Position numbers and translations under genes: made by a program
Shown: positions 1 to 64,000 of the stretch, piece by piece
Numbering within the stretch: the stretch's first letter is position 1
How the letters are laid out: each line of letters opens with the position of its first letter
The notes under the pieces: model-generated
What the model was told of the DNA's origin: nothing
The model's database searches: none
Seen by the model: only the letters and a program-made list of their open reading frames with translations
Source: a virus
Length of the DNA: 64,000 bases
Reading direction: 5' to 3' (one strand)
IMG/VR virus record: IMGVR_UViG_3300009514_000005
Span: 32,001-96,000 of that record

Positions 1-545
1 CTGGCAAACTTATCGGGACTATTTTTTATCGACTCACTGTTCTCTAATTTGTTGATTAAGTTATCCGGAAGACCTGAGTTTTTCAGTTGCTTTGAAACAT
101 CCTTCACCATCTTCTTCCAAACATTATCCTGAGTAACGGCAAAAATCTGCTGCAAAGAATCGTGTCCAAACTTCTGGGACATTCTCTCATACATTTTAAC
201 AAATTTATCATTATTAACCTTTCCCTGAATCGCATTAAGACGAAAGGTAACCAAATCAAAAAGATCTCGATCCTGCCATTTTTCATCAGTATGAACAACC
301 GCTGGGATATATTCCAGCCCAGCAATCTTGGCCGCTCTCCATCTGTGCTCCCCGCCAAGAATTATATAATTACCATCTTCTTTCGGAACGACATTGATTG
401 GATCTAAAAAACCAACTTCCCTAATCTCTTCAGCAAGCCTTTCTAAAGTCTTTTCATCCATTTGATTGGTGTTATCTTCATTTGCAATTAATGCATCAAC
501 ATGAATATCAACAGACTTTAGCGATCCTTCTTTAGTCTTCTCCAT
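1..545 (-). CDS. ParB/Srx-like N-terminal domain protein (runs off the window edge)
   Basis: Not in the ORF track. Manual translation from ATG at 545 gives MEKTKEGSLKSVDIHVDAL..NTNQM..LERLAEEIREVGFLDPINVVPKEDGNYIILGGEHRWRAAKIAGLEYIPAVV, the typical ParB-N motif. No stop before base 1. Confidence 0.85.
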   Translation of the reverse strand, partial: MEKTKEGSLKSVDIHVDALIANEDNTNQMDEKTLERLAEEIREVGFLDPINVVPKEDGNYIILGGEHRWRAAKIAGLEYIPAVVHTDEKWQDRDLFDLVTFRLNAIQGKVNNDKFVKMYERMSQKFGHDSLQQIFAVTQDNVWKKMVKDVSKQLKNSGLPDNLINKLENSESIKNSPDKFA

Positions 546-1401
546 CACTATTCTCCCTAGATGTTATCTCGGCCAAATAATCTGATCCGTATAAAATCTC
601 TCTTTCTTCATCATCAAACACAACAATCCTTAGCCCAAAAATACTTTCATACTTTTTCAAAAAACCAACAGCAAAGTCTTTTCCTTCTTCATCAAAGTTG
701 TTGCTGCCAATAAAATCCTGAGCAATACAAGCCAGAGCCCCGCCATTTGTAATCCCGTTGCTAGTTTCCTTAACCATGTCAATAGCTTTTCCAACGGTAA
801 TATGATCCTGGGCAGAAAATGAAAATGAAACATGCTTTGTGGATGCTTCTGCTCCGGTTCCACTAATATTATCTGAAATTTCTTCTGCCCTTTTTCCGGC
901 CTCCTGAGGATCATCCGGGATAAGACTTTTCAAATATCTTTTTACTTCTTTATTTAAAGTCTCAACATTCATACTTTGAGCCTTATTCACCCACTCATCT
1001 ACGTTTTCATGGTTGGCAACATGAACTAACTCTTTAGCCTTGCTCCATCCGACTGACATCACCTTTTCGAAAACAGATTTATTGCTTTGGCGATAATAAA
1101 GAAGCTCATAAATCTGAATCAGATAAAGAGCCTTTGTGATTTTAAACTCCACCTCAATAGAAACATATTCCTTAAAGCTTCCATAATTCCAATTTCGGAA
1201 CCATTCCTTTTTATTCACACACCAAAGAAGATGACACAGTTCACGGTAATCGTTATCAATGCGATCTCTAAGCTCTTTGACTCGGTCCCTGACATTATTT
1301 GAATCCATCCCATCAACTGTATTCTCAACCGCAATCATTGGCTGAGTGTCTGGAACAAATTCCTGAACACTGGTTTCATCAACAACATCTTCATTAGACA
1401 T
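532..1401 (-). CDS. Hypothetical phage protein, probably helical and DNA-binding
   Basis: 289-aa ORF with GGGGAG SD, tightly packed. The Y.SFKEY...GWSKAKEL segment resembles phage DNA-binding hypotheticals. Confidence 0.6.
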   Translation of the reverse strand: MSNEDVVDETSVQEFVPDTQPMIAVENTVDGMDSNNVRDRVKELRDRIDNDYRELCHLLWCVNKKEWFRNWNYGSFKEYVSIEVEFKITKALYLIQIYELLYYRQSNKSVFEKVMSVGWSKAKELVHVANHENVDEWVNKAQSMNVETLNKEVKRYLKSLIPDDPQEAGKRAEEISDNISGTGAEASTKHVSFSFSAQDHITVGKAIDMVKETSNGITNGGALACIAQDFIGSNNFDEEGKDFAVGFLKKYESIFGLRIVVFDDEEREILYGSDYLAEITSRENSDGED

Positions 1402-1412
1402 AACTTCTCCCC

Positions 1413-2258
1413 TTATACTTCAGCGAAACAAAGACTCGACACAGAACACTCTTTAGCCTTCTTGCATTTTGAAGTATCACAAGCAGTTCTTGGCGGAAGA
1501 ATTTTAGTGTCTAGTCCGTTCTTTACAGATTGTATCTTTGACCTCACATCTTCAATAAGTATTTTATCAAATCTTTGAACGTACTGCGTAATAAGGCTTT
1601 CATCCTTGTCAAAATAAACAATGATCCCTCTGGGTATTTGAGCAAGCCACATATAAATATTAGTCTGATATTTATGAGACTCTAACGCATTACGCCTTTG
1701 ATTGGTAATATATCGGAACGCCTGGCCATTAGAAGTTTTTAACTCGAGCAGCCATTCGGCTCCATCATAAGGAGACACAATAATTCCATCCGGTTTAGCG
1801 CTTATAGGATAACCTTCTGGCCCATGGAACTTCATCTCTTGGTATCTAAATTCGGATTCAGCCTTGCATCCATCATGACAAGTTTTTGGCCTCAAGCAAT
1901 TATGATAGCTTTTGCCACAAGCCAAACAATGCCAATGCCCCTTAAGCCATCCCCATTTTCCAAACCAATTATCCTGAGCCCATTGATGAAAAGCGTTGCC
2001 AACATCAAAAGTCATCTGAAGATTATGAGAAATTGTCTCTGTCTCTTGAATATTATTAAGGCTTCTCAACACTTCCTTGCGCGGACAAAGCTCATACATC
2101 CTAGATGGCCAAAAATTATCACCAGGCTTGTGAGGCTCGCGGATTCTTTCAGTTGTTAATTTCTTTTTAGTCTCCACCAAAAGATCAAAATCTTGTGTGG
2201 TATATTTTTTAAGCTTGGGGCTCATGCCAGATGATTTCAAAACTGAAGCTAAGCTCAT
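1413..2258 (-). CDS. Cas4-like PD-(D/E)xK exonuclease with Fe-S Cys cluster and extra Cys-rich insert
   Basis: N-terminal CPRK Cys, PDG...ELKTS, QTNIY, C-terminal C-x4-C-x5-C-x5-C, internal CLAC...C...CHDGC. Confidence 0.8.
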   Translation of the reverse strand: MSLASVLKSSGMSPKLKKYTTQDFDLLVETKKKLTTERIREPHKPGDNFWPSRMYELCPRKEVLRSLNNIQETETISHNLQMTFDVGNAFHQWAQDNWFGKWGWLKGHWHCLACGKSYHNCLRPKTCHDGCKAESEFRYQEMKFHGPEGYPISAKPDGIIVSPYDGAEWLLELKTSNGQAFRYITNQRRNALESHKYQTNIYMWLAQIPRGIIVYFDKDESLITQYVQRFDKILIEDVRSKIQSVKNGLDTKILPPRTACDTSKCKKAKECSVSSLCFAEV

Positions 2259-2869
2259 TTCTTAATCTCCATTAACCTTTTTTCTATCAACATTGGTCTC
2301 CATTTTTCTTTGTCTTTTTGAAATGCAGCTATCAAATTTTTATAATATTTAATTCTTTGGCCAAGTCGATCTTCTGGCCTTATTTTATCCCCACCAAGCT
2401 CATGCCATATTTTTGAAAAAACATCTCTAACACCCTTTGGTTGCGACCGAAGTTCATTAAATTCTTTTAAAATTGTGTTATCTATTTCATTGCAATAAGC
2501 AACTACCTTGTCTAAGTCTGGATTCCTAAAATCGCCCAACCTGACCTTGCCAAATGTTTTATAAACCTTCAGAACGCTATCGATCATTTCTTTACCAGCA
2601 AACTGCAAAACGACAATATCTCTGGCGTAAACCACCACTTTATCCTTATCCTCATAACTGGGATCTCCGGTTATAACTATAGGCATATCAGATAACGTGC
2701 TATCGAAAACAATCTGAGCGTCTCTGGCCCTAAACTCAAAATCATCGGCCTCCCAGGGAGTAACCCATTTAGTAAAAACATACTTCCTGCTAACGCTAAT
2801 CTCTTTAGCCCGGAGCCTCCTTGCGCATCCCTCAACGTGATCCCGCTCTAGATCATTTTTGTAATTCAA
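2255..2869 (-). CDS. Hypothetical protein
   Basis: 204-aa ORF with 4-bp overlaps to both neighbours. Confidence 0.6.
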   Translation of the reverse strand: MNYKNDLERDHVEGCARRLRAKEISVSRKYVFTKWVTPWEADDFEFRARDAQIVFDSTLSDMPIVITGDPSYEDKDKVVVYARDIVVLQFAGKEMIDSVLKVYKTFGKVRLGDFRNPDLDKVVAYCNEIDNTILKEFNELRSQPKGVRDVFSKIWHELGGDKIRPEDRLGQRIKYYKNLIAAFQKDKEKWRPMLIEKRLMEIKK

Positions 2870-3399
2870 AATAAATCCTTATTGTCTTCGGAATTATCTT
2901 TAACGTATTGCTTAAGCTCAGATATTTCTTTTCCTATTCTAGCCTCGATATATTCGGTAATCTGATCATGAGTTTTATTTATATTATCCATGATGCTCTT
3001 AGGTATTTCCTTTCCAACAGGGACACTAACTCCGACCGATACCTTGGCAGATTCGTACTTCCCAAGATTTACCGTGTGAGAGTAATCCATCCAGATACGA
3101 GCAGGGTTTCCTTCAAAAAATTTTTCATCAATTAATTCCTTATCATCTTTTAAAACCTTGGCCTTGGAAACTTCATCATTTTTTTTGGGATCATGTTTTC
3201 GGATTTCAGCTTTAGTGCTGATTTTTGTAGATACAGACATCACTTCTTTTCCGTCAGCATTGTCTTCCGTGATTACTTCTTTTGTTTTTTTACTAAAAAA
3301 CTTTGGGTTGATTGTTGATTTTTTCTTTTTTGGCGGCATTAAATCCACTCCCTTTTTATGGTATATCTTCAAAACTTCTTTGATTAACCCAATGTCCAT
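2866..3399 (-). CDS. Hypothetical protein
   Basis: 177-aa ORF in operon, start may be the later MPPKKK. Confidence 0.55.
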   Translation of the reverse strand: MDIGLIKEVLKIYHKKGVDLMPPKKKKSTINPKFFSKKTKEVITEDNADGKEVMSVSTKISTKAEIRKHDPKKNDEVSKAKVLKDDKELIDEKFFEGNPARIWMDYSHTVNLGKYESAKVSVGVSVPVGKEIPKSIMDNINKTHDQITEYIEARIGKEISELKQYVKDNSEDNKDLF

Positions 3400-3402
3400 T
3401 CT

Positions 3403-4086
3403 TTAAGCTTCAGCCTTTGCTTCTTTTTTCTGCCTAGCCTGACCAGCCACGATCCTTAAGTGATCACTCTGGACCAAAGTAACGCCTGCAATCTTAGCGT
3501 TCTTGTCTTCTCGGTTAGCATTTTCTTCTTTAAGTTTTTTCTTGATGGCTGTTTTGTCAATAGATACCGAAACGCAGCCATCAATTAACTCCTTTTCTTC
3601 GGGAGTAATATCATCACCCATCTCACGACCTATTACAAGATTACACCAATCTTTCCATCTTTCTTTATCCGTAAAAGAAAACTTATCCTTTACGGAAACA
3701 TCATAATTTTTATACTCATCTGGGACCTCTTCTTCGTTATCGATACGAAGAGATGGAGTGCTGTTTTGGATTCTGGCAACATAAGCCATTCCGTCAATAC
3801 GCTTTTTCTTATTCATGCTAACGGCTTGATAGGTAAGCTCCTTAGTCAAAGAAATTCTAGAGTTAACGGCCTCAATTTGTTTTTTAAGGGCAATCAAATA
3901 AGAATCAAGACCGCTTAAATACATCGCTACTTTATCAATCTTTCCGCCAACAATGTTTTTAGCTTGCTCATGCAGCTCTAAAAGATCATCACCAACTGAT
4001 CCACCCTGCGATTCTATTTCGGCCTCTATTGCAGCAAAATTCTCAGCCAACTCCATCAACGAATACTTTCTACTAACTAATTCCAT
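3403..4086 (-). CDS. Siphovirus Gp157-like protein
   Basis: Start refined to ATG 4086 (GGAGG SD). Coiled-coil N-terminus, RIQNSTPSLRIDNEEEVPDEY and SIDKTAIKKKLK...IAGVTLVQ are typical of Gp157. Confidence 0.7.
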   Translation of the reverse strand: MELVSRKYSLMELAENFAAIEAEIESQGGSVGDDLLELHEQAKNIVGGKIDKVAMYLSGLDSYLIALKKQIEAVNSRISLTKELTYQAVSMNKKKRIDGMAYVARIQNSTPSLRIDNEEEVPDEYKNYDVSVKDKFSFTDKERWKDWCNLVIGREMGDDITPEEKELIDGCVSVSIDKTAIKKKLKEENANREDKNAKIAGVTLVQSDHLRIVAGQARQKKEAKAEA

Positions 4087-5488
4087 AATGTAACCTCCCG
4101 CGTTTTTTTGTTCTTTTATATTCATCAAAGTCTTCGAAAACTTGTTCTCCAAAAACTTCCCATCCTTTTGCTTTGTATTTGTTTCGCCTCGAGTTAGCCA
4201 AGATCATTGCGTCTGGAGACTGAGAATCAACCAAATCTAAAACAATTGGCTGTTTCTTCCCTTCCAACAACCTCAGGATTCTACCTACTGGCTGCTCAAT
4301 CGCTTGAGAAGGAGAAGCGAAAATAAGAGTATCGAGGCGCTCAACGTTAAATCCAACTCCAACCAATTGGGTAGTGGCACAAATAACCTTGGCCTTTACC
4401 CCCTCTTCTCTTTCCTGCTTATTTCTTTTACCCGTTAAAAGACCGACAGTGATTCCGGTCCCATCTAGCCTATTCAAAAGTTCATAATAAATATCCTCTA
4501 TATGACCAACCCTCTCAGATAGAATCAAAATGTTTCTACCAGCTTTAGCCGCCTTAACTGATTGCCTGTAAATGATTTCATTTCTAGTGCTAGACTTAAC
4601 CATGGATTTCAAAATCCAATTCTTTTTCCTATCAAGGCTTGCGGTGCTATTCGATGTCCATGTAAAACCAGTATCCACAAAATAAATCTTTGGCTCTAAT
4701 ATCTTTACTGTGTTCATCCCGGAAACAACCGGACCAACATTATACTTAAAAACATCTTCAGCGTTATCTGCTCTCTTTAAAGTACCTGAGAGCCCCAAAA
4801 TATATCGAGCGCCAAAACGGGGAACTGCTTTGGAAAACTCTGGAGCCCCCAGGAGATGACATTCATCACAAATGATGAGGCCAAATTCTTCAAAAACCCA
4901 AGGTGAATAATATTTTTGTGAAAGACTCTGAACCATTCCTATACAAATGTCGTTACCCTTTATCTCCATCTTGTCAGCAAAGAGTCTTCCGTATTTCCAG
5001 GTTGGAAGGAATTTTTTAATACCATCCTCAATCCATTGATCAAGTAAAACAGAAGTATGAACAATAACTAAAGTTTTAACATTTAATCTTCTAGCTATTT
5101 CTAAAGATAAAAAAGTCTTGCCTCCGCCTGTTTTGACTTCAGCAATAGCGCCACCAAAATGGTTCTCCTTCATTGCTTCAATACATTTAACAATGATCTC
5201 TTCCTGACCTTCTCTTGGACAGCAAACTGCATTGGCAGAAGAAACATCGCTGCTTGAAAAACAAGGTGCGAACTCCCCTTCAACATGATTGCGAAGATAA
5301 GTAACGTAGTAACCACGAGGAACGCCAACCCAATCACCCTCTTCCGCCCAAAGATGAATTGGTTCAATTTTTTCCTGAAACGAAGTAGTCTTCCTCGGGA
5401 TGATAGTGAGATCTTGTTTGATCTTCTCACGCATTCCAAAGCCTACAGCGTTACGCTTAAAGCGCACATATCCTCGTGGTATTGGCAT
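4073..5488 (-). CDS. Superfamily 2 DExH helicase (UvsW/Res-III-like)
   Basis: KTGGGKT, DECH, GLSGT, ATTQLVGVGFNV, QPVGRILR motifs. Confidence 0.9.
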   Translation of the reverse strand: MPIPRGYVRFKRNAVGFGMREKIKQDLTIIPRKTTSFQEKIEPIHLWAEEGDWVGVPRGYYVTYLRNHVEGEFAPCFSSSDVSSANAVCCPREGQEEIIVKCIEAMKENHFGGAIAEVKTGGGKTFLSLEIARRLNVKTLVIVHTSVLLDQWIEDGIKKFLPTWKYGRLFADKMEIKGNDICIGMVQSLSQKYYSPWVFEEFGLIICDECHLLGAPEFSKAVPRFGARYILGLSGTLKRADNAEDVFKYNVGPVVSGMNTVKILEPKIYFVDTGFTWTSNSTASLDRKKNWILKSMVKSSTRNEIIYRQSVKAAKAGRNILILSERVGHIEDIYYELLNRLDGTGITVGLLTGKRNKQEREEGVKAKVICATTQLVGVGFNVERLDTLIFASPSQAIEQPVGRILRLLEGKKQPIVLDLVDSQSPDAMILANSRRNKYKAKGWEVFGEQVFEDFDEYKRTKKRGRLHYGIS

Positions 5489-5523
5489 TAATCAACTCCT
5501 AATCAAATAATTAACGCTATACG

Positions 5524-6258
5524 CTAGAAGGGAATATCGTCTTCAGTAAAACTAGGTGGCTGATTATTCGGATCAGTCACATGGTTACTGGCACCTTTAT
5601 CCACATTTTCAGTTGTTCCGCCAAATGGATCCTGATTAAATTCGTCTCGGCCAGAAGCATACTGATCACCACCATTGGCGGAATACTTCATAATAGAAGA
5701 AATTCTATCAGGACTTAACGGCTCCATAACGGATACAAAATCATATGGCTTTCTTGCAAATTCATTAAGCTTATCTAACGGAATAGAATCAATGTCGGTC
5801 TCGCCAACAACCTCAAAATCATTTCCAGAAGAAGGAGACTTCTTCCCGTCTCTCGTAATCTTAACCTTCTTGCCGACCAAGGATCCTCCGGCACTCTTTC
5901 TTCTTCTGTCAAGAGTATCAATACCATCACCCTTAATACCTATAGCTCTTTTAGAAAAAAACCTCTTGGTTCCCTGCTTGTCTACATAAGGAGTTAAATC
6001 TAAAATAGTGTAATACTCAGCATATGAAGAATATGATCCAGAGAAAATAACTGAGTTTTCTTCTGACTCAGTAAAGTTTTTAAACCTACCACCAACTTTT
6101 GCTAAATATTCTTTAATCCCAAACTGAGCATCATCAAGAAATAAAACTGTTCTCGACTCCCCAGGCTTCAAAAAGAATCTAAACAAATCATGTGAATGCA
6201 TTTTATTTTTACGAAAATCCTCACGATTATTATCACCAGGCTTTGAATACCAACTCAT
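5524..6258 (-). CDS. Phage single-stranded DNA-binding protein
   Basis: Aromatic-rich OB-like N-terminus, low-complexity linker, acidic C-terminal tail ending EDDIPF, located in replication cluster. Confidence 0.7.
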   Translation of the reverse strand: MSWYSKPGDNNREDFRKNKMHSHDLFRFFLKPGESRTVLFLDDAQFGIKEYLAKVGGRFKNFTESEENSVIFSGSYSSYAEYYTILDLTPYVDKQGTKRFFSKRAIGIKGDGIDTLDRRRKSAGGSLVGKKVKITRDGKKSPSSGNDFEVVGETDIDSIPLDKLNEFARKPYDFVSVMEPLSPDRISSIMKYSANGGDQYASGRDEFNQDPFGGTTENVDKGASNHVTDPNNQPPSFTEDDIPF

Positions 6259-6340
6259 CTTAATCTCCTTATACTGTCATCAAGTGACGTTTACATTTTG
6301 TCTATCAAGATAATCACACGGGAGATAAGTTGGGAAGAAA

Positions 6341-6637
6341 TTATTTTAAGTCTTCTGTTTTAATATCTGACTTATATTTATTGTCACCGTAAAGACTTCT
6401 CGCCTCTTGAACATCAGGACTAATATCTTTATCCATAATGAATTTACGCAGTACGTCTGTAGTGACCTGAACCATGACATGCCCTTTCATAGCGCGGTTA
6501 ATGATCATTTGGTCTGGCTCTAGTTTTACCATTGACTCATCACGACTTAAGGCAAATAAAGCACCAGCAACCCCAACTGCAATACCAAAAATAAAACCTA
6601 TAACGGAAATCAATATCAAATAACTCTGAGAAATCAT
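6341..6637 (-). CDS. Small membrane-anchored protein
   Basis: N-terminal hydrophobic helix (ILISVIGFIFGIAVGVAGALFAL), overlaps the GT stop. Confidence 0.6.
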   Translation of the reverse strand: MISQSYLILISVIGFIFGIAVGVAGALFALSRDESMVKLEPDQMIINRAMKGHVMVQVTTDVLRKFIMDKDISPDVQEARSLYGDNKYKSDIKTEDLK

Positions 6638-8382
6638 GTCATCACCTCGCTGGCCGCTCTTACCACTTCGTCTGAAGTAATATCAGACAAGCATTGCATT
6701 GTCCCAATTTTGCATCCAACAAAAGTTACCGGAGGCTTTTCTTCGTGAAGGCAAAACCTGCATTCAACCTTCGGAACCAAAGCGATTGTCTTGGCCTGCC
6801 TATGGGAAACCCTATACTCTGGACTGGCAACAGTAAATAAACCAACAACAGGAATACTGGTGGTCATGGCCACATGAAAAAGACCCGAATCCATTCCAAT
6901 AAAAACGTTAGCTCTTTGCATTAATTCTCTAATTTCGTGTATGGAAAGATTGTTTACAAGATTCAATGTATTCTTAAATAGGTCGGCCACAAAATCTCCA
7001 CCCTTTCCAACAACAACAACTTTGTTCCCAGCACTAGCAAGTGACCTAGTTACGGCCATCCAGTTTTGTCTGGACCACGTTCTTGTTGGCCAAGACTGAG
7101 CCATATGAACAATAACTATCTTATCTTTGTTTAAATCAATGCCAGAAATTTTCCCTTTTAAAAGCTGATAATCATTTTCATCAGAGAACAATTCTGGAGC
7201 CGGATCAAAATCTAGACCACCAAATACAGCATTGGCATAAGCTTCTGCGATATGCATCTTTGGGCTTCTCTCGTAAACCTGATCCAAATCATAAATCACA
7301 TTAGATGGAATCTGATCTTTTCTAGAGACAACATTTGCAACATTAGGATTACCTTTAAAAATATTTTTAGACCCGGTAGACACCCAAATGTCTTTGTCTG
7401 GATGCCTTCTTTTTAATTCGCTAATAATTCCAGTAGTAAGCAAAACATCACCAAGGGCTCCGGTTCTTACCACTCCGATTATTTTTTTATCAAAATCATT
7501 TTCCTTAAAAGATTTCTTTCCAGATCCATCAAAAACCATTCTCTCTGATCCCTTTGGTTTAACGCTGACAGAATTAAGCAACTCAAGATTTGCCTCATTA
7601 ACGAAGCCATCAAGTTCTGTCATGTTTAAATTGGCAACTAGATTGCTAAATTTCTTAGCCGTGTTCATCTCCTTTATTAGCCAACTGCGACCTTTAACTA
7701 TTTTTGTCTGGACAGTGTTTCCCCTAGTGCCGCCTTCTTCATGTATAGCCTTAACGTCTGAAGAATAATAAACCCTCCATCCATTCCTCCACGCTCTAAT
7801 GCAATATTCCGTATCTTCACAGGAAAGAAAATAGTCCTCATTCAACATTCCGATATCATCAATCATTGATTTTCTAATCGCAAACAATGCCCCCGTCACC
7901 CCAATTAGATAAGACGGCTTAAGAATTACCGGAGAATATGCTGGAGGCTTATGCCATCCTCTATGAGTAAAGTTTGTGCTGACCCGCTCTATACCACCAT
8001 GCTGAACGCTTCCATCTGGATACAAAAGAAGACCACCTACAATGCCAATCTTTTGATGGACATTAAATGCCTCTTCCAAATACTGCACGACTGGCTGAAT
8101 GAATTTAATATCATTATTAACCAGCACAACGATGTCTCCTTTTGCTTGAGCAATCCCCTTGTTAACCGTCTTAGCAAACCCTGAATTGATAACATTGAAA
8201 TCAAAAACATAGCCTCTGGAATGACAAGCATTTCTAAGCTGACTTCTTATACTCTCGTCACTACCATCATCAACAACAATAACTTCATGATCTACGCCAT
8301 TGTGCTCTTCAAAAGTTCCAAGACAATGAGACATAGTCATATTCAAATGATTAACTGTTGGAACTATAAATGAAAATTTCAT
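6634..8382 (-). CDS. Bifunctional glycosyltransferase, GT2 N-terminus plus GT9 (heptosyltransferase-like) C-terminus
   Basis: FSFIVPTVN, VVDDGS, LVNNDI, SCEDTEYCIRA (GT2), VRTGALGDVLL and FIGMDSGLFHVA (GT9). Confidence 0.9.
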   Translation of the reverse strand: MKFSFIVPTVNHLNMTMSHCLGTFEEHNGVDHEVIVVDDGSDESIRSQLRNACHSRGYVFDFNVINSGFAKTVNKGIAQAKGDIVVLVNNDIKFIQPVVQYLEEAFNVHQKIGIVGGLLLYPDGSVQHGGIERVSTNFTHRGWHKPPAYSPVILKPSYLIGVTGALFAIRKSMIDDIGMLNEDYFLSCEDTEYCIRAWRNGWRVYYSSDVKAIHEEGGTRGNTVQTKIVKGRSWLIKEMNTAKKFSNLVANLNMTELDGFVNEANLELLNSVSVKPKGSERMVFDGSGKKSFKENDFDKKIIGVVRTGALGDVLLTTGIISELKRRHPDKDIWVSTGSKNIFKGNPNVANVVSRKDQIPSNVIYDLDQVYERSPKMHIAEAYANAVFGGLDFDPAPELFSDENDYQLLKGKISGIDLNKDKIVIVHMAQSWPTRTWSRQNWMAVTRSLASAGNKVVVVGKGGDFVADLFKNTLNLVNNLSIHEIRELMQRANVFIGMDSGLFHVAMTTSIPVVGLFTVASPEYRVSHRQAKTIALVPKVECRFCLHEEKPPVTFVGCKIGTMQCLSDITSDEVVRAASEVMT

Positions 8383-9596
8383 GGGTTAACTCCACATTTA
8401 AAGAAACGATCCCAATCATGGGCAACTTTTAGTATTGAATAATTTTCTTCCAAAAATTTTCTGTTGGAATCTAGCCTTTCCATCTTCTCTTCATCAGGAC
8501 AGTTGATGGCATACCGAAGCTTACTATTCCAATCCCAGTCTAAGTTCTGGGCCTCATACCCCCTATTGATAGCGTCGCTATAAGTAACAGACCTTGAAGC
8601 AACAGGTAAAATGTTGAGAGCATTATATTCAATTACTTTTAAACAACTTTTAGCCCAATTAAACGGAAGATCAACAACCGGAGCAATCCCGATATCTCCC
8701 TCTCGAAATATAGCTTTATAAAGAGAAAAATATTGAGCCATTGGAACTAATGAAAAACAAAACAATCTATCTACGGGAATTATTTCAAAAAATGATCTAT
8801 GGATATATCCAACGAATCCAAAGATTACGTCTTCTTCCTGATTAACAATTCTTTTAATAGCTGGGATCACAATCTCTAAATCTTTTTCATGAGTTGGAGA
8901 CCCACCCCATCCGATAAATTTCTTACCCTTTCTGGCTTCTAAAAATTCAGCAGAAGGAATCCTGTCTGTTTCTGGATTTTGATGTGTATATCTTTTGCCC
9001 CTCTTCATTACCACGAAATCATTAGCAGGAGGAGTCACATCGATAAGCTCAATATCCAAGGCGTTTTTAATAACATGAATATTTTTATTATACTCAAGAT
9101 AACTATCACGAAGAGATGGAGTCGTAACGGTTAAAGCATTTGCCGTTGTTAACATTTCCTTAATAATATCTTTTCTTGGCTTGTAATATTGATATCCGGT
9201 GTTCCATTCTGGCACCTTAATGTATTCGTCATCGCTTTCCATCACGACTGGCTTTTTAACGTCTTCCTTGATCATCTTCATCATCCTAAGATGATCTAAA
9301 CTAGTGGGCCTTTGAAACACAATCACATCGGCCCACTCGATAAGATCCATTACTTTGTTCTGCCATTCGGAAATATTTTCAGAAAATGGTTTTTTGCATC
9401 CTACGCATTTCCATTCTCCTTCTTCAAAAAAAGTTCTCTCCTGAATGCCCTTGTCTCGGCATCCATCACAAAGAGCAACCTGTTCTAAAAGCTCTTCTCT
9501 TACTTCATTACCAAGCTCTACAATATGTGGTGTTGGGATTAATACCCGGATCCAATAACAAGAGTCTCTTTTCTTAACGAGATAACCAATTTTCAT
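8379..9596 (-). CDS. GT-B (GT4-like) glycosyltransferase with CxxC...CxxC insert
   Basis: YWIRVLIP, DVIVFQRP, ESDD, VTTPSL, IGWGGSPTHEKDL, IGIAPV...FNWAKSCLKVIEY. Insert CDGC...CVGC. Confidence 0.8.
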   Translation of the reverse strand: MKIGYLVKKRDSCYWIRVLIPTPHIVELGNEVREELLEQVALCDGCRDKGIQERTFFEEGEWKCVGCKKPFSENISEWQNKVMDLIEWADVIVFQRPTSLDHLRMMKMIKEDVKKPVVMESDDEYIKVPEWNTGYQYYKPRKDIIKEMLTTANALTVTTPSLRDSYLEYNKNIHVIKNALDIELIDVTPPANDFVVMKRGKRYTHQNPETDRIPSAEFLEARKGKKFIGWGGSPTHEKDLEIVIPAIKRIVNQEEDVIFGFVGYIHRSFFEIIPVDRLFCFSLVPMAQYFSLYKAIFREGDIGIAPVVDLPFNWAKSCLKVIEYNALNILPVASRSVTYSDAINRGYEAQNLDWDWNSKLRYAINCPDEEKMERLDSNRKFLEENYSILKVAHDWDRFFKCGVNP

Positions 9597-9598
9597 CT

Positions 9599-10657
9599 CT
9601 AAACAACCTCCTTCAACTCAATCCATAGTAAATTATTCATGGCGGAATTTAAATCCGATTCACTGTAATCACCAGGATCTTTTCCTTTTAAAGAATCAAT
9701 CACGTCAAAATAGAAATCTTCTTTTTCCCACTTGCCAGGCTTGCTTCCATCTCTCTTCTCAAATAATGTATTTTTTTTAACCCCGGCTATCCCACACTTC
9801 AAGCCTTTGATTAAAAGAAGTTTTCCAAATTCTTCAGCAAATTGCAATCCCTGACCATCATCATCTGCGTCAGGAAAAAATACAACCTCTTTAAACCATT
9901 TCCTAATTTTCATAATTTGCTCATCACCCAGGCTAGTGCCCATTGACCCAAGAGTATTAATGACGCCAAGTTTTTCCAGGTTGAACACATCAAAAAATCC
10001 TTCAACGATATGGACTCGTTTCATATCTCTATCGACAAACTTCTCTCCAAATAAATATTTCTCTTTTTTAAATCCTCTCTCATGCAAATACTTTGGCTTT
10101 TGCTCTCCAGTCACGTCTCGGCCAGATGCGCCAACAAGGGTCCCGGTGAAATCCCTAACTGGTATCATCATTCTTTTTTTGTACTGACTGTATCCTATCT
10201 CCCAACGATTTATTTGCTCCTTTGTCATTCCTTTTTCTATAGCAATATTAGGAACAAGCTTTAACCAAATCTTGAGATCGTCTTCAGAAACAACTTTTCT
10301 TTTCTTGCCCTTCCAGTTAACTAAATTTTTCGTATATGTTCCATGTCCTTCATAGGTAGACAATTTTGTCCATCCACTCTTTGGTCTATCTATCGATGCT
10401 GCAAATTCATAAGGAGCTGCATTCCCGGAATGATCTCTATACAGTCTGGCGAGCTTCATTGCTGAGCCTTGGTTTTGACATGACCAACATTTAAATACCG
10501 CTGGATCTCCGGCCTTGGCTGTCATACTTGGATTTTTATCTACGCCAGACGGATGAGTCCATTGAGCCAAAGGACATTTTACATAGTACTGGCCCCTGGA
10601 TCCCTTGGCCCTTGTGTTCATCATTTGAAATAAAGTTTCCAACTGTGATTCAGTCAT
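9599..10657 (-). CDS. dnaG: DNA primase (CHC2 zinc finger plus TOPRIM)
   Basis: CP...H...D..PS...FKCWSC, PKYLH, VEGFFDV, FPDADDDG. Confidence 0.85.
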   Translation of the reverse strand: MTESQLETLFQMMNTRAKGSRGQYYVKCPLAQWTHPSGVDKNPSMTAKAGDPAVFKCWSCQNQGSAMKLARLYRDHSGNAAPYEFAASIDRPKSGWTKLSTYEGHGTYTKNLVNWKGKKRKVVSEDDLKIWLKLVPNIAIEKGMTKEQINRWEIGYSQYKKRMMIPVRDFTGTLVGASGRDVTGEQKPKYLHERGFKKEKYLFGEKFVDRDMKRVHIVEGFFDVFNLEKLGVINTLGSMGTSLGDEQIMKIRKWFKEVVFFPDADDDGQGLQFAEEFGKLLLIKGLKCGIAGVKKNTLFEKRDGSKPGKWEKEDFYFDVIDSLKGKDPGDYSESDLNSAMNNLLWIELKEVV

Positions 10658-10659
10658 GC

Positions 10660-11934
10660 TTAAAAATTATCATCATCGTAAAAATTCATATTTCCCCTGG
10701 ATTCTCCATTACCAGGTTTTTCAAAATCTCCTATTTCACTAAAATCCATATTTACCATATCCCAATTAATCTCGAGAGGATCCCCGGATGTTTCCCCCTC
10801 TCTTACCTTCAGTGGATGAATATGCATTCTTCCATCTTGCTTTTGTTCTTTGTTTTGAGAAAGGGCAAAAATATTTGTAGCATTCCAGCCAATAACATCT
10901 GACAAGGCCAAATGCTCAGTTCCCACCTTGCCCTTGGTTTTAGTTGCTTCTCGATTAAGCTGAGTAGTTCCAATGAGAGGCATTTTATGTCTTTGAGCGT
11001 AAGTTTTAAAATCCTCCACTACTTCAGCCATGTTATCAAATCTGTTTTTTCCCCCAGCCTTAACTCGATAACACGAATCAATAATCACAATATCGGCATT
11101 CGATCGATCCATTGCGATATCAATATCAACAGAAGTAAGTCCTTTTTGATGCTCTAAAATATCTATGCCTTTATGATTTCTTAATTCGGTTAATTGTTCA
11201 AAAAATTTCTCTCTATTAAAAGTTCCAAGCTTTCCTTTTCGAATGGCTGCATATTGAATTTGGGTTTTAATTGCATAAAGTCTTTGAGCGATATCTTCCT
11301 TGGTCATCTCAGCAGAAATAAACAACACCTTTCTTCCTGCTACATGGGCTTTTAACGCCACCATGATAGCCCAAAAACTTTTTCCAACGCCAGATCTTGC
11401 AACACAAAAACTAATATCTCCAGGAAACCATCCCATGGTCCACTCATCCATTGATGGCCAAGGAGTTGGAATTCCCCGAATCCCAGATTCAGCATCTAAA
11501 TATTTTTGCTTAATAGAGTCAGTTAAAGCGAATACATCAATCAATTCAAAATCAGTCATACCTTCTTGATCTTGAATCTTTAAAAATTTTCGAAGTAGCT
11601 CAAGGGCATCTCTTGGCTTATCCTCTATGGTCAGCAGAGAAACTTCGGTTCCTAGATCCGACAAATCTCGACTAAGACTTCTATCTAAAATCTTCTCGGA
11701 CCAATGCTCAATAGGGGTTGATTCGTTTGGAATATCAAGATTAAATTCTGCCTTTACGGCAACGCTAGAAGGAACTTTTCCATGCTTTTGATAAAATACT
11801 TGAATAAATTTCCAAATATCTTTAGATATTCCATCAATGTGTTTTTCTTTGATTCCTTTTTTAAGAGCGGTGGCATAGCCATCATCCATGATTATTTTGC
11901 CAATCAATCCCAAATCAATATCTTTATCTTCCAT
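10660..11934 (-). CDS. dnaB: Replicative DnaB-like helicase
   Basis: Walker A ARSGVGKS, ISAEMT, Walker B IVIIDS, QLNR, adjacent to primase. Confidence 0.9.
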   Translation of the reverse strand: MEDKDIDLGLIGKIIMDDGYATALKKGIKEKHIDGISKDIWKFIQVFYQKHGKVPSSVAVKAEFNLDIPNESTPIEHWSEKILDRSLSRDLSDLGTEVSLLTIEDKPRDALELLRKFLKIQDQEGMTDFELIDVFALTDSIKQKYLDAESGIRGIPTPWPSMDEWTMGWFPGDISFCVARSGVGKSFWAIMVALKAHVAGRKVLFISAEMTKEDIAQRLYAIKTQIQYAAIRKGKLGTFNREKFFEQLTELRNHKGIDILEHQKGLTSVDIDIAMDRSNADIVIIDSCYRVKAGGKNRFDNMAEVVEDFKTYAQRHKMPLIGTTQLNREATKTKGKVGTEHLALSDVIGWNATNIFALSQNKEQKQDGRMHIHPLKVREGETSGDPLEINWDMVNMDFSEIGDFEKPGNGESRGNMNFYDDDNF

Positions 11935-11942
11935 TCAACACC

Positions 11943-12569
11943 TCAATCAAACTTTATACAGATTCCTTTGCGAACAATATAAGACATCATGTTAGACATA
12001 ACTTTTTCTAATTCATCCATGTCCAAATGAGAGGCAAAAATAGTTGGCTTCAGGTTGTCATATCTTTTTCTAAGAATCTGATCCAAATAATGATTACAGA
12101 ATTTTGTATCAGCCCCAACATCATATAATCCTAAACATCTAACCGAACTCAAATGTTCAATCGCTGACCTATCATCTATCTCTGAAGTTGATTCAACCCA
12201 TGTCCTTAAATTCAAAACTGAAATACAAAAAGATGTATAGCGATGACGCTGGAAAAATTTCAACAAAATAGCCATTGCGGTTTCAGCCATAGCCATATCT
12301 TCTTTGTTCACCAATAAAAGACTCTTCTCCATATAGCCATCGGCATTTTTCCATCTATCAACAAATATTTTTAACTTGGGTAAAATATCCTCAGGAATAT
12401 CAGAACGCTGAACATCCCAAAGTCTCTTAGGAAGGTTCATGTCCCGATAAATCGAAGGACCAAGTTTGATCTTTAAAGTTCCTCCATCGGTAACTTCGTA
12501 GACCTTCGATGTGTATCCAGACTCTTCGAGGATTCTTTTTTGGATTTCCTTATCGACTCCAGGGTCCAT
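11943..12569 (-). CDS. DnaC/IstB-like helicase loader with degenerate Walker motifs
   Basis: C-terminus LDQILRKRYDNLKPTIFASHL is DnaC-like and the gene lies between initiator and DnaB. No GxxGxGKT. Start refined to ATG 12569 (AAGGAGG SD). Confidence 0.6.
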   Translation of the reverse strand: MDPGVDKEIQKRILEESGYTSKVYEVTDGGTLKIKLGPSIYRDMNLPKRLWDVQRSDIPEDILPKLKIFVDRWKNADGYMEKSLLLVNKEDMAMAETAMAILLKFFQRHRYTSFCISVLNLRTWVESTSEIDDRSAIEHLSSVRCLGLYDVGADTKFCNHYLDQILRKRYDNLKPTIFASHLDMDELEKVMSNMMSYIVRKGICIKFD

Positions 12570-13858
12570 CGTCCCTCCTTTATTTTTTTGCATGTCGCGT
12601 ACCTCCACTCTACAGTCATCTCATCAAATCGGGGATCCTCTGAAAGAGCCCTCCCAGACGGAACAAACTCATCCCAATGATCACGAAGAAACTCCCAGTT
12701 CTCGACGATATATGTCATAAGCTCTTTGGCCTGTTCAAGCCCAAGATCACCAATCATGCCTTTGGCATCCTTCGTCTGGCTGGATCTGATCTCATTGTGG
12801 CAGCTATACCCAGATTTCCTCATGACCTCGGAAAACGCCTTGTAAAGCTTCTTTGCCTTGTGGGATATGTTCTGGTCTATCCCAGGGCCCTTTCTCTTCT
12901 TAGGCGAAGAGCTAGCCATCTCCTTGTCCCGCTCCTTCTTTCGTTGGTAAGCTCTTTTGTCGGCTTCCCGTTTTTTCTCTTTCTGAGCTTCATACCAATC
13001 GTCAGGCCCCTTTTTGGGTTTGGCGTATTTCTTCTTGTCGAAAGGCAATAGCTCTTCATTGGCGTTACCATCATCATGGACATGTCCACCTAACCCCATG
13101 ATTACTTTATGACTAGCCTTGCTATCATCATCTTGCGTCATTTTTTCGCGGCCCCCGGCGTTATACCTATCGCATTGTGTCGTCTTCTGACCCGTCACAG
13201 CATCATTGTACACCATGTCGTAATCAATGCCCCTTGTCAGGTTACAGTACATTGTGTCGTAATGATTCCTCTTGTCATTATAGTACAGTACGTCATCATA
13301 GTACGTTGCGTCGTAATGATTCCCCTTGTCACATTCTTTTACGACACTTTGTGTTAACCTGTTTTTACACAGGGGGTCACTTAGTCTTGTTAAATGAGTA
13401 TTATTAACCTTAGTCTTATTAGTGTTCATTTTTTGAACTACCTGGTGTTCATTTATTGAACTAGGGGTAGTGCAATTATTGAACTCCATCATGTACCCCC
13501 CCTGCGTTATCAGTTCATTTTTTGAACCTACTCCATTATTTGGAGAGACATCGTCCCAAAGAGGTTTAGGCGTAGCGTTAAGCATCCATGATTCTGGCCC
13601 TAAGCACTCGTAATTATTAGACTTTCCGCAGTCATTTCGCCTTACATCAACTAAGCCCTTAATGGTTAATTCTTTCAAAACTTTAGCTATAGTTGCCCTG
13701 CTTTTAAGTCCACTTAGCTCCATTAGCTTTTTATAACTAGGAAAAGCCGGATTAAAATGAGCCAAAACACAGTAAACCCGAAAAGCAGATGGAGAAATGT
13801 TCTCTCCAGCCCTAATAAGGTCGTTTGGGATCATGGTAAAATTCTTATTTTTCTTCAA
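12473..13858 (-). CDS. Phage replication initiator (N-terminal winged HTH, lambda-O-like layout)
   Basis: FTMIPN...AFRVYCVL...FPSYKKLMELSGL.SRATI.KVLKEL..KGLV HTH, then iteron-containing linker and the N-N-T rich motif (MNTNKTKVNNT). Confidence 0.8.
   Translation of the reverse strand: MKKNKNFTMIPNDLIRAGENISPSAFRVYCVLAHFNPAFPSYKKLMELSGLKSRATIAKVLKELTIKGLVDVRRNDCGKSNNYECLGPESWMLNATPKPLWDDVSPNNGVGSKNELITQGGYMMEFNNCTTPSSINEHQVVQKMNTNKTKVNNTHLTRLSDPLCKNRLTQSVVKECDKGNHYDATYYDDVLYYNDKRNHYDTMYCNLTRGIDYDMVYNDAVTGQKTTQCDRYNAGGREKMTQDDDSKASHKVIMGLGGHVHDDGNANEELLPFDKKKYAKPKKGPDDWYEAQKEKKREADKRAYQRKKERDKEMASSSPKKRKGPGIDQNISHKAKKLYKAFSEVMRKSGYSCHNEIRSSQTKDAKGMIGDLGLEQAKELMTYIVENWEFLRDHWDEFVPSGRALSEDPRFDEMTVEWRYATCKKIKEGRWTLESIRKSKKESSKSLDTHRRSTKLPMEEL
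13217..13331. repeat. Three ~22-bp direct repeats GTCGTAAT(GATTC/CAATG)C(C/T)CTTGTCA inside the initiator gene
   Basis: Copies start at 13217, 13256 and 13310. Confidence 0.8.
13424..13527. repeat. Four palindromic GTTCA-N5-TGAAC iteron-like repeats (putative replication origin)
   Basis: Copies at 13424, 13447, 13470 (GTGCA variant) and 13513. The first three have exact 23-bp spacing. Confidence 0.75.
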
Positions 13859-13891
13859 AACAACTCCTTTTGTATGTGGGGAATCGGCAAA

Positions 13892-14239
13892 TCAAGAACC
13901 TGAACTCACAAGACAAAGATGGCCTTTGGCAATCAAAGGGACTTCATGCGATGCACCAATGCTAAACTTCCAAGATTCTTGGCCAAGACAAAAATAAGAA
14001 TTTGGGGATTCGAAAGAATCACCTTGCTCTATTTTAATCAAACCCTTGCTAGCCAGTTCTTTTAGAGTCTTAGAAATAGTCGTGTCACTTTTGACGCCAC
14101 TAAGTATCCTGAAATCCTCATAAGCAATAAAGGCATGTTCAGATCTCAAAATGATTGCATAAAAAAGAAAAGCCCGAGGAGAAAGCTCTGCTTCATCAAG
14201 AACCTCTGCTGGAATCATTAACAAACCATCTTTAACCAT
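13892..14239 (-). CDS. Stand-alone winged-HTH protein, paralog of the initiator N-terminus
   Basis: MIP...LSPRAF..Y..L...AF..YE....LSGVKS.TTISKTLKEL..KGLI...NSYFCLGQESW aligns by eye with initiator residues 9-95. Start refined to ATG 14239. Confidence 0.8.
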   Translation of the reverse strand: MVKDGLLMIPAEVLDEAELSPRAFLFYAIILRSEHAFIAYEDFRILSGVKSDTTISKTLKELASKGLIKIEQGDSFESPNSYFCLGQESWKFSIGASHEVPLIAKGHLCLVSSGS

Positions 14240-14260
14240 ATCAGCTCCAATCAATTGGAC

Positions 14261-14332
14261 AAAAAAGGGACGCCCTCCCTTGTTATGTGGAAATTATGCT
14301 GATCTCCATAAGACCAAGAAGAAAGGCGTCCC
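14261..14332 (-). terminator. Long hairpin (GGGACGCC/GGCGTCCC base) followed by U6, upstream of the replication operon
   Basis: Perfect 8-bp inverted repeat 14267-14274/14325-14332, inner imperfect pairing, T6 on the minus strand. Confidence 0.55.
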
Positions 14333-14488
14333 AGGTGACTCCCTAAGGAGGCAACTCTAAAATATAAAACTTTTCCAGAAATCGAAGATCAGCATGGAGG
14401 AATGGTTTCACTAGCTGAATTGGCTGGCAAGTGCTTTGTTAAGACACCCAGTACAAGAAGTACATTACTATTTGTAATTTAACGGATA

Positions 14489-15376
14489 TTAATATTTACT
14501 CATTACGCAATGACCATGAGACATCTTATACTCTTTAAGCTCCTCATCAGTCATATAACCATATTTAGCAACCGCTTCATTAAGTTTTTCTGGCAAAAAT
14601 TTACGACCCCAAACTCCAAGGTTTTTATTTCCCTTATCCTCATTGGCTTTTAATTTGTTTTCTTCTATTCGAACCCAATCTTGATAGTCTTCCGGATGAA
14701 ACCTATAGAGCCAAAGTAATTCAATCTCGTTCATAAATGGACAAAGAATACAATTTGATGGAACCGGAACTTGGTTACCAGTTGAAGAAATATATTCCTG
14801 GCATCCTTTTCTGTCTAAACCAAGATCCACCAGTGGATAAATATGATTAATGGATTTTTTTCTCCACTTCATGGAATCCTTAGATGGATCTGCCATTCTT
14901 TTTTCTTCTCCAGAGGCAATACCAATCATCATTTTAATTTTTCCATACCGCTCTGCAAATCGAAGAAAGGCTTTCTTTCTTCCTTTGTCAACTCCATATT
15001 TCTTATGAAGCCAATCCTCTAAAAATTTATAGATAGGTTGAATCTTAAGTTTATCAGTGCAGGTTTTAGGGAAAGCTTTGGATCCAACAGTATTTTTAAG
15101 ATTATAAAAACCTCTCAACGACTGCCAAGAATCATAATGATATCCCATGTCACTGGTAAGGTGAACAAACTCAATTTTGTTTTTACCGCAAAATTTTTTA
15201 ATATTTTCAACATGACTATAAGTGTCCCGATGTTCATCACCAGTATCAGACATAATTACCAAAAAATCATTTGGAGCATATTTAGATCGGAACCCCTGAT
15301 CGTAAACATATTTGTAAAGGAGAGTAGTTGAATCCTGCCCTCCTCCAAATGATAAAATCGTTAACTGATCACTCAT
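14489..15376 (-). CDS. PAPS-reductase-like / PP-loop adenine nucleotide alpha-hydrolase family protein
   Basis: ILSFGGGQDST PP-loop, SDTGDEH, CTDKLKIQP, YPLVDLGLDRKGC, SNCILCPF. Confidence 0.75.
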   Translation of the reverse strand: MSDQLTILSFGGGQDSTTLLYKYVYDQGFRSKYAPNDFLVIMSDTGDEHRDTYSHVENIKKFCGKNKIEFVHLTSDMGYHYDSWQSLRGFYNLKNTVGSKAFPKTCTDKLKIQPIYKFLEDWLHKKYGVDKGRKKAFLRFAERYGKIKMMIGIASGEEKRMADPSKDSMKWRKKSINHIYPLVDLGLDRKGCQEYISSTGNQVPVPSNCILCPFMNEIELLWLYRFHPEDYQDWVRIEENKLKANEDKGNKNLGVWGRKFLPEKLNEAVAKYGYMTDEELKEYKMSHGHCVMSKY

Positions 15377-15393
15377 AACTTTTCCCCATGCCC

Positions 15394-16959
15394 TTATTTT
15401 TTAGGGGAGTTAACATAATGAAGTTCGCTCTTGGCTCTCGTGATAGCCACATAAATCAAATTATCCTCTTGGTTTTTCTGCCAATTCTGAACGGCATATT
15501 TCGAAGGAAGAAGCCAGCGATCCAAGAAGAAAACCCTTATACACTCTAAGCCTTTTGACTTATGAACAGTGGAAAGGTTTACCAAGTTTTGGCTTAGGAC
15601 CGCTCCGTTTCTCACCTCTTCTTTTTGGAAAAGATTCTCAATTGATTTGATTAATTCCGAAACAGAGTTTGCTCCACTCATCTCAATAAAAATTTCTACA
15701 ACCTCAACTCTATCTTCAATTCTGGAAACATCAGCTTTAGGACTTTTTTCAAGAAGTCTTTCGATCTCTCTTTCCTTCCAATTATCAAGTTTCTCAGTGA
15801 GCTTAACAAGATTCTTAGCCTTCATTCTTTCAATGAGAGAAACAATTCCCTTGGCCAAATCTCTACCAAGAATGGTGGCTGGTACTCGATCACCAATTAA
15901 TCTATAGGCCAATCGAATAAGAGGAGCCGTATTCCTACAAACAACCAGATCACCCTTGCGAAACATATCAGTTTGATATTCTCCACGATCCTCAACATGA
16001 CCCTCAGGAGCCCCATCAAAAGCTTCGATATGATCAACCACCTCTTGAGCTTCCTCTACAATTTTTTGTGGACATCGATAAGAAGTCGAAAGAGGAAGTC
16101 TCTTACAGTTAAAAGTTTTAACGATATTTTCCATAGAATCAGAATCAGCTCCTCTAAATCCATAGATAGCCTGACAAGGATCCCCAACAGCAACAAGCCT
16201 TCCATTTCTTTTTAAAGTTTTCGCAATAAGAGATCTTTGAATTTTGGAAACATCCTGGGCTTCATCAACGAAAACAAAATCATTGGTGAACATAGGAATA
16301 TTAAAAATAACTGGAAGGTAAAGCTGATCATCAAAATCAATCATTTCATCACGCTTTTCGATTCCAACCTTGAGAAGAATCCTGGCCATCTCAACCATTT
16401 TTTCACGATCTTTTCCTGGATCAAATTCCTCTTCGGTATCAGATTCAAATTTACTTCCACCTTCATTGGGCTGAATATCATAACGATCAATCAGATCATC
16501 CCAAACTGAATCCTCATCCTTAGTGAGAGCGTTTAAATCCATCCCGCTAGGAACGATTCCGATACCTTTTGCAAGCCCAACAAGCTTAACCGCTGCGGAT
16601 CCCAATCTCTCAATGGTTCTTTCGGTATAGTCTGGGGAGATATAATCATTGAAAAGTTTCCAAGTCTTCTGAGTCTCAAGATTAGGCCGACCATCAACAT
16701 ATCTTGCCCAAGCACCGTGACCAAGACCATTCAAAGTCTTTGCGATAACATGACCCGGAACACGATCACTCAATTCATTGGCGATGCTTTTATTAAAAGC
16801 CAAAAAGATCACCCTTTTATTTTGAGGAATTAATTCCAAAGCCTTAATAATAGTTGTTGTCTTTCCGGATCCTGCAACTGCCTCCACGACAGCAGATCCC
16901 TCACCGTTTTTAATAAACTCAAAAACCGCTTCCTGATACTTGCTTGGTTTAAAACTCAT
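15394..16959 (-). CDS. UvrD/Rep-family superfamily 1 helicase
   Basis: AVAGSGKTT, VDEAQD, VGDPCQAIYGFRGA, STVHKSKGLE, YVAITRAK. Confidence 0.92.
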   Translation of the reverse strand: MSFKPSKYQEAVFEFIKNGEGSAVVEAVAGSGKTTTIIKALELIPQNKRVIFLAFNKSIANELSDRVPGHVIAKTLNGLGHGAWARYVDGRPNLETQKTWKLFNDYISPDYTERTIERLGSAAVKLVGLAKGIGIVPSGMDLNALTKDEDSVWDDLIDRYDIQPNEGGSKFESDTEEEFDPGKDREKMVEMARILLKVGIEKRDEMIDFDDQLYLPVIFNIPMFTNDFVFVDEAQDVSKIQRSLIAKTLKRNGRLVAVGDPCQAIYGFRGADSDSMENIVKTFNCKRLPLSTSYRCPQKIVEEAQEVVDHIEAFDGAPEGHVEDRGEYQTDMFRKGDLVVCRNTAPLIRLAYRLIGDRVPATILGRDLAKGIVSLIERMKAKNLVKLTEKLDNWKEREIERLLEKSPKADVSRIEDRVEVVEIFIEMSGANSVSELIKSIENLFQKEEVRNGAVLSQNLVNLSTVHKSKGLECIRVFFLDRWLLPSKYAVQNWQKNQEDNLIYVAITRAKSELHYVNSPKK

Positions 16960-16996
16960 TAAGCCTCCTTCAAATTAATATCCAAAACCTACCCCC

Positions 16997-17047
16997 ATTA
17001 TCAGGTATATTCATCTAAATGTAAAGATAATTTCTTGACAAAACGTA
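16997..17047 (-). promoter_or_regulatory. Sigma70-like leftward promoter TTTACA-N17-GATAAT (copy 1 of a conserved 51-bp element)
   Basis: -35 at 17025-17020, -10 at 17002-16997, nearly identical element at 25762-25812. Confidence 0.7.
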
Positions 17048-17079
17048 TTTTATTTACCCTAGAAATATCAACCACTTAA

Positions 17080-17092
17080 GACTTGCCAAGTC
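17080..17092. promoter_or_regulatory. Perfect 13-bp palindrome GACTTG-C-CAAGTC, candidate operator for the sulfation cassette
   Basis: Lies 15 bp upstream of an extended -10 (TGgTATGAT, 17108-17116). Confidence 0.35.
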
Positions 17093-17122
17093 AAATAGAA
17101 AGGCTAATGGTATGATTTGGAT

Positions 17123-17314
17123 ATGAAGCTCTTTGTAAAAACCATCTCCTGGCGATTTATAGCTATGTCTACAACCGGCTTGATCTCTTACGTTCTCACG
17201 GGTTCAATTGAGATAGCGACTAGTATCATGAGCGTTGAAGTGGTGATAAAAAGTCTTTTATATTATGCTCACGAAAAGATATGGATTAAATACGGAGGAT
17301 CCCATGAAAAATAG
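17123..17314 (+). CDS. DUF2061-family small membrane protein
   Basis: KTISWRFIA...SYVLTG.I.IA.SI...EV..K..LYYAHEKIW signature. Confidence 0.85.
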   Translation: MKLFVKTISWRFIAMSTTGLISYVLTGSIEIATSIMSVEVVIKSLLYYAHEKIWIKYGGSHEK

Positions 17315-18227
17315 AGCAATCTGGCTTACCGGCCTCCCGTGTGCGGGGAAAACCACTATAGCTCAAGAACTTGTAAAACTCATCCCAAACTCCACCATTC
17401 TCGATGGAGACATAATTCGATCAGGGCCCCTAGGCCAAGGGGTAGGGTTTTCCAAAGAAGACAGAGAAGCCCATATTAAGCGAATGGGGCATATAGCAAA
17501 AATTCTCTTAGACTCTGGGATAACCCCAATCTGTTCCTTCGTTTCTCCGTCAAGAGAAACCAGGGAAGAGATTAAAGAGTTCATAGGTAAAGATCGGTTC
17601 TTTGAGATTTTCATAGATCCTCCCTTGGAGGTATGCATCAAAAGAGACGTTAAGGGAATGTATGCTAAAGCCATGCGTGGCGAGATCCAAAATTTTACTG
17701 GAATCGATGCAACTTACGAAAAGCCAACTAACCCAAGCCTAAGAATTGATACCGATAAAATCTCCCTAAAAGACACGGTTAATTTTATTGTAGGCAAACT
17801 TAAAATTTATCCAGAAAGAGCTGCCTTTTTTATTGGCCGATGGAACGGTGCCTTACATTTGGGGCATGAGGAAATTTTCAATCAAGAATTAAGCAAAGGC
17901 AAAAGGATTGTTCTTCTCATTAGAAACGTTAGGCCAGACGAAAAAAATCCTTGGACCGCTAAAGAAGTCAAGGAAATGCTGGACTATAGATACAAAGATA
18001 ATGACAGTGTAAGCACTATGATTGTTCCAGATCTTGAGAGTGTTAACTACGGTAGAGGCGTTGGATATGAAGTAAAAGAGATAAAGGTTTCAGGAAAGAT
18101 AGCCGGGATCAGTGGAACAAAATGCAGAGAAATGATTCAAGACAATAACCCTGAATGGAAAAAACTAGTATCTCATAATGTTATTGAATTTTTAGAGCTG
18201 AAATATAGCAAAGAAAATAAAAAATAA
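17304..18227 (+). CDS. cysC: Adenylyl-sulfate (APS) kinase fused to a HIGH-type nucleotidyltransferase domain
   Basis: IWLTGLPCAGKTT, LDGD, GFSKEDR, SFVSP, KRDVKGMYAKA...NFTGID. C-terminal FIGRWNGALHLGH...NPWT...ISGTKCR. Start refined to 17304 (GGAGG SD). Confidence 0.9.
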   Translation: MKNRAIWLTGLPCAGKTTIAQELVKLIPNSTILDGDIIRSGPLGQGVGFSKEDREAHIKRMGHIAKILLDSGITPICSFVSPSRETREEIKEFIGKDRFFEIFIDPPLEVCIKRDVKGMYAKAMRGEIQNFTGIDATYEKPTNPSLRIDTDKISLKDTVNFIVGKLKIYPERAAFFIGRWNGALHLGHEEIFNQELSKGKRIVLLIRNVRPDEKNPWTAKEVKEMLDYRYKDNDSVSTMIVPDLESVNYGRGVGYEVKEIKVSGKIAGISGTKCREMIQDNNPEWKKLVSHNVIEFLELKYSKENKK

Positions 18228-18257
18228 CTTAGCCCGAAATGCGGTTAGAATAGAACC

Positions 18258-18905
18258 ATGGAAAAAACAATCATAGTGATAGGGCAAGCCAGAAGTGGAA
18301 CATCCATGGCCGGAGGATTCCTGCAAACACTTGGTGTTCAGATGAGCGGGGCTGATAACAAATCACCTCAAAACCCAAAAGGGAGCTTTGAGGATCCGAA
18401 GTTCATAGGGATCACAACAAAAGTAACATCAGCCAAAAAAGCAAACACCCCTATAGAGGATATAAAAAAAGAATTCGAGCCTCTTTTTATTCAAAATATT
18501 AACGAAAAAAATCAACTCCATGGCTTATGGGGATTCAAAAGCGCCCTTAGCCATGAGTCTTTAGAGTTTATTATTCCTAACATTAGAAACCCTCATTTCG
18601 TTGTGACCTTTAGGAATGTTTACAGAAACGCAATGTCCTGGAAAATCCATGTAAAAGAAAGATACAAAACGGAAGTTACGATTCACCAAGCTCTTTCTAA
18701 GGTGTCCAAGGGAATTTGGGATGTATGCGAAGCTTTAGAAAAGCATCAAAACATTCCTTGTCATTTTACAACCTACGAAGAAATGAGATTTGATCCAGTA
18801 GGGCAGGGAAGAAGAATGGCCCAATTTATTGGGCTACCATACCCCGAGGAAATTGAGGCCAAGATCAAAGATTTCATCGTTATGGGATATTCAACAGTTA
18901 AATAG
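18258..18905 (+). CDS. PAPS-dependent sulfotransferase
   Basis: PSB loop IVIGQARSGTSM, NPKGSFED, WGFKS, TYEEMRFDP...RRMAQFIGL, directly after cysC. Confidence 0.8.
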   Translation: MEKTIIVIGQARSGTSMAGGFLQTLGVQMSGADNKSPQNPKGSFEDPKFIGITTKVTSAKKANTPIEDIKKEFEPLFIQNINEKNQLHGLWGFKSALSHESLEFIIPNIRNPHFVVTFRNVYRNAMSWKIHVKERYKTEVTIHQALSKVSKGIWDVCEALEKHQNIPCHFTTYEEMRFDPVGQGRRMAQFIGLPYPEEIEAKIKDFIVMGYSTVK

Positions 18906-19428
18906 ACTTCTGAGCACAAAGATAAAATCCATATTTAAACGGAAGGTTTATATCGGATCCATGATCAACCACAACCATACTGTTTCCGTAATAAGCCCTG
19001 AATCTTCTTAAAAATATTTCATGATAATAAGCATGGTAATGCTCAGCGTTCCATAAATTATCATATGCTGAATCATCTGGAAGATAGAGAAAAAGCTTTC
19101 CCCCTGGTTTTATAAAATGAATCCAATCATCCAAGGCTCTAAAGTCATTTGGAACATGCTCAAGACAATGAGACGAGAAGAGACAGTCGTATTGGGCAAC
19201 ATGATCAGGAAGCAATTCGGATAGCCTATAAATATCCTCTATCTGTGGAGGGTTGAAATCTACCCCAGGAAGTTTTCTGCCATCAATCCCAAAAGCTTCA
19301 GGCTTTATTTTGTCAGGACCACAACCAATCTCGATAACTTTCCCGCCACAGTACTGCATAGCGATATGTCTTATCTTTGCCGTCTCGCTTACAAAATCTC
19401 CTTCGCAACATCCCAAACTTTTACCCAT
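18898..19428 (-). CDS. Class I SAM-dependent methyltransferase
   Basis: VIEIGCG, FGID, CLFSSHCLEHV, IKPGGKLFLYLP. Confidence 0.85.
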   Translation of the reverse strand: MGKSLGCCEGDFVSETAKIRHIAMQYCGGKVIEIGCGPDKIKPEAFGIDGRKLPGVDFNPPQIEDIYRLSELLPDHVAQYDCLFSSHCLEHVPNDFRALDDWIHFIKPGGKLFLYLPDDSAYDNLWNAEHYHAYYHEIFLRRFRAYYGNSMVVVDHGSDINLPFKYGFYLCAQKSI

Positions 19429-20048
19429 TAGATCACCTCGTCAACGATTCCTAATTTTTTAGCATCAAGAGCTGTCATATAACTTTCTTTGTTTTCCATC
19501 AACTCTTCAAGTTTTGTTTTGGCAACTTTTTTCCCAAGGCGTTTTTTTTCAACATCACCTATCTCAACGGTTTTCTTATGCCGGATCTCTCTATAAAGAA
19601 TATCGATGATCCTTTTCTTTTCAAGTTTGAGGGAAGCCAGGATCCCGGCGGCCTCGGTCTCATTAGTGCCCATAAGAAGACTGGACTCCCTTGGGCCATG
19701 GAACATAAAGATTGAATCCTTGCTACTTTTTCTCCAATCACCACAAGCAGCAATGGTAGTGGCGGCACTCATACAGTCACCTAAAACATAAGTAATCACA
19801 GTGCCTTCAAATAATTTAAGAGAATTAATAATCGAAATCGCCGAAGCGCAGCAGCCACCATAAGAATTTATGAAAACCGTGACTTCATTTATTCTTTCTT
19901 TTTCTGCTACGTTGTTCCAATAGAAAACTTTACCCTGAACATCCTCAGCCATCTCTTCATTGATTTCACCGAAAATTTTTATGGCACCATTATCTAACTC
20001 AGATTCTAGGACAAAATCTGTTTCCTGAGCCATAAGCCCTCCAATCAA
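19428..20048 (-). CDS. ClpP-like serine protease
   Basis: IFGEI, FINSYGG, CMSAAT (Ser), FMFHGP (His), YMTALDAKKLGIVDEVI. Confidence 0.85.
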   Translation of the reverse strand: MIGGLMAQETDFVLESELDNGAIKIFGEINEEMAEDVQGKVFYWNNVAEKERINEVTVFINSYGGCCASAISIINSLKLFEGTVITYVLGDCMSAATTIAACGDWRKSSKDSIFMFHGPRESSLLMGTNETEAAGILASLKLEKKRIIDILYREIRHKKTVEIGDVEKKRLGKKVAKTKLEELMENKESYMTALDAKKLGIVDEVI

Positions 20049-20494
20049 TTGGAGAGATTTTTCAAAAGACCTACTGCGTTTTTGAATGCCTTCTTCTTTT
20101 CCTTGTCTATAGGCTCAAAGATCATCACAGTGCGATCAACCAGGGCCTCTCCATCGTCCCGTATTTTTATTCTAGCCTGTTTTACGAGACGGTCATTGGA
20201 TAAAATACCGGCCTTTTCTGCGCAGTCATAGGCCATATTCATCAGGTTATCCATGTCGGCCATGCAAACCCTTGTAAAATCAAAGTAAAGTGTGGCCCGG
20301 ATTCTTCCGGTCAAAGGCTCCTTTAGCCCTGACTCAGCGAGTTGCCCCTTCAGAATTTTTATAGCCCCTTCCTCATATTCTCTTTTGGCCTTAGTTTTTC
20401 CTAAAAAATGCTTGCCAGTCTTTTTGTTTTTAAAGATTGGGCGGCCATTTTTTTTAGTGGTGGGTCGAACTGGAATCTCAAATCTATACTTCAT
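20045..20494 (-). CDS. RusA-like Holliday junction resolvase
   Basis: PTTKKN, DMDNLMNMAYDC...GILSNDRLV. Confidence 0.75.
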   Translation of the reverse strand: MKYRFEIPVRPTTKKNGRPIFKNKKTGKHFLGKTKAKREYEEGAIKILKGQLAESGLKEPLTGRIRATLYFDFTRVCMADMDNLMNMAYDCAEKAGILSNDRLVKQARIKIRDDGEALVDRTVMIFEPIDKEKKKAFKNAVGLLKNLSN

Positions 20495-21654
20495 TTTCTC
20501 TCGTATTTTTTCCCGTAAATATAAGCAAAGTCACCAGGTACCATAATATGATCTGGAGTTGCTACCTTTTTTTCTGTATCAATATGAACAACTAAAAAAC
20601 TGTTTGTCCACTTATCTCGACCTTCCACATATTCAGCCCTGGTTTCAGCTATACATCCAACAGTTTGCCACCAAATTTTACCCATCGGAATGTTTGAAGT
20701 TGTGATGAGTTCTGGCCTATGGGTATGACCACTTGCTCCAGAAATACCCATGCTTAAATCTTTGAAGTGAGATACGAGAAAGGTATCATAATAAACCTTA
20801 TAGTTCTCTTTTATCTCTTCATTTATATCTCCGTTTTGAAAAGCAGCTAAATCTAATTTGCAAACTAAATTAATTTCAAATTCATCCAACCCAAAAACAT
20901 CTGATAGAGATAGCCCCATAACATCAGAAAGTATAATTCTTATGTTTGGAGTTTTGTCAGCCAAAAGCTTTAAAAGCCTAAAGCAATGATTCCCAGCTAT
21001 GAGATCAATTTGAGAATCAGGGCAAGCTCTTCTAAGTTCTCCGAAAATATTTTTTTTAACAAAATTAAATCTTCCAACAATATCGTAAGAACGTGGATCA
21101 ATGCTGAACCTAGACGCCTCGTACAAATCATATACGTCACCAGCCATGCAAATAACATCAGGCTGAAGCCTCCTTGCTGTATCTACAAAACAAGAAAGAA
21201 CAAAGCGATCTGCATGTTTGTCATGAAAATCTGAGCCAACAAGAATTGTTTTAAATCTCTTTTTATCTCTATTCTTTTTTACAAATTTTTCATGATATGG
21301 AAGAACCTCTACTTCATAAAAATTTCTGTAGACATCAAGAGAAGCATGTTTTGCTATTTTCCTTTCCAGTGAATGTTGATTGCGAGAAAGCTCTAATCCA
21401 GCCTGCCTTCTAAACTCTAAAAAAGTTCCAAAGAATTGAGACCAAGTAGCATCCGAATAATTTCCATGAATTCTATAAAAATTTCTTGTAATGTGTTTTA
21501 ACGGAAAGGCTTCCTGAACTTTTCTTAAATCATCGATGCAGTCTTCTTCGGTAGCCTTAGAGTTGAATTTCTTTTTTCTCTCAGATAAAAGAGCAAGCTC
21601 AGATTGGTTTTGGCGTTTTTTCTTGGGAGCTTTTTTCGCTTTACCCTTTGCCAT
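20491..21654 (-). CDS. Calcineurin-like metallophosphoesterase with N-terminal helical domain
   Basis: SDFH, AGDVYD, AGNH, SGHTH motifs. Confidence 0.8.
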   Translation of the reverse strand: MAKGKAKKAPKKKRQNQSELALLSERKKKFNSKATEEDCIDDLRKVQEAFPLKHITRNFYRIHGNYSDATWSQFFGTFLEFRRQAGLELSRNQHSLERKIAKHASLDVYRNFYEVEVLPYHEKFVKKNRDKKRFKTILVGSDFHDKHADRFVLSCFVDTARRLQPDVICMAGDVYDLYEASRFSIDPRSYDIVGRFNFVKKNIFGELRRACPDSQIDLIAGNHCFRLLKLLADKTPNIRIILSDVMGLSLSDVFGLDEFEINLVCKLDLAAFQNGDINEEIKENYKVYYDTFLVSHFKDLSMGISGASGHTHRPELITTSNIPMGKIWWQTVGCIAETRAEYVEGRDKWTNSFLVVHIDTEKKVATPDHIMVPGDFAYIYGKKYERK

Positions 21655-21764
21655 CTACCCTCCGCTAGTTTCGATATGTCAACGAGAACTAACTATAGTG
21701 TAGAGGGTAAACGGAATTTTGTGCAAACTTTTAACTACTTATGACGCATGTGTTACTATTGACC

Positions 21765-21935
21765 ATGGATAATAAACCTGAGAAAAAAGAGGATAAATTT
21801 TGTCCAGAATGCAGTTGTTACCTAAGATGCCATCCAGAATGGCCTCACAAGTATTTAAAGTGCGGAGTGTGTGGATTTACAAGAATGAAAAATTCATTTA
21901 AGAAAAAACCCAGTATTTCCCAGCAATCTTCTTAG
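21765..21935 (+). CDS. Small zinc-ribbon protein (counter-oriented)
   Basis: CPEC...CGVC, preceded by TTAACT-N17-TACTAT with TG extension. Confidence 0.5.
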   Translation: MDNKPEKKEDKFCPECSCYLRCHPEWPHKYLKCGVCGFTRMKNSFKKKPSISQQSS

Positions 21936-22116
21936 ATTCATCAAAAAGCTCTATATCGAAATAATCAACGTAGTCCTTCCAGTTTACTCCGTATAGCTTA
22001 TAGATCTCTCTCACTTTTAAAACAATGGATTTCTTTGTGATCTTTTCATGTGCTCGTAAAAGCTTCACAATGGCAAAAATAATAACCTTGTCAGTTAACT
22101 TAAAATCAATCCTCAT
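21898..22116 (-). CDS. Hypothetical protein
   Basis: 72-aa ORF coupled to the upstream gene. Confidence 0.45.
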   Translation of the reverse strand: MRIDFKLTDKVIIFAIVKLLRAHEKITKKSIVLKVREIYKLYGVNWKDYVDYFDIELFDESKKIAGKYWVFS

Positions 22117-22897
22117 TTTTTACCACCCTCACTTTATCGCTTACAAGAGGAGCCCCATCAGGTCCTTTCTCATGATCCTTCACCCAAGTATATCCCTCAA
22201 CACAATACTGGTCTTCACGATCTTTCCCAAGCCCATTATGCTTTCTCCAGTGACCTCTTACTAGCCATCTATGACTCCAATCAATTGGAAAGGCACGTTT
22301 AGGAGTATAATTAGGTCGATTCTTTTTTGGAGTTACATGAATTATTTTCCTTATTTTAATCATCTCCCTGTCTTTACCTGATCCGATTCTTATTTTTTCA
22401 TTAACTTTCTGCTCACCTTTTGACTCTTGCTTGAATCTGTTTAGGAAATTATCTAATATAAAATCATTAGCGACCCCATCAGCATGAGCATCCACCGGAA
22501 AAGAAAGAATATGCGATGTTTTATCTGTCTGAATAAGATTGTAAAAATGAAATTTACCAGGTTTTTTCTCAACACAAACAATACAAGCAGTATAAACCTT
22601 AAGAGGATCATCATCTTTTGGAACCGATACCCATCCATTTAAATATTCATAAGAGCAAACCTTAAAAGGTGCCCACAGTTTTGCATCAATATTTTGTTCA
22701 GCATCTAAAGGATTTTGAGGATCAGAAAGACTATACACAAATGGCTTAACTTTTTTGATGTATCTAGAAAATTCCCCAACCTCTTCCTTGGTAGCCTCCC
22801 TGAGCTGCTTTGCCTCAGGATTACAATGAATGCACTGGAAAACCATAAAGTTTTTAGGGTTTCTGGCAACCTCAATCATTTTTTTCAACTGAATCAA
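22106..22897 (-). CDS. Hypothetical phage protein (VRGHWR motif)
   Basis: C-terminal WLVRGHWRK...WVKDHEKG motif recurrent in phage hypotheticals. Confidence 0.65.
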   Translation of the reverse strand: MIQLKKMIEVARNPKNFMVFQCIHCNPEAKQLREATKEEVGEFSRYIKKVKPFVYSLSDPQNPLDAEQNIDAKLWAPFKVCSYEYLNGWVSVPKDDDPLKVYTACIVCVEKKPGKFHFYNLIQTDKTSHILSFPVDAHADGVANDFILDNFLNRFKQESKGEQKVNEKIRIGSGKDREMIKIRKIIHVTPKKNRPNYTPKRAFPIDWSHRWLVRGHWRKHNGLGKDREDQYCVEGYTWVKDHEKGPDGAPLVSDKVRVVKNED

Positions 22898-22909
22898 TTT
22901 ATTCTCCTT

Positions 22910-23287
22910 TTATTCCTGGTTCAACGCTCTCCATAAAACATCCAAAAATTCTCCATTTGTTTTTGTTGGGTCTATTGAATTTATTTCATCCAAAAAATCC
23001 AAGACAACTTTTTTAATTTCTCCGGGAATATTTTCATTCTTTTTGAATTTAAAATGACTATTATTAAATTTAATTTCAAGAATCTTTAAATCCTTAATTT
23101 GTAAAACAATTTCAAAATCATTTTTATATTCAAGATGAAAACTTGGATTTCCAAAAGGTTCTTTATAGACACGAAAAATATATCCATCTTTATTCCCAAC
23201 TTTTGCCATTTCTTGTAAAAGATTTTTTCCGGGAATGCCAAACCCATCAGTTTTTTCAGTCATTACCTCTTTTTTATTCTTATCCAT
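22910..23287 (-). CDS. Hypothetical protein
   Basis: 125-aa ORF with GGAG SD. Confidence 0.55.
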   Translation of the reverse strand: MDKNKKEVMTEKTDGFGIPGKNLLQEMAKVGNKDGYIFRVYKEPFGNPSFHLEYKNDFEIVLQIKDLKILEIKFNNSHFKFKKNENIPGEIKKVVLDFLDEINSIDPTKTNGEFLDVLWRALNQE

Positions 23288-23296
23288 GTCTATCTC

Positions 23297-23479
23297 CTAC
23301 CTTTCATCTTTTGTACAAATTTGGATAAACTGCCTAACTAATTCCGAGAAAGAAGTGAACCCAAGCTTTTCTTTCATATTCTTTAGTTTCTCATATTCAG
23401 ATTTAGTTACTCTGATCTGGACCTGTTTGCTTAGCTTCTCGCTAGGCTTCCATTGAGAATCTTTCCTTACCTTATCCAT
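23297..23479 (-). CDS. Ribbon-helix-helix (CopG/Arc-like) regulator
   Basis: QVQIRVTKSEYEKLK...FSELVRQFI. Confidence 0.7.
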   Translation of the reverse strand: MDKVRKDSQWKPSEKLSKQVQIRVTKSEYEKLKNMKEKLGFTSFSELVRQFIQICTKDER

Positions 23480-23625
23480 AGCTCTCTCCTTTTCCCCGGA
23501 GGCATATACTTAAGAACCGACATGGCTTTTTGCTCTAGTTCTTCCTCTGTAGTATTCGGAGAACACCAAACAAAAAGAGTGTATAGCCTTTCTCTAAACA
23601 TCACTGTTACGTTCTTTCCAAACAT
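23467..23625 (-). CDS. Small hypothetical protein (52 aa, below the ORF track cutoff)
   Basis: AAGGAGG SD, MFGKNVTVMFRERLYTLFVWCSPNTTEEELEQKAMSVLKYMPPGKRRELWIR, fills the gap between genes. Confidence 0.55.
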   Translation of the reverse strand: MFGKNVTVMFRERLYTLFVWCSPNTTEEELEQKAMSVLKYMPPGKRRELWIR

Positions 23626-23634
23626 GAATCCTCC

Positions 23635-24423
23635 TTATTTAATTTCAGTCATGGTTTCTCCCATTTTTATCGAAACGGGACTTTTTTCGAATTCCACCGG
23701 ATCAGCGACAAGTTTTTTATCAACATAATAAAACTTTAATTTTCCAACGAGTTTATTCATATTGATTTCCGCTGTCATATAAACAACTGGCTTATCTTTT
23801 GAAAAGTCCCCGATTAAATACGGGCCATGATTAGCGTTTCCGGTATTACATATCAAAATATGCAGAAGAATCTTGTCGAGAAACACTCTCGCGGAAAACA
23901 ACTTAGATTCTTTAGGGCAAGTTATTAATGATTTGTGAGGAAATACTTTTGTCGCTTTTACAGTCTTCCCGTTTTTTAACTCCTGAACCTCCATGGGATA
24001 TCCAACATGATTATAAAACTTCCACTTACCCTCTTGCTTGTTCTCTAAATAATTTCCTTCAGATGTTTTCTCCATGGTTTTTGGATCCCAAAAAACAGTG
24101 TGCCCATGATGAATGACATTATTCACCACTTTGTTTTGATACATAATCCTCGAAGCTAAGCTAAAATTACCCATGGCCGACATTTTTTCCGCTATTGCCT
24201 TGGCTCTCTTGTCGACAGATGTGGTAGCTTTCACACATCCTGCCATAAAACTATTTATTCTTTTGGCGTAAGCAAAAGTTTTCTTTAGCGGTGGCGGACA
24301 TTTATCTTGAGCCAACCATTCTTTGCCGCCCACCAAAGATCTAAGAGTATTTTCTCCGGCACTGAACTGAGCATCTGAACTCATCGAAGCTAATAAAATT
24401 ATTGCAAACATTAAAATTTTCAT
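23635..24423 (-). CDS. Exported protein with MORN-variant (YwqK-like) repeat
   Basis: Signal peptide MKILMFAIILLASMSSDA, SEGNYLENKQEGKWKFYN...ELKNGK. Confidence 0.6.
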   Translation of the reverse strand: MKILMFAIILLASMSSDAQFSAGENTLRSLVGGKEWLAQDKCPPPLKKTFAYAKRINSFMAGCVKATTSVDKRAKAIAEKMSAMGNFSLASRIMYQNKVVNNVIHHGHTVFWDPKTMEKTSEGNYLENKQEGKWKFYNHVGYPMEVQELKNGKTVKATKVFPHKSLITCPKESKLFSARVFLDKILLHILICNTGNANHGPYLIGDFSKDKPVVYMTAEINMNKLVGKLKFYYVDKKLVADPVEFEKSPVSIKMGETMTEIK

Positions 24424-24617
24424 ATTTTCCCCCTAAGGTTATCAGCCATTTCATTAAGCATATTTTTTTCTTCATCTGGTCGAATACAGTCCGAACAAAT
24501 TCCTTGATAAATTTTTTGCGTTTGCCTAGATGAGTGAATCGGATCAACCAATGTTGTCACTTTCTTCCCACACCTTGGGCAATTCATATAAGTTATCCTT
24601 GGTTTACGTCTTTTCAT
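24420..24617 (-). CDS. Small zinc-ribbon protein
   Basis: CPRC...CSDC. Confidence 0.55.
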   Translation of the reverse strand: MKRRKPRITYMNCPRCGKKVTTLVDPIHSSRQTQKIYQGICSDCIRPDEEKNMLNEMADNLRGKI

Positions 24618-25066
24618 TCCTCTTCCATCTCCCTTAAAAATTTAACTACAACTCCAAACACCATTTGCTTTTCAAGAAGCTGACCATGCATGATTTCGCT
24701 CATTAGCGTAAATCCAGGGCCGAGTTCTTCTTTCGCCTGATCTACCCAACCTGGCCTCGTAAGATGAGACGAAAGCCATTTTAAAAGATCACTGCTATAA
24801 ATATCGGCATCGATATCACAGTAACAATCCAGCATCTCTTCGAGATTATCCTCGTCACACTCGGAGATGTTAACCAGGGATTCCCAGACAAACTTGTGTC
24901 TGTAATCCTTCGGGGCAAGACTATCTTCCTCGTGAGCCTTATAAGCCATGTCTTTAATCCATTCCGGATGCCCATCTTTCAGACAGAAAAATTCTTCGCC
25001 ATTATCCCTAGTCTTTTTTTCGAACCAAGACTCTGCTTCTTTTGCTAATTTAATTACGCTCATCAC
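24614..25066 (-). CDS. Acidic protein, candidate Ocr-like DNA mimic
   Basis: Strong D/E excess. DIDADIYSSDLLKWLSS resembles the AD..VP.YY.D...V..S core of T7 Ocr. Confidence 0.45.
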   Translation of the reverse strand: MMSVIKLAKEAESWFEKKTRDNGEEFFCLKDGHPEWIKDMAYKAHEEDSLAPKDYRHKFVWESLVNISECDEDNLEEMLDCYCDIDADIYSSDLLKWLSSHLTRPGWVDQAKEELGPGFTLMSEIMHGQLLEKQMVFGVVVKFLREMEEE

Positions 25067-25077
25067 CGCCTCCGTTA

Positions 25078-25335
25078 TTAGTCTAATCCTTTAACTAGTT
25101 TGATTGGATCCCCGCCACACTCTTTAACCAACTCCATAGCTCGATAAAATTCTTTTACTTCGATCATGTAAACATCTTCTTTTTTGGCCGAATAACAACC
25201 ATGATAATTAGATCCAAAAAAATCTATCCATCCAGCATGATTCCTGTTCTCACCAGGGATGTGGTATCCAAACTGGCCTTTGAAATATTGTTTTCCAGAT
25301 GTATAAAAATTCCTTTTAAGAATTACGATTTTCAT
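25078..25335 (-). CDS. Hypothetical protein
   Basis: 85-aa ORF with GGAGG SD. Confidence 0.55.
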   Translation of the reverse strand: MKIVILKRNFYTSGKQYFKGQFGYHIPGENRNHAGWIDFFGSNYHGCYSAKKEDVYMIEVKEFYRAMELVKECGGDPIKLVKGLD

Positions 25336-25755
25336 CTAAGCCTCCTCATTAAAAGCTTCTTCCCAGGGCCCATAGTGCCTATACCGTTGCATCCAATAAC
25401 TGGTTTCACCCATGTCGAACTGAACGCTCATCCCAGGAGCGATTCCAAATTTCTGATAAAAGTCTTGAATACTCATATCGATGATCACTTTATTATTAGT
25501 GTCAGCGATTTTGGCTCGGCCATTAATCTCAAGCCAGGCGAGTTGAAAGTGAGTGTTTGAAAAACCATGGGCAAGGCGACAAGTCCTATCGTTCCAATGG
25601 TATTTGTTTTTCATCATGAAGTGGATCTGCCAAGTGAACTGAGGCCGGGCATAGCCTTCAGGAACCGCTTCCCATTTTTTGGCCCAAGGGAAAAGCTTTT
25701 TCCAAGCCCTGACCCCGATTCCTACTTTTGGACATTTCTTCAGTTTCCTTTTCAT
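25336..25755 (-). CDS. Hypothetical early protein (probably leaderless)
   Basis: ATG lies 6 nt after the GATAAT -10, no SD. Confidence 0.55.
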   Translation of the reverse strand: MKRKLKKCPKVGIGVRAWKKLFPWAKKWEAVPEGYARPQFTWQIHFMMKNKYHWNDRTCRLAHGFSNTHFQLAWLEINGRAKIADTNNKVIIDMSIQDFYQKFGIAPGMSVQFDMGETSYWMQRYRHYGPWEEAFNEEA

Positions 25756-25761
25756 ACCTAG

Positions 25762-25812
25762 ATTATCAGGTATTCTGGTTTAAATGTAAAGAGGTTTTAT
25801 TGACATAACGTA
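25762..25812 (-). promoter_or_regulatory. Sigma70-like leftward promoter TTTACA-N17-GATAAT (copy 2 of the 51-bp element)
   Basis: -35 at 25790-25785, -10 at 25767-25762, matches 16997-17047 block for block. Confidence 0.7.
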
Positions 25813-25871
25813 GGACAAAAATAGGTCTAGGATTTCAGTGAGATAAGAGCCAGGACCGCTGGCCCCAAAGA

Positions 25872-26039
25872 CTAATTTGCCGGACTGCGGTCTAGTTGCA
25901 CCACCCCATCTTCGTTCTGAACCCAATTTTTAAGCCCTCCACTATGGCCTTCAATATCGGTAACAACGATTCCATCATCGTAAGTCATATCTGGAGCATG
26001 ATCTTTCACCACATAAATGTCCCTAGGAACTTGCGTCAA
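25872..26039 (-). CDS. Possible small hypothetical protein (TTG start)
   Basis: Open 55 codons (LTQVPRDIYVVKDHAPDMTYDDG...) filling the gap, no clear SD. Confidence 0.3.
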   Translation of the reverse strand: MTQVPRDIYVVKDHAPDMTYDDGIVVTDIEGHSGGLKNWVQNEDGVVQLDRSPAN

Positions 26040-26402
26040 CTAAGATGCATGAAATTTTGGATTTTCTGGATCAAAAGGGGGTATCTCATCAATTCTGGGG
26101 CCTTCAGAGCCCTCGTCATAGAGCCTATTGAAGTGTTCAACCTGGGCCCAGAAATCAACCTTAAACCGCTCCTGGGTAGTTTTAGCCCCCTTACTGTGGA
26201 CCCAACCCATGTGATGATGAGGACATAGAGGAATTGCGGTCTTGTCGGCCCCAAAAGCACCTCTAGATTTAACATGATGGGCGTGAACAGGATAGGCCCC
26301 GCATTTCGGAATACAGCAGTTGAAAGAATGAAGCCACCAAAGATAGCGAGGATCTAAATCCCTATAACATTTCTTCTTAGATTTTTTTGGTTTCGGAATC
26401 AT
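26040..26402 (-). CDS. DUF968-like / HNH-related zinc-binding nuclease
   Basis: CCIPKCG, HAHH, GA...AIPLCPHHH...H. Confidence 0.6.
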   Translation of the reverse strand: MIPKPKKSKKKCYRDLDPRYLWWLHSFNCCIPKCGAYPVHAHHVKSRGAFGADKTAIPLCPHHHMGWVHSKGAKTTQERFKVDFWAQVEHFNRLYDEGSEGPRIDEIPPFDPENPKFHAS

Positions 26403-26604
26403 TAATGCTGTAACTCTCTGGGTCAGAAGAAACCTTACGAAGATTATCTTGCTTGCCGCAATTTGGACAAGGGGTTTTACAAATAATTTTACCTATTGAT
26501 CCAACAAACTTTGTATGACTTCTAAAGTACTGATCACACCTACAATGACAACTATCTTCTCTATATTTATCAATCTCAGTCCAATCTATTTTAAGGGTTT
26601 CCAC
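26377..26604 (-). CDS. Small Cys-rich (zinc-finger) protein
   Basis: CHCRC...C..PCPNCG. Confidence 0.55.
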   Translation of the reverse strand: METLKIDWTEIDKYREDSCHCRCDQYFRSHTKFVGSIGKIICKTPCPNCGKQDNLRKVSSDPESYSINDSETKKI

Positions 26605-26608
26605 GTTA

Positions 26609-27013
26609 TTATGCCCTCATGAAAATTGGGGGTACAATCCAAATAAGATCACCTGGATTGGCTGGGTCAAAACTAACAACAGGACTACTCGAATCATAAA
26701 ACTTTAAATTATCCATATCTAGAGCGTAAATTTTAAAATCAAGTTTTTTATCCAAAGTATCCAAACAAAGTTTTTTTAGCGTAAATAATTCATCATCTTC
26801 AGATAATGGTATTTGTTCTTCAGAATCCAAATCTATTTCATACTTAGGTAGCAATACAAAAAAATCCCATTCCTCTTCTTCTTCGTCATAAGGTAAAACA
26901 TCAACTCGATAAGCAGAAAAATCACGCGGTATAATCGAACCCCATTCTGGGTCAAGCCTTCTGTCTAGATTTATTCTTGGCCGTTTTACCTCTCTAAATT
27001 CTTCTTTCTCCAT
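26609..27013 (-). CDS. Acidic hypothetical protein
   Basis: 134-aa ORF rich in D/E. Confidence 0.5.
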   Translation of the reverse strand: MEKEEFREVKRPRINLDRRLDPEWGSIIPRDFSAYRVDVLPYDEEEEEWDFFVLLPKYEIDLDSEEQIPLSEDDELFTLKKLCLDTLDKKLDFKIYALDMDNLKFYDSSSPVVSFDPANPGDLIWIVPPIFMRA

Positions 27014-27044
27014 AGGTATATTTTACCCCAGGATAAGAAAATCA

Positions 27045-27248
27045 TCATACAGCAATTTGAATTCTGTCTCTTGCTCCATTTAATATTTTGCGAATTACTT
27101 CTGATCTAGAGCTTACATCGAGATCATCTTTTACCTTATCAATCCAGCCAACCATTTCTTGAGACATGCGCAAATAGATCATAACGTCTTTGGTATCTTT
27201 GCCCTTCTCTAATATAATATCTTTTTTAGGACTTTTTTTCTTACTCAT
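27045..27248 (-). CDS. Ribbon-helix-helix regulator
   Basis: VMIYLRMSQEMVGWIDKV...SRSEVIRKIL. Confidence 0.7.
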   Translation of the reverse strand: MSKKKSPKKDIILEKGKDTKDVMIYLRMSQEMVGWIDKVKDDLDVSSRSEVIRKILNGARDRIQIAV

Positions 27249-27636
27249 TTTTATTCCCTCCGTTCAATACGCTTCGTAATGGGGGTTGCTGATTCCCTGG
27301 CATTTGAAGCCCCATGCGTTCTGCCCTTATTTTTGTAAGTAATGTTTCATAAGATGCTATCTGTTTTTTATCAAAATCATTTTCAGGATCTAAAAACCCA
27401 TGAGTTAAAAAATCATCAAAATTAAACTTACAGCTATTTGATCCAATAAATAAATGATCAGGATATAAATAAAACTGATGATTCCCTGGAGCCATCGGAA
27501 CCTCAATTCCTCTGATAACATTCCTTAGAGTTACCATTGTTTTTCCTTCGTCTTCTTCAACATATTTCCCGAAGACATAGGCCGTAACGCCTGGCGAAGG
27601 ATCCTTTAAAGCACCAACCCATATTTTATCTTTCAT
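27241..27636 (-). CDS. Hypothetical protein
   Basis: 131-aa ORF coupled to rmlB. Confidence 0.55.
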   Translation of the reverse strand: MKDKIWVGALKDPSPGVTAYVFGKYVEEDEGKTMVTLRNVIRGIEVPMAPGNHQFYLYPDHLFIGSNSCKFNFDDFLTHGFLDPENDFDKKQIASYETLLTKIRAERMGLQMPGNQQPPLRSVLNGGNKNE

Positions 27637-28621
27637 TTAATTTCTCCTTATACCAATCAACAGTTTTAATTAGATCATTCATAAAGGTTTTCTCTTCCAT
27701 ATAATTTTGGAGCCCAAAATCATCCGTTGTGTTTCTTCCTAGAGCATAACGAACATCATGACCAGGTCTATCCGCTATGGACTTAATTAGCTCTTGAGGT
27801 TTGCCTAATAAACCAAGGATTAATCGAGCCATAACAATATTTGGAATCTCCTGGGTTCCGGTAATATGAAGGACTTCTCCCGGAGGAAAGAAGGTTGCTA
27901 TGGAAACATCTCTCGTAAATTTACAAACATGATCGATATGGACCCATTCCCTACTTTGATATCCGTCACCATAAATAGGGATGCTCTCATCTTGAAGGGC
28001 CTTCCTGATAACGGTAGGAATAAATTTTTCATCATGCTGATAAGGGCCAAAAATATTTACACATCGAGTCGTAACAACCGGAAGAGAAAAGGTCTTAATA
28101 TAGGCTTGGGCCAAGCATTCCTGGGCTGCTTTTGTTGCCGAATAAACGGACCCACAATTAAAAACGGATCGTTCATAAGCCTTACCCTCGGAAAGACAAG
28201 CGACAACCTCATCAGTGCCGAATAAAAGAATCTGCTCTAATTCCTTGATCTCTCTAGCCACCTCAAAAAGTTCAAGGGTTCCTCTTACGTTATCGTCGAC
28301 GAATTGCCTTGGGCCCATAATAGAGCGATCAACATGAGACTGAGCAGCCAAGTGAATAATTCGATTAAATCCCTGTTCTTTGCAAAATTTTTTCAAATCT
28401 CTTCCGAAAGTTCCAAGACGATACGTAACCGTTTTTTCTCCTTCATTATAAAGAAACGTAAAATCATTTATTTTGCTTGTATCGAAGGTATTGATCTCGT
28501 CAATGCCTGGCCTTAAGTTATCCATATCGAGGCCGATAACTTCAAAACCATCAAATGATCTCAAGAAAGGAATTAGATTTCTTCCAACAAATCCATCAGA
28601 ACCAGTAACTAAAATTTTCAT
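27626..28621 (-). CDS. rmlB: dTDP-glucose 4,6-dehydratase
   Basis: LVTGSDGFVG, HLAAQSHVDRSI, TDEV, YSATKAA, TRCVNIFGPYQHDEKFIP, DRPGHDVRYAL. Confidence 0.9.
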   Translation of the reverse strand: MKILVTGSDGFVGRNLIPFLRSFDGFEVIGLDMDNLRPGIDEINTFDTSKINDFTFLYNEGEKTVTYRLGTFGRDLKKFCKEQGFNRIIHLAAQSHVDRSIMGPRQFVDDNVRGTLELFEVAREIKELEQILLFGTDEVVACLSEGKAYERSVFNCGSVYSATKAAQECLAQAYIKTFSLPVVTTRCVNIFGPYQHDEKFIPTVIRKALQDESIPIYGDGYQSREWVHIDHVCKFTRDVSIATFFPPGEVLHITGTQEIPNIVMARLILGLLGKPQELIKSIADRPGHDVRYALGRNTTDDFGLQNYMEEKTFMNDLIKTVDWYKEKLNER

Positions 28622-28656
28622 AAAAAAAGCTCCTAAAGGTATAACCTATAAGGAGC
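28622..28656 (-). terminator. Hairpin plus U7 directly abutting the rmlB ATG and containing its SD
   Basis: Minus strand reads GCTCCTTATAGGTTATACCTTTAGGAGC-TTTTTTT-ATG. Confidence 0.55.
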
Positions 28657-28691
28657 CTATACAGAGTGTAATGTTTGTGCAAGACAAAGTG

Positions 28692-29030
28692 TTAAACAGC
28701 GCTTACCGAAAACTTAGCATGACTACCGTCAACTAGGGATTTAATCCTAACGCCTCTTTTCCCTGGATTACGAATAACCCGCTCTGATCCAGCCCTAACG
28801 ATTCCGCCTGCCTCTTCGTTGCCGCTTTGGTTAACCCATTGATAGGCAATATCATTTGCGGCATCTTCGTTTTCTATATGGATAGAGCTGGCCTGAAACC
28901 CAAATGCGAAATCATTGTCGGCAAAATTATTTGTCGATGTTTCTTCGCCACTAAAAAAGAAATAATCTGTAACCGAATTTCCGAATCCCGATGTTTTACC
29001 CGAAAACTCTCCTGTTCCTGACACGCTCAT
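28692..29030 (-). CDS. Hypothetical beta-rich protein (possibly structural)
   Basis: 112-aa ORF at the end of the late block. Confidence 0.55.
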   Translation of the reverse strand: MSVSGTGEFSGKTSGFGNSVTDYFFFSGEETSTNNFADNDFAFGFQASSIHIENEDAANDIAYQWVNQSGNEEAGGIVRAGSERVIRNPGKRGVRIKSLVDGSHAKFSVSAV

Positions 29031-29052
29031 AATCTAACTCCAATTGATTGGA

Positions 29053-29259
29053 CTATCCCTCAGTGAGAATTTTACGCTCCCTGACCTCGTTTATGTTTTG
29101 TTTTGATGCAATGTGTTTTTTTAATGCATTACTAATAACGTCAGTAACCGCTTTATTTTCTTTTTTGGCGATTTCGAAAAGCTGATTATAAGAATCTGGA
29201 TCTATTCCCATCATGTAAATATCACCCATATCTTTTGGTTTTTCATTTTCCATCGTCAA
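29053..29259 (-). CDS. Ribbon-helix-helix-like regulator
   Basis: YMMGIDPDSYNQLFEIAKKENKAVTDVISNALKKHI. Confidence 0.55.
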   Translation of the reverse strand: MTMENEKPKDMGDIYMMGIDPDSYNQLFEIAKKENKAVTDVISNALKKHIASKQNINEVRERKILTEG

Positions 29260-29283
29260 CTCCTTTTCTCGATCATAGCATAA

Positions 29284-30087
29284 TTAAAAAATACTTTTTA
29301 CAGCACTGAGAAGATTTGGGCTCTTTGGCGGCTGAGTTCCAACCCTATTAACATTGTCCTGTAGGTTATATCTATCTTTCCAGTGTTGTTCAATACTTGT
29401 CCTATCAACATAACCCCAATTACTTCCAATTTGAATGCTTTCAGCAAAAGACAAGCTAACCGTAACAATCCTAGGTTGGCCACCTCTGAAAAAAGATTCA
29501 TAAGTTACGTCACACTGAAGCATTAAACAACTCACGGAATCAAGGAAAGACCCGAAGACCCCGCTTGTAACTCCGCTATTGGGTAAATACAAAATCAATT
29601 GAGGAGGAGGTTTTGCTAATCTATTTTTATAAGTTGGATAAGTTTTTGATCTAAGCCAAGCTACAGCAGCGGCTACGTCTACATTGAACCTATTTCCTGT
29701 TCCGGCCTTTATTGTATTCAAGGTAGATGTTCTGTTATCTCTAAACCTATCAATTGTTGCCGTACGATTTGTGCGATCATTTTGAGCAACAGCGCTGAAT
29801 GTAATATCTTCAGGAGGCTGTTCGTCAGAAGTGAAAGTGGCCGAAAAGCTAATCACTCTCGCATTACCATGAAGCCATTGATAAAGAGGATGAGATCCAC
29901 CAATGGCATTTTTGGTAATATATTCAACGCCTCTTGAGTCGTCGATTGTTTCTGGGTAATACTGAAAAGCCCTGGCGGTATCATAAAGAATATTGCCATC
30001 GCTATCCAGCTCAACAAGAGATGCCAGAGCAACCTTTCGATCTTCCCTTGTGCTTAGCACCTTTGAGACTGAACTTATAATAGACAT
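29284..30087 (-). CDS. Contractile-injection-system tube/baseplate protein (CIS tube-like, P2 gpU-like)
   Basis: FQYYPETIDDSR.VEY......GGSHPLYQW..G..R.ISFSATF...CDVTYESFF..G.PRIVTVSLSFAE. Confidence 0.7.
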   Translation of the reverse strand: MSIISSVSKVLSTREDRKVALASLVELDSDGNILYDTARAFQYYPETIDDSRGVEYITKNAIGGSHPLYQWLHGNARVISFSATFTSDEQPPEDITFSAVAQNDRTNRTATIDRFRDNRTSTLNTIKAGTGNRFNVDVAAAVAWLRSKTYPTYKNRLAKPPPQLILYLPNSGVTSGVFGSFLDSVSCLMLQCDVTYESFFRGGQPRIVTVSLSFAESIQIGSNWGYVDRTSIEQHWKDRYNLQDNVNRVGTQPPKSPNLLSAVKSIF

Positions 30088-30118
30088 CTATTCGATTCCT
30101 TACGAAAAATAACTATCT

Positions 30119-30433
30119 CTATCTTACTATTTTTGGCTTAGTTTTTCTCTTCTTCTTTGCAGCTTTTTTCTTTGGCCGTTTCTTGGTGGCCTTTTCCCAA
30201 TTACCATCAATTTCCTGACCGTCAGTCACAGTGGATGCCTGATCTTCCACCCGACCCTTTTCGGTCATTTCCTGCGTTCTTTTATTGACCTGCTTTTTAA
30301 GCCACCGGAACAAAAAGAATGCCCCAATACTAAAAAGACCACCCACGATCCAAGAAATTGGACCACTGTTAAAAAATTTTAAAACTGATTCGATTAATCC
30401 TACTGGCTCCATGACCAACTCCCTTTTTTCCAT
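30119..30433 (-). CDS. Single-pass membrane protein with basic C-terminus
   Basis: TM segment ISWIVGGLFSIGAFFLF, Lys-rich tail. Confidence 0.55.
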   Translation of the reverse strand: MEKRELVMEPVGLIESVLKFFNSGPISWIVGGLFSIGAFFLFRWLKKQVNKRTQEMTEKGRVEDQASTVTDGQEIDGNWEKATKKRPKKKAAKKKRKTKPKIVR

Positions 30434-31320
30434 TCACCTATTACAGATCTTCCCTTCACAGTGAGAAGCCTTAATACATGGGGATCTTTCTTTTTGAATT
30501 TGAACTTCGCCTTGGTTTTAAACTTATGCTTGTCGTCCAAAACAATTACTGAAGTTGACGGATCCCCTTCTACTTCAATCTTACCATTTTTATGACGCAC
30601 TATGGGGATTGGAAGTGGGGCAAATCCAGAATCATACACAGCCACCAAAACATTCAAGTAAACATCAGGGAACTGCCCCTGGGAAATATACCCGTCAAGA
30701 ACACAAATCCTGGGCCCCGTTTTTGCCAAAGCCTCATTGAGTTTAATCTCCGCAATCCCACCTGTTAAAGTGAGGTTTTTTCTATAGGCTATCCCGCATC
30801 CATTCAGCTCCACGCTGACTTGACCGACCCCGCCCACATCAACCCTAAGGTACGAATCCAAGCTCCCTGTGAGCTTTCTAGTGTCTCCCAACCAAGTCTC
30901 ACCATCTGTCATCCTAATAGCCAAATATCCCCTAAAGGAATGAATCTGGATCCCGGAGTTTTCTTCATTGGGAAGCTCCGGAGAAACCGTCATAGAAATC
31001 AAACAATCCCGATCAATTTTTCCAGGAATAATAATTGGAATTTCTTCTGACCCATCGTACCGAAAAGAGTAATCAATTGAGCATCGGCCTGAATAAACCT
31101 TGATCGATCCCTTGTAATAGGAAGCGATTTTAATACCCAAGTTTTGATATTTTTTTCCCTTTTCGAGAGAGCAAACTCCAAGACCATTCCACCTCTTTCC
31201 ACAGGCGATGATTTCTGCTGAAGGATAAATAGACTGAATCGCAGGAAGAGCGGGATCCGGCCTAACTTTACCGGCACAACCAACAAGAACAAAGATAAGA
31301 GAAAAAATTAAATACTTCAT
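30400..31320 (-). CDS. Lipoprotein
   Basis: Lipobox MKYLIFSLIFVLVG-C, AGGAGG SD. Confidence 0.7.
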   Translation of the reverse strand: MKYLIFSLIFVLVGCAGKVRPDPALPAIQSIYPSAEIIACGKRWNGLGVCSLEKGKKYQNLGIKIASYYKGSIKVYSGRCSIDYSFRYDGSEEIPIIIPGKIDRDCLISMTVSPELPNEENSGIQIHSFRGYLAIRMTDGETWLGDTRKLTGSLDSYLRVDVGGVGQVSVELNGCGIAYRKNLTLTGGIAEIKLNEALAKTGPRICVLDGYISQGQFPDVYLNVLVAVYDSGFAPLPIPIVRHKNGKIEVEGDPSTSVIVLDDKHKFKTKAKFKFKKKDPHVLRLLTVKGRSVIGEWKKGSWSWSQ

Positions 31321-31331
31321 GATGACCTCCT

Positions 31332-31360
31332 AAAAAAAGAGCCTAGCATAAAACTAGGCC
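31332..31360 (-). terminator. Intrinsic terminator
   Basis: GCCTAG-N7-CTAGGC followed by TCTTTTTTT on the minus strand. Confidence 0.65.
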
Positions 31361-31389
31361 CAATACTCATAACAGGAGGATTCAAACGG

Positions 31390-31689
31390 CTATTTTGTTC
31401 TTTGGGGTAAAACTTTATCAATAAGATCCGCAAGCTTTTCGGCAATCGCAGAAACCTTATGCAAAGTTTTTGCAGCCAAATGAATAATAGATAAAGGCTT
31501 TTCTGTTTTAAATAGTCTTAACCCTAGCTCTACAGCTCCAGCGATGACCAAAATGCCTTTTCCTTCTCCGGGAATTAAGGCCAAAATTTTGTCAAAAATG
31601 TCCGGACCTGCGACCTCTTGAGCAAACGCTATCACTGGATAAATAAAAGCCAATATAAATATTGAAATTGTTAAATATAGATTTTTCAT
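31390..31689 (-). CDS. Small membrane or exported protein next to the holin
   Basis: Signal-like N-terminus plus second hydrophobic segment. Confidence 0.55.
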   Translation of the reverse strand: MKNLYLTISIFILAFIYPVIAFAQEVAGPDIFDKILALIPGEGKGILVIAGAVELGLRLFKTEKPLSIIHLAAKTLHKVSAIAEKLADLIDKVLPQRTK

Positions 31690-32159
31690 GGTTTCTCCTT
31701 TGTTTCTTCCTCTTTATTATCCTTCATTACCTTCAAAAATTTAACTAAATTTTTCGGTACCGGAATTCCTATTTGACAAGAGTTTTCTAAAATAGACAAG
31801 CCCTCAGTAATTGCCAGGAAAGACTCTATCATGGTAGCTGCCGCTTTTATTGGAAGCACCCTGTCAACCAAATTACCTGTCGCAACAAGGATAAAATAAA
31901 CACAAACCTTTACTGCAACTCTGCAAAATTCTGGAGTATTTAAATCACCTGTTTTGGCAGACTTTATAACTCCTAAAATAGTATCGAAAATGATTAGGCA
32001 TATGAGTATAAAAAGGGCCTCTTTTTCGGTACCGTAAAGCCAATTAAACCAACAAGCAAATAGGGAAATAGCCGCCTTAAACCAATAATGATCCACTACA
32101 TTTGAAATGATTGTCTTACAGGTAAAAGCGGTCAAATGATAGGTATGAGACATTAGCAA
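31686..32159 (-). CDS. Phage holin family 4-like protein
   Basis: ILICLIIFDTILGV...K..VYFILV...VD...FLAITEGLSILEN...GIPVPK.L.KFL. Confidence 0.8.
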   Translation of the reverse strand: MLMSHTYHLTAFTCKTIISNVVDHYWFKAAISLFACWFNWLYGTEKEALFILICLIIFDTILGVIKSAKTGDLNTPEFCRVAVKVCVYFILVATGNLVDRVLPIKAAATMIESFLAITEGLSILENSCQIGIPVPKNLVKFLKVMKDNKEEETKEKP

Positions 32160-32192
32160 TTCCTTTAATCAAGGATACCACTCAATGCTAAA

Positions 32193-32927
32193 TTATTCAT
32201 AAAGATCTGTTTTGTCTTGAGCGGCTTGTAAGCTTGATCCAGATCCAGTCAGGTAAACGGTCATTATTCCGCTAACAGAAGACTCAAGTTTTGCCTTAAC
32301 ATCATTAGCATCTGCTGTAATTGCCCCACCATCATGCTTCAAGGTAACCGTAATATCGTTTCCGCTCACTCCAACTGTTGTCGTAGCGTACACTCCACTT
32401 GGGTCTACATATAAAATGCTAGCGTCTCTAACAGATCTTATTGGATGAAGCGTTAAGTCTTGAATAACATAACCTTTATGGGGCCAATCAAAATTACTTA
32501 AATCTTCAGAGATAACATCAAGGCCAGAGGTGCCAGCAAAAAAATCAGCTCCAGATGGTCCAGCCCGATATTCGTCTGTGAGTTCCCTTAAGGCTTTTTG
32601 ATAAATCTCAACTTCTTTTGCAGTAACACCTGTTTCAGCCACTTTGTCATGAACCAAAATTTTAAAAGCGTTGTCCCAGATAATTTCTCGATTATCTCTT
32701 ATTTTTTGAAGCTTAGTATTTCTTTCTGATTGGACCATTGAATCGGCTCCATTATGAGCCGCCAAAATTGCATCAGCATCAGCTTGATTTTTTTCAGAAC
32801 CATAATATTTTAAAGCCCAATCATAAATGGCCTTTGCTCTGGCAGGAGTCTTTACAACATCAACCCCAAGCTCATTAATTAAGCCATCCAAGTAAACATC
32901 GCTTTCTTTTACTAACAGCTTAAACAT
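32193..32927 (-). CDS. Tail-fibre-associated or assembly protein
   Basis: Follows the fibre. KLQKIRDNRE...YQKALRELT resembles fibre chaperones, C-terminal VSGNDITVTL structural domain. Confidence 0.5.
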   Translation of the reverse strand: MFKLLVKESDVYLDGLINELGVDVVKTPARAKAIYDWALKYYGSEKNQADADAILAAHNGADSMVQSERNTKLQKIRDNREIIWDNAFKILVHDKVAETGVTAKEVEIYQKALRELTDEYRAGPSGADFFAGTSGLDVISEDLSNFDWPHKGYVIQDLTLHPIRSVRDASILYVDPSGVYATTTVGVSGNDITVTLKHDGGAITADANDVKAKLESSVSGIMTVYLTGSGSSLQAAQDKTDLYE

Positions 32928-32929
32928 GA

Positions 32930-33118
32930 CTACCTCTGCTCGATTGATTGTAAATATACTTGTCTGTCCGAACTACCGTCATCTTTTAATCCGACAACAC
33001 CTAACCATGGAACAACCTGTAATTTCACTATTGGCCCACCTAATTCCTTAATAAGCCCATCTCTGTTGAACCCTTCCGGGATATCTTTAGAATTTATCGT
33101 GATATTGAATACCTGCAT
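32930..33118 (-). CDS. Small hypothetical protein
   Basis: 62-aa ORF tightly packed after the fibre. Confidence 0.5.
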   Translation of the reverse strand: MQVFNITINSKDIPEGFNRDGLIKELGGPIVKLQVVPWLGVVGLKDDGSSDRQVYLQSIEQR

Positions 33119-33129
33119 TTTTCTATCCC

Positions 33130-36100
33130 TTACTTAGCTTGAGTGTTTTGATAATAAAGGGACTCAACGGAGCCTCCATCATCTTTTTCATTCATAAATC
33201 CTTTACCCGGTTGGACTTGAACTCTCATTGCTGGCCCACCCGTGATTACATCAGGCTTAAAATTGTAATCAATTACTTCTCCAGCTGTTGGCGGATTGGA
33301 TGCCTGAGGAGTCGCATCGTGAAGCTGAACACCCAAGATTCTTCCCTTAGTTAAGTTTGAAGCTCCACTTGAATCACCTTGTTTTGTTATAGAAAAAACG
33401 TCTCCGTTCGGACTCTTTAGCCCTTGACTCTCTTGGTAAAAAAGATTTGGCGATGCTCCATCAAAAAGTGTTGTCACGGTTTTTCCAGTTAGCGGTGTGC
33501 TGATATCTGGTATTTTAGCGACCACTTGGTCTGGGTAACCATCAGCACCTTGTCGGTCGTAAATAACATAGAGGCTTGTGGCACTTGTCCAGATAATTTT
33601 ATGGAGGGATCTTCTACCAAACCTTTGAGTGCCACTTGAGGACGAGTGCCCAGCAAATTTGTCTATCTGATTCACACCGTCACCAATATCAGCAATCGCT
33701 GTAAATACTGGAGTTGCCACAGTCAAGTCGGAACACGTAGACAAATTAATTTGAGTGATGACCGCATCGTTGTAAGAAACAACTGCTATTTTGTTTCCGT
33801 TCACAGCATAACCAATCGGAACATCCTGGAGAGTTGAGTTGGCATTTGCAATTTGAATTCTTGTCTGCCAAGTGACTGCATCATCGTTCGTATACCACAT
33901 ATGCATTGCGGTTGGAGATGGGCCGTTGTCGCAACCGATGATCATCATTCTATCGCCTGCTGCTCCATTATCCCCTACATGGAAAATATATGGTGAAGTT
34001 GATAACAATGCTGCGTCTGTCCCACCTGTTTTTACTACGGCGGGTGTACTCCAACTTGCTCCGCTATCAGATGAAACGGTGGTATACCCTTTTGCGGTTG
34101 TGACATTAATGGCAAAAATAAAATGCTTTGTTCCTCTTTGAACAAGTTCAACGGCGGTATAATCTTGTCCTGCATCCGGTATTGCAATAACCCCGGTCAT
34201 GCTTAGGTTTCCGCCAGCATCTATTGTTCCGTAATTGACATCGATTCTCCAATTAGCTCCATCATAATTTGGATAGGCTGCAACAACTTTGTTACTTGAA
34301 TCAATCGTTATTTTTGGCCCGTAGACATGATAATCTGTAACCGCACTTGTTTGGCCAAAATTATAAACGTCCGTGGTTACACCAGTGCTTTTGTTGTAGA
34401 GGGTCACATAATATCTAGCTTCAGTTGCTCTTTCTGCAATGGTTACAACGTAATTATCGTTTTCATCCCAGTGCCATACTTCTGCATCTGTTGCTTTATC
34501 CCAGACTTTAGGTGGAACCTCGAAAAATTGCTCGTTTGTTGGATTAAATTCTCGTTCAGTATAAGAGTTAACAACTACCTCATCAAAACCTGTAGTAGAA
34601 TCTTCCTTCTCAAAGGTTGTATAAAGTCTATCCGAAAAGGACTGAACTATAGGGTGTCCTAAGAAGTTAGTAAAACTTGGTTTATTTGCTATATCCGTTT
34701 CTTCCGCATCAAAAATAGGATCATTAGAAGCCGTTGGAGTAGTGTCATACAATCTCACCACTTTTGCTTGACCATTAGCTAACCAACTGACGGGTGCTGT
34801 ATTTTTGTGAATCCATCCCAACCAAGTCACTCCCCCTACAGATTCTACCCAAGATTCAGTAAATCTATTTGAGGCATCCCCAACTTTAACAACTGTATAG
34901 TCAAAACTGGCAGCTATGTTTGAAACATCCCAAACTTTGATCCAGTGTAAAGCAGCAGCATCAACACCACCGTTTACTTGAGAATGGGGGAAGCCAATAC
35001 TTTGAGTAGAAGTCCAGATCATGTTATTTATAAATCTACGGTGGAAGCTACCGTTTGTAGCAGCAGATGTATTCCCATTGTAATAATCAATACCGTTCAA
35101 AGTTTCATGCCATGAAGTTCTAATATTAACGGGTGCTCCACCTACGGATGGTGTAGGGGTATTCAGGGTTATAATAGTTAGATACAAGTATCCGGGGTTT
35201 ACGGCCTCAGTTGCAGAAACAACAGCTAATTTACTCCCGTTGTCACTAAGTTTAACCCTGAAAATAAAATCTCTTACTGTGGATGTTCCTATATCTGAAA
35301 CCGATAGAGCTGTTTCCCAATTTCCTGAAAAATCAACGGCATCGATCCAGTGGTGCTTTAAGTTATAAGAGCCCACAGCTTCGGTTGATGTCACTCCTAA
35401 ACGAGTAGCTCCTGCAACATCTGGATCTTCTGTAACTATGAGAGATATCGGAGCATCTGACTGAGCAACAGCAGCAGTAGCTCCATCTTTTACCGAAGAT
35501 GATGTTCCAGCGGCTCCTCCGGGTTTGTTCGAGAACGTAACGCCATCATCTTCTGACACTACTATTACAATGTTATTACTGATACTCTCTACAAATACAG
35601 CGTAAATTCTACTATTAAGAGTATCCTCAACCCAACTAACAGGATGATTAGTAAAAACATTTCCAGCATGAAGTGAAGATCCAGTGTTAGATTCAGATAA
35701 AGTTAAAGACCCTGTGTCTAAAAGAGTGCCGTAAGCTGCCTGCATTCTAGGAGTGGAGGCATCATTCTTATGAAACCAGATTACTACTTTCTTGTTTTTG
35801 ATTCTTACTCTAGGAGGAACAGTGTACCAATACTGGTCTGAAGCAGTGTGGCTTGTTCCCACAGTAAACCAATCTGGAGAAGTTCCAGGAAACCAATTAT
35901 CTCCACCGTCTACAGTGGTTTCAAATTCATAGGAAGCATCCGTTGTTGGGCCTACTATCCCGACCCTAACACCGAACAAAGGAAAATCTGGGTCAAAGCG
36001 AACATCCCAAGCAGGTTCATCTGCTGTTTTATTTCTGGTTTGCTTAGGCTGTTTTTTCCAAGTATTAGCAAAAAGTTCTGTCCTTAACCCATAGTTATTA

Positions 36101-39100
36101 TAAACAGCCTGTTGGATATCATCTGTCTCATCAACTGTGACCTCTTTTTCTGAAAGAACATGAATCTCACCGGCACCTTCAGAAGAAACTACAATCATGT
36201 TTCCAGCATACCCTTCATCGTCAACATTTGGTTTCTTAATGATATCTTCAGGTGTTCCACTGAATTGAAATTCACTTAATTTTATAGAAGCATCATCAAA
36301 CTTTAACGTTCCTGATTTTCCACCACTTGATGCACCCAAGAATATATTTGTTGTTGTTGATTTAGCTTGGAAAAATACTCTTTTTAACCCTGTAGTAGTG
36401 TGAGTTTGGGCATACAAATTTTCCCCAGGAGCAACATAAGACCCATCTCGAACAGCGATATGATGATCCATTGTTCCCGATAACGATATGGCATCTGATT
36501 CAGCCTTATAAAATTTTCCTGGTTCCGTTACAAAATCTTGCTCAATGAAACCACTGCCTCCACCATCTTGAACAACATTAACTTCGCCTGAAACTATAGT
36601 TACGCTAGAAGTGCCATTCTCTGTTTTGTTCCAACCAGTAAAATCAGTTGGGAAATCCCCATTAGTAAGTAATTCTGGCCCTAGGGCTGGGAATAATAAT
36701 TTTTGAGTTAAAATTCTTCCCAAACCATTGTGGGCAAAACTATTTTCAATTAATTTGTAAACACCAAAAACATCGGAACCATTTGATCCAAATTGGGTGG
36801 CAAAATATAAATTATTATCTGAAGAAGTGTTTGTAATTATGTGATTCGGAACGGGTGTTCCGGTGTCTGGAACATGAGTCCATACATGATAACCGTTATT
36901 AAATTCACATGAAAAAATAATTTCTGTTGCCGAAATTGCATAAATCGAATGCTTCATCTTGGCATAGTTTCTTCCAAGACTATGTTGGGTATTGTCCAGA
37001 CCTTCAGCGTAGAAAGAAAGGTATTGGCCAGTCCCAAGATGGGCGTCGTAATTAATTTCAAAATCAGAAATGGCTGGGGTAGTTGGGTTCCCCAAATCAA
37101 TCATATGAATATGTTTTGTCCTAGTCGCTGTAGAATTAACTATGGCAGTAGAACCATCATCTGCCTGAGTTGTCGTCCCTGACTGGACACTTAAAAATAA
37201 TTTTTTCAAACGGAGGTGTGCCCCCACTATTACCTGCCATTTTGTTTCGGCGTTGGTGTCTGGAAGAACTTGTTCTGTCGCCCAGTTATTCGCCAAGTTT
37301 TGATCCTTAGTATAAGCGTGTCTTAATCTTCTATTTCCAGCATCATTAGAGGAATAAACTACACTAACAAGATCATCTCCTGGTGTGTCTGGGTCATCAA
37401 TGGCCGATAATTTATATGGGGCAAAATTATGAACGTTAGTTAATTTTTGAGAAGTGGTTGTTGCCCCACTTTTAGGATTTTCTCTTCCTGCGAAGTTTGC
37501 CCCATCATCAGTTGACTTGTAGATGTCCATGGTTGATGAGGTAGTCAATGCGGCCAAATAGATGTTTCCGTTAGGGCTTCTTACAACTTGCAAGGCCGTT
37601 CTTGATTGACCTGCTGCTGGATCAGAAATAGTTCCAGCTCCATGGGCTGAGGAATCAGAAAGACTTAATGACAGTTCTTCATCTGCCGTAATAGTCCCAT
37701 AAACACCTCGAACCTCTCTATTCCCGCCACCATCTTTATGTACAAATCCAATAAAAACTTTTCCTGTATTATCAATATCTGCAACTGGACTATCTTTCAC
37801 ATAATCTGGTTGACCGACTCCATCATCCCAACCACCAACTAAAACTGTTGCCCACTTTTCATCTATTCTTCTTTCTGGGCCACTTCCAACTTTATAAGAG
37901 ACAGATAACATTGCCCCTGTTTTTTCAGAGACTTGAGCAAAAAGTTTATAGTTTCCATCCGGGGAAACAGCCATGTCTTTAAGGGTTACATCATTTGGAT
38001 TAAGAGCATCGACAAGAACTGGTTCAGACCAATTTTCCGTGTCGTCTAATGAATTTGGTTTGATATCAATGTTTGGATGCATTAAGAATTTTCTCTGATC
38101 CGCAACTAATACTGTGGCCGATGCTGGCTCACCAGCTCTTGTTGAGTTCGCTCCTGAAACACTGGAGATCTCACCGCTAGTTCCATTGATATAGAAAACA
38201 TCACCAAGAGTTAATCCGGAATAACCAGTAACCTCTGCACCTAAAATAAGATCAACCGAATCAAGAGCACTTCCAGAAACAGCTACAAAACCGCTGAAAA
38301 ATTCAGATCTATGATCAGGATTAACATAAGGAGTTAAAAATCCATCGTCTTGATATAGCGTTGAAGCATCATCAGTCGTATTGGTCCTAAATAAAAGAGG
38401 CTCAACGGTCATCCCAATGGGCCTTGTCGCGGCCCTGTGAAATGCAGCAGCCGTTAAATCAACAACACCGTAGCCAAGTTTTGGAAGAATAGAATTTGTC
38501 TCACTTGCCTTAAGAGAGAATGACCCGGAATCAATCGATATTTTAAATTTTTCCTCATCACTAACAATCGTGAAGACACCAGAACCAGTAGCAGCGTCCA
38601 TTTTGGTTTTAATATCACTAGCTAAATTTGTGAAAGGGTATGGATAATCGCCATTAGCGATCGTCAAAGGAAGGTCAGATCCACCTTGATTAAAAGTCAG
38701 TTTATTATTTGTATTATCAATTGTAATAATATTTTTTAGCTGGGGATATGCAGCATTTGGAGTTCCGAAGCTTTCGCCAAGTCTTAAGCCTCGAACAATG
38801 GTTACACCATCAATAGTCTGTAAAACAGTAACCTTAGTTTTTCCAACAGCAGTTTGCTCAACAGTGGCCCCAACAAAATCAATCTCTTTAACATCTCCAT
38901 CAATAAGAGATCCATTTTCTTTTACTGCAAGAGGATCTCCGCCTGCACCTCCCCCAAGGTTAAGAAAGGGCCTCCTGTCAATTAAGGACGCGATATTGGT
39001 AAGCGTTGTTATATCGCCAGAACCATTTGTTTCAAGGATTACAGTGAGTGCTTCCATGTTTGCAGCAGCAACACTAGGAAGATTATCGTCTTTTATAGCA

Positions 39101-40089
39101 TCAGCTTTGGTGCCATAAATAGATCCATAATTCACAAACACATTATCAATTGGGCTAATCGAAATCGTGGCTAACTGAAAAGAGTTTGGAGTACCTGAAA
39201 CTGAAGGAGTAGCAAAAGAATCATTACCAGAAACACCATGGGCCCCACCAATGGATCCAGAACTAAAACCTATAGTGGTGAGCTGATCATTGTTTACGCC
39301 ACCGTTATAATCCCCAGATGCATCTCGAGGAAATTTAGATGAAATAGTTGATGCGATATAAGTATAAACCCTTTTGCCTGCTCGAACTTTTTGAGAAGGA
39401 GTAAGAGTAACCCCAAAAGGATCGACTTGGCTTACAGCACCAAAAATTAGGTCATCCCATGGAAAAAAATCATCTAACTTTGTGAAAATGTCTGGAGGCA
39501 TTAAGCCCCCTTGAAGAGCATTCGCAAAAGGTGTTAGCCTTGGATAACTTGTGTCATCAAATCCGAAATCACCCTGCACAAGCGGAGTACCAGCACTGGA
39601 CGGTACGTCAACATGACCTACAACTATTAAGCTCGGATCATTATCAATATGAACCCCGTCAACTAATTGCATAAAAGATGAAGTTTCTTGACCGATTACA
39701 TAACTGACATCAAGAACAATATAGACTCTTTGCCCCTCAAGGCCCGTAGCATCTAAATGAGTCTCAGAATTTGGACCGGGAGGAATTGTAACCGCAGTCT
39801 GAAACCCATTTGTACCTTGGTGAACAGCAATGGAATAACCAGAAGACTCATCAAAATTTCCAGAAACATATCCGGGACCAAGAGCAGCGTTTATTTGACC
39901 AGAAACAAAACCAGGACCAACAATTATGTCACGATTAGAAAGACCACCTGGACTAATCTGAAATCCGGAATAAATACCCTTTCGAGTAATTCCAAAACCC
40001 TTTCGGTTTAGCCCGGTGGAAACATACGGCTCTTTCCATCGCATTTTTACATATTCATTATCGACCGCTGCCTGATTAAATATTGACAC
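33130..40089 (-). CDS. Giant tail fibre / receptor-binding protein with three BNR (Asp-box) propeller modules and a CBM-like domain
   Basis: 2319 aa. Asp-boxes KSTDDGANF, VSEDDGVTF, SSDSGASW, YTNDDAVTW. ELLTNGDF...W CBM-like insert. Position after baseplate. Confidence 0.75.
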   Translation of the reverse strand: MSIFNQAAVDNEYVKMRWKEPYVSTGLNRKGFGITRKGIYSGFQISPGGLSNRDIIVGPGFVSGQINAALGPGYVSGNFDESSGYSIAVHQGTNGFQTAVTIPPGPNSETHLDATGLEGQRVYIVLDVSYVIGQETSSFMQLVDGVHIDNDPSLIVVGHVDVPSSAGTPLVQGDFGFDDTSYPRLTPFANALQGGLMPPDIFTKLDDFFPWDDLIFGAVSQVDPFGVTLTPSQKVRAGKRVYTYIASTISSKFPRDASGDYNGGVNNDQLTTIGFSSGSIGGAHGVSGNDSFATPSVSGTPNSFQLATISISPIDNVFVNYGSIYGTKADAIKDDNLPSVAAANMEALTVILETNGSGDITTLTNIASLIDRRPFLNLGGGAGGDPLAVKENGSLIDGDVKEIDFVGATVEQTAVGKTKVTVLQTIDGVTIVRGLRLGESFGTPNAAYPQLKNIITIDNTNNKLTFNQGGSDLPLTIANGDYPYPFTNLASDIKTKMDAATGSGVFTIVSDEEKFKISIDSGSFSLKASETNSILPKLGYGVVDLTAAAFHRAATRPIGMTVEPLLFRTNTTDDASTLYQDDGFLTPYVNPDHRSEFFSGFVAVSGSALDSVDLILGAEVTGYSGLTLGDVFYINGTSGEISSVSGANSTRAGEPASATVLVADQRKFLMHPNIDIKPNSLDDTENWSEPVLVDALNPNDVTLKDMAVSPDGNYKLFAQVSEKTGAMLSVSYKVGSGPERRIDEKWATVLVGGWDDGVGQPDYVKDSPVADIDNTGKVFIGFVHKDGGGNREVRGVYGTITADEELSLSLSDSSAHGAGTISDPAAGQSRTALQVVRSPNGNIYLAALTTSSTMDIYKSTDDGANFAGRENPKSGATTTSQKLTNVHNFAPYKLSAIDDPDTPGDDLVSVVYSSNDAGNRRLRHAYTKDQNLANNWATEQVLPDTNAETKWQVIVGAHLRLKKLFLSVQSGTTTQADDGSTAIVNSTATRTKHIHMIDLGNPTTPAISDFEINYDAHLGTGQYLSFYAEGLDNTQHSLGRNYAKMKHSIYAISATEIIFSCEFNNGYHVWTHVPDTGTPVPNHIITNTSSDNNLYFATQFGSNGSDVFGVYKLIENSFAHNGLGRILTQKLLFPALGPELLTNGDFPTDFTGWNKTENGTSSVTIVSGEVNVVQDGGGSGFIEQDFVTEPGKFYKAESDAISLSGTMDHHIAVRDGSYVAPGENLYAQTHTTTGLKRVFFQAKSTTTNIFLGASSGGKSGTLKFDDASIKLSEFQFSGTPEDIIKKPNVDDEGYAGNMIVVSSEGAGEIHVLSEKEVTVDETDDIQQAVYNNYGLRTELFANTWKKQPKQTRNKTADEPAWDVRFDPDFPLFGVRVGIVGPTTDASYEFETTVDGGDNWFPGTSPDWFTVGTSHTASDQYWYTVPPRVRIKNKKVVIWFHKNDASTPRMQAAYGTLLDTGSLTLSESNTGSSLHAGNVFTNHPVSWVEDTLNSRIYAVFVESISNNIVIVVSEDDGVTFSNKPGGAAGTSSSVKDGATAAVAQSDAPISLIVTEDPDVAGATRLGVTSTEAVGSYNLKHHWIDAVDFSGNWETALSVSDIGTSTVRDFIFRVKLSDNGSKLAVVSATEAVNPGYLYLTIITLNTPTPSVGGAPVNIRTSWHETLNGIDYYNGNTSAATNGSFHRRFINNMIWTSTQSIGFPHSQVNGGVDAAALHWIKVWDVSNIAASFDYTVVKVGDASNRFTESWVESVGGVTWLGWIHKNTAPVSWLANGQAKVVRLYDTTPTASNDPIFDAEETDIANKPSFTNFLGHPIVQSFSDRLYTTFEKEDSTTGFDEVVVNSYTEREFNPTNEQFFEVPPKVWDKATDAEVWHWDENDNYVVTIAERATEARYYVTLYNKSTGVTTDVYNFGQTSAVTDYHVYGPKITIDSSNKVVAAYPNYDGANWRIDVNYGTIDAGGNLSMTGVIAIPDAGQDYTAVELVQRGTKHFIFAINVTTAKGYTTVSSDSGASWSTPAVVKTGGTDAALLSTSPYIFHVGDNGAAGDRMMIIGCDNGPSPTAMHMWYTNDDAVTWQTRIQIANANSTLQDVPIGYAVNGNKIAVVSYNDAVITQINLSTCSDLTVATPVFTAIADIGDGVNQIDKFAGHSSSSGTQRFGRRSLHKIIWTSATSLYVIYDRQGADGYPDQVVAKIPDISTPLTGKTVTTLFDGASPNLFYQESQGLKSPNGDVFSITKQGDSSGASNLTKGRILGVQLHDATPQASNPPTAGEVIDYNFKPDVITGGPAMRVQVQPGKGFMNEKDDGGSVESLYYQNTQAK

Positions 40090-40146
40090 GATTCACCCCT
40101 ACGTCCTTGTTTAAGCTCCTCCTACCTTCCAATCTCAAAAGCGAAA

Positions 40147-40659
40147 TTAGAAGTTAACGGATACTAGGTGATTCAGAGTCTTTGAATCCAGCTTAGTCTC
40201 GCCAGGGAAAGTTCCATAAGCGACCATTACATCTTGAGGATCAAAAATTCCTAACTCAAAAAATATAGGAGCTTCCCCGCCAAGAGATGAACTATTTTTT
40301 GGACCGTCTGCACCGGCTCCAGTGTCAGGCTCATTAGCGATTACACCATTTGCTTCGGTGAGATCCAAGAAAGCCCTAAACTGAATCGTTGCCGGACCAA
40401 TGAAAAGAACATCAGCGGTTTCGAAAGTTTTTCTGTAATAAAAAATTCCACTAGTTTCAGCCTGAACCTCCGTTAAGGCTGGGTCAGGAGTTACCGGCTC
40501 GAGGCCACCTGAGACTCCAGTATCCGCAAAGGCCCCAGTTCCAATATGGAAATATTGCCCCCATGAATGTAGATATCCAGTACCTGTTACGGCACCAAAA
40601 GATTTTGCTAATGCAGCTCTACCGCCGTTTGTTACTACGGCTTGAATGACGTTTGCCAT
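40147..40659 (-). CDS. Tail fibre/collar attachment protein (P2 gpH N-terminal-like)
   Basis: AVVTNGGRAALAK, FHIGTG, FFELGIFD...MVAYGTFP..TK. Confidence 0.7.
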   Translation of the reverse strand: MANVIQAVVTNGGRAALAKSFGAVTGTGYLHSWGQYFHIGTGAFADTGVSGGLEPVTPDPALTEVQAETSGIFYYRKTFETADVLFIGPATIQFRAFLDLTEANGVIANEPDTGAGADGPKNSSSLGGEAPIFFELGIFDPQDVMVAYGTFPGETKLDSKTLNHLVSVNF

Positions 40660-40753
40660 CGTTACTCCTCCCTGTGAGTTTGATCTTCCATGTTACCCTT
40701 AATTTACACTCGGATGACGTACAAAGTTTACCAGCGTTAATTTCACAAGTCTA

Positions 40754-43402
40754 CTATGTTGCTGTCCCTTCAGCAGTTCCTCCGCCATCCAATGCAATTG
40801 TGTCACTTATAGTTATATCAAAATTTGGTAGAGGATCTCCCAAAAGTCCACCACCTTCTTCACTTATAATACTAATGCTTGGTGCTCCACTAACACTCGT
40901 AGTCAAAACTTCGTTGATATTGGAGACTGTGCCGATAGAAAGGCTGATCGGAATAATAACCGCTCCAGCATTCCCATCTTCAAATTCAACCAATATTGGA
41001 GCATCAGCCGACATGAGAGAAGTCTCTTGGGCTTCAGCATCCGAATTGGTTCCTATATTAATTCCTTCTAGTAAATCTCCTTCTCCATCAATATCAATAT
41101 TAATTCCAATACTCGCATCAACAGAAAGCTCGGCGTCAACGGGCTCAATAGTAGCCAAGCCAGAAATTCCAGAATCAACTCCAGCCTGCTCTCCGACTAC
41201 CAAAGTCAAATAAGGATCAACATTAACCGGGATCTCCATCTGCCCTTCGATATCTACATCGAACTGAGCTGTGAGATTTAAGTTAGCGTCAAGCTCACCG
41301 TCAATTTTAACAATTGATGAGCTATTAGATGCGTTCGGAGTAGCCTCAAGATCTTCATCAAGCTCGTCAATAGAAGCGGTTTCGTTAACTGCAACCGGAA
41401 TAATTACTGAAGCGATTGCATCTATATCTATTTGAGCAGTCAAATTGAGGTCTGCGTCCAAGACTCCGTCAACCTTTTCTAAAGTAGACGTATTTAAAGC
41501 TGCAACTTCGATTTCATTGATTTCATTTATCTTATCAATTGTTGAAGTCTTGCTGACTGAAACCGGAATAATTACCGAAGCTATTGTGTCTAGATCAATT
41601 TGAACAGTTAGATTGAGATCAGCATCTAAAATTCCATCAACTTTCTCTAAAGTAGAAGCGTTTGAAGCTACAATTTGAATTCCTATAATTTCTTCAATTT
41701 CATCGACTGAAGATGTTTTTCCGATTGAAACCTGAATAGCAGCTTCACCCTCGCCATCAATCTCTATTGCGGCGGTCACATTAATATCGGCATCCATGAT
41801 GGCATCTACCGGCTCAATCTCTGCTTCACTAAAGACATCAACCGGAATGTTTATCTCGTCACCGACAATAATCTGAGATGCCAGAGAAAGATCCTGATCG
41901 TAATTCTGATGTTCGTTTATCTCTGTTGAAATATTTTGATCAGCGTCAATATCGGATTCGGTTTCTCCATTCATCTCGTCAAAAGAGAAAGATTTAAACA
42001 CCGATACAGGAATAACCACGGTTCCTTCAATGTCTTCTATTTCAAATAATGTCGTCACATCAAGGCTTGTATTCATCAAGCCTTCAACTTGTGACAGGAA
42101 TGGATCAACCGTTACATTTAAAGATGCATCGAGAAAAGCATCAACTGATTCAACGGTAACCACTTCGCCTATAACCGGAGGAACCTCTGTTTGTTCTTCA
42201 ATAGTCTGAACTTCAGAACCAATAGTCAGCTCAGCAGTTTGATCAGCTTTTACGGTAAGTTCTTCAATTCCAAATGAAATTCCAGGAGGGCTATTATGAA
42301 CCTCAATGATAATTTCTTCCGTATCTTCTTCGATGAAATCAATCGTAAAAGTCTCACCAACGATAGGGCTAAGCACTATTCCGCCTAAAGGAACAATTCC
42401 AGCGCTTAAGCTAAGGCCAGCACCCATGGCGAGTTCTTCATCATATTCACAATCAATTTCTGCCCCGCAAACGACCACGAATTCATTAACGGAATAACCA
42501 ACCGAAGCTCCGAATCCAGAGAAGACAACAATGCCATCTTTTTCATCAAGCGGCGTAACATCGGCCTCAACAATATCGAATCGATTAAATTCATTGAAAT
42601 TGTATTCCTCTATTTCTTCATTAATAATAATGGTTACATTCTCGCCAACATCGACTGGAATTTCGACAAGAAGCTGAGGTGGTCTCAATTCATGATGAAT
42701 GCCAACAACATCAAAAATTTTATCGACAATAAGATCAAACAAAACATTAAAATCAATCCCAGACTCTCTTGGTTCAATAACTTGAAACTGAACTCTAATA
42801 TAAGATGATTTAGCAAACTCATTAGTTTCAGACAGAGGAAGCCCAGGGAAAGATCCTGGCGGCACATCCACATGAAATATAGGAACGGCTCTTGTGTCGG
42901 CTCTTTTTGGTTTTAAATAAAAATGATTTCTAAATGGAATGAATGGCCTAAATTGTAAATCGGCTCTCCAAAAATTAGTTACAAATACATTAAATCCAGA
43001 TGCAAGACCTCTTACGGAATAACCCTTAACGGTTGATTTAATTTGAAGCCACTGAGATGCGTTTCCAACCAATAATCTCTGAAGAGATTCAGGCTCATTC
43101 TTATCAACATTTAACCCGAATGTTCTTCCCAAAAGGATTAATAAATCTTGCCGAGCCCTATCAGAATCAATGATAGTTTCCATGTCATCAATTTCAACGC
43201 GGCGATTGTTAATTAAATGAGAGTAGGTTTTTAAAACCTTAAGGAGGGGATCTTTATCGTTATCTTTGGTTGTCTCGCCAGGATCTAGCGAAAGGCTTTC
43301 ATCAAAGTATTCCTCTGGAAACAGCTCAATAAGCAGATCTCTACCGACATCCGATTTGCCAAAAGGGCCTTTTCCAAAAGTAGATCGACCAAATCCCGCC
43401 AA
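40754..43402 (-). CDS. Baseplate wedge protein (P2 gpI-like N-terminus) with long acidic 56-aa-repeat extension
   Basis: LLILLGRTFGL...QRLLV.NA..WLQIKST..G..VRG N-terminus, D/E/I/V-rich repetitive C-terminus. Confidence 0.7.
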   Translation of the reverse strand: MAGFGRSTFGKGPFGKSDVGRDLLIELFPEEYFDESLSLDPGETTKDNDKDPLLKVLKTYSHLINNRRVEIDDMETIIDSDRARQDLLILLGRTFGLNVDKNEPESLQRLLVGNASQWLQIKSTVKGYSVRGLASGFNVFVTNFWRADLQFRPFIPFRNHFYLKPKRADTRAVPIFHVDVPPGSFPGLPLSETNEFAKSSYIRVQFQVIEPRESGIDFNVLFDLIVDKIFDVVGIHHELRPPQLLVEIPVDVGENVTIIINEEIEEYNFNEFNRFDIVEADVTPLDEKDGIVVFSGFGASVGYSVNEFVVVCGAEIDCEYDEELAMGAGLSLSAGIVPLGGIVLSPIVGETFTIDFIEEDTEEIIIEVHNSPPGISFGIEELTVKADQTAELTIGSEVQTIEEQTEVPPVIGEVVTVESVDAFLDASLNVTVDPFLSQVEGLMNTSLDVTTLFEIEDIEGTVVIPVSVFKSFSFDEMNGETESDIDADQNISTEINEHQNYDQDLSLASQIIVGDEINIPVDVFSEAEIEPVDAIMDADINVTAAIEIDGEGEAAIQVSIGKTSSVDEIEEIIGIQIVASNASTLEKVDGILDADLNLTVQIDLDTIASVIIPVSVSKTSTIDKINEINEIEVAALNTSTLEKVDGVLDADLNLTAQIDIDAIASVIIPVAVNETASIDELDEDLEATPNASNSSSIVKIDGELDANLNLTAQFDVDIEGQMEIPVNVDPYLTLVVGEQAGVDSGISGLATIEPVDAELSVDASIGINIDIDGEGDLLEGINIGTNSDAEAQETSLMSADAPILVEFEDGNAGAVIIPISLSIGTVSNINEVLTTSVSGAPSISIISEEGGGLLGDPLPNFDITISDTIALDGGGTAEGTAT
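41200..41830. repeat. Degenerate 168-bp (56-aa) tandem repeats
   Basis: EKVDG(I/V)LDADLNLT.QID.D.IASVIIPV units, AAAGTAGA anchor at 41481 and 41649. Confidence 0.75.
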
Positions 43403-43412
43403 TCAATCCTCC

Positions 43413-43871
43413 TTAAGTGAATATTTGGGGAAAGTTGGCGTAGAATTTATTATTCTTTGAAAATCCTACGGTAAACAAACCATCCCTGGCGTCAAGCTTG
43501 CTTTTTGATATTTCAAATTTTCCAGCGAGTACGTTTCCAGTAGAAGTTCTTGGGATTGTTATGATAACCCGATCACCGTCAAATAAATCCATAAACCTAT
43601 TCTGACCGTCTGGGCCAAAGGAAATATTCAAAAAGAATCCTGACCCAAGAATTGGAACCTGAAAATCATCATCCCAAGTTAATCTTCCATAATTAGGACC
43701 ATAAAAAAATTGCCAAGCAATATTATTGGCCGGGATAAGAATGTTGGCGCATGAAGCCTGAAGGGCAAACGTAGATGCATCAACTCGATTTATAAAATCA
43801 CTATGATCATCAAACCAAGGATCAGTATCCTCTTCAGGGAATCCCCATTTATAATGCGTTGATTCTGGCAT
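43413..43871 (-). CDS. Baseplate- or fibre-associated structural protein
   Basis: N-terminal W.FP...DPW....N..D motif common to fibre heads, position in baseplate cluster. Confidence 0.5.
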   Translation of the reverse strand: MPESTHYKWGFPEEDTDPWFDDHSDFINRVDASTFALQASCANILIPANNIAWQFFYGPNYGRLTWDDDFQVPILGSGFFLNISFGPDGQNRFMDLFDGDRVIITIPRTSTGNVLAGKFEISKSKLDARDGLFTVGFSKNNKFYANFPQIFT

Positions 43872-43880
43872 TTCTCACTC

Positions 43881-45851
43881 CTATGAAGTCTCAGCTAAAA
43901 CCCCTGTAACCACTAAAAATCTTTCTTTTATTACTATAGTTACAATCTTATGTTGAATTATTTCCTGATCAGTAATAATAAGATTTCCGTCCTCGTCCAA
44001 CCTATCAAGAGGCGATGTTATTTCCGCATTCACATATCTAATATCTCCAGCGGAATTGGCATCTCTAACAGCGTTACATAGATCGTAAAGATATAAACTA
44101 TTTCCAGCGGATCTTCTGACAAGAAGCCCAAATGGATCAACAGTTCCTGTTAGAGCATTATTTGTTCTGGAAAGCACATCTTCTTCTTTGGCTGTTGAAT
44201 TTATTCCAATCTCTATTCTGATATTTGGCTCAACCAAATTAGGAGTTCCGTCCACGGTATTAACGGTAACTACAGCATCAGCTATCTTTTGCAACGTGTC
44301 CTCAGCATCTTGAAGAGTTTGGCTAGTTGGAGAAATATATTTATTATTTTGATCAACCGATAGAATCACAACCTGAACATTATTTGCTTTACTTGTATCA
44401 GACATTGTTTGGGATAAGTAATCATGGAGCCCAGAAACACTTGTATCGATTAAAAGATTTCCGGCGTCAGCATTTTCCTTAATAGCCACATTATCTTCGC
44501 AATCAACAAAATCGGTTCCGCTCACGCCAAGAGAAGGAATCCCTGATACAATTAGTCCACCTTGTCCAATCACTTGGAGCCCTGGGATACCGGAAACCCC
44601 AAGAAACCCTATCCCGGTTACATTTCCGCCATTGCATCCCAAAAACTGAGTCCCGCTAACACCTAGGTTGCTTTGACCGTCTACAGCCAGTCCACCCTGT
44701 CCCCCAACGTTTAGGCTTCCGGTACCGGAAACGCCAAGGAAATTGACTCCGCTTACTCCTGTGGCCAAAATTCCACTAACAGCATTATCTACAAGCTCCT
44801 GACCTCCACTGATACTATTAAAGAAAGCCTGAATTGTGAGATCATCATCAATACCTCTCATGATTTGAGCGTCTGCTAAGGTTACACCATTTTGAAGTTC
44901 AGCTATTGTGTCATAATCTTCTTTAACCACTGCGGCATTTTGTGTTCTAAAAAAGGCAGAAGCAAATGTTTTCACCCTTCTAATATCTTCTGGATCTGAC
45001 CCGACAACGGACGCCTCGTTCGTGACTGTCATCCCTATGGTTTGACCATTCACAACGAGCTGATCTACTGGTCCCGAGATTTGATTAGACCCAATGGCCC
45101 CCTGCAATCCTCTTCCGTACCTATAACTCAAGACAATGTTTGAATTTTCAGGAGGAATATTTCCGGTGATTCCATCACCAAATCTAAGCTTTGGTGGATC
45201 ATCAACAAAAATAACTTCATAAATATCTAAAAATTCGAAAGTAAGAATATCCTCCCTGGACCAAAGGTTTCCATCAACCGTGACGGATAAATCATCAGAG
45301 TATATAAATCTTTCTTCAGGAATTCCGATAATACTAAATTGTTGATTTTTGCTTTGATCAGAAACCCACGAAAGCTGTCTACTTTCTCCTTCTTTAAGAG
45401 TAACGCTTAGGGTCGTTTCTCCAACATTAAGCTTAGCTGGAACATCTCCGCGATACTCATAAATGATGTCTCCAGATCCTTGGAATTGAAATCCAACGGG
45501 AATCTCAATCGGAAATACATACGGAGCGTCATCAAAAGTTAAAACAGCAGAAAGAGAAGCTGGCCTGGCTGGCTCAATTGGCTTACCAAGCATTCTCGCA
45601 AGCTTTACGATGCTTTTATTTAGCCTGGCAGTATCTAAAAAATATTCACTAGCCCTTCTGTTAACCAAAAAAGCAAGAGCTTGCATTCCAAAAGCAAGCT
45701 GATCCATCATGGCATTACCAAGCTCTGTGTTTAAAAGATTATTGAAATCATCAGGATAGTTGGTTTGAAAAAAATCATTAGCCTCACTGCGAAATGTGGC
45801 AAAATCTTCAGCTATAAATTTGACTCTATTGAGTTCGTCTACGAGTGCCAT
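43881..45851 (-). CDS. Baseplate J / T4 gp6-like wedge protein with Gly-rich VSG-repeat insertion
   Basis: DFATFRSE...DRRASEYFLDTAR...LARMLG, LRFGDGITGNIP, RNAAV..EDY-type motif, insertion at about 44430-44800. Confidence 0.85.
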   Translation of the reverse strand: MALVDELNRVKFIAEDFATFRSEANDFFQTNYPDDFNNLLNTELGNAMMDQLAFGMQALAFLVNRRASEYFLDTARLNKSIVKLARMLGKPIEPARPASLSAVLTFDDAPYVFPIEIPVGFQFQGSGDIIYEYRGDVPAKLNVGETTLSVTLKEGESRQLSWVSDQSKNQQFSIIGIPEERFIYSDDLSVTVDGNLWSREDILTFEFLDIYEVIFVDDPPKLRFGDGITGNIPPENSNIVLSYRYGRGLQGAIGSNQISGPVDQLVVNGQTIGMTVTNEASVVGSDPEDIRRVKTFASAFFRTQNAAVVKEDYDTIAELQNGVTLADAQIMRGIDDDLTIQAFFNSISGGQELVDNAVSGILATGVSGVNFLGVSGTGSLNVGGQGGLAVDGQSNLGVSGTQFLGCNGGNVTGIGFLGVSGIPGLQVIGQGGLIVSGIPSLGVSGTDFVDCEDNVAIKENADAGNLLIDTSVSGLHDYLSQTMSDTSKANNVQVVILSVDQNNKYISPTSQTLQDAEDTLQKIADAVVTVNTVDGTPNLVEPNIRIEIGINSTAKEEDVLSRTNNALTGTVDPFGLLVRRSAGNSLYLYDLCNAVRDANSAGDIRYVNAEITSPLDRLDEDGNLIITDQEIIQHKIVTIVIKERFLVVTGVLAETS

Positions 45852-46219
45852 TAAGCTGCTCTCCCGAAATCTATGGGTCCGGTTTTATCCTCAACGCCCA
45901 TAACCGAATAAAATATATTCACAATAATTCTTTTACCTGTTTCCTGAAAAGTAATTTGAAGAATAGTTATATCAGGGATTTGGGTAGATATTGAATTCGT
46001 AAGCTCACGAATAATTAGCGACTCCAGAAGAGGCCCTTCATTCTCAAAAACTTGATCCAATAAGCTCACTCCAACTGTTGGTCTCATAACCCTAGACCTT
46101 CTTATGGTCTTAACCAGTAAGACAATGGCTGACCTATAAACCTCAACACCTCTGGCCCTAGCTGGCAAACCGCCGCCTTCCGTTCTAAAGGGAAATGAAA
46201 TTCCAGATATTACTGCCAT
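45851..46219 (-). CDS. Baseplate wedge gp25-like protein
   Basis: GISFPF, SAI..L.KT..R.RVMRPTVG, position between spike region and gpJ. Confidence 0.85.
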   Translation of the reverse strand: MAVISGISFPFRTEGGGLPARARGVEVYRSAIVLLVKTIRRSRVMRPTVGVSLLDQVFENEGPLLESLIIRELTNSISTQIPDITILQITFQETGKRIIVNIFYSVMGVEDKTGPIDFGRAA

Positions 46220-46235
46220 ACACCTATCCTACACC

Positions 46236-47714
46236 TTAATCCTTCCGCTGAACAACGCGACCGTTGTTTTCTACCGCATATCCCTCAGGTATTTCCTGAT
46301 CAAATTCTAGAACATTATTAACCAAGATTTTAGTGATTGTTCTGGTCAAGATAACATCATTTGTATCATCAATAATTTTTGCAATTTTATTCTCTGAAAA
46401 TTCACTTACGTCTTGCATCGTCAATCTGTTGTCTCCAGAAGAAAAGTCTGCCATTCTGGCTACAAAAAATATTTCATCATAACGATCATCCTTGGCCTCA
46501 AGTTGACTTATTTTTTGATTAAATACATCAACCGTTAAGCCACCCTGCTCATAGCCGATTCGATCTCCTCCAGACTTATTTAGCCTCTGGTCGATGATGC
46601 CAAAGAGATCAAAAAAGCTCCCAGAGCCAGAGAATGTTCCATCTCCAGCCTGATTAACAGCCCCAAGACGAGCAAGCACTTGAGACAATCTAACCACTCT
46701 CTGAGTGCCCCTAGCCGTGATAACATCGTCTACAGGAATCAAACCATCATCGCCATACCTGCCAACACCGGATCCGGTTGCTGGAGAATTTTGCCAATTT
46801 AAAATATTTTGCCTCTCTGTGTTAACAGAATCTTTTGCATTACTTATTTCAGATGCTTCGATTCCAATCGAATCATTGGCATTGAGAGGAGCAAGCTGCT
46901 TAACCAGTTGATCATCAAAATAAACAACATCACTATTTAGAAGTCTTTTAAAAATTTTCATCACCCCAGGAGAAGAGGATCCATTAAGCGTTTCTCTTTC
47001 TCCATTGATAAATCCCGGATGAAATTCTTGAATCGTAGCTCCAGCCACAGGGTCACCACCTTCGGTATCGATAACGGTTATGACAACATCTTCAGCCGCC
47101 TGAGGAGGTGGCGGTGGAATTGGGGGAGCCGGAGGTATAATTGTAACGCTCTGAATAATTCCATAAACAGCGTTTCCAGCTCCGTCAAAAATTACAACTC
47201 TTTTTCCCGCACTGAATCCACCAGTGGATACGGAAGCCGTATTCCCAGAAAAAGCGCTAAAAAGAGTATCGCTCACACCGCTATCGGTAAATCCAGATTT
47301 CAACAAGGTAAGGCCAGCCTTCAACCTAGTATCAGCAGTCACTTCATGATCAGAAACAGATCCAGCAGGATTCCCGTTATTTGACGAGATAAGCTTTGGA
47401 GGGAGATTTACCCAAGGAGGACTAATCGGAAAATGAGGGCCTCCAGCTTGATTAATTGCTGAATCGATTAAATCTGCCTCATCATAAAGAGTCTTGGTCG
47501 TGCCGTTGATGGCTTTCATCTCTCCAAAATATTGATTAATAATATTGAGACGATTATCAAAAAAGACTTTATCTTCTCCATCTTTTTCAAGAAGCCGATC
47601 TCTTTGGGCCTGGAAATCATCAAGACTCTCTTCAACATTTTGTATCTCAGTTGGAAGCTGAAGAACCTGAAGGCTAATGGATTCGATTTGTGCATCAGTA
47701 AATATAAGAGACAT
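46236..47714 (-). CDS. Hypothetical structural protein (coiled-coil with Pro-rich hinge)
   Basis: 492 aa between spike and gp25, PPAPPIPPPPP linker. Confidence 0.55.
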   Translation of the reverse strand: MSLIFTDAQIESISLQVLQLPTEIQNVEESLDDFQAQRDRLLEKDGEDKVFFDNRLNIINQYFGEMKAINGTTKTLYDEADLIDSAINQAGGPHFPISPPWVNLPPKLISSNNGNPAGSVSDHEVTADTRLKAGLTLLKSGFTDSGVSDTLFSAFSGNTASVSTGGFSAGKRVVIFDGAGNAVYGIIQSVTIIPPAPPIPPPPPQAAEDVVITVIDTEGGDPVAGATIQEFHPGFINGERETLNGSSSPGVMKIFKRLLNSDVVYFDDQLVKQLAPLNANDSIGIEASEISNAKDSVNTERQNILNWQNSPATGSGVGRYGDDGLIPVDDVITARGTQRVVRLSQVLARLGAVNQAGDGTFSGSGSFFDLFGIIDQRLNKSGGDRIGYEQGGLTVDVFNQKISQLEAKDDRYDEIFFVARMADFSSGDNRLTMQDVSEFSENKIAKIIDDTNDVILTRTITKILVNNVLEFDQEIPEGYAVENNGRVVQRKD

Positions 47715-48625
47715 TATCCAGATACCACCTTGGGACTTCCCGTTGCAATATAAGCAACAATTGGTACTCCCAAATTCCCTTGGCCCACAGCGAAATCACC
47801 AACCCTGGCTACCGGCAAACCGCCGCCGCCAAGCTGAACCAATGATCCTTGAACCTTTGTTATACCGGAAGCTGCCCCTAATTCAGTTTCAGAAGTTCCG
47901 AAAAACTTTGCTTTCGCAGAAGCCTTAAATTCAATTTCCCCAGTAGCCTCGGCATTAATATTAACAGCTTTTACAGAGGCGTCTTTTGCCGTAGTGACAG
48001 TTATATTATCCGTAGTAGTAATATCGGCGGTTCCCTCAACGTTTACTGAAGCGTTCCCTTTAACTTGTATAGCCATTCCCTCTGGAGTAAAGGAAACTGA
48101 ATGTTCTCCCTCTTCCTGCTGGCTTTTAATGGTAAGTTTTTTCTCGCCAGACTCCATAACGATAGATGATTCTTTTCCGTTTTTATCTTTTGAAATTATC
48201 TTAATGGCCTCTTTGCCTTCGTTTTCATCTATTAAAATTTTCGTGCCATTCTTAAAAACCCATCCCCTTACGTTCGGATAGCCATTCTTGAAATCCTCTG
48301 GAAGTTCTCCTCTGGCGTAATAGCCTCCAAAATACATTGGGTGATTTATGTCTCCATTCTCAAAAACAACCGTTATATGATCACCAACATCAGGAGGAAA
48401 GAACTGACCCTTTTCCGGACCGGCCAAATCAAATCCAATCGGTTCGGCAGCCTTTGAAAGGATTCTTTCTCTCATTAGAGTAGGGACTTTTATCGTCACG
48501 GTTCCTCTTTTTAATTGGTCTTCATTATTAGAAACAACAATCCCGGTATAATGGCCGTAATATCGTTGGAAATATTCCAATCCAAATTTTTTTAAAATAT
48601 CTACAAAATCTTCAAAAAGGCCCAT
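47714..48625 (-). CDS. Baseplate spike (gp5/gpV/VgrG OB-fold) with C-terminal PAAR-like motif
   Basis: Y.G.VV.NN....RG.V..KVP, FFPPDVGD.I.VVFENGDINHP.Y.G, terminal PVARVGD...IATGSPKV. Confidence 0.85.
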   Translation of the reverse strand: MGLFEDFVDILKKFGLEYFQRYYGHYTGIVVSNNEDQLKRGTVTIKVPTLMRERILSKAAEPIGFDLAGPEKGQFFPPDVGDHITVVFENGDINHPMYFGGYYARGELPEDFKNGYPNVRGWVFKNGTKILIDENEGKEAIKIISKDKNGKESSIVMESGEKKLTIKSQQEEGEHSVSFTPEGMAIQVKGNASVNVEGTADITTTDNITVTTAKDASVKAVNINAEATGEIEFKASAKAKFFGTSETELGAASGITKVQGSLVQLGGGGLPVARVGDFAVGQGNLGVPIVAYIATGSPKVVSG

Positions 48626-48639
48626 ATTAAAAAAAATCC

Positions 48640-50022
48640 TTACTGAATGTTAACCCCACTTGTTTGAGGAATTTTAGTATTTGTTTTTGCAGAAGAAGTC
48701 GCAGATGTTGGCCTTGCTTTCTCAAATTGTTGAGATAGTGCCGAAATTAACCCACCAGTTCTAGCGCATTTCAAAGCAGTCTCAACTCCACCAGAAGAAA
48801 CATTGTGCTCAACCTCATATAAGTCATAGGCTCCAGTCAAAGCATCAATATCAGCAATGGCTACATTGACCATTTGCCCCGGAAGAAGATCAACTACACC
48901 AATTGACTGAAGACTGTACTGGAAAGTTTTATCCATAAATGAGTGAACAAGTCCTTTAGCTTTTTCAACTTCAAACTTACCGGGGACAGAAAGACCTGCT
49001 CCGCCAACATCGTCTGGTTTTACGTTTCCGGCAACATCGGCCTTTGTTCCTCTCTGTGTCGCATTTTGACCACCAGCAACAGATCCATCCTGGCTAGTAG
49101 TAGTATTTGTAGACTCAGACATGGTGCCAGCACCAGCTTTAACGTCATTAGTCTTTTTCTCTTCTCTGTTATTGGATGATATTTTTTTACCCCATGCTGC
49201 TCCTGGAAGAGTCAGATTAGTAACCTCAGTTGAAAGTCCAAGAAGTGGGTAAACTCTTTTGTTTGGATTAATTTGTCGATACATAACAAAAGTTGGAATA
49301 CGCTGAATCGTTCTTGTTCCATGTCTACTTCTTATTTTGAAAATTTGCGCGGAATCAGCATTGCCTGGATTTTTTGCCCCAGCATAAAAACCAGTACAAT
49401 TAGCAGACTCCAACACCTCTAAAGCTGACTCCCAATCTGACTTGGATTGATCGTAATTCATTTGAACATCTAAATCTTCAATAGCTTTACGGTCTTCAAT
49501 TTTTATTTCTACCTCGTCACCAATCAGCTCTTGAAGTATTTTTGATTTTGTTTGATCTTTAAATGTCCTTTGTTTTTGCGCCTTAGTACTGCTAAACATC
49601 ATGCCAACACCCTTCATAGTGATAGAGACGCCATCTGTTGAAATATCTATATCTGGTGGCATTAATATTGCTTTAAAAAAAGAAGATGATCTACCACCAT
49701 AATGAAGTCTTACGGCCATTCTGTTAACCGCAATTCCGAGTTTTGAAATGCCTATCGATCCAAGAGGAATTGGAATGGCCCCGGTCCCACTATCTGACTT
49801 GGAAAATCCAATGCCTATTTTCCCAGACTTTAAAAGCTTAATGGCTTGCTCTAAGGGAGGTGCTAGATGAACATCAACGGTAAATATTTTAAGAAGAGGA
49901 ATGTTTACTCTGACTGAATCAATATAACTAGATGCTGGGCCGATAACGGATTGAATACTTTGCATCACGCCGTTTTCCTCTAAAAGAAGCTCTACGTCTC
50001 CACCAAGAAGATCAATGGCCAT
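48640..50022 (-). CDS. Baseplate hub protein (gp27/gpD-like)
   Basis: C-terminal GVVDLLPGQMVNV.......GAYDLYEVEHNVSSGGVET.LKC, position after tape measure. Confidence 0.7.
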   Translation of the reverse strand: MAIDLLGGDVELLLEENGVMQSIQSVIGPASSYIDSVRVNIPLLKIFTVDVHLAPPLEQAIKLLKSGKIGIGFSKSDSGTGAIPIPLGSIGISKLGIAVNRMAVRLHYGGRSSSFFKAILMPPDIDISTDGVSITMKGVGMMFSSTKAQKQRTFKDQTKSKILQELIGDEVEIKIEDRKAIEDLDVQMNYDQSKSDWESALEVLESANCTGFYAGAKNPGNADSAQIFKIRSRHGTRTIQRIPTFVMYRQINPNKRVYPLLGLSTEVTNLTLPGAAWGKKISSNNREEKKTNDVKAGAGTMSESTNTTTSQDGSVAGGQNATQRGTKADVAGNVKPDDVGGAGLSVPGKFEVEKAKGLVHSFMDKTFQYSLQSIGVVDLLPGQMVNVAIADIDALTGAYDLYEVEHNVSSGGVETALKCARTGGLISALSQQFEKARPTSATSSAKTNTKIPQTSGVNIQ

Positions 50023-52079
50023 CAGGTAATCTCCTTACCGCTTCTTTCCGCCTGAGCCCTGCTCCTTTTATCCATGGTTATTCCCATTCTGTTTGCATCA
50101 GCACCAATAACAACTTTTTGATTTCCTCCGCCTTTGGATAGATTTTGATTCAGTTGTTGTAGCTGATCTAATATCAACATATTGCTCATCGCTGTTTGTT
50201 CTGTTGCGGCAAGTTGTTTTTTTGTTACATCTTTCTCCGGCACTTTTTTTAGCCTAGCTTGCTTTTCTTTTTCTGTTCCTATTGGAATAACCGGGGCTAC
50301 TTTTCCCTTTTCCCCTCCGGCTATGATGCCCCCAGGAGTTTTAGTTTGTTGCTGGAGCTTGGGAGGAACTCCTGCTTTTGGCTTCATTTTTTCAGCACTT
50401 TTGTTTAATTTGTCAGCAGCGGAATCAAACATAGATCCAAAACCCTTGACCTTATCGCCAAGCCAATCAGCAGCACCTCCAACGGCGTTTCCAACCAATC
50501 CACCAATATTTTTCCATCCTTCAAAAATCATTTTAAAAACAGTTAATATTCCGTTTCCAAAAGTCATAAAAGCATTTGTAACAAAATCTATTGATGTTTT
50601 TATGCCAGTTCCAACGGATCCGAATACAGATGTAATTGAATCTATTGCCGACTTAAGCATTGGTGATTGAGAAACAAAGGCAGATACCCAATTATTAAGA
50701 GCGCCGAAGAACCTACCGATTGAACCCGCAAGGTCCATAATAGAGGTGCCGAGCCACTTAAATCCGCCAGTTACAGTAGACCATACTCCAGTGACAAATC
50801 CTGCGATAGCGGTGCCAAATACAGCTATGGCGGCAATCGCTGTTCCTATTCCTCCGCTAAAAGTCAAAAGTCTTTGGCCCAACATTCTTATCGGATTCCA
50901 TAAAAACTCAAAGGCATTTACAAACGGTGTCTTTATGGCGTTAATTATGCTCAAAAGCCTGGGCCCAATACCTTTAAAAACATTCAAAAATCTTCCACCG
51001 AGAGATTTGGTGACTTTCATAATTCCAGATCCAAGATTTTTAAACATTCCAGAAAGAGCACTCACTCCAGGTATCTTTAGAAGGCCGGTTCCCAAAGCTG
51101 CTAAGCCAGCGGCCAACCACCCCATTATTGTCCCAAGTATCCCCTTTTTTTCCTCTTCTTCTCCGCTTATTTCAAAAATCTTCTTCAACAAAGAAATAAC
51201 ATTTGTTTTTTTGCCGCCTTTGCCAAGAGATATATTCATATCTTTTTGTTTTTCAAATGATTCTTCATTCATCTTTAAAAGATTATTAAGAGAATTAATC
51301 ATTTTATCTCTTTGGTTTTTCTCTATTTTTCCCATCAGCATTTTAGGTAAATCCTTAATAGGCTTAAGGACGCTCCCAACGACTCCAAGGGCCGCTGTTA
51401 ACTGAGGAGGAATAATTTTAGAAAAATCGATACCAACCGTAGACAAGAAGTTTTTAGCAGAATTTCCAATATCATTAAAATAATTTCTCACTCCCTCGAA
51501 AACCTTGCTTGCTTTTTTCCAGCCAGCCATAATTGCGTTATTGCTTTTTACAAAAGTGGAAGCGTTCGAGATAATCCTATTTCTAGAATCTTCGGTAAGT
51601 TTTCCGTTTTCATCAAAAGATACATTTAGATCCCTCATGTTGGCGATCAAGTGTTCCATCAATTGAGGCTTGATTACTTTTCCCAATGCTCCAAAAGTGC
51701 CAGCAACATCGTCAGCCCTTTTTCCTCCTTCTTGAATAACCTTGTAAAGCTTTTGAAAAGATTTTGTTCCTATATTTTTTGGGGCCGTGGTCTTTTTAGC
51801 CTGACCAGTTGTAGATTTTTCATCACTGACTCCTGCCCATTGCTTGGGCCCACTAGGACCCTTCATTCCACCTAATCCCGCTGAAGCACCAGGTTTGCCA
51901 ATCTTTTCCCCAACGCCGCCAAGGCCCTTTGAAGCCTTTTTTCCTGCGCCTCCTATGTCTTTTAATTTTGAAGAAATTCCACCAAGATGTTTATGGACAT
52001 TAACAAGCTTCTTCTCGAGTCCCTTGTCGGTGGCCTTAAAACTAAAGCCTAATCCCAAGAATTTTTTATCAGCAGCCAT
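50022..52079 (-). CDS. Tape measure protein
   Basis: LGLGFSFKATD N-terminus, Ala/Gly-rich amphipathic helices with F/W periodicity, follows the chaperones. Confidence 0.75.
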   Translation of the reverse strand: MAADKKFLGLGFSFKATDKGLEKKLVNVHKHLGGISSKLKDIGGAGKKASKGLGGVGEKIGKPGASAGLGGMKGPSGPKQWAGVSDEKSTTGQAKKTTAPKNIGTKSFQKLYKVIQEGGKRADDVAGTFGALGKVIKPQLMEHLIANMRDLNVSFDENGKLTEDSRNRIISNASTFVKSNNAIMAGWKKASKVFEGVRNYFNDIGNSAKNFLSTVGIDFSKIIPPQLTAALGVVGSVLKPIKDLPKMLMGKIEKNQRDKMINSLNNLLKMNEESFEKQKDMNISLGKGGKKTNVISLLKKIFEISGEEEEKKGILGTIMGWLAAGLAALGTGLLKIPGVSALSGMFKNLGSGIMKVTKSLGGRFLNVFKGIGPRLLSIINAIKTPFVNAFEFLWNPIRMLGQRLLTFSGGIGTAIAAIAVFGTAIAGFVTGVWSTVTGGFKWLGTSIMDLAGSIGRFFGALNNWVSAFVSQSPMLKSAIDSITSVFGSVGTGIKTSIDFVTNAFMTFGNGILTVFKMIFEGWKNIGGLVGNAVGGAADWLGDKVKGFGSMFDSAADKLNKSAEKMKPKAGVPPKLQQQTKTPGGIIAGGEKGKVAPVIPIGTEKEKQARLKKVPEKDVTKKQLAATEQTAMSNMLILDQLQQLNQNLSKGGGNQKVVIGADANRMGITMDKRSRAQAERSGKEIT

Positions 52080-52115
52080 GCATTCACCTCACTCTACCTT
52101 AAGTGATATGGCTGC

Positions 52116-52277
52116 CTATCGCTTTCGGTCAGCCTCTACCTTCCTCTTTGCTTCTAACTCCTCTTTCCATTCAACTAGCCTTTTTCTCCTTGAAACCGGC
52201 ATACTCATAAACGAGTCATATTGAAGCCGCACTGTTTCCAATAAAAAAGCAAATTCTTCTTCCAGTGTGTCAATCAT
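52116..52277 (-). CDS. Tail assembly chaperone, second (GT-type) segment
   Basis: Not in track. MIDTLEEEFAFLLETVRLQYDSFMSMPVSRRKRLVEWK..., ATGA overlap in the -1 frame of the upstream gene. Confidence 0.75.
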   Translation of the reverse strand: MIDTLEEEFAFLLETVRLQYDSFMSMPVSRRKRLVEWKEELEAKRKVEADRKR

Positions 52278-53008
52278 TCCGAGGGGAAAAAAAATTCCGA
52301 GCCCGACAACTCCATATCACTTGTGTATTCATTATGACACTTAGGGCAAGTTGCTTTATATTCGTCGTCAAAATCTCCTTCTTCTTTTTCGATAGCATTT
52401 CTAAATCTAGACCTTTCTTTCATGGGGAGAATTTTGATGCTTTCTATACCTGCTGGTTTTCCGTCAATGCTATCAACCCTTGCATAAAGACCAACGGTTG
52501 CTTTGTTTTGGTCTGTTGCAATTTTTTCAATCTTTTCCTCAACCGCGCCATCAGCTATTTTCCAACGAATTTTTCTTCCATCAGCTAACTCAAATTCCCT
52601 AAATAATTCATCGGCATTTGGCGGTCTTTCTATTTTTATTTGAGCTAAATCATAATCAACTTTATCCTTATGAGCGCATTCGGAATCAGGACAGGTTGTC
52701 ACAAAAGTAAAAATATTACCGACAGATAAAGATCTAAGCTGTAGAAGACATCCCCATCTATCAGTTACGACTAATCTTTTGGCGAAAGCATTAATCTGTG
52801 CTCTATCTTCAATATCTCCAAATTTAGTAATACAGTTAGCAATAATCTGAGTTAGTTTTGTCGCTGTTAACATTTTCTGGGAGGCCAAAACATCTTCTTC
52901 GATGCCTGTCATTTCTCGGAAAATAATATTTTTAATAACGCCAACTTCATCAACCTTTACGCCGGTAGGTAATTCATAGGATCCTAACGGTGATTTTGCG
53001 CCTTCCAT
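52274..53008 (-). CDS. Tail/baseplate assembly chaperone (T4 gp26-like, two CxxC-type motifs)
   Basis: FREMTG.EED.L, LVVTDR...L.QLRSLS.G, CPDSEC, CPKC, ends FFFPSE. Confidence 0.75.
   Translation of the reverse strand: MEGAKSPLGSYELPTGVKVDEVGVIKNIIFREMTGIEEDVLASQKMLTATKLTQIIANCITKFGDIEDRAQINAFAKRLVVTDRWGCLLQLRSLSVGNIFTFVTTCPDSECAHKDKVDYDLAQIKIERPPNADELFREFELADGRKIRWKIADGAVEEKIEKIATDQNKATVGLYARVDSIDGKPAGIESIKILPMKERSRFRNAIEKEEGDFDDEYKATCPKCHNEYTSDMELSGSEFFFPSE
52283..52297 (-). other. Putative -1 programmed ribosomal frameshift site (GAA TTT TTT TTC CCC)
   Basis: T8 run three codons before the stop, -1 frame open into 52116-52277. Confidence 0.65.
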
Positions 53009-53018
53009 TCAATGCTCC

Positions 53019-53333
53019 TTATTCTACGGGTCTTAATAGACCATCAACGGTTTCTCTAGCAGGAATTCTTATAACCATTCCCTCCCTCGCCTGATTAGGG
53101 AGATCTAAATTATTAGCAACCTGAATAACCCACATTAGTTCTGGATCATCATAAAAATCATAAGCAATTAAATCAAGCCGCGTAGCTTGACCCTGCTCTA
53201 ATTGAACATAAGTATCATCGGTACTAAAGGGAATTTCTGGATATTCAGTTTGGTCCCAAAAAATTAATCCCTTAAAATCTAAGAGTCGAGTCAGATTGAG
53301 CCAGCTTCCTGGAGAAATATTAATTTCCGCCAT
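53019..53333 (-). CDS. Baseplate wedge / tail protein X (LysM-like, gp53-like)
   Basis: RLDLIAYDFYDDPELMWVIQVANNL......G.VIRIP. Confidence 0.8.
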   Translation of the reverse strand: MAEINISPGSWLNLTRLLDFKGLIFWDQTEYPEIPFSTDDTYVQLEQGQATRLDLIAYDFYDDPELMWVIQVANNLDLPNQAREGMVIRIPARETVDGLLRPVE

Positions 53334-53529
53334 TAATAATCTCCTCAGAATCAGACATAGATTGCCTATCTTTTACTATGTAATCTCTCAGCGATTCTCG
53401 CACCAGATCACTCATGCTGCGATTATCTCGCTTGCCAACGCTTTCTAAGAAATCATAAGTATTCTTGGAGACCCAGATGTTCATACGAACCCTGGCCGGA
53501 ACATCCTCTTTTAACTCACCGTTTCCCAT
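53320..53529 (-). CDS. Ribbon-helix-helix regulator
   Basis: VRMNIWVSKNTYDFLE...RSMSDLVRESLRDYI, start refined to ATG 53529. Confidence 0.75.
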   Translation of the reverse strand: MGNGELKEDVPARVRMNIWVSKNTYDFLESVGKRDNRSMSDLVRESLRDYIVKDRQSMSDSEEIINGGN

Positions 53530-53558
53530 GGAGTAAATTATACGCAAAGGGAGGGCAA

Positions 53559-53762
53559 TTAACTAGTTAAAATTTCCCCAATAGAAATGACCCCCTCTGT
53601 CTTCTTTTTCTTTTTGGCGTATCCATATCCAAAATCTTTTCGATCAGAAGGACGAAGGCTGCCTAGCGGCACAGGGTAATATGCCACATTGGCAGTTGTT
53701 GTGGCCTCTTCAAAAACATCCGGGAAAAACCATCCAATTGATTGGAGCGTATCTTTTTTCAT
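53559..53762 (-). CDS. Hypothetical protein
   Basis: 67-aa ORF with GAGG SD. Confidence 0.45.
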   Translation of the reverse strand: MKKDTLQSIGWFFPDVFEEATTTANVAYYPVPLGSLRPSDRKDFGYGYAKKKKKTEGVISIGEILTS

Positions 53763-53782
53763 AACCTCAGAATAACAGAGGG

Positions 53783-54241
53783 CTACTGAAAAGTATATTT
53801 CTTGGTATCGACTGCGATTTTTTGCATAGACTCAATTGCCTTGAAGGCCGCCTGAACTAAGTGTTTGCAGACCATAGGAATTTGTTTTGGATTGGTAATA
53901 TGAGGAGGCTTCCCATTTGAATACTTGATTTCTGAAGACCCATGCTTCGCAAGAGCGTACTCGCAATTAAATAAAAAAAATGGGCAAGAGCACTGTACCC
54001 AAGCTGGATGATCAAAATCTGGTTTTTCCCAAACATTAAGCTTTACCGTGGTTGGGTACAGTTCAATCTCTACATCGTAAAAAACGGTTTCAGTAATGGC
54101 CCGACAGCGCACCACAAAAACTATTGTATCGATCGATTTTTTCTTGGATTTAGTGGCACTAATTACAGTGGCACTGACCTGCATGGATCTTTCTTTTACA
54201 TCGTCAGGTGTGTTATCGAGCAATTGTTGCAGTGTTTTCAT
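53783..54241 (-). CDS. SWIM zinc-finger protein
   Basis: WVQCSCPFF...VCKHL. Confidence 0.75.
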   Translation of the reverse strand: MKTLQQLLDNTPDDVKERSMQVSATVISATKSKKKSIDTIVFVVRCRAITETVFYDVEIELYPTTVKLNVWEKPDFDHPAWVQCSCPFFLFNCEYALAKHGSSEIKYSNGKPPHITNPKQIPMVCKHLVQAAFKAIESMQKIAVDTKKYTFQ

Positions 54242-54298
54242 CTATATAATTTTCCTCTTTTTTTATTCTCTTGTCTCGCTTCTTCTTTCTATGAGGAA

Positions 54299-54880
54299 TT
54301 AAATACCTGTGTTAAACTCTTCAAAATAAAATGGCCTCAATGTAAGTTCCGCTAAGCTAATATCTTTTCCCATTGGATCAAAATCACTTCCACCTTTATA
54401 TCTCGTAGGAACCGTCTCAATCAACATCCAAGCCCTTGCAGGGATTCTTGATATAAGATCAGTCAATACACCAAAGCCTAAATCAAGGCCACCCTGATCC
54501 CCAGGAAGGCCCAATACACCAATATCTGAATAATGAATGATGAGAAGGTTTTTTCTCTGCTCAGTTTCACCACGAATATATTTACTGATCCAATCATAAA
54601 AATCCGAATTAAAAAATCTTGTTCCCTGAGTTAATTCAATCGGCGTAACTTCAGCCCCTTGGAGAACGTAACGAGGATACTCGAAAGTCCCTTCTTTAAT
54701 AGATTTTTCATTAACCGTAATCTCTGGAGCTGTACAAGTCCTAAACCCATAGACAGGAAGAAAAACTAAAGGGAAAGAAAAGGAGATATCAAATACCTGA
54801 AAATGAGCATTTGTTAAAAAATCAGAGATCCTATTTCTTCTGTCTAGAGGATTAAGGGAATCTAAAAATTTTAGGCCCAC
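54299..54880 (-). CDS. Second tube-family protein (gp19-like / tube initiator)
   Basis: GFRTCTAPEITV...IKEG.FEYP......V.PIELTQG....SDFYDWI, GSDFD...DISLAELTL. Confidence 0.75.
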   Translation of the reverse strand: MGLKFLDSLNPLDRRNRISDFLTNAHFQVFDISFSFPLVFLPVYGFRTCTAPEITVNEKSIKEGTFEYPRYVLQGAEVTPIELTQGTRFFNSDFYDWISKYIRGETEQRKNLLIIHYSDIGVLGLPGDQGGLDLGFGVLTDLISRIPARAWMLIETVPTRYKGGSDFDPMGKDISLAELTLRPFYFEEFNTGI

Positions 54881-54895
54881 AACTAATCCCCTATT

Positions 54896-55426
54896 TTACG
54901 AAATAGTTAACGCATCAACCTCGTTTCCATTTTGAAATAAACGGAAATATTCGATCTCAATATCAATCTCTTCAAGAGTTATTTCAGCGGTTGTAGAATC
55001 CCAATCCGTTCCCGTCTTAACTCGAGTAGGAAGACAGTTAAAACAATGGAATTCTCTTGATGCAATAGCATTTCTATAATCAATCAAACCACTCACATCA
55101 TCTCTATGAAAATGACGAATAATTAAATTGGTTCGATAAGGCTGATTTTCAGAAGTTGCTCTACACCAAGCCGCAAAAGTTGAATCATTTTTAACAACGC
55201 CCTTGGACAAAGTAAGAGGAGTAAAAGTGGTTTCACCTGGATACTTTCTTCGGTAAGTCCAAATTCCTTCTTGATACTCAATTGATCCAATCGTCTGCTC
55301 TGGAGCCACAACAGTATTAAATCCAGCAGCGGGTGTTGCCAGGTTGAGATATCCCTCAGTATCAATTACATGAAATCGATTCTGAGAAAATGGATCGGTA
55401 GATTGACTTCTAGCGGTGCCTGCCAT
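54896..55426 (-). CDS. Major tail tube protein (T4 gp19-like)
   Basis: AGFNTV..PE.T...IEYQEG......KYPG.TTF.PLTLSKGV...S.F..W, LEEIDIEIEY, directly after sheath. Confidence 0.9.
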   Translation of the reverse strand: MAGTARSQSTDPFSQNRFHVIDTEGYLNLATPAAGFNTVVAPEQTIGSIEYQEGIWTYRRKYPGETTFTPLTLSKGVVKNDSTFAAWCRATSENQPYRTNLIIRHFHRDDVSGLIDYRNAIASREFHCFNCLPTRVKTGTDWDSTTAEITLEEIDIEIEYFRLFQNGNEVDALTIS

Positions 55427-55445
55427 CGTTGCTCTCCTTTAAATA

Positions 55446-57245
55446 TTAAGCCTGACTCGCATCAAATGTTCTTTGTAATCTTAAGTGAATTATTTCAGCG
55501 GCAAGATTTGGCTTAATAAACTCGTCAATAATAATTCTCTTTGTAATTTGAATAGCTTGAGGATTATTGCTTTCGTCAACGACGACTTTGAAAGCCTGCT
55601 TCTTATCCTTGATTCCAGACCCAATGATTCCATCAATAAATTTTTGTTCTAAGTAGTAATCGAGCCTTCCTTTAATCAAACCAAATGTAGATGGACCAAC
55701 ATCTTCAAAGACAATATCTAAAAGACCAACTTCTTGTTCTTTTCGAAGATTAATGAAAAGCCTTCGAATATTTACGTCAGTGTAATCACCAATTACCTGA
55801 AGAGTGCTGTTTCCCCAAATGGCTGTTCCAACATTTCGATCTGATCGGATCGGATTGATTTGAGCTTGGAACACAATGTTTCTGTCTCCCTTGCCGAGAA
55901 CCCTTTCAACTCCTGAAATAAAGTTTAACTTCCCTCGCCTTGTCCCGGCAGGAGCCTTCCCTACGTTTTCACTAAGATCTGTGAAAGCATATCTACCAGC
56001 AACGTGACCACATGGAGGCATTGTAAGGGGCCGATTTCCATTTAGAGGATCAGGAATCTTTACCCATGGGTAATACATTGCAGCGTAACTGGATTGGCTT
56101 TTTAAAGTATTTCTTCGGTAATCAACAGCTTGTTGAGGCGTCTTTCCCTTGGGCGGCTGAAGAATTACGCTCACATCCTTACGACCTTCTGCGTAAGTAA
56201 TAAGAGCCAAATCAGTTGTCGCATCTCCGGCAAAATCAGCAAGGGCTAAAGAGAACTGCTCTTCAATATCATCAAGGGCATAAATACCTCTTTTATCTTG
56301 GACTAATTGTGCCCCAACAACATCATTAGCTGTCACAGTGCTTCCATCATCTCCACCAGAGAGAAAAATAGAAACAGAATCCGCTGGCCTTTTCAGATAA
56401 TCGATTTCTATATCAGCGCCACTCACTGGGGCTGGAATAATTGAAACCGCGAAAACTCCGGTATCATAATCCACAGATCCAGAAACAGATGGCCCACCAG
56501 AAACTCCCTGTAAATTGCCAAGGCCGTCATCAGTTCCGACAACTACATCATCTACCGTGACTTTCATTGTAGTTTCTGCAATAGGAGGACTTACGGCTGT
56601 TCCGGGAAAAGAAGTTGCAATTCCATCACCTGTTCCAATGTTTTCATCCGAGATAGTAATAGGGCTTAATTCAGGAGGAACACCTCCGGCCAAAGCGGTA
56701 AATACAACATCTTCGGAGTCTTCCAAAATTTTAAGAATATAATTTGGATCCAAAGGATCAGTAAGGTTCAAGGTTTCATAAGTTTCTTCAAGCTCGAGAA
56801 GCCCACTTGATGCATCCTTGATTTCAACGTCAATATCAAAAGCCGAATAAGTGGCAGTTGCCTGATCAAAAAGACTCTTGTTCCCCTTGATAGTAATTTT
56901 TCCATCATTGGCCCAAACACCTCTGCCTGAAGCTTGCACCGACCAGGTTCCCGTAAACACGCCAGTAGCATATTCGGCATCGGCAGAAAGCTCTCTTACG
57001 AATATAATACTGTTTCCGCCGTTGAAATCATAAGCCGTGGCCTGATAAGCGTTCAGTGACTTTGTTGAAAAGGTACCAAACCTTGCGATATATTCGTTCA
57101 GGCTCGAGTGAATGAAAGCTTCACCCTCAGGGCCCCTTGGAGAAAAACCAGCAAAAGCAAAAGAAGATGTAGATCCAGGGGGAATCCTGGCTGAACGTCC
57201 TTGTACTTCTTGTGAAATAACATCAGGTGAAAGTAGGTCTACCAT
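55446..57245 (-). CDS. Contractile tail sheath protein
   Basis: LSPDV..QE, FAGFSPRGP, YAAMYYPWV, PPCGHVAG, GKAPAG, IWGNSTL, NIRRLF. Confidence 0.95.
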   Translation of the reverse strand: MVDLLSPDVISQEVQGRSARIPPGSTSSFAFAGFSPRGPEGEAFIHSSLNEYIARFGTFSTKSLNAYQATAYDFNGGNSIIFVRELSADAEYATGVFTGTWSVQASGRGVWANDGKITIKGNKSLFDQATATYSAFDIDVEIKDASSGLLELEETYETLNLTDPLDPNYILKILEDSEDVVFTALAGGVPPELSPITISDENIGTGDGIATSFPGTAVSPPIAETTMKVTVDDVVVGTDDGLGNLQGVSGGPSVSGSVDYDTGVFAVSIIPAPVSGADIEIDYLKRPADSVSIFLSGGDDGSTVTANDVVGAQLVQDKRGIYALDDIEEQFSLALADFAGDATTDLALITYAEGRKDVSVILQPPKGKTPQQAVDYRRNTLKSQSSYAAMYYPWVKIPDPLNGNRPLTMPPCGHVAGRYAFTDLSENVGKAPAGTRRGKLNFISGVERVLGKGDRNIVFQAQINPIRSDRNVGTAIWGNSTLQVIGDYTDVNIRRLFINLRKEQEVGLLDIVFEDVGPSTFGLIKGRLDYYLEQKFIDGIIGSGIKDKKQAFKVVVDESNNPQAIQITKRIIIDEFIKPNLAAEIIHLRLQRTFDASQA

Positions 57246-57271
57246 GACCAGTCTCCTTATTATGTCTTATA

Positions 57272-57967
57272 TTATATCCGGTACATCCTTAAATCTACTC
57301 CGCTTACTGCTGAATTGGAAATATCTTGCTCCGCAAGATCCAACTCCCCTTCAACTCTTATAGAAAACGCATAGCCTTTAACTTTTGTAACTGGGTCAAT
57401 AACTTGCTCTAAACTTGTCACAGAACCTTCTCTGTATGCCTCGTAAGTACGGTCTAAATCCAAATCATCACTTACAAATAATTTACCTATTGCCGGAAAG
57501 ACTTTCAATGCTTTTAGCAAAATTGCTTGAACCGGCGCTTCGTATCTGTCCCATATACTTATAGTATAAGTTATATCATGAGGGATAGCTTGAATTTTTG
57601 ATTCATAATTACAAAAACCGCTCACCCCGTTTACGACGACTTGCGTACCGCTGACGCCTGCCCTGAACTCAAGCTGCCCACCCTCCATCCAACGGCCTAA
57701 GGCCGGGGTAAAATCATCCCTGACAATTGAAATAAATGGGTAAAGTTTTTTAGTGAAAATAGCTTCAGGATTTTCGAAATAAACCCTGACTACGCCGCCC
57801 CCAGTCGCGCCAGGGGCGCTTAGGAAGAAACAAGGATCAGCGGGATCAAACATATTTCCAAAGCCACTAACGGATCCCTCAACGGCCCCCAGGCTGTCTA
57901 CAACGCCACGATCAAAGTTTCTAAGAAATACACTACCCGTTCTAGTCGGATGAATCAGTATCGGCAT
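57272..57967 (-). CDS. Tail terminator / completion protein (gp15-like)
   Basis: YPFISIVR.D..P...R, PHDITYTISIW, GYAFSIRVEGELD, directly upstream of sheath. Confidence 0.6.
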   Translation of the reverse strand: MPILIHPTRTGSVFLRNFDRGVVDSLGAVEGSVSGFGNMFDPADPCFFLSAPGATGGGVVRVYFENPEAIFTKKLYPFISIVRDDFTPALGRWMEGGQLEFRAGVSGTQVVVNGVSGFCNYESKIQAIPHDITYTISIWDRYEAPVQAILLKALKVFPAIGKLFVSDDLDLDRTYEAYREGSVTSLEQVIDPVTKVKGYAFSIRVEGELDLAEQDISNSAVSGVDLRMYRI

Positions 57968-58238
57968 TATCGTTTAGCTCTTCTATTTGTTTTCTTATTT
58001 TTCCAATTGATTCTTTGATCCATTTTTTCTTAACAGATTCAGACTCATCCTCATCTGGAATATCTTCGATTTCTTTTGAATCAATTAATCCGCCAACGAC
58101 ATCAAAAATCACATCAGAAGCCTGGTCCACCTCTTCGTCAGACGGGTTTTCCCCAAGAAGATCGTCAACAATACCAAACAATTGCTCATCGATAATATCT
58201 CCATCTTCGTCTTTTTTTGGCTCTTCATCCATAATCAC
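57942..58238 (-). CDS. Highly acidic small protein
   Basis: D/E-dominated 98 aa. Confidence 0.55.
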   Translation of the reverse strand: MIMDEEPKKDEDGDIIDEQLFGIVDDLLGENPSDEEVDQASDVIFDVVGGLIDSKEIEDIPDEDESESVKKKWIKESIGKIRKQIEELNDNADTDSSD

Positions 58239-58269
58239 TCCGTCTTGTAAGATATGAGTATATATTACT

Positions 58270-59079
58270 CTACCCCTTAACAGCTTTTCGAATCTTATTC
58301 TGAAACAGTTGAATTCTCTTTATATCTTGTTTGGTTGCGAAGGTCCTTAAATGAGTTTTTCTCTTATATTTTTTAAAGCTAGGATCAGTAATTGACTTAA
58401 TAAGGTCTTTTTCCTTCATAAGTGTTCGGACCCCTTGCTTTAGGCCATGCTTTATCGCTGGCCTCCAGTGGGCTTTCCCACCAGGGACCATTCCAAATTC
58501 TTGCCGCAATGCCTCAACCTCTAGCTCTGTCACTACCTTGAGCTTTTTTTGAACGGAAAATCTTGGCTCAAAGAGTAAATCAAACCTCTTCATGGCCGCA
58601 ATAATATCTCCCATTTGCTGCTTTTTTTGATTCGCAACTTGTCTTACCTTGGCGTCCCCGACCTCTTCAATAATCACAACAGCCTGCCTAGCACTAGGAG
58701 CAAATGGAATCGTCTCAATCGTCCATGGACTGAACCTCTCGAGAATTTCTCCAACTGGATTTTCTTCTCCATCATATCGGCCAACCACCCTGATGACCGA
58801 TCTTGATGCGGCGAATTCATCTGATTCCAGAGGAAGGGATTTTGCAATAATAGTCCACCAGGCTCGATTACCTTTATCTCTAATCTCGGCAACTATGAGG
58901 GATTTTTTATATCTAGTAGATCCTGGGATTTGAGAAATTCTACCAAGAAGATCTTCATGAACAATCCGCGTAATTCTTTTCCCAAATTCAAACAAAAACC
59001 AATCATATCGCTTGAGCATTTCTTCATCGAAAAGGCGCTCAAATCTTTTCCACCATTGGTTTTTTTTGATTTCTATCAT
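58270..59079 (-). CDS. Hypothetical virion morphogenesis (neck-region) protein
   Basis: GKAHWRPAIK motif as in tail-completion proteins, position. Confidence 0.5.
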   Translation of the reverse strand: MIEIKKNQWWKRFERLFDEEMLKRYDWFLFEFGKRITRIVHEDLLGRISQIPGSTRYKKSLIVAEIRDKGNRAWWTIIAKSLPLESDEFAASRSVIRVVGRYDGEENPVGEILERFSPWTIETIPFAPSARQAVVIIEEVGDAKVRQVANQKKQQMGDIIAAMKRFDLLFEPRFSVQKKLKVVTELEVEALRQEFGMVPGGKAHWRPAIKHGLKQGVRTLMKEKDLIKSITDPSFKKYKRKTHLRTFATKQDIKRIQLFQNKIRKAVKG

Positions 59080-59474
59080 GCACGACTTCCCGGACCATAT
59101 CCATGCATTACGTCCATATAATCATTGAAAGCTAATCCTTGAGACATCGCCTTGAGGCCCAAAACGGCGAGAGAAAGTCTTTCGGGATCAATCTTTTCTC
59201 GAGGAATAAAAACAAGGTCACCATAATCAATCATTTTTAGCCAATGACTTTGCTCTACTTTTTTGGCTCTGTCCCCATGGATATAATAAACCCATCCTTT
59301 TCGAACGAAAAAAAAGATAACATAATTTTTATTACCCTTTACAGTCTCGGCTTCAAAGACAGCCCCCATCTCAAAAACACCGGCCTCAGTTCTTATGTAT
59401 GGAGTAATATCAGACCGAGATTTACCCAGGCTAGCTATGTGTTGTTCATATTCATCAAGTTCTTTCTGGCTCAT
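59076..59474 (-). CDS. Hypothetical protein
   Basis: 132-aa ORF coupled to neighbours. Confidence 0.55.
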   Translation of the reverse strand: MSQKELDEYEQHIASLGKSRSDITPYIRTEAGVFEMGAVFEAETVKGNKNYVIFFFVRKGWVYYIHGDRAKKVEQSHWLKMIDYGDLVFIPREKIDPERLSLAVLGLKAMSQGLAFNDYMDVMHGYGPGSRA

Positions 59475-59664
59475 TCAACAATCTCCCATCTTTATAACGA
59501 CTAGAAAATTCACGCATCAACTTTACTAATGTTTCACGAACATATAAATTATTGCTTTTAACCGTACCTATAAAATCCCTAGCAACATCTTCTTCTAGGA
59601 AAAATTTAAAAGGTCTCTTTTTAACATCCATGTTTTCTTCTACAAAAAAATCAATCTTGTCCAT
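59455..59664 (-). CDS. Small RHH-like protein
   Basis: RPFKFFLEEDVARDF...VRETLVKLMREF, start refined to ATG 59664. Confidence 0.4.
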   Translation of the reverse strand: MDKIDFFVEENMDVKKRPFKFFLEEDVARDFIGTVKSNNLYVRETLVKLMREFSSRYKDGRLLNEPERT

Positions 59665-60391
59665 CTCTCGCTCCTTGAGAAGCAACGAAGTCAATCCAAC
59701 TATTCTTTTCTCCTAAATCTGCCCATTCACCCTTTATTTGAACTACCCTTAATCTATCTTTCTTTAAATACATTTTTAAAACATCTGTTATTTCAAGTTC
59801 TCCACGCTCCGAAGGAGATAACTCTTCCACCCTTGCAAAAACATCCCCAGGAAAATAATAAAGACCAGTTAGTATTCTATCATGCTGCGGACTACTGGGC
59901 TTCTCTATGATCTCCACAGGACCATCATCATCATAGATTACCTGCCCAAAGGATTTAGCCTTTTCTTTATCCCCAAGAGCATATTCGAAAGCGTAAGCGT
60001 AATGAGGATGAGGACAATCCAAATCAATCGCTAATTGTTTTTCTGAAAAATAATTATCCCCAAGTATCAAAAGAACTCCAATCGGAGCCCTGTCGTTTAT
60101 TGAAACTCTTTTGAAAATATCAGCAATACCTTTTGGTTCTGGCTGGAATGCATAGCTCACCTTGTCAAACCCATACTTGTCACCATCCTGGATATAATCA
60201 ACCACCTGGCTCGCATGATTAGACCCAGTTACAATAGTCACGTTCTTGATATCATGCCTTCTTAAAAACTCGAGAGGATGATCCACCATGAGGCCATCAC
60301 CAGTAGGAATGAGATGTTTGTTTAAAAATTTGGTTACCGGAGCCATTCTTGAACCAGATCCACCACAAGCAACTATGGTCAACATAATCAT
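59651..60391 (-). CDS. rmlA: Glucose-1-phosphate thymidylyltransferase (short form)
   Basis: GGSGSRMAPVT...KHLIP, QPEPKGIA, LGDN, EKP, SERGELEITDV, WADLG. Confidence 0.9.
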   Translation of the reverse strand: MIMLTIVACGGSGSRMAPVTKFLNKHLIPTGDGLMVDHPLEFLRRHDIKNVTIVTGSNHASQVVDYIQDGDKYGFDKVSYAFQPEPKGIADIFKRVSINDRAPIGVLLILGDNYFSEKQLAIDLDCPHPHYAYAFEYALGDKEKAKSFGQVIYDDDGPVEIIEKPSSPQHDRILTGLYYFPGDVFARVEELSPSERGELEITDVLKMYLKKDRLRVVQIKGEWADLGEKNSWIDFVASQGARDGQD

Positions 60392-60933
60392 TCTCCTTGA
60401 TATTCAAATGGCGACTCAAAATCCTTGAGCTTCGGAAGGTTTAGATCTTTCATGGAAACACCGATCCTATCTAGATCACCCCATGGCAATCCAAGACTGG
60501 CGTCAGAAGGATCAATGCCTCCATCGGATTCTTTGTCCCACTCCTCGGTACACATATAAAGAAACCTTGTACTGTCTTTTTTAGACCAAAAACCATGAGC
60601 AAATCCAGGAGGAATGTAAACAGATATTCCATCCGGCTTTAACTCGAACGTATCGACTTGGCCGTAAGTAGGGGATCCCTTTCTGAGATCCATGGCAACA
60701 TCTGTAACGTAACCAGACAAAACCCTGATTAATTTTCCTTGGGGATTATGTTTTTGAAAATGAAGACCACGCACCATATCTTTTTCGGATACAGACATAT
60801 TCACTTGCTTAAAGCTGGGAAGAAAATCCATGTCAGACCTCTTATATAGCTCAGTAAAAGATCCACGAATATCCTCAAAAATATAGTTTTTCATTAAATA
60901 ACAACCACTCTTGGTCTTACTGAGATACCCCAT
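60388..60933 (-). CDS. rmlC: dTDP-4-dehydrorhamnose 3,5-epimerase
   Basis: DIRGSFTE, VRGLHFQ, QGKLIRV, DLRKGSPTYG, IPPGFAHGF, start refined to 60933. Confidence 0.95.
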   Translation of the reverse strand: MGYLSKTKSGCYLMKNYIFEDIRGSFTELYKRSDMDFLPSFKQVNMSVSEKDMVRGLHFQKHNPQGKLIRVLSGYVTDVAMDLRKGSPTYGQVDTFELKPDGISVYIPPGFAHGFWSKKDSTRFLYMCTEEWDKESDGGIDPSDASLGLPWGDLDRIGVSMKDLNLPKLKDFESPFEYQGE

Positions 60934-61816
60934 TATACAGCTCCATATTAAATTTATTTCTAATGTAAAACTTAACATCGTCTTGCCAACTGCCCATGCT
61001 TCCCAGCTTTAACAATTCTTTTATTTTTAATGGACTCATAGAAGTGTTTTTCGGACGACGAGCTTTGCCGAACTTAAGATCGTCAACCCCATGGACCAAC
61101 CATTGATACTCATAAGAGATTCCGTTTACAATGAAATCTGCAACTTCACATCTCGTTGCGAAATCATCGTGTGTTAAGTGATAAGTCCCGTTTGGAATAA
61201 AACTAAGCCCCTTAGCCATCATCCTACAAACCATCTCAATAATTACGAAGGCCAGCCAATCAGTCGAACAAGGGGATCCTGTTTGAGAATGAGTCACTTC
61301 GATAACCTTTTTATCGATGACTGATTGTGTTACCCAGTCTATAAAATTAAATCTAGTTTTTCCAAATAACCACTGAACCCTTAGAATGATCGAAGGAGTT
61401 CCGAGTAATCCCATCTCGCCATTTAATTTAGATTTTCCGTATTCCTGAATAGGACTAGGTTTATCCTCTTCGATATAAGGATCTTCTTTTTCACCATCAA
61501 AAACATAATCAGTACTAATATGGATTAATTTGGCCCCATATGCTTTACAAGTTTGGCCTAAAAATCTAACGCCATCTCCATTGATTAAATTAGCTACTTC
61601 GCTTTGACTCTCACACTTGTCTACGTCAGTGAATGCCGCAGCATTTATGACAATAGATGGCTTAACTTTTTCAAAGAATTTTCTAACACCAATGTTATTC
61701 GTAAGGTCTAAAGACTTATGAGTAGTAAGGATATGGCTTACCTGTCTGATTGAAAGCTGAGCCCTAAGGCTAGAACCCAACATTCCTTCGGCACCCAAAA
61801 CAACGATCATCGTCAA
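60917..61816 (-). CDS. rmlD: dTDP-4-dehydrorhamnose reductase
   Basis: GAEGMLG, NAAAFTDVDKCE, HISTDYVFDG, YGKSKLNGE, RRPKNTSM. Confidence 0.95.
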   Translation of the reverse strand: MTMIVVLGAEGMLGSSLRAQLSIRQVSHILTTHKSLDLTNNIGVRKFFEKVKPSIVINAAAFTDVDKCESQSEVANLINGDGVRFLGQTCKAYGAKLIHISTDYVFDGEKEDPYIEEDKPSPIQEYGKSKLNGEMGLLGTPSIILRVQWLFGKTRFNFIDWVTQSVIDKKVIEVTHSQTGSPCSTDWLAFVIIEMVCRMMAKGLSFIPNGTYHLTHDDFATRCEVADFIVNGISYEYQWLVHGVDDLKFGKARRPKNTSMSPLKIKELLKLGSMGSWQDDVKFYIRNKFNMELYNGVSQ

Positions 61817-61842
61817 CTCCGTTCAACAATTCAACCTTATTA

Positions 61843-62907
61843 CTAACTAATAGCTTTTCCAATATCTATTCTTTTTTTCCTAAGGGTACGTTGAGATCCA
61901 AAGCGATGAAATTTCCGAGACATCTGAGATATAAGGCTTCGCTTGCTATACATTCGTCTTACCGCAGCAACAACTGCATTCTGAACATCTTCAGGACTTT
62001 GAAATTTTGGAATCTTACCCGTCTGCTCCAGCTCGCCAAGAACCAATAGCATTCCATCAACAAACTTTTCAAGAGTATCGTCATCAATATGTTTAAAAAA
62101 ATCCTGAACAGTTGTCTCTTTTTCTGGCTCTTGGCCGACAGGGTTATCCTCATCTTCTTCTTTCAAAAGATTAACAATTCCGTTTAAATCCTCATAAACC
62201 TGATCAATTACTTTGCTAGCCATATTATCCTCCGATTCTTTTTTCTGAAGCCTCACTTCCTCTAATCCCAATGCTACCATTACGCCATGAAGCTCTCTTT
62301 TGAATTCATTAGAATAGCGATAGACATCTACTCTCATCTTTGGACTATCCTTAAACTTTTTATCTTCCTTATCAGAATGCTTAGCGTCCATTGCATCAAC
62401 AGCAGGGACATCTACAATATCCAAAACATCAGAACCTACAAGGGCACCAAGAAGAGCTTTTGTATCAAACCTTGGGGCATCAAGACCGCCCTTTTCTGCT
62501 CCACCTAATGTGACAGGAAAGCCCACTTCTTTTGAAAACTTAACAAAAACAGTAAAAACATCAGGAGCAAATATTACAGACAGGGCATCTCTTTTATTGA
62601 AAAAATCCCAAATATCATCCCAATCATCATCAGAAAGACCTCTAAATTCTGGCTCACCACTAAGCTCTTGTTGGAAAACCTCGGCGGTATTGGCCTCGTT
62701 TGCCTCTGAAATCGATATTCCCCTAAAGGCTGCGCTTAAAACAAAGGAATCAATACCTTCCTTTATGCCTTTATAAATGCTCGTAACGAGACCCCAATCG
62801 CGATCGGTAAACTCCGACTCCCCTTTTTTTCTAGACCTTTCCACGGCGGCTTTGGCTCTTTTCCATTTTGTTTCTTGAGCCTTGGTCTTAACCATATTGC
62901 TTGGCAT
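61843..62907 (-). CDS. Hypothetical protein with ChaB-like N-terminus
   Basis: ETKWKRAK.AV...DRDWGLVTSIYKGI resembles ChaB-like helices, acidic remainder. Confidence 0.5.
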   Translation of the reverse strand: MPSNMVKTKAQETKWKRAKAAVERSRKKGESEFTDRDWGLVTSIYKGIKEGIDSFVLSAAFRGISISEANEANTAEVFQQELSGEPEFRGLSDDDWDDIWDFFNKRDALSVIFAPDVFTVFVKFSKEVGFPVTLGGAEKGGLDAPRFDTKALLGALVGSDVLDIVDVPAVDAMDAKHSDKEDKKFKDSPKMRVDVYRYSNEFKRELHGVMVALGLEEVRLQKKESEDNMASKVIDQVYEDLNGIVNLLKEEDEDNPVGQEPEKETTVQDFFKHIDDDTLEKFVDGMLLVLGELEQTGKIPKFQSPEDVQNAVVAAVRRMYSKRSLISQMSRKFHRFGSQRTLRKKRIDIGKAIS

Positions 62908-63164
62908 TAATATTTCCTTATCCGAATAAGAGCTTCGTCCAATCGATTGGAGATTGAATTCAAATTAATTTTACAGATAAAATTATCTTCCTCTATTTTT
63001 TTACGTGGTCGCCCTCTTTTCTTTTCAGGCTCTTCCTGTCGACCCTCCGTTTCTTCTAGTCTTTCACCCCAATCCGAAAATAAATAATCATCAACAACCC
63101 TAGACTCCTTGCTTATGGCTTCGCCAATCATTCGATCTAAATCACCTAAGCTATCAAAATCCAT
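62907..63164 (-). CDS. Hypothetical protein
   Basis: 85 aa with an AT-hook-like KKRGRPRKK. Confidence 0.5.
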   Translation of the reverse strand: MDFDSLGDLDRMIGEAISKESRVVDDYLFSDWGERLEETEGRQEEPEKKRGRPRKKIEEDNFICKINLNSISNRLDEALIRIRKY

Positions 63165-63691
63165 TAAAGGGCTCCGCCATCAGGCAATTTTCTCTCTGGT
63201 ATAAATGAATCATGCCTTACAAAGTCACAGATATACTGAGTCCAAACATCAGAGTCATTTTCCCATCCATCTCGCTCAACTTTTTTTAGCTCAAAAAACC
63301 ATCTCTTGTCTGGAATATTTGAAAATAATTCAAATACATCACCTTCCTTTACTCTATCTCCTTCCGAAGTAGCTGGCACATTTTTATCTTCAAGATTTTT
63401 TCGACTAAAATAAATCACGCCATCTCGAGTAATGTCTAAACCATGAGGAGTTCCGTCAGAAGTTCTAACTGGTTTCTGAAAAAGACCCAACACTTCAAAT
63501 GGATAATAATTAGTTCCAACCGGGCCATTCGCGTCAACGATTGGCTCACCGTATAAGCAATCGATTTCAGCCATTGATGTTGGCTTGGTGAATGTCCAAA
63601 GAATCAGATTATCGGTACCGGCGAGAGTAAGAACCTCAACGTTGACCTGATCATAAAATGTTTGCTCAGAATTATTAAGTAAAGTTCCCAT
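63164..63691 (-). CDS. Neck / head-tail connector protein (gp14-like)
   Basis: D.LYGEP, FSRKNL......VKEGDVFELF...WFFELKKV. Confidence 0.6.
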   Translation of the reverse strand: MGTLLNNSEQTFYDQVNVEVLTLAGTDNLILWTFTKPTSMAEIDCLYGEPIVDANGPVGTNYYPFEVLGLFQKPVRTSDGTPHGLDITRDGVIYFSRKNLEDKNVPATSEGDRVKEGDVFELFSNIPDKRWFFELKKVERDGWENDSDVWTQYICDFVRHDSFIPERKLPDGGAL

Positions 63692-63700
63692 ACCATCATT

Positions 63701-63898
63701 CTACAATCTTTGAATCACCTTGAGTAGAATCTCTCTGTTTCTTCTCACTTCACTAGACAAATAATCCTCACCAGCAGATTTTAGCTCTATCTCAATTCTG
63801 CCAAGTTCTGTTATTACTTCTTTGATTTTTTGATGAGCTGGGAGTTCTAATTTTTCTAACAAAGGGAGACCAAAGTTATCAACATCAGGAAGGTTCAT
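63701..63898 (-). CDS. Hypothetical protein
   Basis: 65-aa helical ORF. Confidence 0.45.
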   Translation of the reverse strand: MNLPDVDNFGLPLLEKLELPAHQKIKEVITELGRIEIELKSAGEDYLSSEVRRNREILLKVIQRL

Positions 63899-63907
63899 GG
63901 GCTGCCC

Positions 63908-63934
63908 CTAAAGGAAAGGGGCCTAAGCCCCCTT
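63908..63934 (-). terminator. Intrinsic terminator after a gene entering from the right edge
   Basis: GGGGC-TTAG-GCCCC-TTTCCTTT just after the stop of ...EMKKEIKRKK*. Confidence 0.5.
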
Positions 63935-64000
63935 CTTCATTTTTTCTTTTAATTTCTTTTTCATTTCGTCAGAGAGAGCCTTGCCTTTCCCTTCAGTAAT

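Follow-up and report, generated by a model that had tools for sequence, protein, structure and literature searches.

Genes for a candidate glycan-decoration pathway at four loci of an uncultured T4-like phage

Overview of the candidate pathway

We have analyzed a 64-kb window of viral DNA (bases 32001-96000 of a virus record of 134,619 bp, a 134.6-kb IMG/VR myovirus contig) that carries genes for nucleotide-sugar synthesis, glycosyl transfer, sulfation and methylation at four loci. The record, from an uncultured T4-like phage, has T4-like sheath, tube and baseplate genes. We put at roughly 55% the probability that these genes form one phage-encoded pathway of glycan decoration, acting in the cytoplasm of the infected cell. 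The chemistry and order of steps would be as follows. Starting from glucose-1-phosphate, the RmlA-like, RmlB-like, RmlC and RmlD proteins would make dTDP-L-rhamnose or a closely related 6-deoxyhexose. A soluble GT2-GT9 protein and a GT4-like enzyme, of which at least one would use the phage-made donor, would then place a short glycan on the acceptor. As lineage-specific additions, PAPS would come from an APS kinase fusion, with APS made possibly by its HxGH domain and otherwise by the host; a 215-aa sulfotransferase would sulfate the glycan and a small SAM methyltransferase would O-methylate it. Rhamnose would be the sugar, and the sulfate and methyl groups would sit on the glycan that contains it. 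No transmembrane segments are predicted in any pathway enzyme, which fits a cytoplasmic site.

Gene content

A summary of the genes is presented in Table 1. All ten domains named in the original prediction are found where it placed them, the genes look intact, and the arrangement at four loci is real.

Table 1. Genes of the candidate pathway, with their coordinates in the window and family matches.
Gene product	Position	Strand	Family match and remarks
GT2 + GT9 fusion	6634..8382	-	PF00535 4.8e-13, PF01075 3.7e-18
GT4/GT1-like GT-B glycosyltransferase	8379..9596	-	phrog_7162 'glycosyltransferase' 4.1e-32; no Pfam match
DUF2061 small membrane protein	17117..17314	+	PF09834 4.4e-19; opens plus-strand island
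APS kinase + 140-aa HxGH/ISGT nucleotidyltransferase-like domain	17265..18227	+	TIGR00455 181.5 bits (cut-off 138.7)
Minimal 215-aa PAPS-type sulfotransferase	18258..18905	+	PF13469 3e-9, PF00685 1e-7
Small class I SAM methyltransferase	18898..19428	-	PF13489 2.8e-9
RmlB-like NDP-hexose 4,6-dehydratase	27626..28621	-	TIGR01181 231.7 bits (cut-off 365)
RmlA-like sugar-1-phosphate nucleotidylyltransferase, short form (246 aa)	59651..60391	-	PF00483 6.3e-36
RmlC, dTDP-4-dehydrorhamnose 3,5-epimerase	60388..60978	-	PF00908 4.8e-48, phrog_8784
RmlD, dTDP-4-dehydrorhamnose reductase	60917..61816	-	PF04321 3.3e-69

The four Rml proteins were called against NCBIfam equivalog cut-offs, and all four score below them. 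RmlC reaches 147.8 bits for TIGR01221 (cut-off 155.75) and RmlD 215.6 bits for TIGR01214 (cut-off 224.05). TIGR01181 is by far the best-scoring family for the RmlB-like protein. The RmlA-like protein scores 129 bits for TIGR01207, far under the cut-off and tied with the N-domains of archaeal GlmU, so that the nucleotide and the sugar are uncertain. Catalytic motifs are kept in each: GGSGSR and EKP in the RmlA-like protein, GSDGFVG, TDE and YSATK in the RmlB-like protein, RGLH in RmlC and YGKSK in RmlD. The real start of RmlC is probably an internal ATG near 60933 or 60894. By their coordinates rmlD, rmlC and rmlA lie inside the morphogenesis operon, rmlD beginning 26 nt after a head-module gene.

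The GT2-GT9 protein consists of an N-terminal GT2 domain (GT-A), a disordered linker of 30 residues and a C-terminal GT9 domain (GT-B), and its AF2 model has a pLDDT of 89. About 35 clusters of homologous fusions were found, on contigs of up to ~157 kb. The GT4-like protein has an ESM Atlas feature score of 0.96 and matches viral GT1/GT4 clusters with TM 0.73-0.78; its gene overlaps both neighbours, at its start the end of the primase region upstream and at its stop the GT2-GT9 start.

Within the plus-strand island, the true start of the APS kinase fusion is probably the ATG at 17304. The APS kinase part (residues ~15-180) shares 42-46% identity with solved APS kinases at an rmsd of 1.2-1.5 A (Foldseek), while the C-terminal HxGH domain weakly resembles NMN adenylyltransferase. 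Among 59 clusters of HxGH-domain homologues, 55 also carry APS kinase (PF01583). The sulfotransferase has both PAPS-binding motifs, GxARSGTS and R119...S127, which do not vary among 18 homologues, and its family profile matches solved sulfotransferases. The methyltransferase gene is convergent with the sulfotransferase gene.

The original prediction had called the pathway self-contained, and this was not borne out as written. A search for a canonical ATP sulfurylase found only the small HxGH domain in its place, no priming transferase was found, and there is no polytopic membrane protein of flippase or polymerase size. PAPS autonomy of the phage would hinge on the putative activity of the 140-aa HxGH domain.

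Conservation and linkage in related and unrelated phages

These genes were not picked up recently as strays, since the rml, GT2-GT9 and GT4-like genes are kept, mostly at the same positions, in relatives whose G+C content ranges from 34 to 55%. In all five clade genomes the GT2-GT9 and GT4-like genes are flanked by the SSB and primase genes of the replication module; they adjoin each other in G001, G008 and G009 and are near each other in G007. GT2-GT9 identity across these five genomes is 44-48%, versus 51-70% for the capsid protein, so that the conservation of this glycosyltransferase core is roughly equal to that of the capsid protein. Each of the five genomes also has an RmlB-like gene, with synteny kept in G001, G008 and G009. 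RmlA, RmlC and RmlD occur in G000, G001, G002 and G007, with the rmlA-like gene and rmlC syntenic in G001 and G002. Methyltransferase homologues within the clade are found in G001 and G007.

On several other phage contigs, genes for sulfation, methylation and glycosyl transfer are neighbours or have been fused. In G007 a single plus-strand operon encodes a GT4-like protein, RmlC, RmlD, a PfkB kinase, a cupin, a sulfotransferase-like protein, DUF2061, APS kinase-HxGH and GT2-GT9; its 206-aa sulfotransferase-like protein has a GIPRSGTS motif and TM 0.63-0.70 to sulfotransferase models. In G004, GT2-GT9 is immediately 5' of a sulfotransferase of the same family as the 215-aa protein, and the order in G005 is capsid gene, GT9, sulfotransferase, methyltransferase homologue, GT2-GT9. 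DUF2061 directly precedes the APS kinase fusion in L226, as it does here and in G007, and in L226 these genes lie with a methyltransferase and two sulfotransferases inside 8 kb. Methyltransferase homologues adjoin GT9 or GT2-GT9 genes on five further contigs (L131, L135, L137, L149 and L199). The adjacency of sulfotransferase, GT2-GT9 and methyltransferase genes thus recurs in unrelated phages. Fusions also join the parts: APS kinase with sulfotransferase and methyltransferase with the HxGH nucleotidyltransferase-like domain, both in a glycan operon of G006, and DUF2061 with the HxGH domain in two clusters (P0110 and P0119). Since the genes travel together across several phages, the outcome of their joint action is probably a single decorated sugar chain, and we consider it likely that they serve one product.

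It is improbable, by comparison, that these are unrelated auxiliary metabolic genes without a common product, rml topping up host dTDP-rhamnose, cysC boosting host sulfur assimilation, and the glycosyltransferases, sulfotransferase and methyltransferase each having a separate target. In this genome distances between the four loci reach 53 kb, many deposited phages (e.g. Phapecoctavirus) have rmlC and rmlA alone, and sulfotransferase is already listed among viral auxiliary genes (PMC8290583). Modules are also gained and lost independently: the closest complete relative, G001, lacks just the sulfation genes (APS kinase and sulfotransferase), and the complete genome G008 keeps the glycosyltransferases without RmlA, RmlC and RmlD. 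The full set is therefore not obligatory, and the glycosyltransferase core depends on neither rhamnose autonomy nor sulfation. However, the G007 operon, the recurrent adjacencies and the G006 fusions all argue against separate functions. Conservation, neighbourhood and fusions are thus largely in favour of the one-pathway claim of the original prediction, although not of an indispensable set.

The acceptor

We tentatively favour virion proteins as the acceptor, over host wall polymers and, further behind, DNA. The packing of rmlD, rmlC and rmlA inside the morphogenesis operon and the cluster abutting the capsid gene in G005 would both be consistent with such a target. Four near-invariant cysteines in the GT9 domain alignment (C541, C544, C557 and C564) suggest the same. 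TibC and AAH are GT9-fold enzymes in which a finger with four cysteines is inserted in the C-lobe, and in TibC, a protein heptosyltransferase, this iron finger helps to bind the beta-helical protein substrate (PMC4358343). The phage cysteines correspond to its place by sequence register only, with the spacing CxxC-x12-C-x6-C rather than CxxC-x15-C-x11-C, and GT2 replaces the N-terminal beta-barrel domain of TibC; they are a candidate metal finger of the TibC kind. The VSG tripeptide is in 3.2-4.3 fold excess in virion proteins, versus 1.8-fold in unrelated myovirus loci, a modest difference.

Structural comparison of the modelled GT9 half would count against a protein acceptor, its VIA Z being higher to an uncharacterised GT9 (3TOV, 26.9) and to WaaF (24.7) than to TibC (22.8). 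LPS heptosyltransferases make up the GT9 family, and these matches bear on a second reading, which we regard as rather unlikely: the same enzymes would act at the cytoplasmic face on a glycopolymer of the host envelope (wall teichoic acid, rhamnose cell-wall polysaccharide or, in Gram-negative hosts, LPS core). After export by host machinery, the product would either alter the receptor and so block superinfection, or keep progeny from re-adsorbing to debris. The GT2 half matches ppGalNAc-Ts and the Listeria TDP-rhamnose wall-teichoic-acid rhamnosyltransferase RmlT with VIA Z 20-23 (RmlT 20.5), and its N-terminus weakly matches a PHROG for GtrB-like O-antigen conversion. The location of the glycosyltransferase genes in the early/middle replication module would fit this reading. 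A holin of PF05105 and nearest isolate capsids from Bacillus, Listeria and Streptococcus phages hint that the host is Gram-positive and has wall polymers rich in rhamnose; such a host, however, would offer the GT9 domain no LPS. Rhizobia make sulfated surface glycans with NodH/NodPQ-type genes, alongside DUF2061. Against the envelope, rmlD, rmlC and rmlA, packed with late structural genes, would act late for remodelling the envelope of a cell soon to be lysed, and no membrane-associated glycosyltransferase or ligase is encoded, in addition to the missing priming transferase and flippase. Furthermore, conservation of the core across phages of 34-55% G+C implies hosts that differ widely, and genes that modify receptors tend instead to vary and to be specific to one host.

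The position of the glycosyltransferase genes, which the SSB-like gene and primase flank in the five genomes, would also suit a DNA target. Phage DNA would then be hypermodified with a rhamnose-containing, possibly sulfated and methylated glycan and escape restriction, much like T4 glucosylation or the glycosylated 5hmC/5hoC of other phages. Phage GT-A and GT-B enzymes are known to glycosylate DNA, a cytidylyltransferase-using route adds heptose to 5hmC (bioRxiv 10.1101/2023.12.21.572611), and the G007 PfkB kinase and the HxGH domain are together reminiscent of HldE, an ADP-heptose enzyme with two such halves. We nevertheless hold this to be very doubtful. All described routes begin with a thymidylate-synthase homologue or with a C5-methylase plus a TET-type oxygenase (PMC13326640); PF00303 and PF00145 were not found in G000 (90% complete) or the complete G001, with positive controls detected for both, and a Tet_JBP search, run without a positive control, gave no match. 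The location of the rml genes in the structural operon also speaks against DNA.

Comparison with known systems

Virion proteins as acceptors have precedents. In the mycobacteriophages Che8 and Corndog, phage glycosyltransferases glycosylate capsid and tail-tube subunits, and some clusters include an O-methyltransferase (Freeman et al. 2023, cited in PMC12619734). These phages have actinobacterial hosts and glycosyltransferase genes directly 3' of structural genes, and no sugar-donor or sulfation genes are reported for them. Chlorovirus PBCV-1, with A064R and A061L, offers the best analogue, by function, of GT2-GT9 and the methyltransferase: a multidomain transferase adds L-rhamnose through two glycosyltransferase domains, and SAM methyltransferases place O-methyl groups on the rhamnose that ends the capsid glycan (PMC9614988). 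PBCV-1 is, however, a eukaryotic virus with a UDP-L-rhamnose donor, N-linked capsid-protein glycans and no sulfation.

The original prediction knew of no bacteriophage system combining all these functions, and in the literature searched none is described; similar clusters are, however, predicted in giant viruses. The fibril clusters of Megavirinae (Moumouvirus australiensis ma457-ma468 and Cotonvirus japonicus) combine, as here, nucleotide-sugar synthesis (4,6-dehydratases and reductases), several glycosyltransferases, an APS kinase-containing enzyme (SAT/APS kinase) and a sulfotransferase (PMC10117803, PMC9614988); sugar methyltransferases are also found in Tupanviruses. There too, the sulfated virion glycans are a prediction. 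Those giant amoeba viruses have a canonical SAT/APS kinase of 624-655 aa, in contrast to the APS kinase and 140-aa HxGH domain of this 135-kb tailed phage, which differs further in its dTDP-rhamnose pathway, GT2-GT9 fusion and dispersed genes.

Rhizobial NodPQ/NodH resembles the phage set in its dedicated PAPS supply and small glycan sulfotransferase, but is bacterial, with a canonical CysD/CysN-type ATP sulfurylase and a lipo-chitooligosaccharide acceptor. In Mesorhizobium, a DUF2061 gene accompanies nodH, nodP and nodQ at a nod locus.

A glycan gene set in a T4-like phage

Every gene named in the original prediction is present and open in the place assigned to it, as judged by Pfam, NCBIfam, PHROG and structure matches. 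The prediction had joined these genes in one pathway. This reading is partly supported: the set is real, conserved and modular, and from its composition it is predicted to serve glycan decoration by the phage. Its chemistry, however, we infer, and its autonomy in PAPS supply is putative.

The window covers bases 32001-96000 of a 134,619-bp IMG/VR virus record; this genome (G000), which carries the set, is estimated to be 90% complete and has about 40% G+C. Transcription in the window is almost wholly from the minus strand, and no tRNA genes were found there. G000 has a replication module (helicases, primase, DnaB, UvrD, RusA) and tail genes for a sheath, two gp19-like tube proteins, a gp25/gpV-like protein, T4-type baseplate proteins and a 2319-aa fibre; this gene content marks it as a T4-like myovirus. 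Among 50,697 deposited phage records, megablast of 22 kb found no close relative at the DNA level, and there is therefore no annotated close relative. Among isolates, the most similar capsids (30-37% identity) belong to an uncultured 595-kb phage, Bacillus phages SP-15 and HSE3, Listeria phage LIS04 and cyanophages. The holin belongs to PF05105 (1.7e-24), a family that we take to occur mostly in phages of Gram-positive hosts; holin and nearest capsids together hint at a Gram-positive host.

Glycan genes and other features. Positions are those of the window unless a genome or locus is named. G007, G008 and G009 are clade relatives of G000; L127 and L101 are viral loci in G007 and in the unrelated phage contig G006.
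Feature	Position	Strand	Size (aa)	Basis
GT2-GT9 two-headed glycosyltransferase	6634-8382	-	582	Pfam: GT2 residues 4-217, GT9 about 300-582
GT4-like glycosyltransferase	8379-9596	-	405	No Pfam match; PHROG glycosyltransferase family 4.1e-32
DUF2061 membrane protein	17117-17314	+
APS kinase-HxGH fusion	17265-18227	+
Sulfotransferase	18258-18905	+	215	Pfam
SAM methyltransferase	convergent with sulfation island	-	176	Pfam
RmlB-like	27626-28621	-		Pfam + NCBIfam
RmlA-like, RmlC, RmlD	59651-61816	-		Pfam + NCBIfam
SSB-like protein	5524-6258	-	244	No Pfam match
PAPS reductase-like, first	14489-15376	-
PAPS reductase-like, second	G000 29639-30529	-
ClpP-family protease	19428-20048	-
Holin	31686-32159	-		PF05105
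Baseplate protein	43881-45851	-	656
Small protein, homologue in G006	G000 1267-1620
Methyltransferase-HxGH to APS kinase-sulfotransferase	L101:10644-13136
GT4-like gene with intein	L127:2403-4922		839	PF14528
PfkB sugar kinase and small cupin	L127:6863-8186
DnaB homologue in two pieces	G009 21649-23868
Helicase homologue in two pieces	G008 91894-94278

Rhamnose genes and glycosyltransferases

Four Rml families occur together in this genome, with TIGR01207, TIGR01181, TIGR01221 and TIGR01214 as the best family matches. None of the four reaches its NCBIfam equivalog cut-off: RmlC (147.8 bits against 155.75) and RmlD (215.6 against 224.05) are near misses, 8 bits short, while RmlB and RmlA are divergent, RmlB (231.7 against 365.1) falling short by a third and RmlA (129 against 360.65) by far. 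The catalytic and cofactor motifs, read by eye and compared with what we take to be the family motifs, are intact (GGSGSR and EKP; GSDGFVG, TDE and YSATK; RGLH; GAEGMLG and YGKSK). Given intact motifs and scores below the cut-offs, RmlABCD is the best family assignment and the specificity is putative. The predicted product is dTDP-L-rhamnose, and it may also be dTDP-6-deoxy-L-talose or a sugar on another nucleotide. The rmlD, rmlC and rmlA genes are packed between head and neck genes, with junctions that are 26 nt long or overlapping. Both rmlC and rmlA are frequent among deposited phages, for example in >100 records of Escherichia phages, including Phapecoctavirus.

In the AlphaFold model of the GT2-GT9 protein (pLDDT 89.4) both halves are well folded, and a disordered linker (residues 273-296) connects them. 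The GT9 half matches PF01075 and aligns with TibC over 292 residues (VIA Z 22.8), which identifies it as a GT-B catalytic domain of GT9 type. TibC is one of the bacterial autotransporter heptosyltransferases (BAHT), which have an N-terminal beta-barrel and a dodecameric ring, whereas the N-terminal half of the phage protein is a GT2 GT-A domain and not a BAHT barrel by Pfam, model and VIA. Four near-invariant cysteines of the GT9 half lie about 24 residues past the strand aligned to TibC residue 319, a place that resembles, by sequence register alone, that of the TibC iron-finger cysteines (339, 342, 358 and 370). The Cys4 iron finger of TibC has been called unique and is tied to binding of a beta-helical protein substrate (PMC4358343). 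As fold matches of the GT9 half, 3TOV and WaaF rank above TibC, and fold comparison by VIA did not separate a TibC-like from a WaaF-like domain. Within these searches the GT2-GT9 fusion family was found only on viral or phage-sized metagenome contigs.

The GT4-like protein resembles viral GT1/GT4 clusters in language-model features and in predicted structure (TM 0.73-0.78). Its residues 43-67 hold an N-terminal CxxC...CxxC pair (CDGC ... CVGC) that resembles a zinc ribbon set into the first Rossmann lobe. The GT4-like gene of G007 is split by a LAGLIDADG intein (PF14528, 3.6e-17, with a sub-cut-off Intein_splicing match); a glycosyltransferase is an unusual intein host, which suggests that the gene is important to the phage.

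Sulfation genes

The DUF2061, APS kinase-HxGH and sulfotransferase genes form the only multi-gene plus-strand island of the window. The identity of the APS kinase is solid: it scores 181.5 bits against TIGR00455 (cut-off 138.7) and superimposes on solved APS kinases (Foldseek E 1e-15, rmsd 1.2-1.5 Å, 42-46% identity), the kinase domain filling the match list of the fusion. The sulfotransferase has the 5'-PSB and 3'-PB PAPS-binding motifs (GxARSGTS, R119 and S127, all invariant in the family), and its family profile matches solved sulfotransferases (best E 2.7e-6). It has no match in the 50,697 deposited phage records and no PHROG. As a single query it found nothing in IMG/VR; an alignment used as query found three full-length IMG/VR loci. 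The protein also has about 24 metagenomic homologue clusters. For the DUF2061 protein a scan of genome contigs gave no match. A DUF2061 gene occurs with nodH, nodP and nodQ in a Mesorhizobium nod locus (bioRxiv 10.1101/2022.04.26.489235), an analogy that fits a possible role in sulfate handling.

Conservation and linkage among relatives

Relatives were found in IMG/VR by a sheath search (two close ones) and by searches with a GT2-GT9 alignment, which added more; they were fetched whole and compared by tblastn. In this comparison, which the original prediction had named as a test against itself, the glycan genes co-occur in relatives and no recent capture was seen. Gene content differs between genomes as follows.

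Glycan genes in G000 and its clade relatives.
Genome	Extent	G+C	GT2-GT9 + GT4-like	RmlB-like	RmlA, C, D	Methyltransferase	APS kinase fusion + DUF2061
G000	90% complete	40%	yes	yes	yes	yes	yes
G001	complete	49%	yes	yes	yes	yes	no
G007	complete	40%	yes	yes	yes	yes	yes
G008	complete	55%	yes	yes	no	no	no
G009	fragment	34%	yes	yes	not seen in fragment	not seen in fragment	not seen in fragment
G002	23-kb fragment		not covered	not covered	yes	not covered	not covered

The GT2-GT9 (44-48% identity) and GT4-like genes stand between the SSB-like gene and the primase in G000, G001, G008 and G009; in G007 both again belong to the replication module, with other operon genes between them. The RmlB-like gene is syntenic in three relatives, and in G001 and G002 the RmlA, C and D genes are found where G000 has them, between neck and head genes. 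By these positions the glycan genes are old residents of the lineage, not recent captures, and the set is also modular.

The strongest evidence for physical linkage is an operon of G007, with the order GT4-like, a 190-aa protein of unknown function, RmlC, RmlD, PfkB kinase, small cupin, a 206-aa protein, DUF2061, APS kinase-HxGH (55% identical to the G000 copy) and GT2-GT9. The 206-aa protein has LITGIPRSGTS at its start and in its Atlas model resembles sulfotransferases (TM 0.63-0.70). Genes scattered over 55 kb in G000 are therefore contiguous in a relative. Three unrelated phage contigs show similar neighbourhoods. On G004 (36% G+C) a 641-aa GT2-GT9 stops where the sulfotransferase starts, and on G005 (51% G+C) a capsid protein is followed by GT9, sulfotransferase, methyltransferase homologue and a 565-aa GT2-GT9. 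The sugar operon of G006 (31% G+C) includes a sulfotransferase, a methyltransferase-HxGH fusion and an APS kinase fused to a second sulfotransferase, together with GT1-type transferases, a deacetylase-methyltransferase, an FkbM methyltransferase, a 4,6-dehydratase-like SDR, a GT-D protein and a DegT aminotransferase. On five more viral contigs, homologues of the small methyltransferase adjoin a GT9 or GT2-GT9 gene, and another viral locus (L226) has DUF2061, APS kinase fusion, methyltransferase and both sulfotransferase types within 8 kb. These neighbourhoods and fusions thus tie together sulfotransferase, APS kinase, HxGH, DUF2061, methyltransferase and GT2-GT9, to which G007 adds RmlC and RmlD. 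Between the two fusions of G006 lies a 106-aa homologue of a 117-aa protein of G000, the three genes standing in a row; this small protein may be a further member of the sulfation set.

PAPS supply and site of action

The original prediction held the pathway to be self-contained, which is only partly borne out. The APS kinase is solid; the canonical ATP sulfurylase (PF01747) is absent from G000 and from the complete G007 in a search whose positive control worked, and a priming transferase and a polytopic membrane protein are likewise missing. The 140-aa C-terminal HxGH/ISGT domain of the kinase fusion is nucleotidyltransferase-like, with NMN adenylyltransferase as its best named resemblance. 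Of its 59 homologue clusters, 55 also have an APS kinase domain and two a DUF2061 fusion; the G006 copy matches PF01747 at 13 bits, below threshold. It is the obvious candidate for making APS, as a putative ATP sulfurylase. In animal PAPS synthases the kinase is N-terminal, the same domain order as in the phage fusion. The G007 operon also allows a different role, in which HxGH and the PfkB kinase form an HldE-like ADP-sugar route feeding the GT9 domain: PfkB kinase, cupin and HxGH together resemble parts of an ADP-heptose-type donor pathway for GT9. The PfkB sugar kinase and the cupin, which is like lyxose or mannose-6-P isomerases, separate RmlD from the sulfation genes there.

The priming transferase PF02397 is absent from four genomes (positive control worked), and no flippase-, transporter- or polymerase-like ORF was found; hydrophobic segments number at most 3-5, in ORFs of <190 aa, the exception by size being one 654-aa ORF of G001 with three. 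No enzyme of the pathway has a transmembrane segment. The chemistry therefore takes place in the cytoplasm, and the phage alone cannot export a polymer. The T4 late-promoter motif TATAAATA occurs 7 times where 4.5 sites would be expected, and no copy precedes the sugar genes; in 79 upstream regions a k-mer search recovered the ribosome-binding site alone, and a sigma-70 and terminator scan of the sulfation island stayed at chance level, so that these scans gave no timing of expression.

The acceptor

Virion proteins are our tentative choice of acceptor, at somewhat short of even odds. The placement of rmlD, C and A among head and neck genes and of the G005 cluster after a capsid gene hints at them indirectly, as does the cysteine cluster of the GT9 half, by sequence register at the place of the TibC iron finger, although 3TOV and WaaF are closer in fold. 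Precedents exist in mycobacteriophages (Freeman et al. 2023, as cited in PMC12619734) and in giant viruses (PMC10117803, PMC9614988). The most over-represented tripeptide of the structural block is VSG (33 against 7.7 expected, 4.3-fold; 3.2-fold genome-wide), and its enrichment across the clade is 2.0-4.1-fold, lowest in G008, which is without RmlA, C and D. As a glycosylation sequon VSG is a weak lead, since structural loci of unrelated myoviruses are already enriched 1.8-fold overall, some up to 4-fold. Eight copies are in the 656-aa baseplate protein, partly in an 8-residue repeat VSGxxxLG, seven in the fibre, four in a 231-aa tail protein and three in the sheath.

That the glycan is instead built on a host wall polymer is rather unlikely. 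The GT9 and GT2 families are classically tied to the envelope, the structure matches that of Listeria RmlT well and the host may be Gram-positive, but the rml genes are in late position and the set is conserved across hosts of very different G+C. Modification of DNA is improbable. The glycosyltransferase genes do lie within the replisome module, and phage glycosyltransferases of both folds modify DNA (bioRxiv 10.1101/2023.12.21.572611). The known routes, however, all depend on a homologue of thymidylate synthase, or on a C5-methylase together with an oxygenase (bioRxiv 10.1101/2023.12.21.572611; PMC13326640); PF00303 and PF00145 are absent from G000 and the complete G001 (controls worked), and a search for the TET/JBP oxygenase PF12851, whose control gave no signal, was also without match.

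We would put at roughly one in four the chance that this T4-like clade coats its own virion proteins, such as fibres, baseplate and sheath, with a sulfated, O-methylated, rhamnose-containing glycan made entirely by phage enzymes, including a GT2-GT9 protein glycosyltransferase with a TibC-like Cys4 substrate finger and a new minimal PAPS synthase (APS kinase plus HxGH as ATP-sulfurylase surrogate, with DUF2061).

Relation to known systems

In G000 virus-encoded glycosyltransferases are accompanied by donor-synthesis and tailoring genes, and the system would be classed with virus-encoded autonomous glycosylation of the mycobacteriophage or giant-virus type. Full-text literature searches found no description of a bacteriophage glycan pathway with sulfation. 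Viral auxiliary genes listed in the literature include sulfotransferase (PMC8290583). Closest among described systems are the clusters of Moumouvirus and Cotonvirus, where SAT/APS kinase and sulfotransferase stand among sugar genes (sulfation unvalidated there; PMC10117803), and A064R/A061L of PBCV-1, with two rhamnosyltransferase domains and O-methyltransferases (PMC9614988).

The set supplies enzyme candidates in the GT2-GT9 fusion family, a minimal sulfotransferase family and the APS kinase-HxGH fusion, perhaps an ATP sulfurylase of a kind not recognised before. Evidence for glycans on phage particles has so far come mainly from mycobacteriophages, in which they influence recognition by antibodies; to our knowledge no phage component has ever been shown to bear sulfated glycans. 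If virions are decorated, a strongly anionic, methylated sugar coat could alter adsorption, mucus or matrix binding, immune recognition and sensitivity to host defence across a whole clade of environmental T4-like phages. A host wall polymer or DNA as target would make the pathway a novel form of receptor editing or of DNA modification.

Other genes near the glycan loci

The 244-aa protein beside GT2-GT9 was considered as a base-modifying enzyme and rejected in favour of a replication protein. Its last residues, DDIPF, are like those of SSB; an acidic tail of the form D(D/E)IPF, as in bacterial SSB, is present in 5 of 5 clade genomes, and the protein is probably a phage single-stranded DNA-binding protein. 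Two PAPS reductase-like proteins were also left out of the pathway: both are members of phrog_424, a family widespread in phages, and have no PDB relative, and a paralogue occurs in G001, which has no sulfation genes. G001 keeps the second only and G008 has both; no evidence was found that ties them to the sulfation island 2 kb away. The ClpP-family protease gene adjoins the methyltransferase; tblastn found no homologue of it in G001, G007, G008 or G009. The DnaB homologue of G009 and the 471-aa helicase homologue of G008 each match in two pieces separated by about 0.9-1 kb, possibly because of inteins or introns in these replication genes.

What the first reader, a model, noticed from the sequence alone, without database searches (positions are those of the whole stretch)
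17123..18905. Inverted plus-strand sulfation cassette: DUF2061 - CysC/nucleotidyltransferase fusion - sulfotransferase
Seen: this three-gene unit is the only multi-gene plus-strand block in 64 kb. It has its own divergent promoter region and converges on a methyltransferase with an 8-bp overlap. Inference: an independently regulated module supplying PAPS directly to a phage sulfotransferase. This makes cysC a donor-generating enzyme for a modification rather than a simple sulfur-assimilation auxiliary gene. DUF2061 may be an uncharacterised membrane partner.
Basis: partly seen in the sequence, partly recalled or inferred. Interest (0 to 1): 0.8.

Follow-up and report, generated by a model that had tools for sequence, protein, structure and literature searches.

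The report
Phage sulfation operon, mini PAPS synthase
An uncultured 135-kb T4-like phage carries a three-gene operon that most likely makes its own activated sulfate (PAPS), using a tiny enzyme that seems to stand in for the usual ATP sulfurylase, and passes it to a phage sulfotransferase, probably to decorate a sugar chain.

Summary
Window 17117-18905 is the only plus-strand multi-gene block with coding-like codon usage. It encodes DUF2061, a 307-aa APS kinase fused to a 137-aa HxGH nucleotidyltransferase (NTase), and a 215-aa sulfotransferase. The block ends in an 8-bp convergent overlap with a methyltransferase gene.

The kinase is a genuine APS kinase. The NTase is a cut-down relative of archaeal NMN adenylyltransferase. 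APS kinase, NTase and DUF2061 recur as a module in hundreds of phage and cellular loci, fused in every pairwise combination and in both domain orders.

Of 50 cellular genomes with the NTase, 43 have neither Sat nor CysD. In a Chitinophagaceae sample, all 43 APS-kinase genomes without the NTase have CysD or Sat. None of 10 with the NTase has either (p = 5e-11). None of 51 phage records has Sat.

Sulfotransferases, GT9-type glycosyltransferases and relatives of the methyltransferase recur beside the module.

Best reading: a self-contained PAPS synthase (NTase = non-canonical ATP sulfurylase) feeding a phage sulfotransferase, probably acting on a glycan. Nothing has been assayed, and I found no paper describing it.

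This scan has noted the same module many times on other DNA (197 notes, at least 159 genomes). Those notes are not independent evidence.

The parts
16990..17047 (.). 58-nt regulatory core in the divergent intergenic region. It holds a - strand promoter for the UvrD-like gene and a + oriented TTGACA box ahead of the cassette.
   Evidence: TTTACA-17-GATAAT, 10 of 12, - strand. (second copy at 25755-25812, 78% identical; TTGACAWAACGTA occurs only at these two sites).
17123..17314 (+). DUF2061 protein, 63 aa from ATG 17123 (65 aa from TTG 17117). A small helical-hairpin partner of the PAPS module.
   Evidence: PF09834, 69.1 bits, E 4.4e-19. Fusions to the APS kinase and to the NTase. Next to the module in 42 of 80 phage loci. 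Hydropathy is moderate, maximum 1.6.
17304..17813 (+). APS kinase domain of the 307-aa fusion (residues 1-170).
   Evidence: PF01583 E 6e-49. TIGR00455 181.5 bits against a cut-off of 138.7. phmmer E 2.7e-42 to the APS kinase of Aquifex Sat/APSK 2gks, and matches to 5cb6 and human PAPSS1. Fold Z 19-22 to APS kinases.
17814..18227 (+). 137-aa HxGH nucleotidyltransferase domain, the candidate non-canonical sulfate adenylyltransferase.
   Evidence: Motifs FIGRWNGALHLGH, RNVRPDEKNPWT, VNYGRGVGY and ISGTKCR are conserved in the family. Profile E 1.8e-13 to archaeal NMNAT 1f9a, with a roughly 33-residue gap. Fold Z 12.3 to 1f9a. Phyletic complementarity with Sat/CysD.
18258..18905 (+). PAPS-dependent sulfotransferase, 215 aa.
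   Evidence: PF13469 and PF00685 above cut-off. Family-invariant GxARSGTS, R119...S127, E45 and K94. Model pLDDT 94.7. Every listed Foldseek match is a sulfotransferase-fold protein, most solved with PAP or PAPS.
18898..19428 (-). SAM-dependent methyltransferase converging on the cassette. It is probably functionally linked to it.
   Evidence: PF13489/PF08241. Relatives lie next to the sulfotransferase relative in L164 and near cysC in L002, L011, L017, L032, L033 and L035.
18819..18834 (-). Terminator-like hairpin for the - strand operon, buried in the 3' end of the sulfotransferase gene.
   Evidence: GCCCAATAAATTGGGC followed by a T-rich tail, 64 nt past the methyltransferase stop.
6634..8382 (-). 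GT2-GT9 fusion glycosyltransferase, a possible maker of the glycan that is sulfated. The link is inferred.
   Evidence: PF00535 and PF01075. The same architecture lies directly downstream of the DUF2061/fusion pair in L003 and in the sulfotransferase-methyltransferase cluster of L164.

Best explanation
The block is a translationally coupled operon that makes PAPS and uses it.

- Inferred: the C-terminal 137-aa nucleotidyltransferase adenylylates sulfate (ATP + sulfate -> APS + PPi).
- Shown by homology: the N-terminal domain is an APS kinase, which phosphorylates APS to PAPS.
- Inferred: DUF2061 is a small helical-hairpin subunit or membrane tether of this enzyme.
- Shown by homology and fold: the downstream 215-aa enzyme is a PAPS-type sulfotransferase.
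- Inferred, least certain: its acceptor is a glycan built by the phage's GT2-GT9 glycosyltransferase, and the convergent methyltransferase also methylates that glycan. The glycan could sit on the host envelope or on a virion protein.

The phage would therefore not depend on the host's Sat or CysDN for its sulfate donor.
For: 1. The kinase is a real APS kinase: TIGR00455 181.5 bits against a cut-off of 138.7, and E 2.7e-42 to the Aquifex APS kinase domain.

2. The NTase and the kinase are fused in both orders. Most relatives are APSK-NTase; P0057 and P0100 are NTase-APSK. DUF2061 is fused to either partner. In 63 of 80 cellular NTase loci the APS kinase lies directly upstream or is fused.

3. 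Neither the phage record nor 50 related phage records has a canonical ATP sulfurylase, PF01747.

4. Of 50 cellular genomes with the NTase, 4 have Sat and 3 have CysD.

5. In a 120-genome Chitinophagaceae sample, 43 genomes have an APS kinase but no NTase. All 43 have CysD (34) or Sat (9). All 10 NTase-bearing genomes labelled Chitinophagaceae, Ferruginibacter or Chitinophaga have neither. One of them is a complete 4.7-Mb chromosome. Fisher p = 5e-11.

6. The model matches human PAPS synthase 1 over both domains (Z 24.1, residues 1-306).

7. Sulfotransferases flank the module in bacteria (L091, L148, L157) and in phages.

8. The window's sulfotransferase keeps its PAPS-binding motifs and fold.

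9. GT9-type glycosyltransferases lie within 5 kb of cysC in 5 phage records. One is adjacent to the module in L003, and one is adjacent to the sulfotransferase-methyltransferase pair in L164.
Against: - No enzyme of this NTase family has been assayed, and I found no paper on it.
- By sequence and fold the NTase is nearest to NMN adenylyltransferase and PPAT, not to PF01747 ATP sulfurylase.
- The 10 NTase-bearing Chitinophagaceae may be one clade, so the p value overstates the number of independent events. Many other NTase genomes are incomplete MAGs or SAGs.
- Seven NTase genomes do have Sat or CysD.
- Stand-alone NTases in Thermodesulfobacteriota sit in unrelated contexts.
- The window's own sulfotransferase family is not found beside the module elsewhere.
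- About three quarters of cysC phage records show no recognisable sulfotransferase.
- In L003 the module sits beside an RfaE-domain-I-like heptose kinase. That fits a sugar-phosphate adenylyltransferase reading of the NTase.
- The + strand promoter is not a consensus match.
Confidence: 0.6

Rival explanations
1. The cassette still feeds PAPS to the sulfotransferase, but APS comes from the host's Sat or CysDN. The NTase domain then does another adenylyl transfer. The best candidate is sugar-1-phosphate adenylylation (HldC-like, making ADP-heptose for the GT9 glycosyltransferase). NMN adenylylation is the other.
For: - The NTase belongs to the PF01467-type HxGH class and is nearest to NMNAT.
- L003 has an RfaE-domain-I-like heptose-7-phosphate kinase, RmlD and a GT2-GT9 enzyme around the module, but no separate adenylyltransferase was seen among the neighbouring ORFs scanned.
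- The phage has its own GT2-GT9 enzyme.
Against: - This reading does not explain the two-way fusion to the APS kinase, or the near-exclusive complementarity with Sat/CysD.
- The cellular neighbourhoods scanned hold sulfotransferases and none of the heptose genes.
- There is no NCBIfam hit to the heptose adenylyltransferase, and the NMNAT scores are far below cut-off (24.8 against 181).
- The stretch of NMNAT aligned to MJ0541 residues 77-109 is missing.
- The phage has no heptose kinase of its own.
Confidence: 0.22
2. An ordinary auxiliary metabolic gene set. The phage boosts host assimilatory sulfate reduction (PAPS goes to host CysH), and the sulfotransferase is an unrelated neighbour.
For: - cysC is often listed among viral auxiliary metabolic genes in virome surveys (papers listed).
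- The closest relatives (G002, G003) have the DUF2061-fusion pair but no recognisable sulfotransferase.
- A PAPS-reductase-like PP-loop gene lies 1.7 kb away.
Against: - The three genes are packed tightly: an 11-nt overlap and a 30-nt gap.
- Sulfotransferases recur beside the module in phages and bacteria.
- The PP-loop protein scores 18.2 bits against a cut-off of 22.5, and it matches no CysH model.
Confidence: 0.1
3. The NTase and kinase make a PAPS analogue, a 3'-phospho-nucleoside diphospho-X donor other than sulfate. This would resemble the Campylobacter O-methyl-phosphoramidate pathway (Cj1416 nucleotidyltransferase, Cj1415 CysC-like kinase, methyltransferases). That pathway is recalled from memory and was not checked here.
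For: The logic is the same: an NTase followed by a 3'-kinase, with a methyltransferase nearby. An orphan 'APS kinase' without Sat or CysDN is also what such a pathway would look like.
Against: - The kinase passes the APS-kinase equivalog cut-off and matches the characterised Aquifex APS kinase at E 2.7e-42.
- The partner transferases are sulfotransferase-fold enzymes.
- No glutamine-kinase or amidase partner was seen in the Pfam scans of genes between 3.4 and 21.7 kb of the window.
Confidence: 0.05

Closest known systems
Metazoan bifunctional PAPS synthase (PAPSS1/2; PDB 1x6v) and Sat-CysC fusions (Aquifex 2gks)
   Same: A two-step sulfate activation carried on one polypeptide. The order is APS kinase N-terminal, adenylyltransferase C-terminal, as in PAPSS, and the family also has the reverse order, as in Aquifex. 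The model aligns to 1x6v over both domains (Z 24.1). The kinase halves are clear homologues.
   Different: The adenylyltransferase half is 137 aa rather than about 390 aa. It has no PF01747 match and lacks the extra N-terminal domain of Sat. It descends from the NMNAT branch of the HxGH superfamily. It often comes with a DUF2061 partner, which PAPS synthases lack.
Archaeal / NadM-type NMN adenylyltransferase (PDB 1f9a, 1ej2, 2qjt, 2qjo)
   Same: Same fold (Z 12.3, 130 residues aligned, 25% identity). Same motifs: GRxQPxHxGH, NPF/WT and ISxTxxR.
   Different: About 33 residues between the DIE strand and the GYE segment of MJ0541 are replaced by SVNYGRGV, with an invariant Arg. From memory, that stretch holds the nicotinamide pocket. 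The score is far below the NMNAT cut-off (24.8 against 181.2). The domain is almost always paired with an APS kinase.
Rhizobial NodP/NodQ plus NodH (with NodS): a dedicated PAPS supply for a sulfotransferase that modifies a glycan (established knowledge, not tested here)
   Same: A private PAPS-making unit encoded next to a sulfotransferase, alongside a methyltransferase and glycosyltransferases that act on the same oligosaccharide.
   Different: NodPQ is a CysD / CysN-CysC type GTP-coupled ATP sulfurylase. Here the sulfate-activating role would fall to a small NMNAT-like enzyme. The setting is a phage, not a symbiosis plasmid.
HldE / HldC heptose-1-phosphate adenylyltransferase (PF01467 class)
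   Same: A small HxGH adenylyltransferase. GT9 heptosyltransferase-family enzymes and, in L003, an HldA-like kinase are neighbours.
   Different: There is no NCBIfam hit to the heptose adenylyltransferase models. The coupling is to an APS kinase and not to a PfkB kinase. This phage has no heptose kinase.

Membership tests
APS kinase (CysC; PF01583, TIGR00455) | Score above the curated family cut-offs | tested here: met
   PF01583 166.4 bits (cut-off 21.1). TIGR00455 181.5 bits (cut-off 138.7).
APS kinase (CysC; PF01583, TIGR00455) | P-loop and the LDGD...R, GFS..DR, SFxSP and NFTGI segments shared with solved APS kinases | tested here: met
   GLPCAGKTT, LDGDIIR, VGFSKEDR, SFVSP and NFTGID align with 2gks and 5cb6 and are conserved in the family. 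The Asn of the EN(I)RR segment is His here. The roles of these residues are recalled from memory.
Sat-type ATP sulfurylase (PF01747) | Sequence match to the family profile | tested here: not met
   No PF01747 hit in the protein or anywhere in the 134.6-kb record. So it is not a member, although it may do the same job.
Sat-type ATP sulfurylase (PF01747) | Catalyses ATP + sulfate -> APS + PPi | not testable with these tools
   Only indirect evidence: complementarity with Sat/CysD and fusion to the APS kinase.
HxGH (HIGH) nucleotidyltransferases, PF01467 class | HxGH motif near the N-terminus, ISxTxxR motif near the C-terminus, Rossmann-like fold | tested here: met
   LHLGH and ISGTKCR are present and invariant in the family. 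Relatives carry PF01467. Fold Z 11-12 to NMNAT and PPAT. The window's own copy gives no PF01467 hit at E 0.01.
NMN adenylyltransferase, archaeal/NadM type (TIGR01527, NF002243) | Score above the family cut-off and a full-length match including the NMN-binding segment | tested here: not met
   24.8 bits against 181.2, and 33.7 against 127. The profile alignment to 1f9a breaks between residues 76 and 110 of MJ0541.
PAPS-dependent sulfotransferases (PF13469 / PF00685) | Family score, the 5'-phosphosulfate and 3'-phosphate binding motifs, and the fold | tested here: met
   37.9 and 32.1 bits, both above cut-off. Invariant GxARSGTS and R119...S127. All listed Foldseek matches are sulfotransferase-fold proteins (TPST, CurM ST, Stf9, SULTs, retinol dehydratase), most solved with PAP or PAPS; E about 1e-5, TM 0.55-0.63. 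The acceptor cannot be read from these matches.
DUF2061 (PF09834) | Score above the family cut-off | tested here: met
   69.1 bits against 23.1. Membrane location was not tested. Hydropathy is only moderate.
Heptose-1-phosphate adenylyltransferase (HldC / RfaE domain II) | Match to the curated models | tested here: not met
   No such NCBIfam family appears among the hits at E 0.01.
Assimilatory PAPS reductase CysH (for the neighbouring gene 14489-15376) | PF01507 above cut-off, or a match to a CysH model | tested here: not met
   18.2 bits against 22.5, and no CysH model hit.

The most novel reading that the evidence does not exclude
The NMNAT-derived 120-140-aa nucleotidyltransferase, often with DUF2061, is a third, undescribed class of ATP sulfurylase. 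Together with the APS kinase it forms the smallest known PAPS synthase. It has displaced Sat and CysDN in lineages of Bacteroidota, Marinimicrobia, CPR bacteria and archaea. Phages spread it and use it to sulfate glycans on the host surface or on virions.
Probability: 0.55. Interest if true: 0.85.

Novelty: new variant of a known kind. Interest (0 to 1): 0.7.

Why it matters
Sulfate activation is a textbook step with two known enzyme types, Sat and CysDN. A third type, much smaller, would change how sulfur metabolism is read from genomes and metagenomes. Genomes now called unable to activate sulfate may in fact do so.

It would also give a compact two-domain PAPS generator for biotechnology. 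And it would show that phages carry complete sulfation pathways, which points to sulfated glycans as an unexplored layer of phage-host interaction.

The claim is directly testable with one recombinant protein and one E. coli complementation.

Tried and rejected
- Only two structure predictions were allowed, so the NTase domain could not be folded and searched on its own. The whole-protein fold search is dominated by the kinase.

**Similarity to known phages**
- No DNA similarity to deposited phages.
- tblastn in cultured phages gave only 25-28% matches in Xylella, Xanthomonas and Stenotrophomonas phages. The Bacata hit is a 246-aa kinase next to a COG3236 protein, not this fusion.

**The sulfotransferase link**
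- The window's sulfotransferase family was not found in 80 cysC phage loci.
- Its 43 phage relatives, only two of them full-length, have no cysC module within 6 kb. The link is therefore at the level of 'a sulfotransferase', not this family.
- PF19798 was absent from the phage records, but the control genomes did not ring either, so this says little.
- The L003 206-aa protein upstream of DUF2061 has a PRSGTS motif. It matches the sulfotransferase profile only over 28 columns (55% probability), which is not enough to call it.

**Readings rejected**
- NMNAT: rejected on score and on the missing segment.
- HldC and the phosphoramidate-donor pathway: kept as minor rivals.
- CysH for the 14489-15376 gene: rejected on score.
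- A consensus sigma-70 promoter for the + strand: not found.

**Literature**
Seven searches and one paper read found no description of this fusion, of DUF2061's function, or of phage sulfation. The methanogen study uses a classic Sat.
Full report
**Setting**

The window is bases 32001-96000 of a 134,619-bp IMG/VR virus record, about 90% complete. The record has a Gp23-type major capsid protein outside the window. The window holds replication genes: DnaB-like helicase, primase, and UvrD-like and ResIII helicases. G+C is about 39%, and nearly all genes are on the - strand. No deposited phage is similar at the DNA level.

**Observation**

Three + strand genes are packed between a UvrD-like helicase gene (15394-16959, -) and a methyltransferase gene (18898-19428, -).

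- DUF2061: 17117/17123-17314, PF09834, E 4.4e-19.
- A fusion protein whose real start is ATG 17304, behind a GGAGGA. It overlaps the DUF2061 stop by 11 nt.
- A sulfotransferase: 18258-18905, with PF13469 and PF00685 both above cut-off.

The two stop codons give an 8-bp convergent overlap with the methyltransferase gene.

Other + ORFs in the window overlap longer - ORFs, and those tested have negative codon-usage scores. The cassette genes score like real genes. So the structural observation is confirmed.

The promoter claim is weaker. The - strand promoter is a 10-of-12 match. The + strand has a TTGACA box but no proper -10. A 58-nt core of the region is repeated at 25755-25812.

**The kinase half**

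Residues 1-170 pass the NCBIfam APS-kinase equivalog cut-off (181.5 against 138.7 bits). They match the APS kinase domain of the Aquifex Sat/APS kinase, Synechocystis APS kinase and human PAPSS1 at E 1e-39 to 1e-42. The P-loop and the LDGD..R, GFS..DR, SFxSP and NFTGI segments are in place. The fold agrees (Z 19-22).

**The nucleotidyltransferase half**

Residues 171-307 carry FIGRWNGALHLGH, RNVRPDEKNPWT, VNYGRGVGY and ISGTKCR. A 24-member alignment has 15 invariant positions, including the second His of HxGH (the first is nearly invariant), three Arg, and S..T..R.

The nearest solved proteins are archaeal and NadM-type NMN adenylyltransferases: profile E 1.8e-13 to 1f9a, and fold Z 12.3 over residues 172-305.

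The domain is not an NMNAT by the curated models (24.8 against 181.2 bits). The alignment to MJ0541 also skips its residues 77-109, replaced here by SVNYGRGV. From memory, that stretch forms the nicotinamide pocket. I could not check this on coordinates.

It gives no PF01747 match, so it is not a Sat-type ATP sulfurylase by membership. The whole model nevertheless aligns best to human PAPS synthase 1 over both domains (Z 24.1, residues 1-306; the rmsd of 14 Å reflects a different domain arrangement).

**A conserved three-part module**

A search with the NTase region found about 100 relatives. Nearly all are APS kinase-NTase fusions of about 300 or 345 aa. There are also DUF2061-NTase fusions and stand-alone NTases. 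Two members have the reverse order, NTase-APS kinase.

A full scan of 1.84 billion representative proteins gives 193 clusters at E <= 1e-30 and 1371 at E <= 1e-10, with the NTase at either end of roughly 300-aa proteins.

In IMG/VR, 567 stretches encode relatives. Among the best 80 loci, 56 have the NTase and 42 have DUF2061 next to the kinase, fused, split or permuted.

In species-representative cellular genomes, 158 loci were found in Chitinophagaceae, Flavobacteriales, Marinimicrobia, Nitrospiraceae, Dadabacteria, Thermodesulfobacteriota, CPR bacteria and a Micrarchaeota MAG. In 63 of the best 80, the APS kinase lies directly upstream or is fused. In Chitinophagaceae, DUF2061 is fused to the kinase. 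So all three parts are found fused pairwise.

**The test for the missing ATP sulfurylase**

- The phage record and 50 related phage records contain no PF01747.
- Of 50 cellular genomes with the NTase, 4 have Sat. Three of these are Nitrospiraceae, where the NTase stands alone. Three have CysD, and these are the genomes whose adjacent kinase is most divergent. That leaves 43 of 50 with no known ATP sulfurylase.
- As a control I sampled 120 genomes of the family of one carrier, a complete 4.7-Mb Chitinophagaceae chromosome. None has the NTase, and 43 have an APS kinase. Of those 43, 34 have CysD and the other 9 all have Sat beside the kinase.
- The 10 NTase-bearing genomes labelled Chitinophagaceae, Ferruginibacter or Chitinophaga have neither. 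That is 43 of 43 against 0 of 10, p = 5e-11.

An APS kinase without a source of APS makes no sense, so the NTase, possibly with DUF2061, is the obvious replacement.

Caveats:
- The 10 genomes may be one clade.
- Many other carriers are incomplete.
- The pattern would also fit a pathway that makes a different 3'-phospho-nucleotide donor. The kinase's close similarity to proven APS kinases and the sulfotransferase neighbours argue against that.

**What the PAPS is for**

The window's sulfotransferase belongs to a small family of 24 metagenomic relatives at 27-44% identity. The family has invariant GxARSGTS and R...S motifs. The model is confident (pLDDT 94.7). All of its listed structural matches are sulfotransferase-fold proteins, most solved with PAP or PAPS, with no clear hint of the acceptor.

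Sulfotransferases of PF13469/PF00685 occur in 12-13 of 50 cysC phage records. From their coordinates, they lie within about 6 kb of cysC in G001, G005, G006, G015, G024, G029 (three in tandem), G030, G031, G038 and G041.

In bacteria the module sits next to sulfotransferases and not next to sulfite-reduction genes:
- Chitinophagaceae: hydroxylase / DUF2061-kinase / NTase / sulfotransferase-like.
- Marinimicrobia: aminotransferase / Sulfotransfer_5 / kinase / NTase.

**A glycan as the likely acceptor (inferred)**

- In L164, a T4-like phage, a full-length relative of the sulfotransferase follows the prohead protease, the Gp23 capsid gene and a GT9 glycosyltransferase. A relative of the window's methyltransferase comes next, and a GT2-GT9 fusion lies nearby.
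- In L003, a complete 157-kb relative, the order is RmlD, an RfaE-domain-I-like kinase, a cupin, a 206-aa protein with a PRSGTS motif, DUF2061, the kinase-NTase fusion, and then a GT2-GT9 fusion.
- The window's phage has the same GT2-GT9 fusion at 6634-8382.
- GT9 enzymes occur in 10 of 50 cysC phage records, five of them within 5 kb of cysC.
- Methyltransferase relatives lie near cysC in six further loci.

Together these point to a sulfated, methylated glycan. I cannot tell whether it is on the host envelope or on a virion protein.

**Rivals**

- The L003 context raises the possibility that the NTase makes ADP-heptose. This does not explain the fusion to the APS kinase or the Sat/CysD pattern. 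The window's phage has no heptose kinase, and no heptose-adenylyltransferase model matches.
- A plain assimilation-boosting role is possible for relatives without a sulfotransferase. It fits this tightly packed operon poorly. The nearby PP-loop gene is not CysH.

**Prior knowledge**

I found no paper on this fusion, on DUF2061's function or on phage sulfation. Automatic names in the ESM Atlas call some archaeal APS kinase + PF01467 fusions 'sulfate adenylyltransferase/adenylylsulfate kinase'. That is a label, not evidence.

Earlier notes of this scan describe the same module on other DNA many times (197 notes, at least 159 genomes) and reach the same reading. They are AI notes and I do not count them as support.

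**Verdict**

- The mechanism is well supported by comparative genomics but unassayed.
- It is a new variant of a known kind (PAPS synthase plus sulfotransferase), with a probably new enzyme family for sulfate activation.

Noticed in passing
window 25755-25812: A second copy (78% identical) of the 58-nt back-to-back promoter core. It sits at the start of the - gene 25336-25755. Its + oriented TTGACATAACGTA box faces a stretch where the only + ORF (25896-26228) has non-coding codon usage (-0.18). It may drive an antisense or small RNA.
   Followed up: partly
window 18819-18834 (- strand): A terminator-like hairpin for the RusA-ClpP-methyltransferase operon lies inside the 3' end of the sulfotransferase gene. 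No + strand terminator was found for the cassette, so the convergent transcripts must overlap.
   Followed up: no
window 6634-8382 (-): A 582-aa GT2-GT9 (heptosyltransferase-family) fusion glycosyltransferase sits in the replication gene block. The same architecture lies next to the PAPS module in L003 and in the sulfotransferase-methyltransferase cluster of L164.
   Followed up: partly
window 14489-15376 (-): A PP-loop (SFGGGQDS) protein that resembles PAPS reductase only weakly (18.2 bits, below cut-off). It is not CysH and may be a nucleic-acid-modifying ATP pyrophosphatase.
   Followed up: partly
L003:4206-4826: A 206-aa protein directly upstream of DUF2061, with an N-terminal GIPRSGTS motif and a later R-x8-S. 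It could be a very divergent mini sulfotransferase. The profile match covers only 28 columns.
   Followed up: partly
L101:2641-6414 (Nitrospiraceae MAG): A stand-alone NTase lies next to a sulfite reductase-TusA fusion in genomes that also have Sat. This is a sulfur context without an adjacent APS kinase.
   Followed up: no
window 33130-40089 (-): A 2319-aa ORF, by far the largest in the window. Not examined.
   Followed up: no
window 19428-20048 (-): A ClpP-family protease gene directly upstream of the methyltransferase (the methyltransferase start codon shares one base with its stop), followed upstream by RusA and a metallophosphoesterase-like gene.
   Followed up: no

Follow-up and report, generated by a model that had tools for sequence, protein, structure and literature searches.

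Gene content of the locus

The window analysed here is a stretch of 64,000 nucleotides that forms part of a virus record of 134,619 bp in IMG/VR, which is about 90% complete. Genes for a tail sheath, a baseplate wedge, a tape measure protein and a DnaB-like helicase mark the phage as a contractile-tailed myovirus. The helicase shares 42% identity with phages of many hosts, and no tRNA genes were found in the window. Amid minus-strand replication genes lies an island of three genes on the plus strand. These encode a DUF2061 protein, a fusion of an APS kinase (CysC) with a second domain, and a sulfotransferase that is the single copy in the whole record. The second domain of the fusion is an HxGH nucleotidyltransferase domain and is termed NT in the following, the two-domain protein CysC-NT. 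The coordinates are collected in Table 1.

Table 1. Features of the three-gene cassette in window coordinates
Feature	Position	Strand	Basis
DUF2061 small predicted membrane protein, first cassette gene	17123..17314	+	PF09834, E 4.4e-19
Ribosome-binding site GGAGGA, 4 nt 5' of ATG 17304	17294..17299	+	Direct reading
CysC-NT fusion, 307 aa, proposed compact PAPS synthase	17304..18227	+	Identical to database cluster P0001 (307 aa)
APS kinase domain, residues 5-149 (307-aa numbering)	17316..17750	+	PF01583, E 6e-49; TIGR00455, 181.5 bits vs cut-off 138.7
P-loop GLPCAGKT of the APS kinase	~17331-17354	+	Alignment A1
NT domain, 140 aa, candidate new-type ATP sulfurylase	17805..18224	+	AlphaFold2 model, fold search, comparative genomics
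GRWNGALHLGH, first nucleotidyltransferase signature (R179, H185, H188)	17835..17867	+	Direct reading and conservation
R207, family-specific near-invariant arginine (98%)	17922..17924	+	Conservation over 338 domains
YGRGVGY loop (R251 98%, G250, G254, Y255)	18048..18068	+	Reading, conservation, profile alignment
ISGTKCR, second nucleotidyltransferase signature (S270, T272, R275)	18108..18128	+	Direct reading; Sat likewise has ISGTxxR
Sulfotransferase, 215 aa, last cassette gene, presumed PAPS consumer	18258..18905	+	PF13469 3e-9 and PF00685 9.8e-8, both above cut-offs

The DUF2061 reading frame was listed from TTG 17117, with an ATG at 17123, and the gene overlaps that of CysC-NT by 11 bp. The CysC-NT frame was listed as 17265..18227. 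Its true start is most likely the ATG at 17304, because this codon is preceded at 4 nt by GGAGGA and cluster P0001 starts at the same place.

The N-terminal half of the fusion has the kinase motifs conserved (P-loop, DGD, SFVSP and KGMYAKA..G.I.NFTGI; alignment A1). With a TIGR00455 score above the equivalog-domain cut-off it is, by sequence, a genuine APS kinase, and APS is therefore required by the fusion protein. The earlier note on this DNA had pointed out that neither Sat nor CysDN is encoded in the window. This holds for the entire 134,619-bp record, in which no match to PF01747 (Sat) and none to TIGR02039 (CysD) was obtained. Two PAPS-reductase-like ORFs of the virus were considered as CysD and rejected, since TIGR02039 did not match them. 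A CysQ gene was not found in the virus either.

Motifs, model and conservation of the NT domain

A domain of about 140 aa with an HxGH motif had been described C-terminal to CysC, and this description was borne out. The AlphaFold2 model of NT, made from a 79-sequence alignment, has a pLDDT of 94 and a pTM of 0.86. When 1.84 billion representative proteins were searched exhaustively, 689 clusters matched NT at E≤1e-3. In 338 distinct domains G178, R179, H185, G187, H188, R207, N215, P216, P242 and D243 are near-invariant, as are G250, R251, V253, G254, Y255, S270, T272 and R275. The catalytic signatures are conserved to 94-99% across these domains, and the G, R, H, G and H of the first signature to 94-97% each. 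The NT domain is real and not a chance product, because the model is confident, cluster representatives are this numerous and the motifs are near-invariant.

The HxGH motif follows strand 1 and ISxTxxR lies near the C-terminus. By these motifs and by its fold, NT is assigned to the HxGH (HIGH-motif) nucleotidyltransferase superfamily. Its first signature is one residue longer than the GRFQPxHxGH of NMNAT-like relatives.

Relationship to NMNAT, Sat and other nucleotidyltransferases

The earlier note had proposed to compare a predicted structure with Sat and NadM. This comparison was carried out as a VIA-align search of 48,161 PDB representatives, which provides a fold ranking independent of Foldseek. 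The top match was the NMNAT of M. jannaschii (1f9a, MJ0541) with Z 13.5, 128 residues aligned and 26% identity, followed by PPAT (Z 13.1), NadM (Z 12) and bacterial NaMNATs (Z 11). Thermus ATP sulfurylase 1v47 reached Z 9.8 (128 residues aligned, rmsd 2.9). The remaining Sat structures scored Z 6.6-8.4 and cytidylyltransferases Z 6-7. Foldseek against the PDB returned NMNAT and PPAT at modest E-values (1e-4), and Sat was absent among the matches listed.

On the sequence side, a family profile was made from alignment A2 (79 sequences). The CysC columns of this profile cause most of its Sat and PAPSS matches, and only the NMNAT rows and a short ISGT stretch were used. Its match to the sequence of NMNAT has an E-value of 9.5e-21 and is split in two, covering NMNAT residues 5-76 and 110-158. 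Residues 77-109 of 1f9a, about 33 residues that follow strand 3, correspond to just 8 profile positions, with the loop SVNYGRGV in their place. The stretch that is replaced in NT presumably holds the nicotinamide riboside of NMN, as in the NAD complex of the M. thermautotrophicus enzyme. The models for archaeal NMNAT matched over about the first 75 residues only and stayed far below their cut-offs (NF002243, 33.7 bits vs 127; TIGR01527, 24.8 vs 181.2).

Comparison with Sat gave more distant signals. The window protein had no PF01747 match at E≤0.01; two distant NT relatives lie near the cut-off of 24.3 bits (P0177 with 26.0, P0122 with 23.8). An hhalign comparison of the NT profile with a profile of seven genome-derived Sat sequences yielded 87% probability and E 4e-7, pairing HxGH with HxxH and ISxT with ISGT. 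The middle part of this alignment (PD..SV against GRDHAG) is of low confidence and was left out of the assignment of sulfate-binding residues. The Sat motifs QxRNPxHxxH and GRDHAG are absent as such from the window protein; genuine Sat sequences carry TRNxxHxxH and VGRDHAG. NT relatives also gave weak matches to PF01467 and to phrog_395 ('cytidyltransferase').

Judged by sequence and by the predicted structure, NT does not belong to the Sat family and is closest to archaeal NMNAT. It is not a reduced Sat; sequence and fold point to a derivation from the archaeal NMNAT lineage. That the nearest relatives are NMNAT (by E-value and Z-score) and PPAT, and not Sat, counts against reading the domain as a sulfurylase, as do the missing PF01747 match and the missing Sat motifs of the window protein.

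Archaeal or NadM-type NMNAT (1f9a; M. thermautotrophicus 1ej2; TIGR01527, NF002243) has GRxxxxHxGH, ENP(F/W)TA, GYEV, ISxTxIR and a C-terminal W..VP helix in common with NT. The two differ in the family scores and the shortened loop given above. NMNAT furthermore has no counterpart of R207, the aligned stretch being G-S-A-Q without an arginine, and the genomic context of NT is sulfur metabolism, not NAD. CoaD/PPAT (4nah, 1vlh) is similar to NT in size and fold, but has 15% identity and other motifs after strand 3, and NT has no CoA-pathway context.

Sat (PF01747; 1v47, 4dnx, 1j70) shares with NT the superfamily, the fold, ISGTxxR, the fusion to or adjacency of an APS kinase and the position upstream of aprB, and by analogy the proposed reaction would be the same. 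Sat has 350-400 aa, with a catalytic domain of about 200 aa that follows a PUA-like N-domain, whereas NT has about 140 aa, is devoid of a PUA-like N-domain and follows the kinase directly; stand-alone homologues have 112-168 aa. CysDN, a GTP-coupled heterodimer, carries out the same reaction as proposed here with an unrelated fold (PP-loop ATP pyrophosphatase and GTPase), and NT has no GTPase partner. Bifunctional PAPS synthases (human PAPSS1, 1x6v; Aquifex Sat-CysC, 2gks; CysN-CysC) combine the sulfate-activating step and APS kinase in one chain, as would CysC-NT. Both domain orders are found in either case, for the known enzymes in animals versus bacteria and fungi. The known PAPS synthases have about 550-630 aa compared to 307 aa here, and their activating domain is of another family. 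CysC-NT may work like a PAPS synthase, yet stands outside that family, since its second domain is not a member of the Sat family.

Fusions and gene neighbourhoods

Among 205 retrieved proteins, 95 have the order CysC-NT, 17 the reverse order NT-CysC, and 92 are NT without CysC, many of the latter being fragments and a few being fused to another domain. One protein (P0059) is a fusion of NT with DUF2061, the family of the gene upstream in the window. The same two-domain protein is also found in cultured phages. Gp32 of Xylella phage Salvo, annotated 'kinase', has GRYQPWHAGH and YYGRDVGY, and Xanthomonas phages as well as Stenotrophomonas phage DLP_6 encode related proteins.

Cellular loci were collected with an NT-only peptide pattern (12-sequence alignment A3) from 185,579 prokaryotic species, each represented by a single genome, and the best 80 of 109 confirmed loci were analyzed. 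They include Chitinophagaceae, marine Flavobacteriales, Saprospiraceae, Marinimicrobia, Nitrospiraceae and MGIII/Poseidoniales, and furthermore Methanosarcinales, Woesearchaeota, Thaumarchaeota, Gammaproteobacteria and Pelagibacteraceae. NT is a stand-alone gene in most cellular loci. A cysC gene is fused to NT or directly adjoins it on the same strand in 71 of these best 80 loci, and DUF2061 lies within 4 kb in 26 of them, usually as an N-terminal extension of CysC. The cysC-like kinases beside NT in SAR11 and Marinimicrobia are short (135-155 aa) and have only a partial PF01583 match, a point against the sulfurylase reading. A tally of 136 flanking genes from 29 cellular loci had as its commonest Pfam families the sulfotransferases PF19798 (7) and PF13469 (3) and Inositol_P, the family of CysQ-type PAP phosphatases (6), followed by polysaccharide enzymes. 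Sat, CysD and CysN were not among the 25 commonest flanking families. Epimerases, dehydratases and glycosyltransferases are present in many NT loci.

At least 571 viral contigs in IMG/VR encode a relative of NT. Of the best 80 viral loci, 77 have a cysC gene at a distance of up to 4 kb and 65 have it within 300 bp, the latter number including 8 fusions. DUF2061 was found within 4 kb in 66 of the same 80. The top flanking family of the viral loci is again sulfotransferases. A phmmer search detected no homologues of the window sulfotransferase beside other NT genes, because the sulfotransferases at those loci belong to diverse families.

Distribution relative to Sat, CysD and CysH

Thirty genomes that carry NT, among them a closed 4.7-Mb Chitinophagaceae chromosome, were searched for the known sulfate-activating enzymes. 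PF01747 was present in two, both Nitrospiraceae, in which NT lies away from cysC and beside a sulfite reductase-TusA gene. CysD was found in one genome, with a broken copy in one more. Neither Sat nor CysD was detected in 26 of the 30, absences that are soft given that most of these genomes are incomplete MAGs or single-cell assemblies. CysH scored above its cut-off only in the same three genomes that have Sat (two) or CysD (one). About 26 genomes thus have an APS kinase, often together with sulfotransferases and CysQ, without a known route to APS. These genomes lack sulfate assimilation via PAPS, and the module therefore appears to serve sulfation in them.

Five further genomes included one gammaproteobacterium with both Sat and NT. 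Taken over all genomes, Sat and NT occur together in seven: two Nitrospiraceae, the gammaproteobacterium and four Pelagibacteraceae. This imperfect complementarity also counts against the sulfurylase reading.

NT in SAR11 and the link to aprBA

A sample of 61 Pelagibacteraceae genomes was analyzed for NT (E≤1e-18), AprB (PF12139) and Sat. NT was found in 29 and AprB in 24, with 20 genomes having the two together; Sat was found in only 4. In 11 of the 61 genomes, aprB is preceded by NT on the same strand at a distance of 1.1-3.6 kb. In the single fully annotated locus (L097), the gene order is NT (126 aa), a 264-aa protein without Pfam match, AprB (156 aa) and AprA (619 aa), with AprB and AprA confirmed by Pfam. 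The 264-aa protein may be AprM. By analogy with sat-aprMBA operons, NT fills the sat slot in this locus. At another locus (L102), Pfam-confirmed aprB and aprA lie 2.7 kb downstream of a cysC-NT fusion. Other SAR11 genomes have NT adjoining a short cysC-like kinase instead.

APS is the sole metabolite that APS kinase and APS reductase have in common, and ATP sulfurylase links APS to sulfate and ATP. The aprBA position is a second link of NT to APS, independent of cysC. Ca. P. ubique has been described to possess AprBA and to lack sat and cysDNCHIJ (PMC5069961).

Assignment of function and alternative explanations

The reaction that is best supported for NT is the adenylylation of sulfate, because NT is fused to CysC in both orders, almost always adjoins cysC, is found in genomes devoid of Sat and CysDN, takes a position upstream of aprB and has sulfotransferases and CysQ as neighbours. 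The fold in common with Sat, the hhalign match to Sat, the loss of the NMNAT segment after strand 3 and the two distant relatives near the PF01747 cut-off speak for it as well. This support is comparative throughout. We consider CysC-NT quite likely to be a compact bifunctional PAPS synthase with a new, NMNAT-derived ATP sulfurylase. The earlier note had proposed a compact, non-canonical sulfurylase fused to APS kinase. With fusions, neighbours and distribution behind it, this sequence-based proposal stands as probable; its argument by analogy with the RNPxHxxH motif of Sat is not the basis for it.

An NMN/NaMN adenylyltransferase of phage NAD salvage, fused to a kinase by chance as in NadR, would explain why archaeal NMNAT and NadM give the best sequence and fold matches and why HxGH and ISxTxxR are intact in NT. 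Fusions of this kind exist, NadR being an NMNAT joined to a P-loop ribosylnicotinamide kinase. The kinase in CysC-NT, however, scores above the equivalog cut-off for APS kinase and is not a ribosylnicotinamide kinase. The bit scores of NT lie far under the cut-offs of the NMNAT families, and the segment reduced to 8 residues is the one that presumably holds the nicotinamide-binding residues. Genes of NAD metabolism were not seen as context; the neighbours are cysC, DUF2061, sulfotransferases, CysQ and aprBA. The NMNAT-like activity that had been named as an alternative is therefore disfavoured, and we regard it as very unlikely. A nucleotidyltransferase that acts on another small phosphorylated compound (for example a sugar phosphate, glycerol phosphate or phosphopantetheine) in the service of glycan or polysaccharide loci is unlikely as well. 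The size of NT resembles that of TagD-type cytidylyltransferases, PF01467 and phrog_395 match weakly, PPAT is close in fold, and enzymes of glycan synthesis such as epimerases, dehydratases and glycosyltransferases lie in many NT loci. Such an activity would not account for the APS kinase fusion in both orders or for cysC as the direct neighbour in about 90% of loci, and in 26 of 30 genomes nothing would provide the APS kinase with APS. The cytidylyltransferases are furthermore distant in fold, and the SAR11 position upstream of aprB has no glycan genes around it.

Alternatively, NT could act on APS in another way, either as an APS:phosphate adenylyltransferase (ADP sulfurylase) or in an adenylyl transfer that consumes APS or PAPS. 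The cysC and aprBA contexts share APS as a ligand and do not fix the co-substrate, which is compatible with such a reaction. To our knowledge, enzymes with HxGH and ISxTxxR start from a nucleoside triphosphate with PPi as a product, and the ADP sulfurylases known so far are of other folds, so that a reaction of this type would be at odds with the chemistry of the fold. An APS consumer fused to APS kinase would compete with the kinase rather than feed it, and the genomes would still be without an APS source. We hold this possibility to be quite improbable. For a non-catalytic module of regulation or oligomerisation, comparable to the APS-kinase-like allosteric domain of fungal Sat, there is the precedent that fungi have degenerate sulfate-activation domains in regulatory use. 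The strong conservation of the catalytic signatures across 338 domains and the fact that most cellular loci have NT as a separate gene make this explanation extremely unlikely.

Proposed mechanism

As a sulfurylase, NT would have descended from the NMNAT lineage by loss of the pocket that presumably takes up nicotinamide riboside and by gain of the near-invariant R207 and R251. Both are family-specific arginines next to the ATP site. ATP is held by the HxGH and ISGTxxR motifs throughout the superfamily, and by analogy with NMNAT these motifs would do so in NT. The small anion sulfate would take the part that the phosphate of NMN has in NMNAT and attack the alpha-phosphate of ATP to give APS and PPi, with R207, R251 and the glycine-rich YGRGVGY loop as candidate sulfate binders. 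The fused kinase would convert APS to PAPS at once and thereby pull the unfavourable first step forward. In PAPSS, Sat-CysC and CysN-CysC fusions, removal of APS overcomes the unfavourable equilibrium. The phage would in this way produce its sulfate donor itself and use it to sulfate a target by means of the adjacent sulfotransferase. DUF2061 may be a membrane anchor.

Significance

The enzymes known to activate sulfate are of two types, Sat and CysDN. A literature search found no published description of the NT family, Pfam and NCBIfam hold no model for it, and the PHROGs labels for the phage fusion are 'kinase' or 'cytidyltransferase'. Sulfate activation and PAPS synthesis are known functions as such; what would be new is the enzyme family behind them. 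We think it likely that NT represents a third class of ATP sulfurylase, NMNAT-derived and independently evolved in a lineage apart from Sat and CysDN. In SAR11, Marinimicrobia, marine Flavobacteriales, Chitinophagaceae, several archaeal groups and several hundred phages or more, it would be the enzyme that activates sulfate or resolves APS, with a short APS kinase and the DUF2061 membrane protein as partners. Phages would have their own PAPS supply for the sulfation of host or virion molecules.

If this is true, a third and very small type of ATP sulfurylase would change the annotation of sulfur metabolism in abundant ocean lineages. It would explain the APS source of genomes that have APS kinase and sulfotransferases without Sat or CysDN, and would close the gap that follows AprBA in SAR11. 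Many phages would carry a complete three-gene sulfation module. The 307-aa fusion would be the smallest PAPS synthase known and useful for enzymatic PAPS regeneration.

Domain partners and genomic context of the NT domain

No third partner accompanies the module formed by APS kinase (CysC) and the HxGH nucleotidyltransferase (NT) domain more faithfully than DUF2061, a predicted membrane protein of ~52 aa. In Chitinophagaceae (loci L006-L044) DUF2061 is joined to the N-terminus of CysC, and in the protein cluster P0059 it is attached to the NT domain at the C-terminal end. Other NT fusions were also found. Cluster P0114 is an NT-DUF6717 fusion, and the NT proteins of P0058, P0070 and P0149, each of ~375 aa, carry an unannotated N-terminal domain of ~240 aa.

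The same kinase-NT fusion is present in Xylella phage Salvo (L001, NC_042345.1), as gp32 (5989-6735); its annotation is 'kinase', and one of its loops, YYGRDVGY, contains GRD. Upstream of gp32, at a distance of 3.5 kb, the phage has a gene with a cysteine dioxygenase annotation (1792-2487), a hint that it may encode a way to turn the sulfur of cysteine into sulfate.

At four archaeal loci (L070, L071, L072 and L075; Woesearchaeota and Methanosarcinales) a further cysC, this one stand-alone, comes right after an NT-CysC fusion. Directly upstream of the fusion, three of the four (L070-L072) have a gene of 245-292 aa. At the Nitrospiraceae loci L016 and L023, cysC is not beside the NT gene. Near the NT gene of L016, Pfam identified a fusion of a NIR_SIR sulfite reductase with TusA; L023 has an ORF that corresponds to this fusion in size and position. 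Both genomes also have a 580-aa Sat-containing ORF and CysH, and the NT domain may be in paralogous or redundant use there. In Pelagibacteraceae a few Sat genes turned up (L107, L108 and L109), and these have the motif TRNI(C/P)H(V/L/K)GH, in which the usual HxxH takes an HxGH-type form.

Organization of the phage cassette and neighboring genes

The three cassette genes (17117-18905), all on the (+) strand, stand amid a long run of (-) genes. At its start the cassette is divergent from a gene for a UvrD-like helicase (16959); at its end it shares 8 bp with a SAM methyltransferase gene (18898-19428), which is convergent with it. Thus arranged, the cassette looks like an inserted moron-type island.

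Phage genes considered together with the cassette
Feature	Position	Strand	Remark
Glycosyltransferase (phrog_7162)	8379-9596	(-)	early region shared with cassette
ClpP-like protease	19428-20048	(-)	early region shared with cassette
Large metallophosphoesterase	20491-21654	(-)	early region shared with cassette
PAPS-reductase-like PP-loop ORF, first	14489-15376	(-)	phrog_424 match, E 9.6e-33
PAPS-reductase-like PP-loop ORF, second	G000:C1:29810-30469 (locus L003)		just upstream of window

Two of the phage ORFs, with the motif SFGGGQDS, are of the PP-loop type and resemble PAPS reductases. CysD was considered as their identity and rejected for both. They may use the PAPS that the cassette would make, or they may be part of a DNA-modification system. 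The acceptor for the cassette sulfotransferase could be the product of the phrog_7162 glycosyltransferase.
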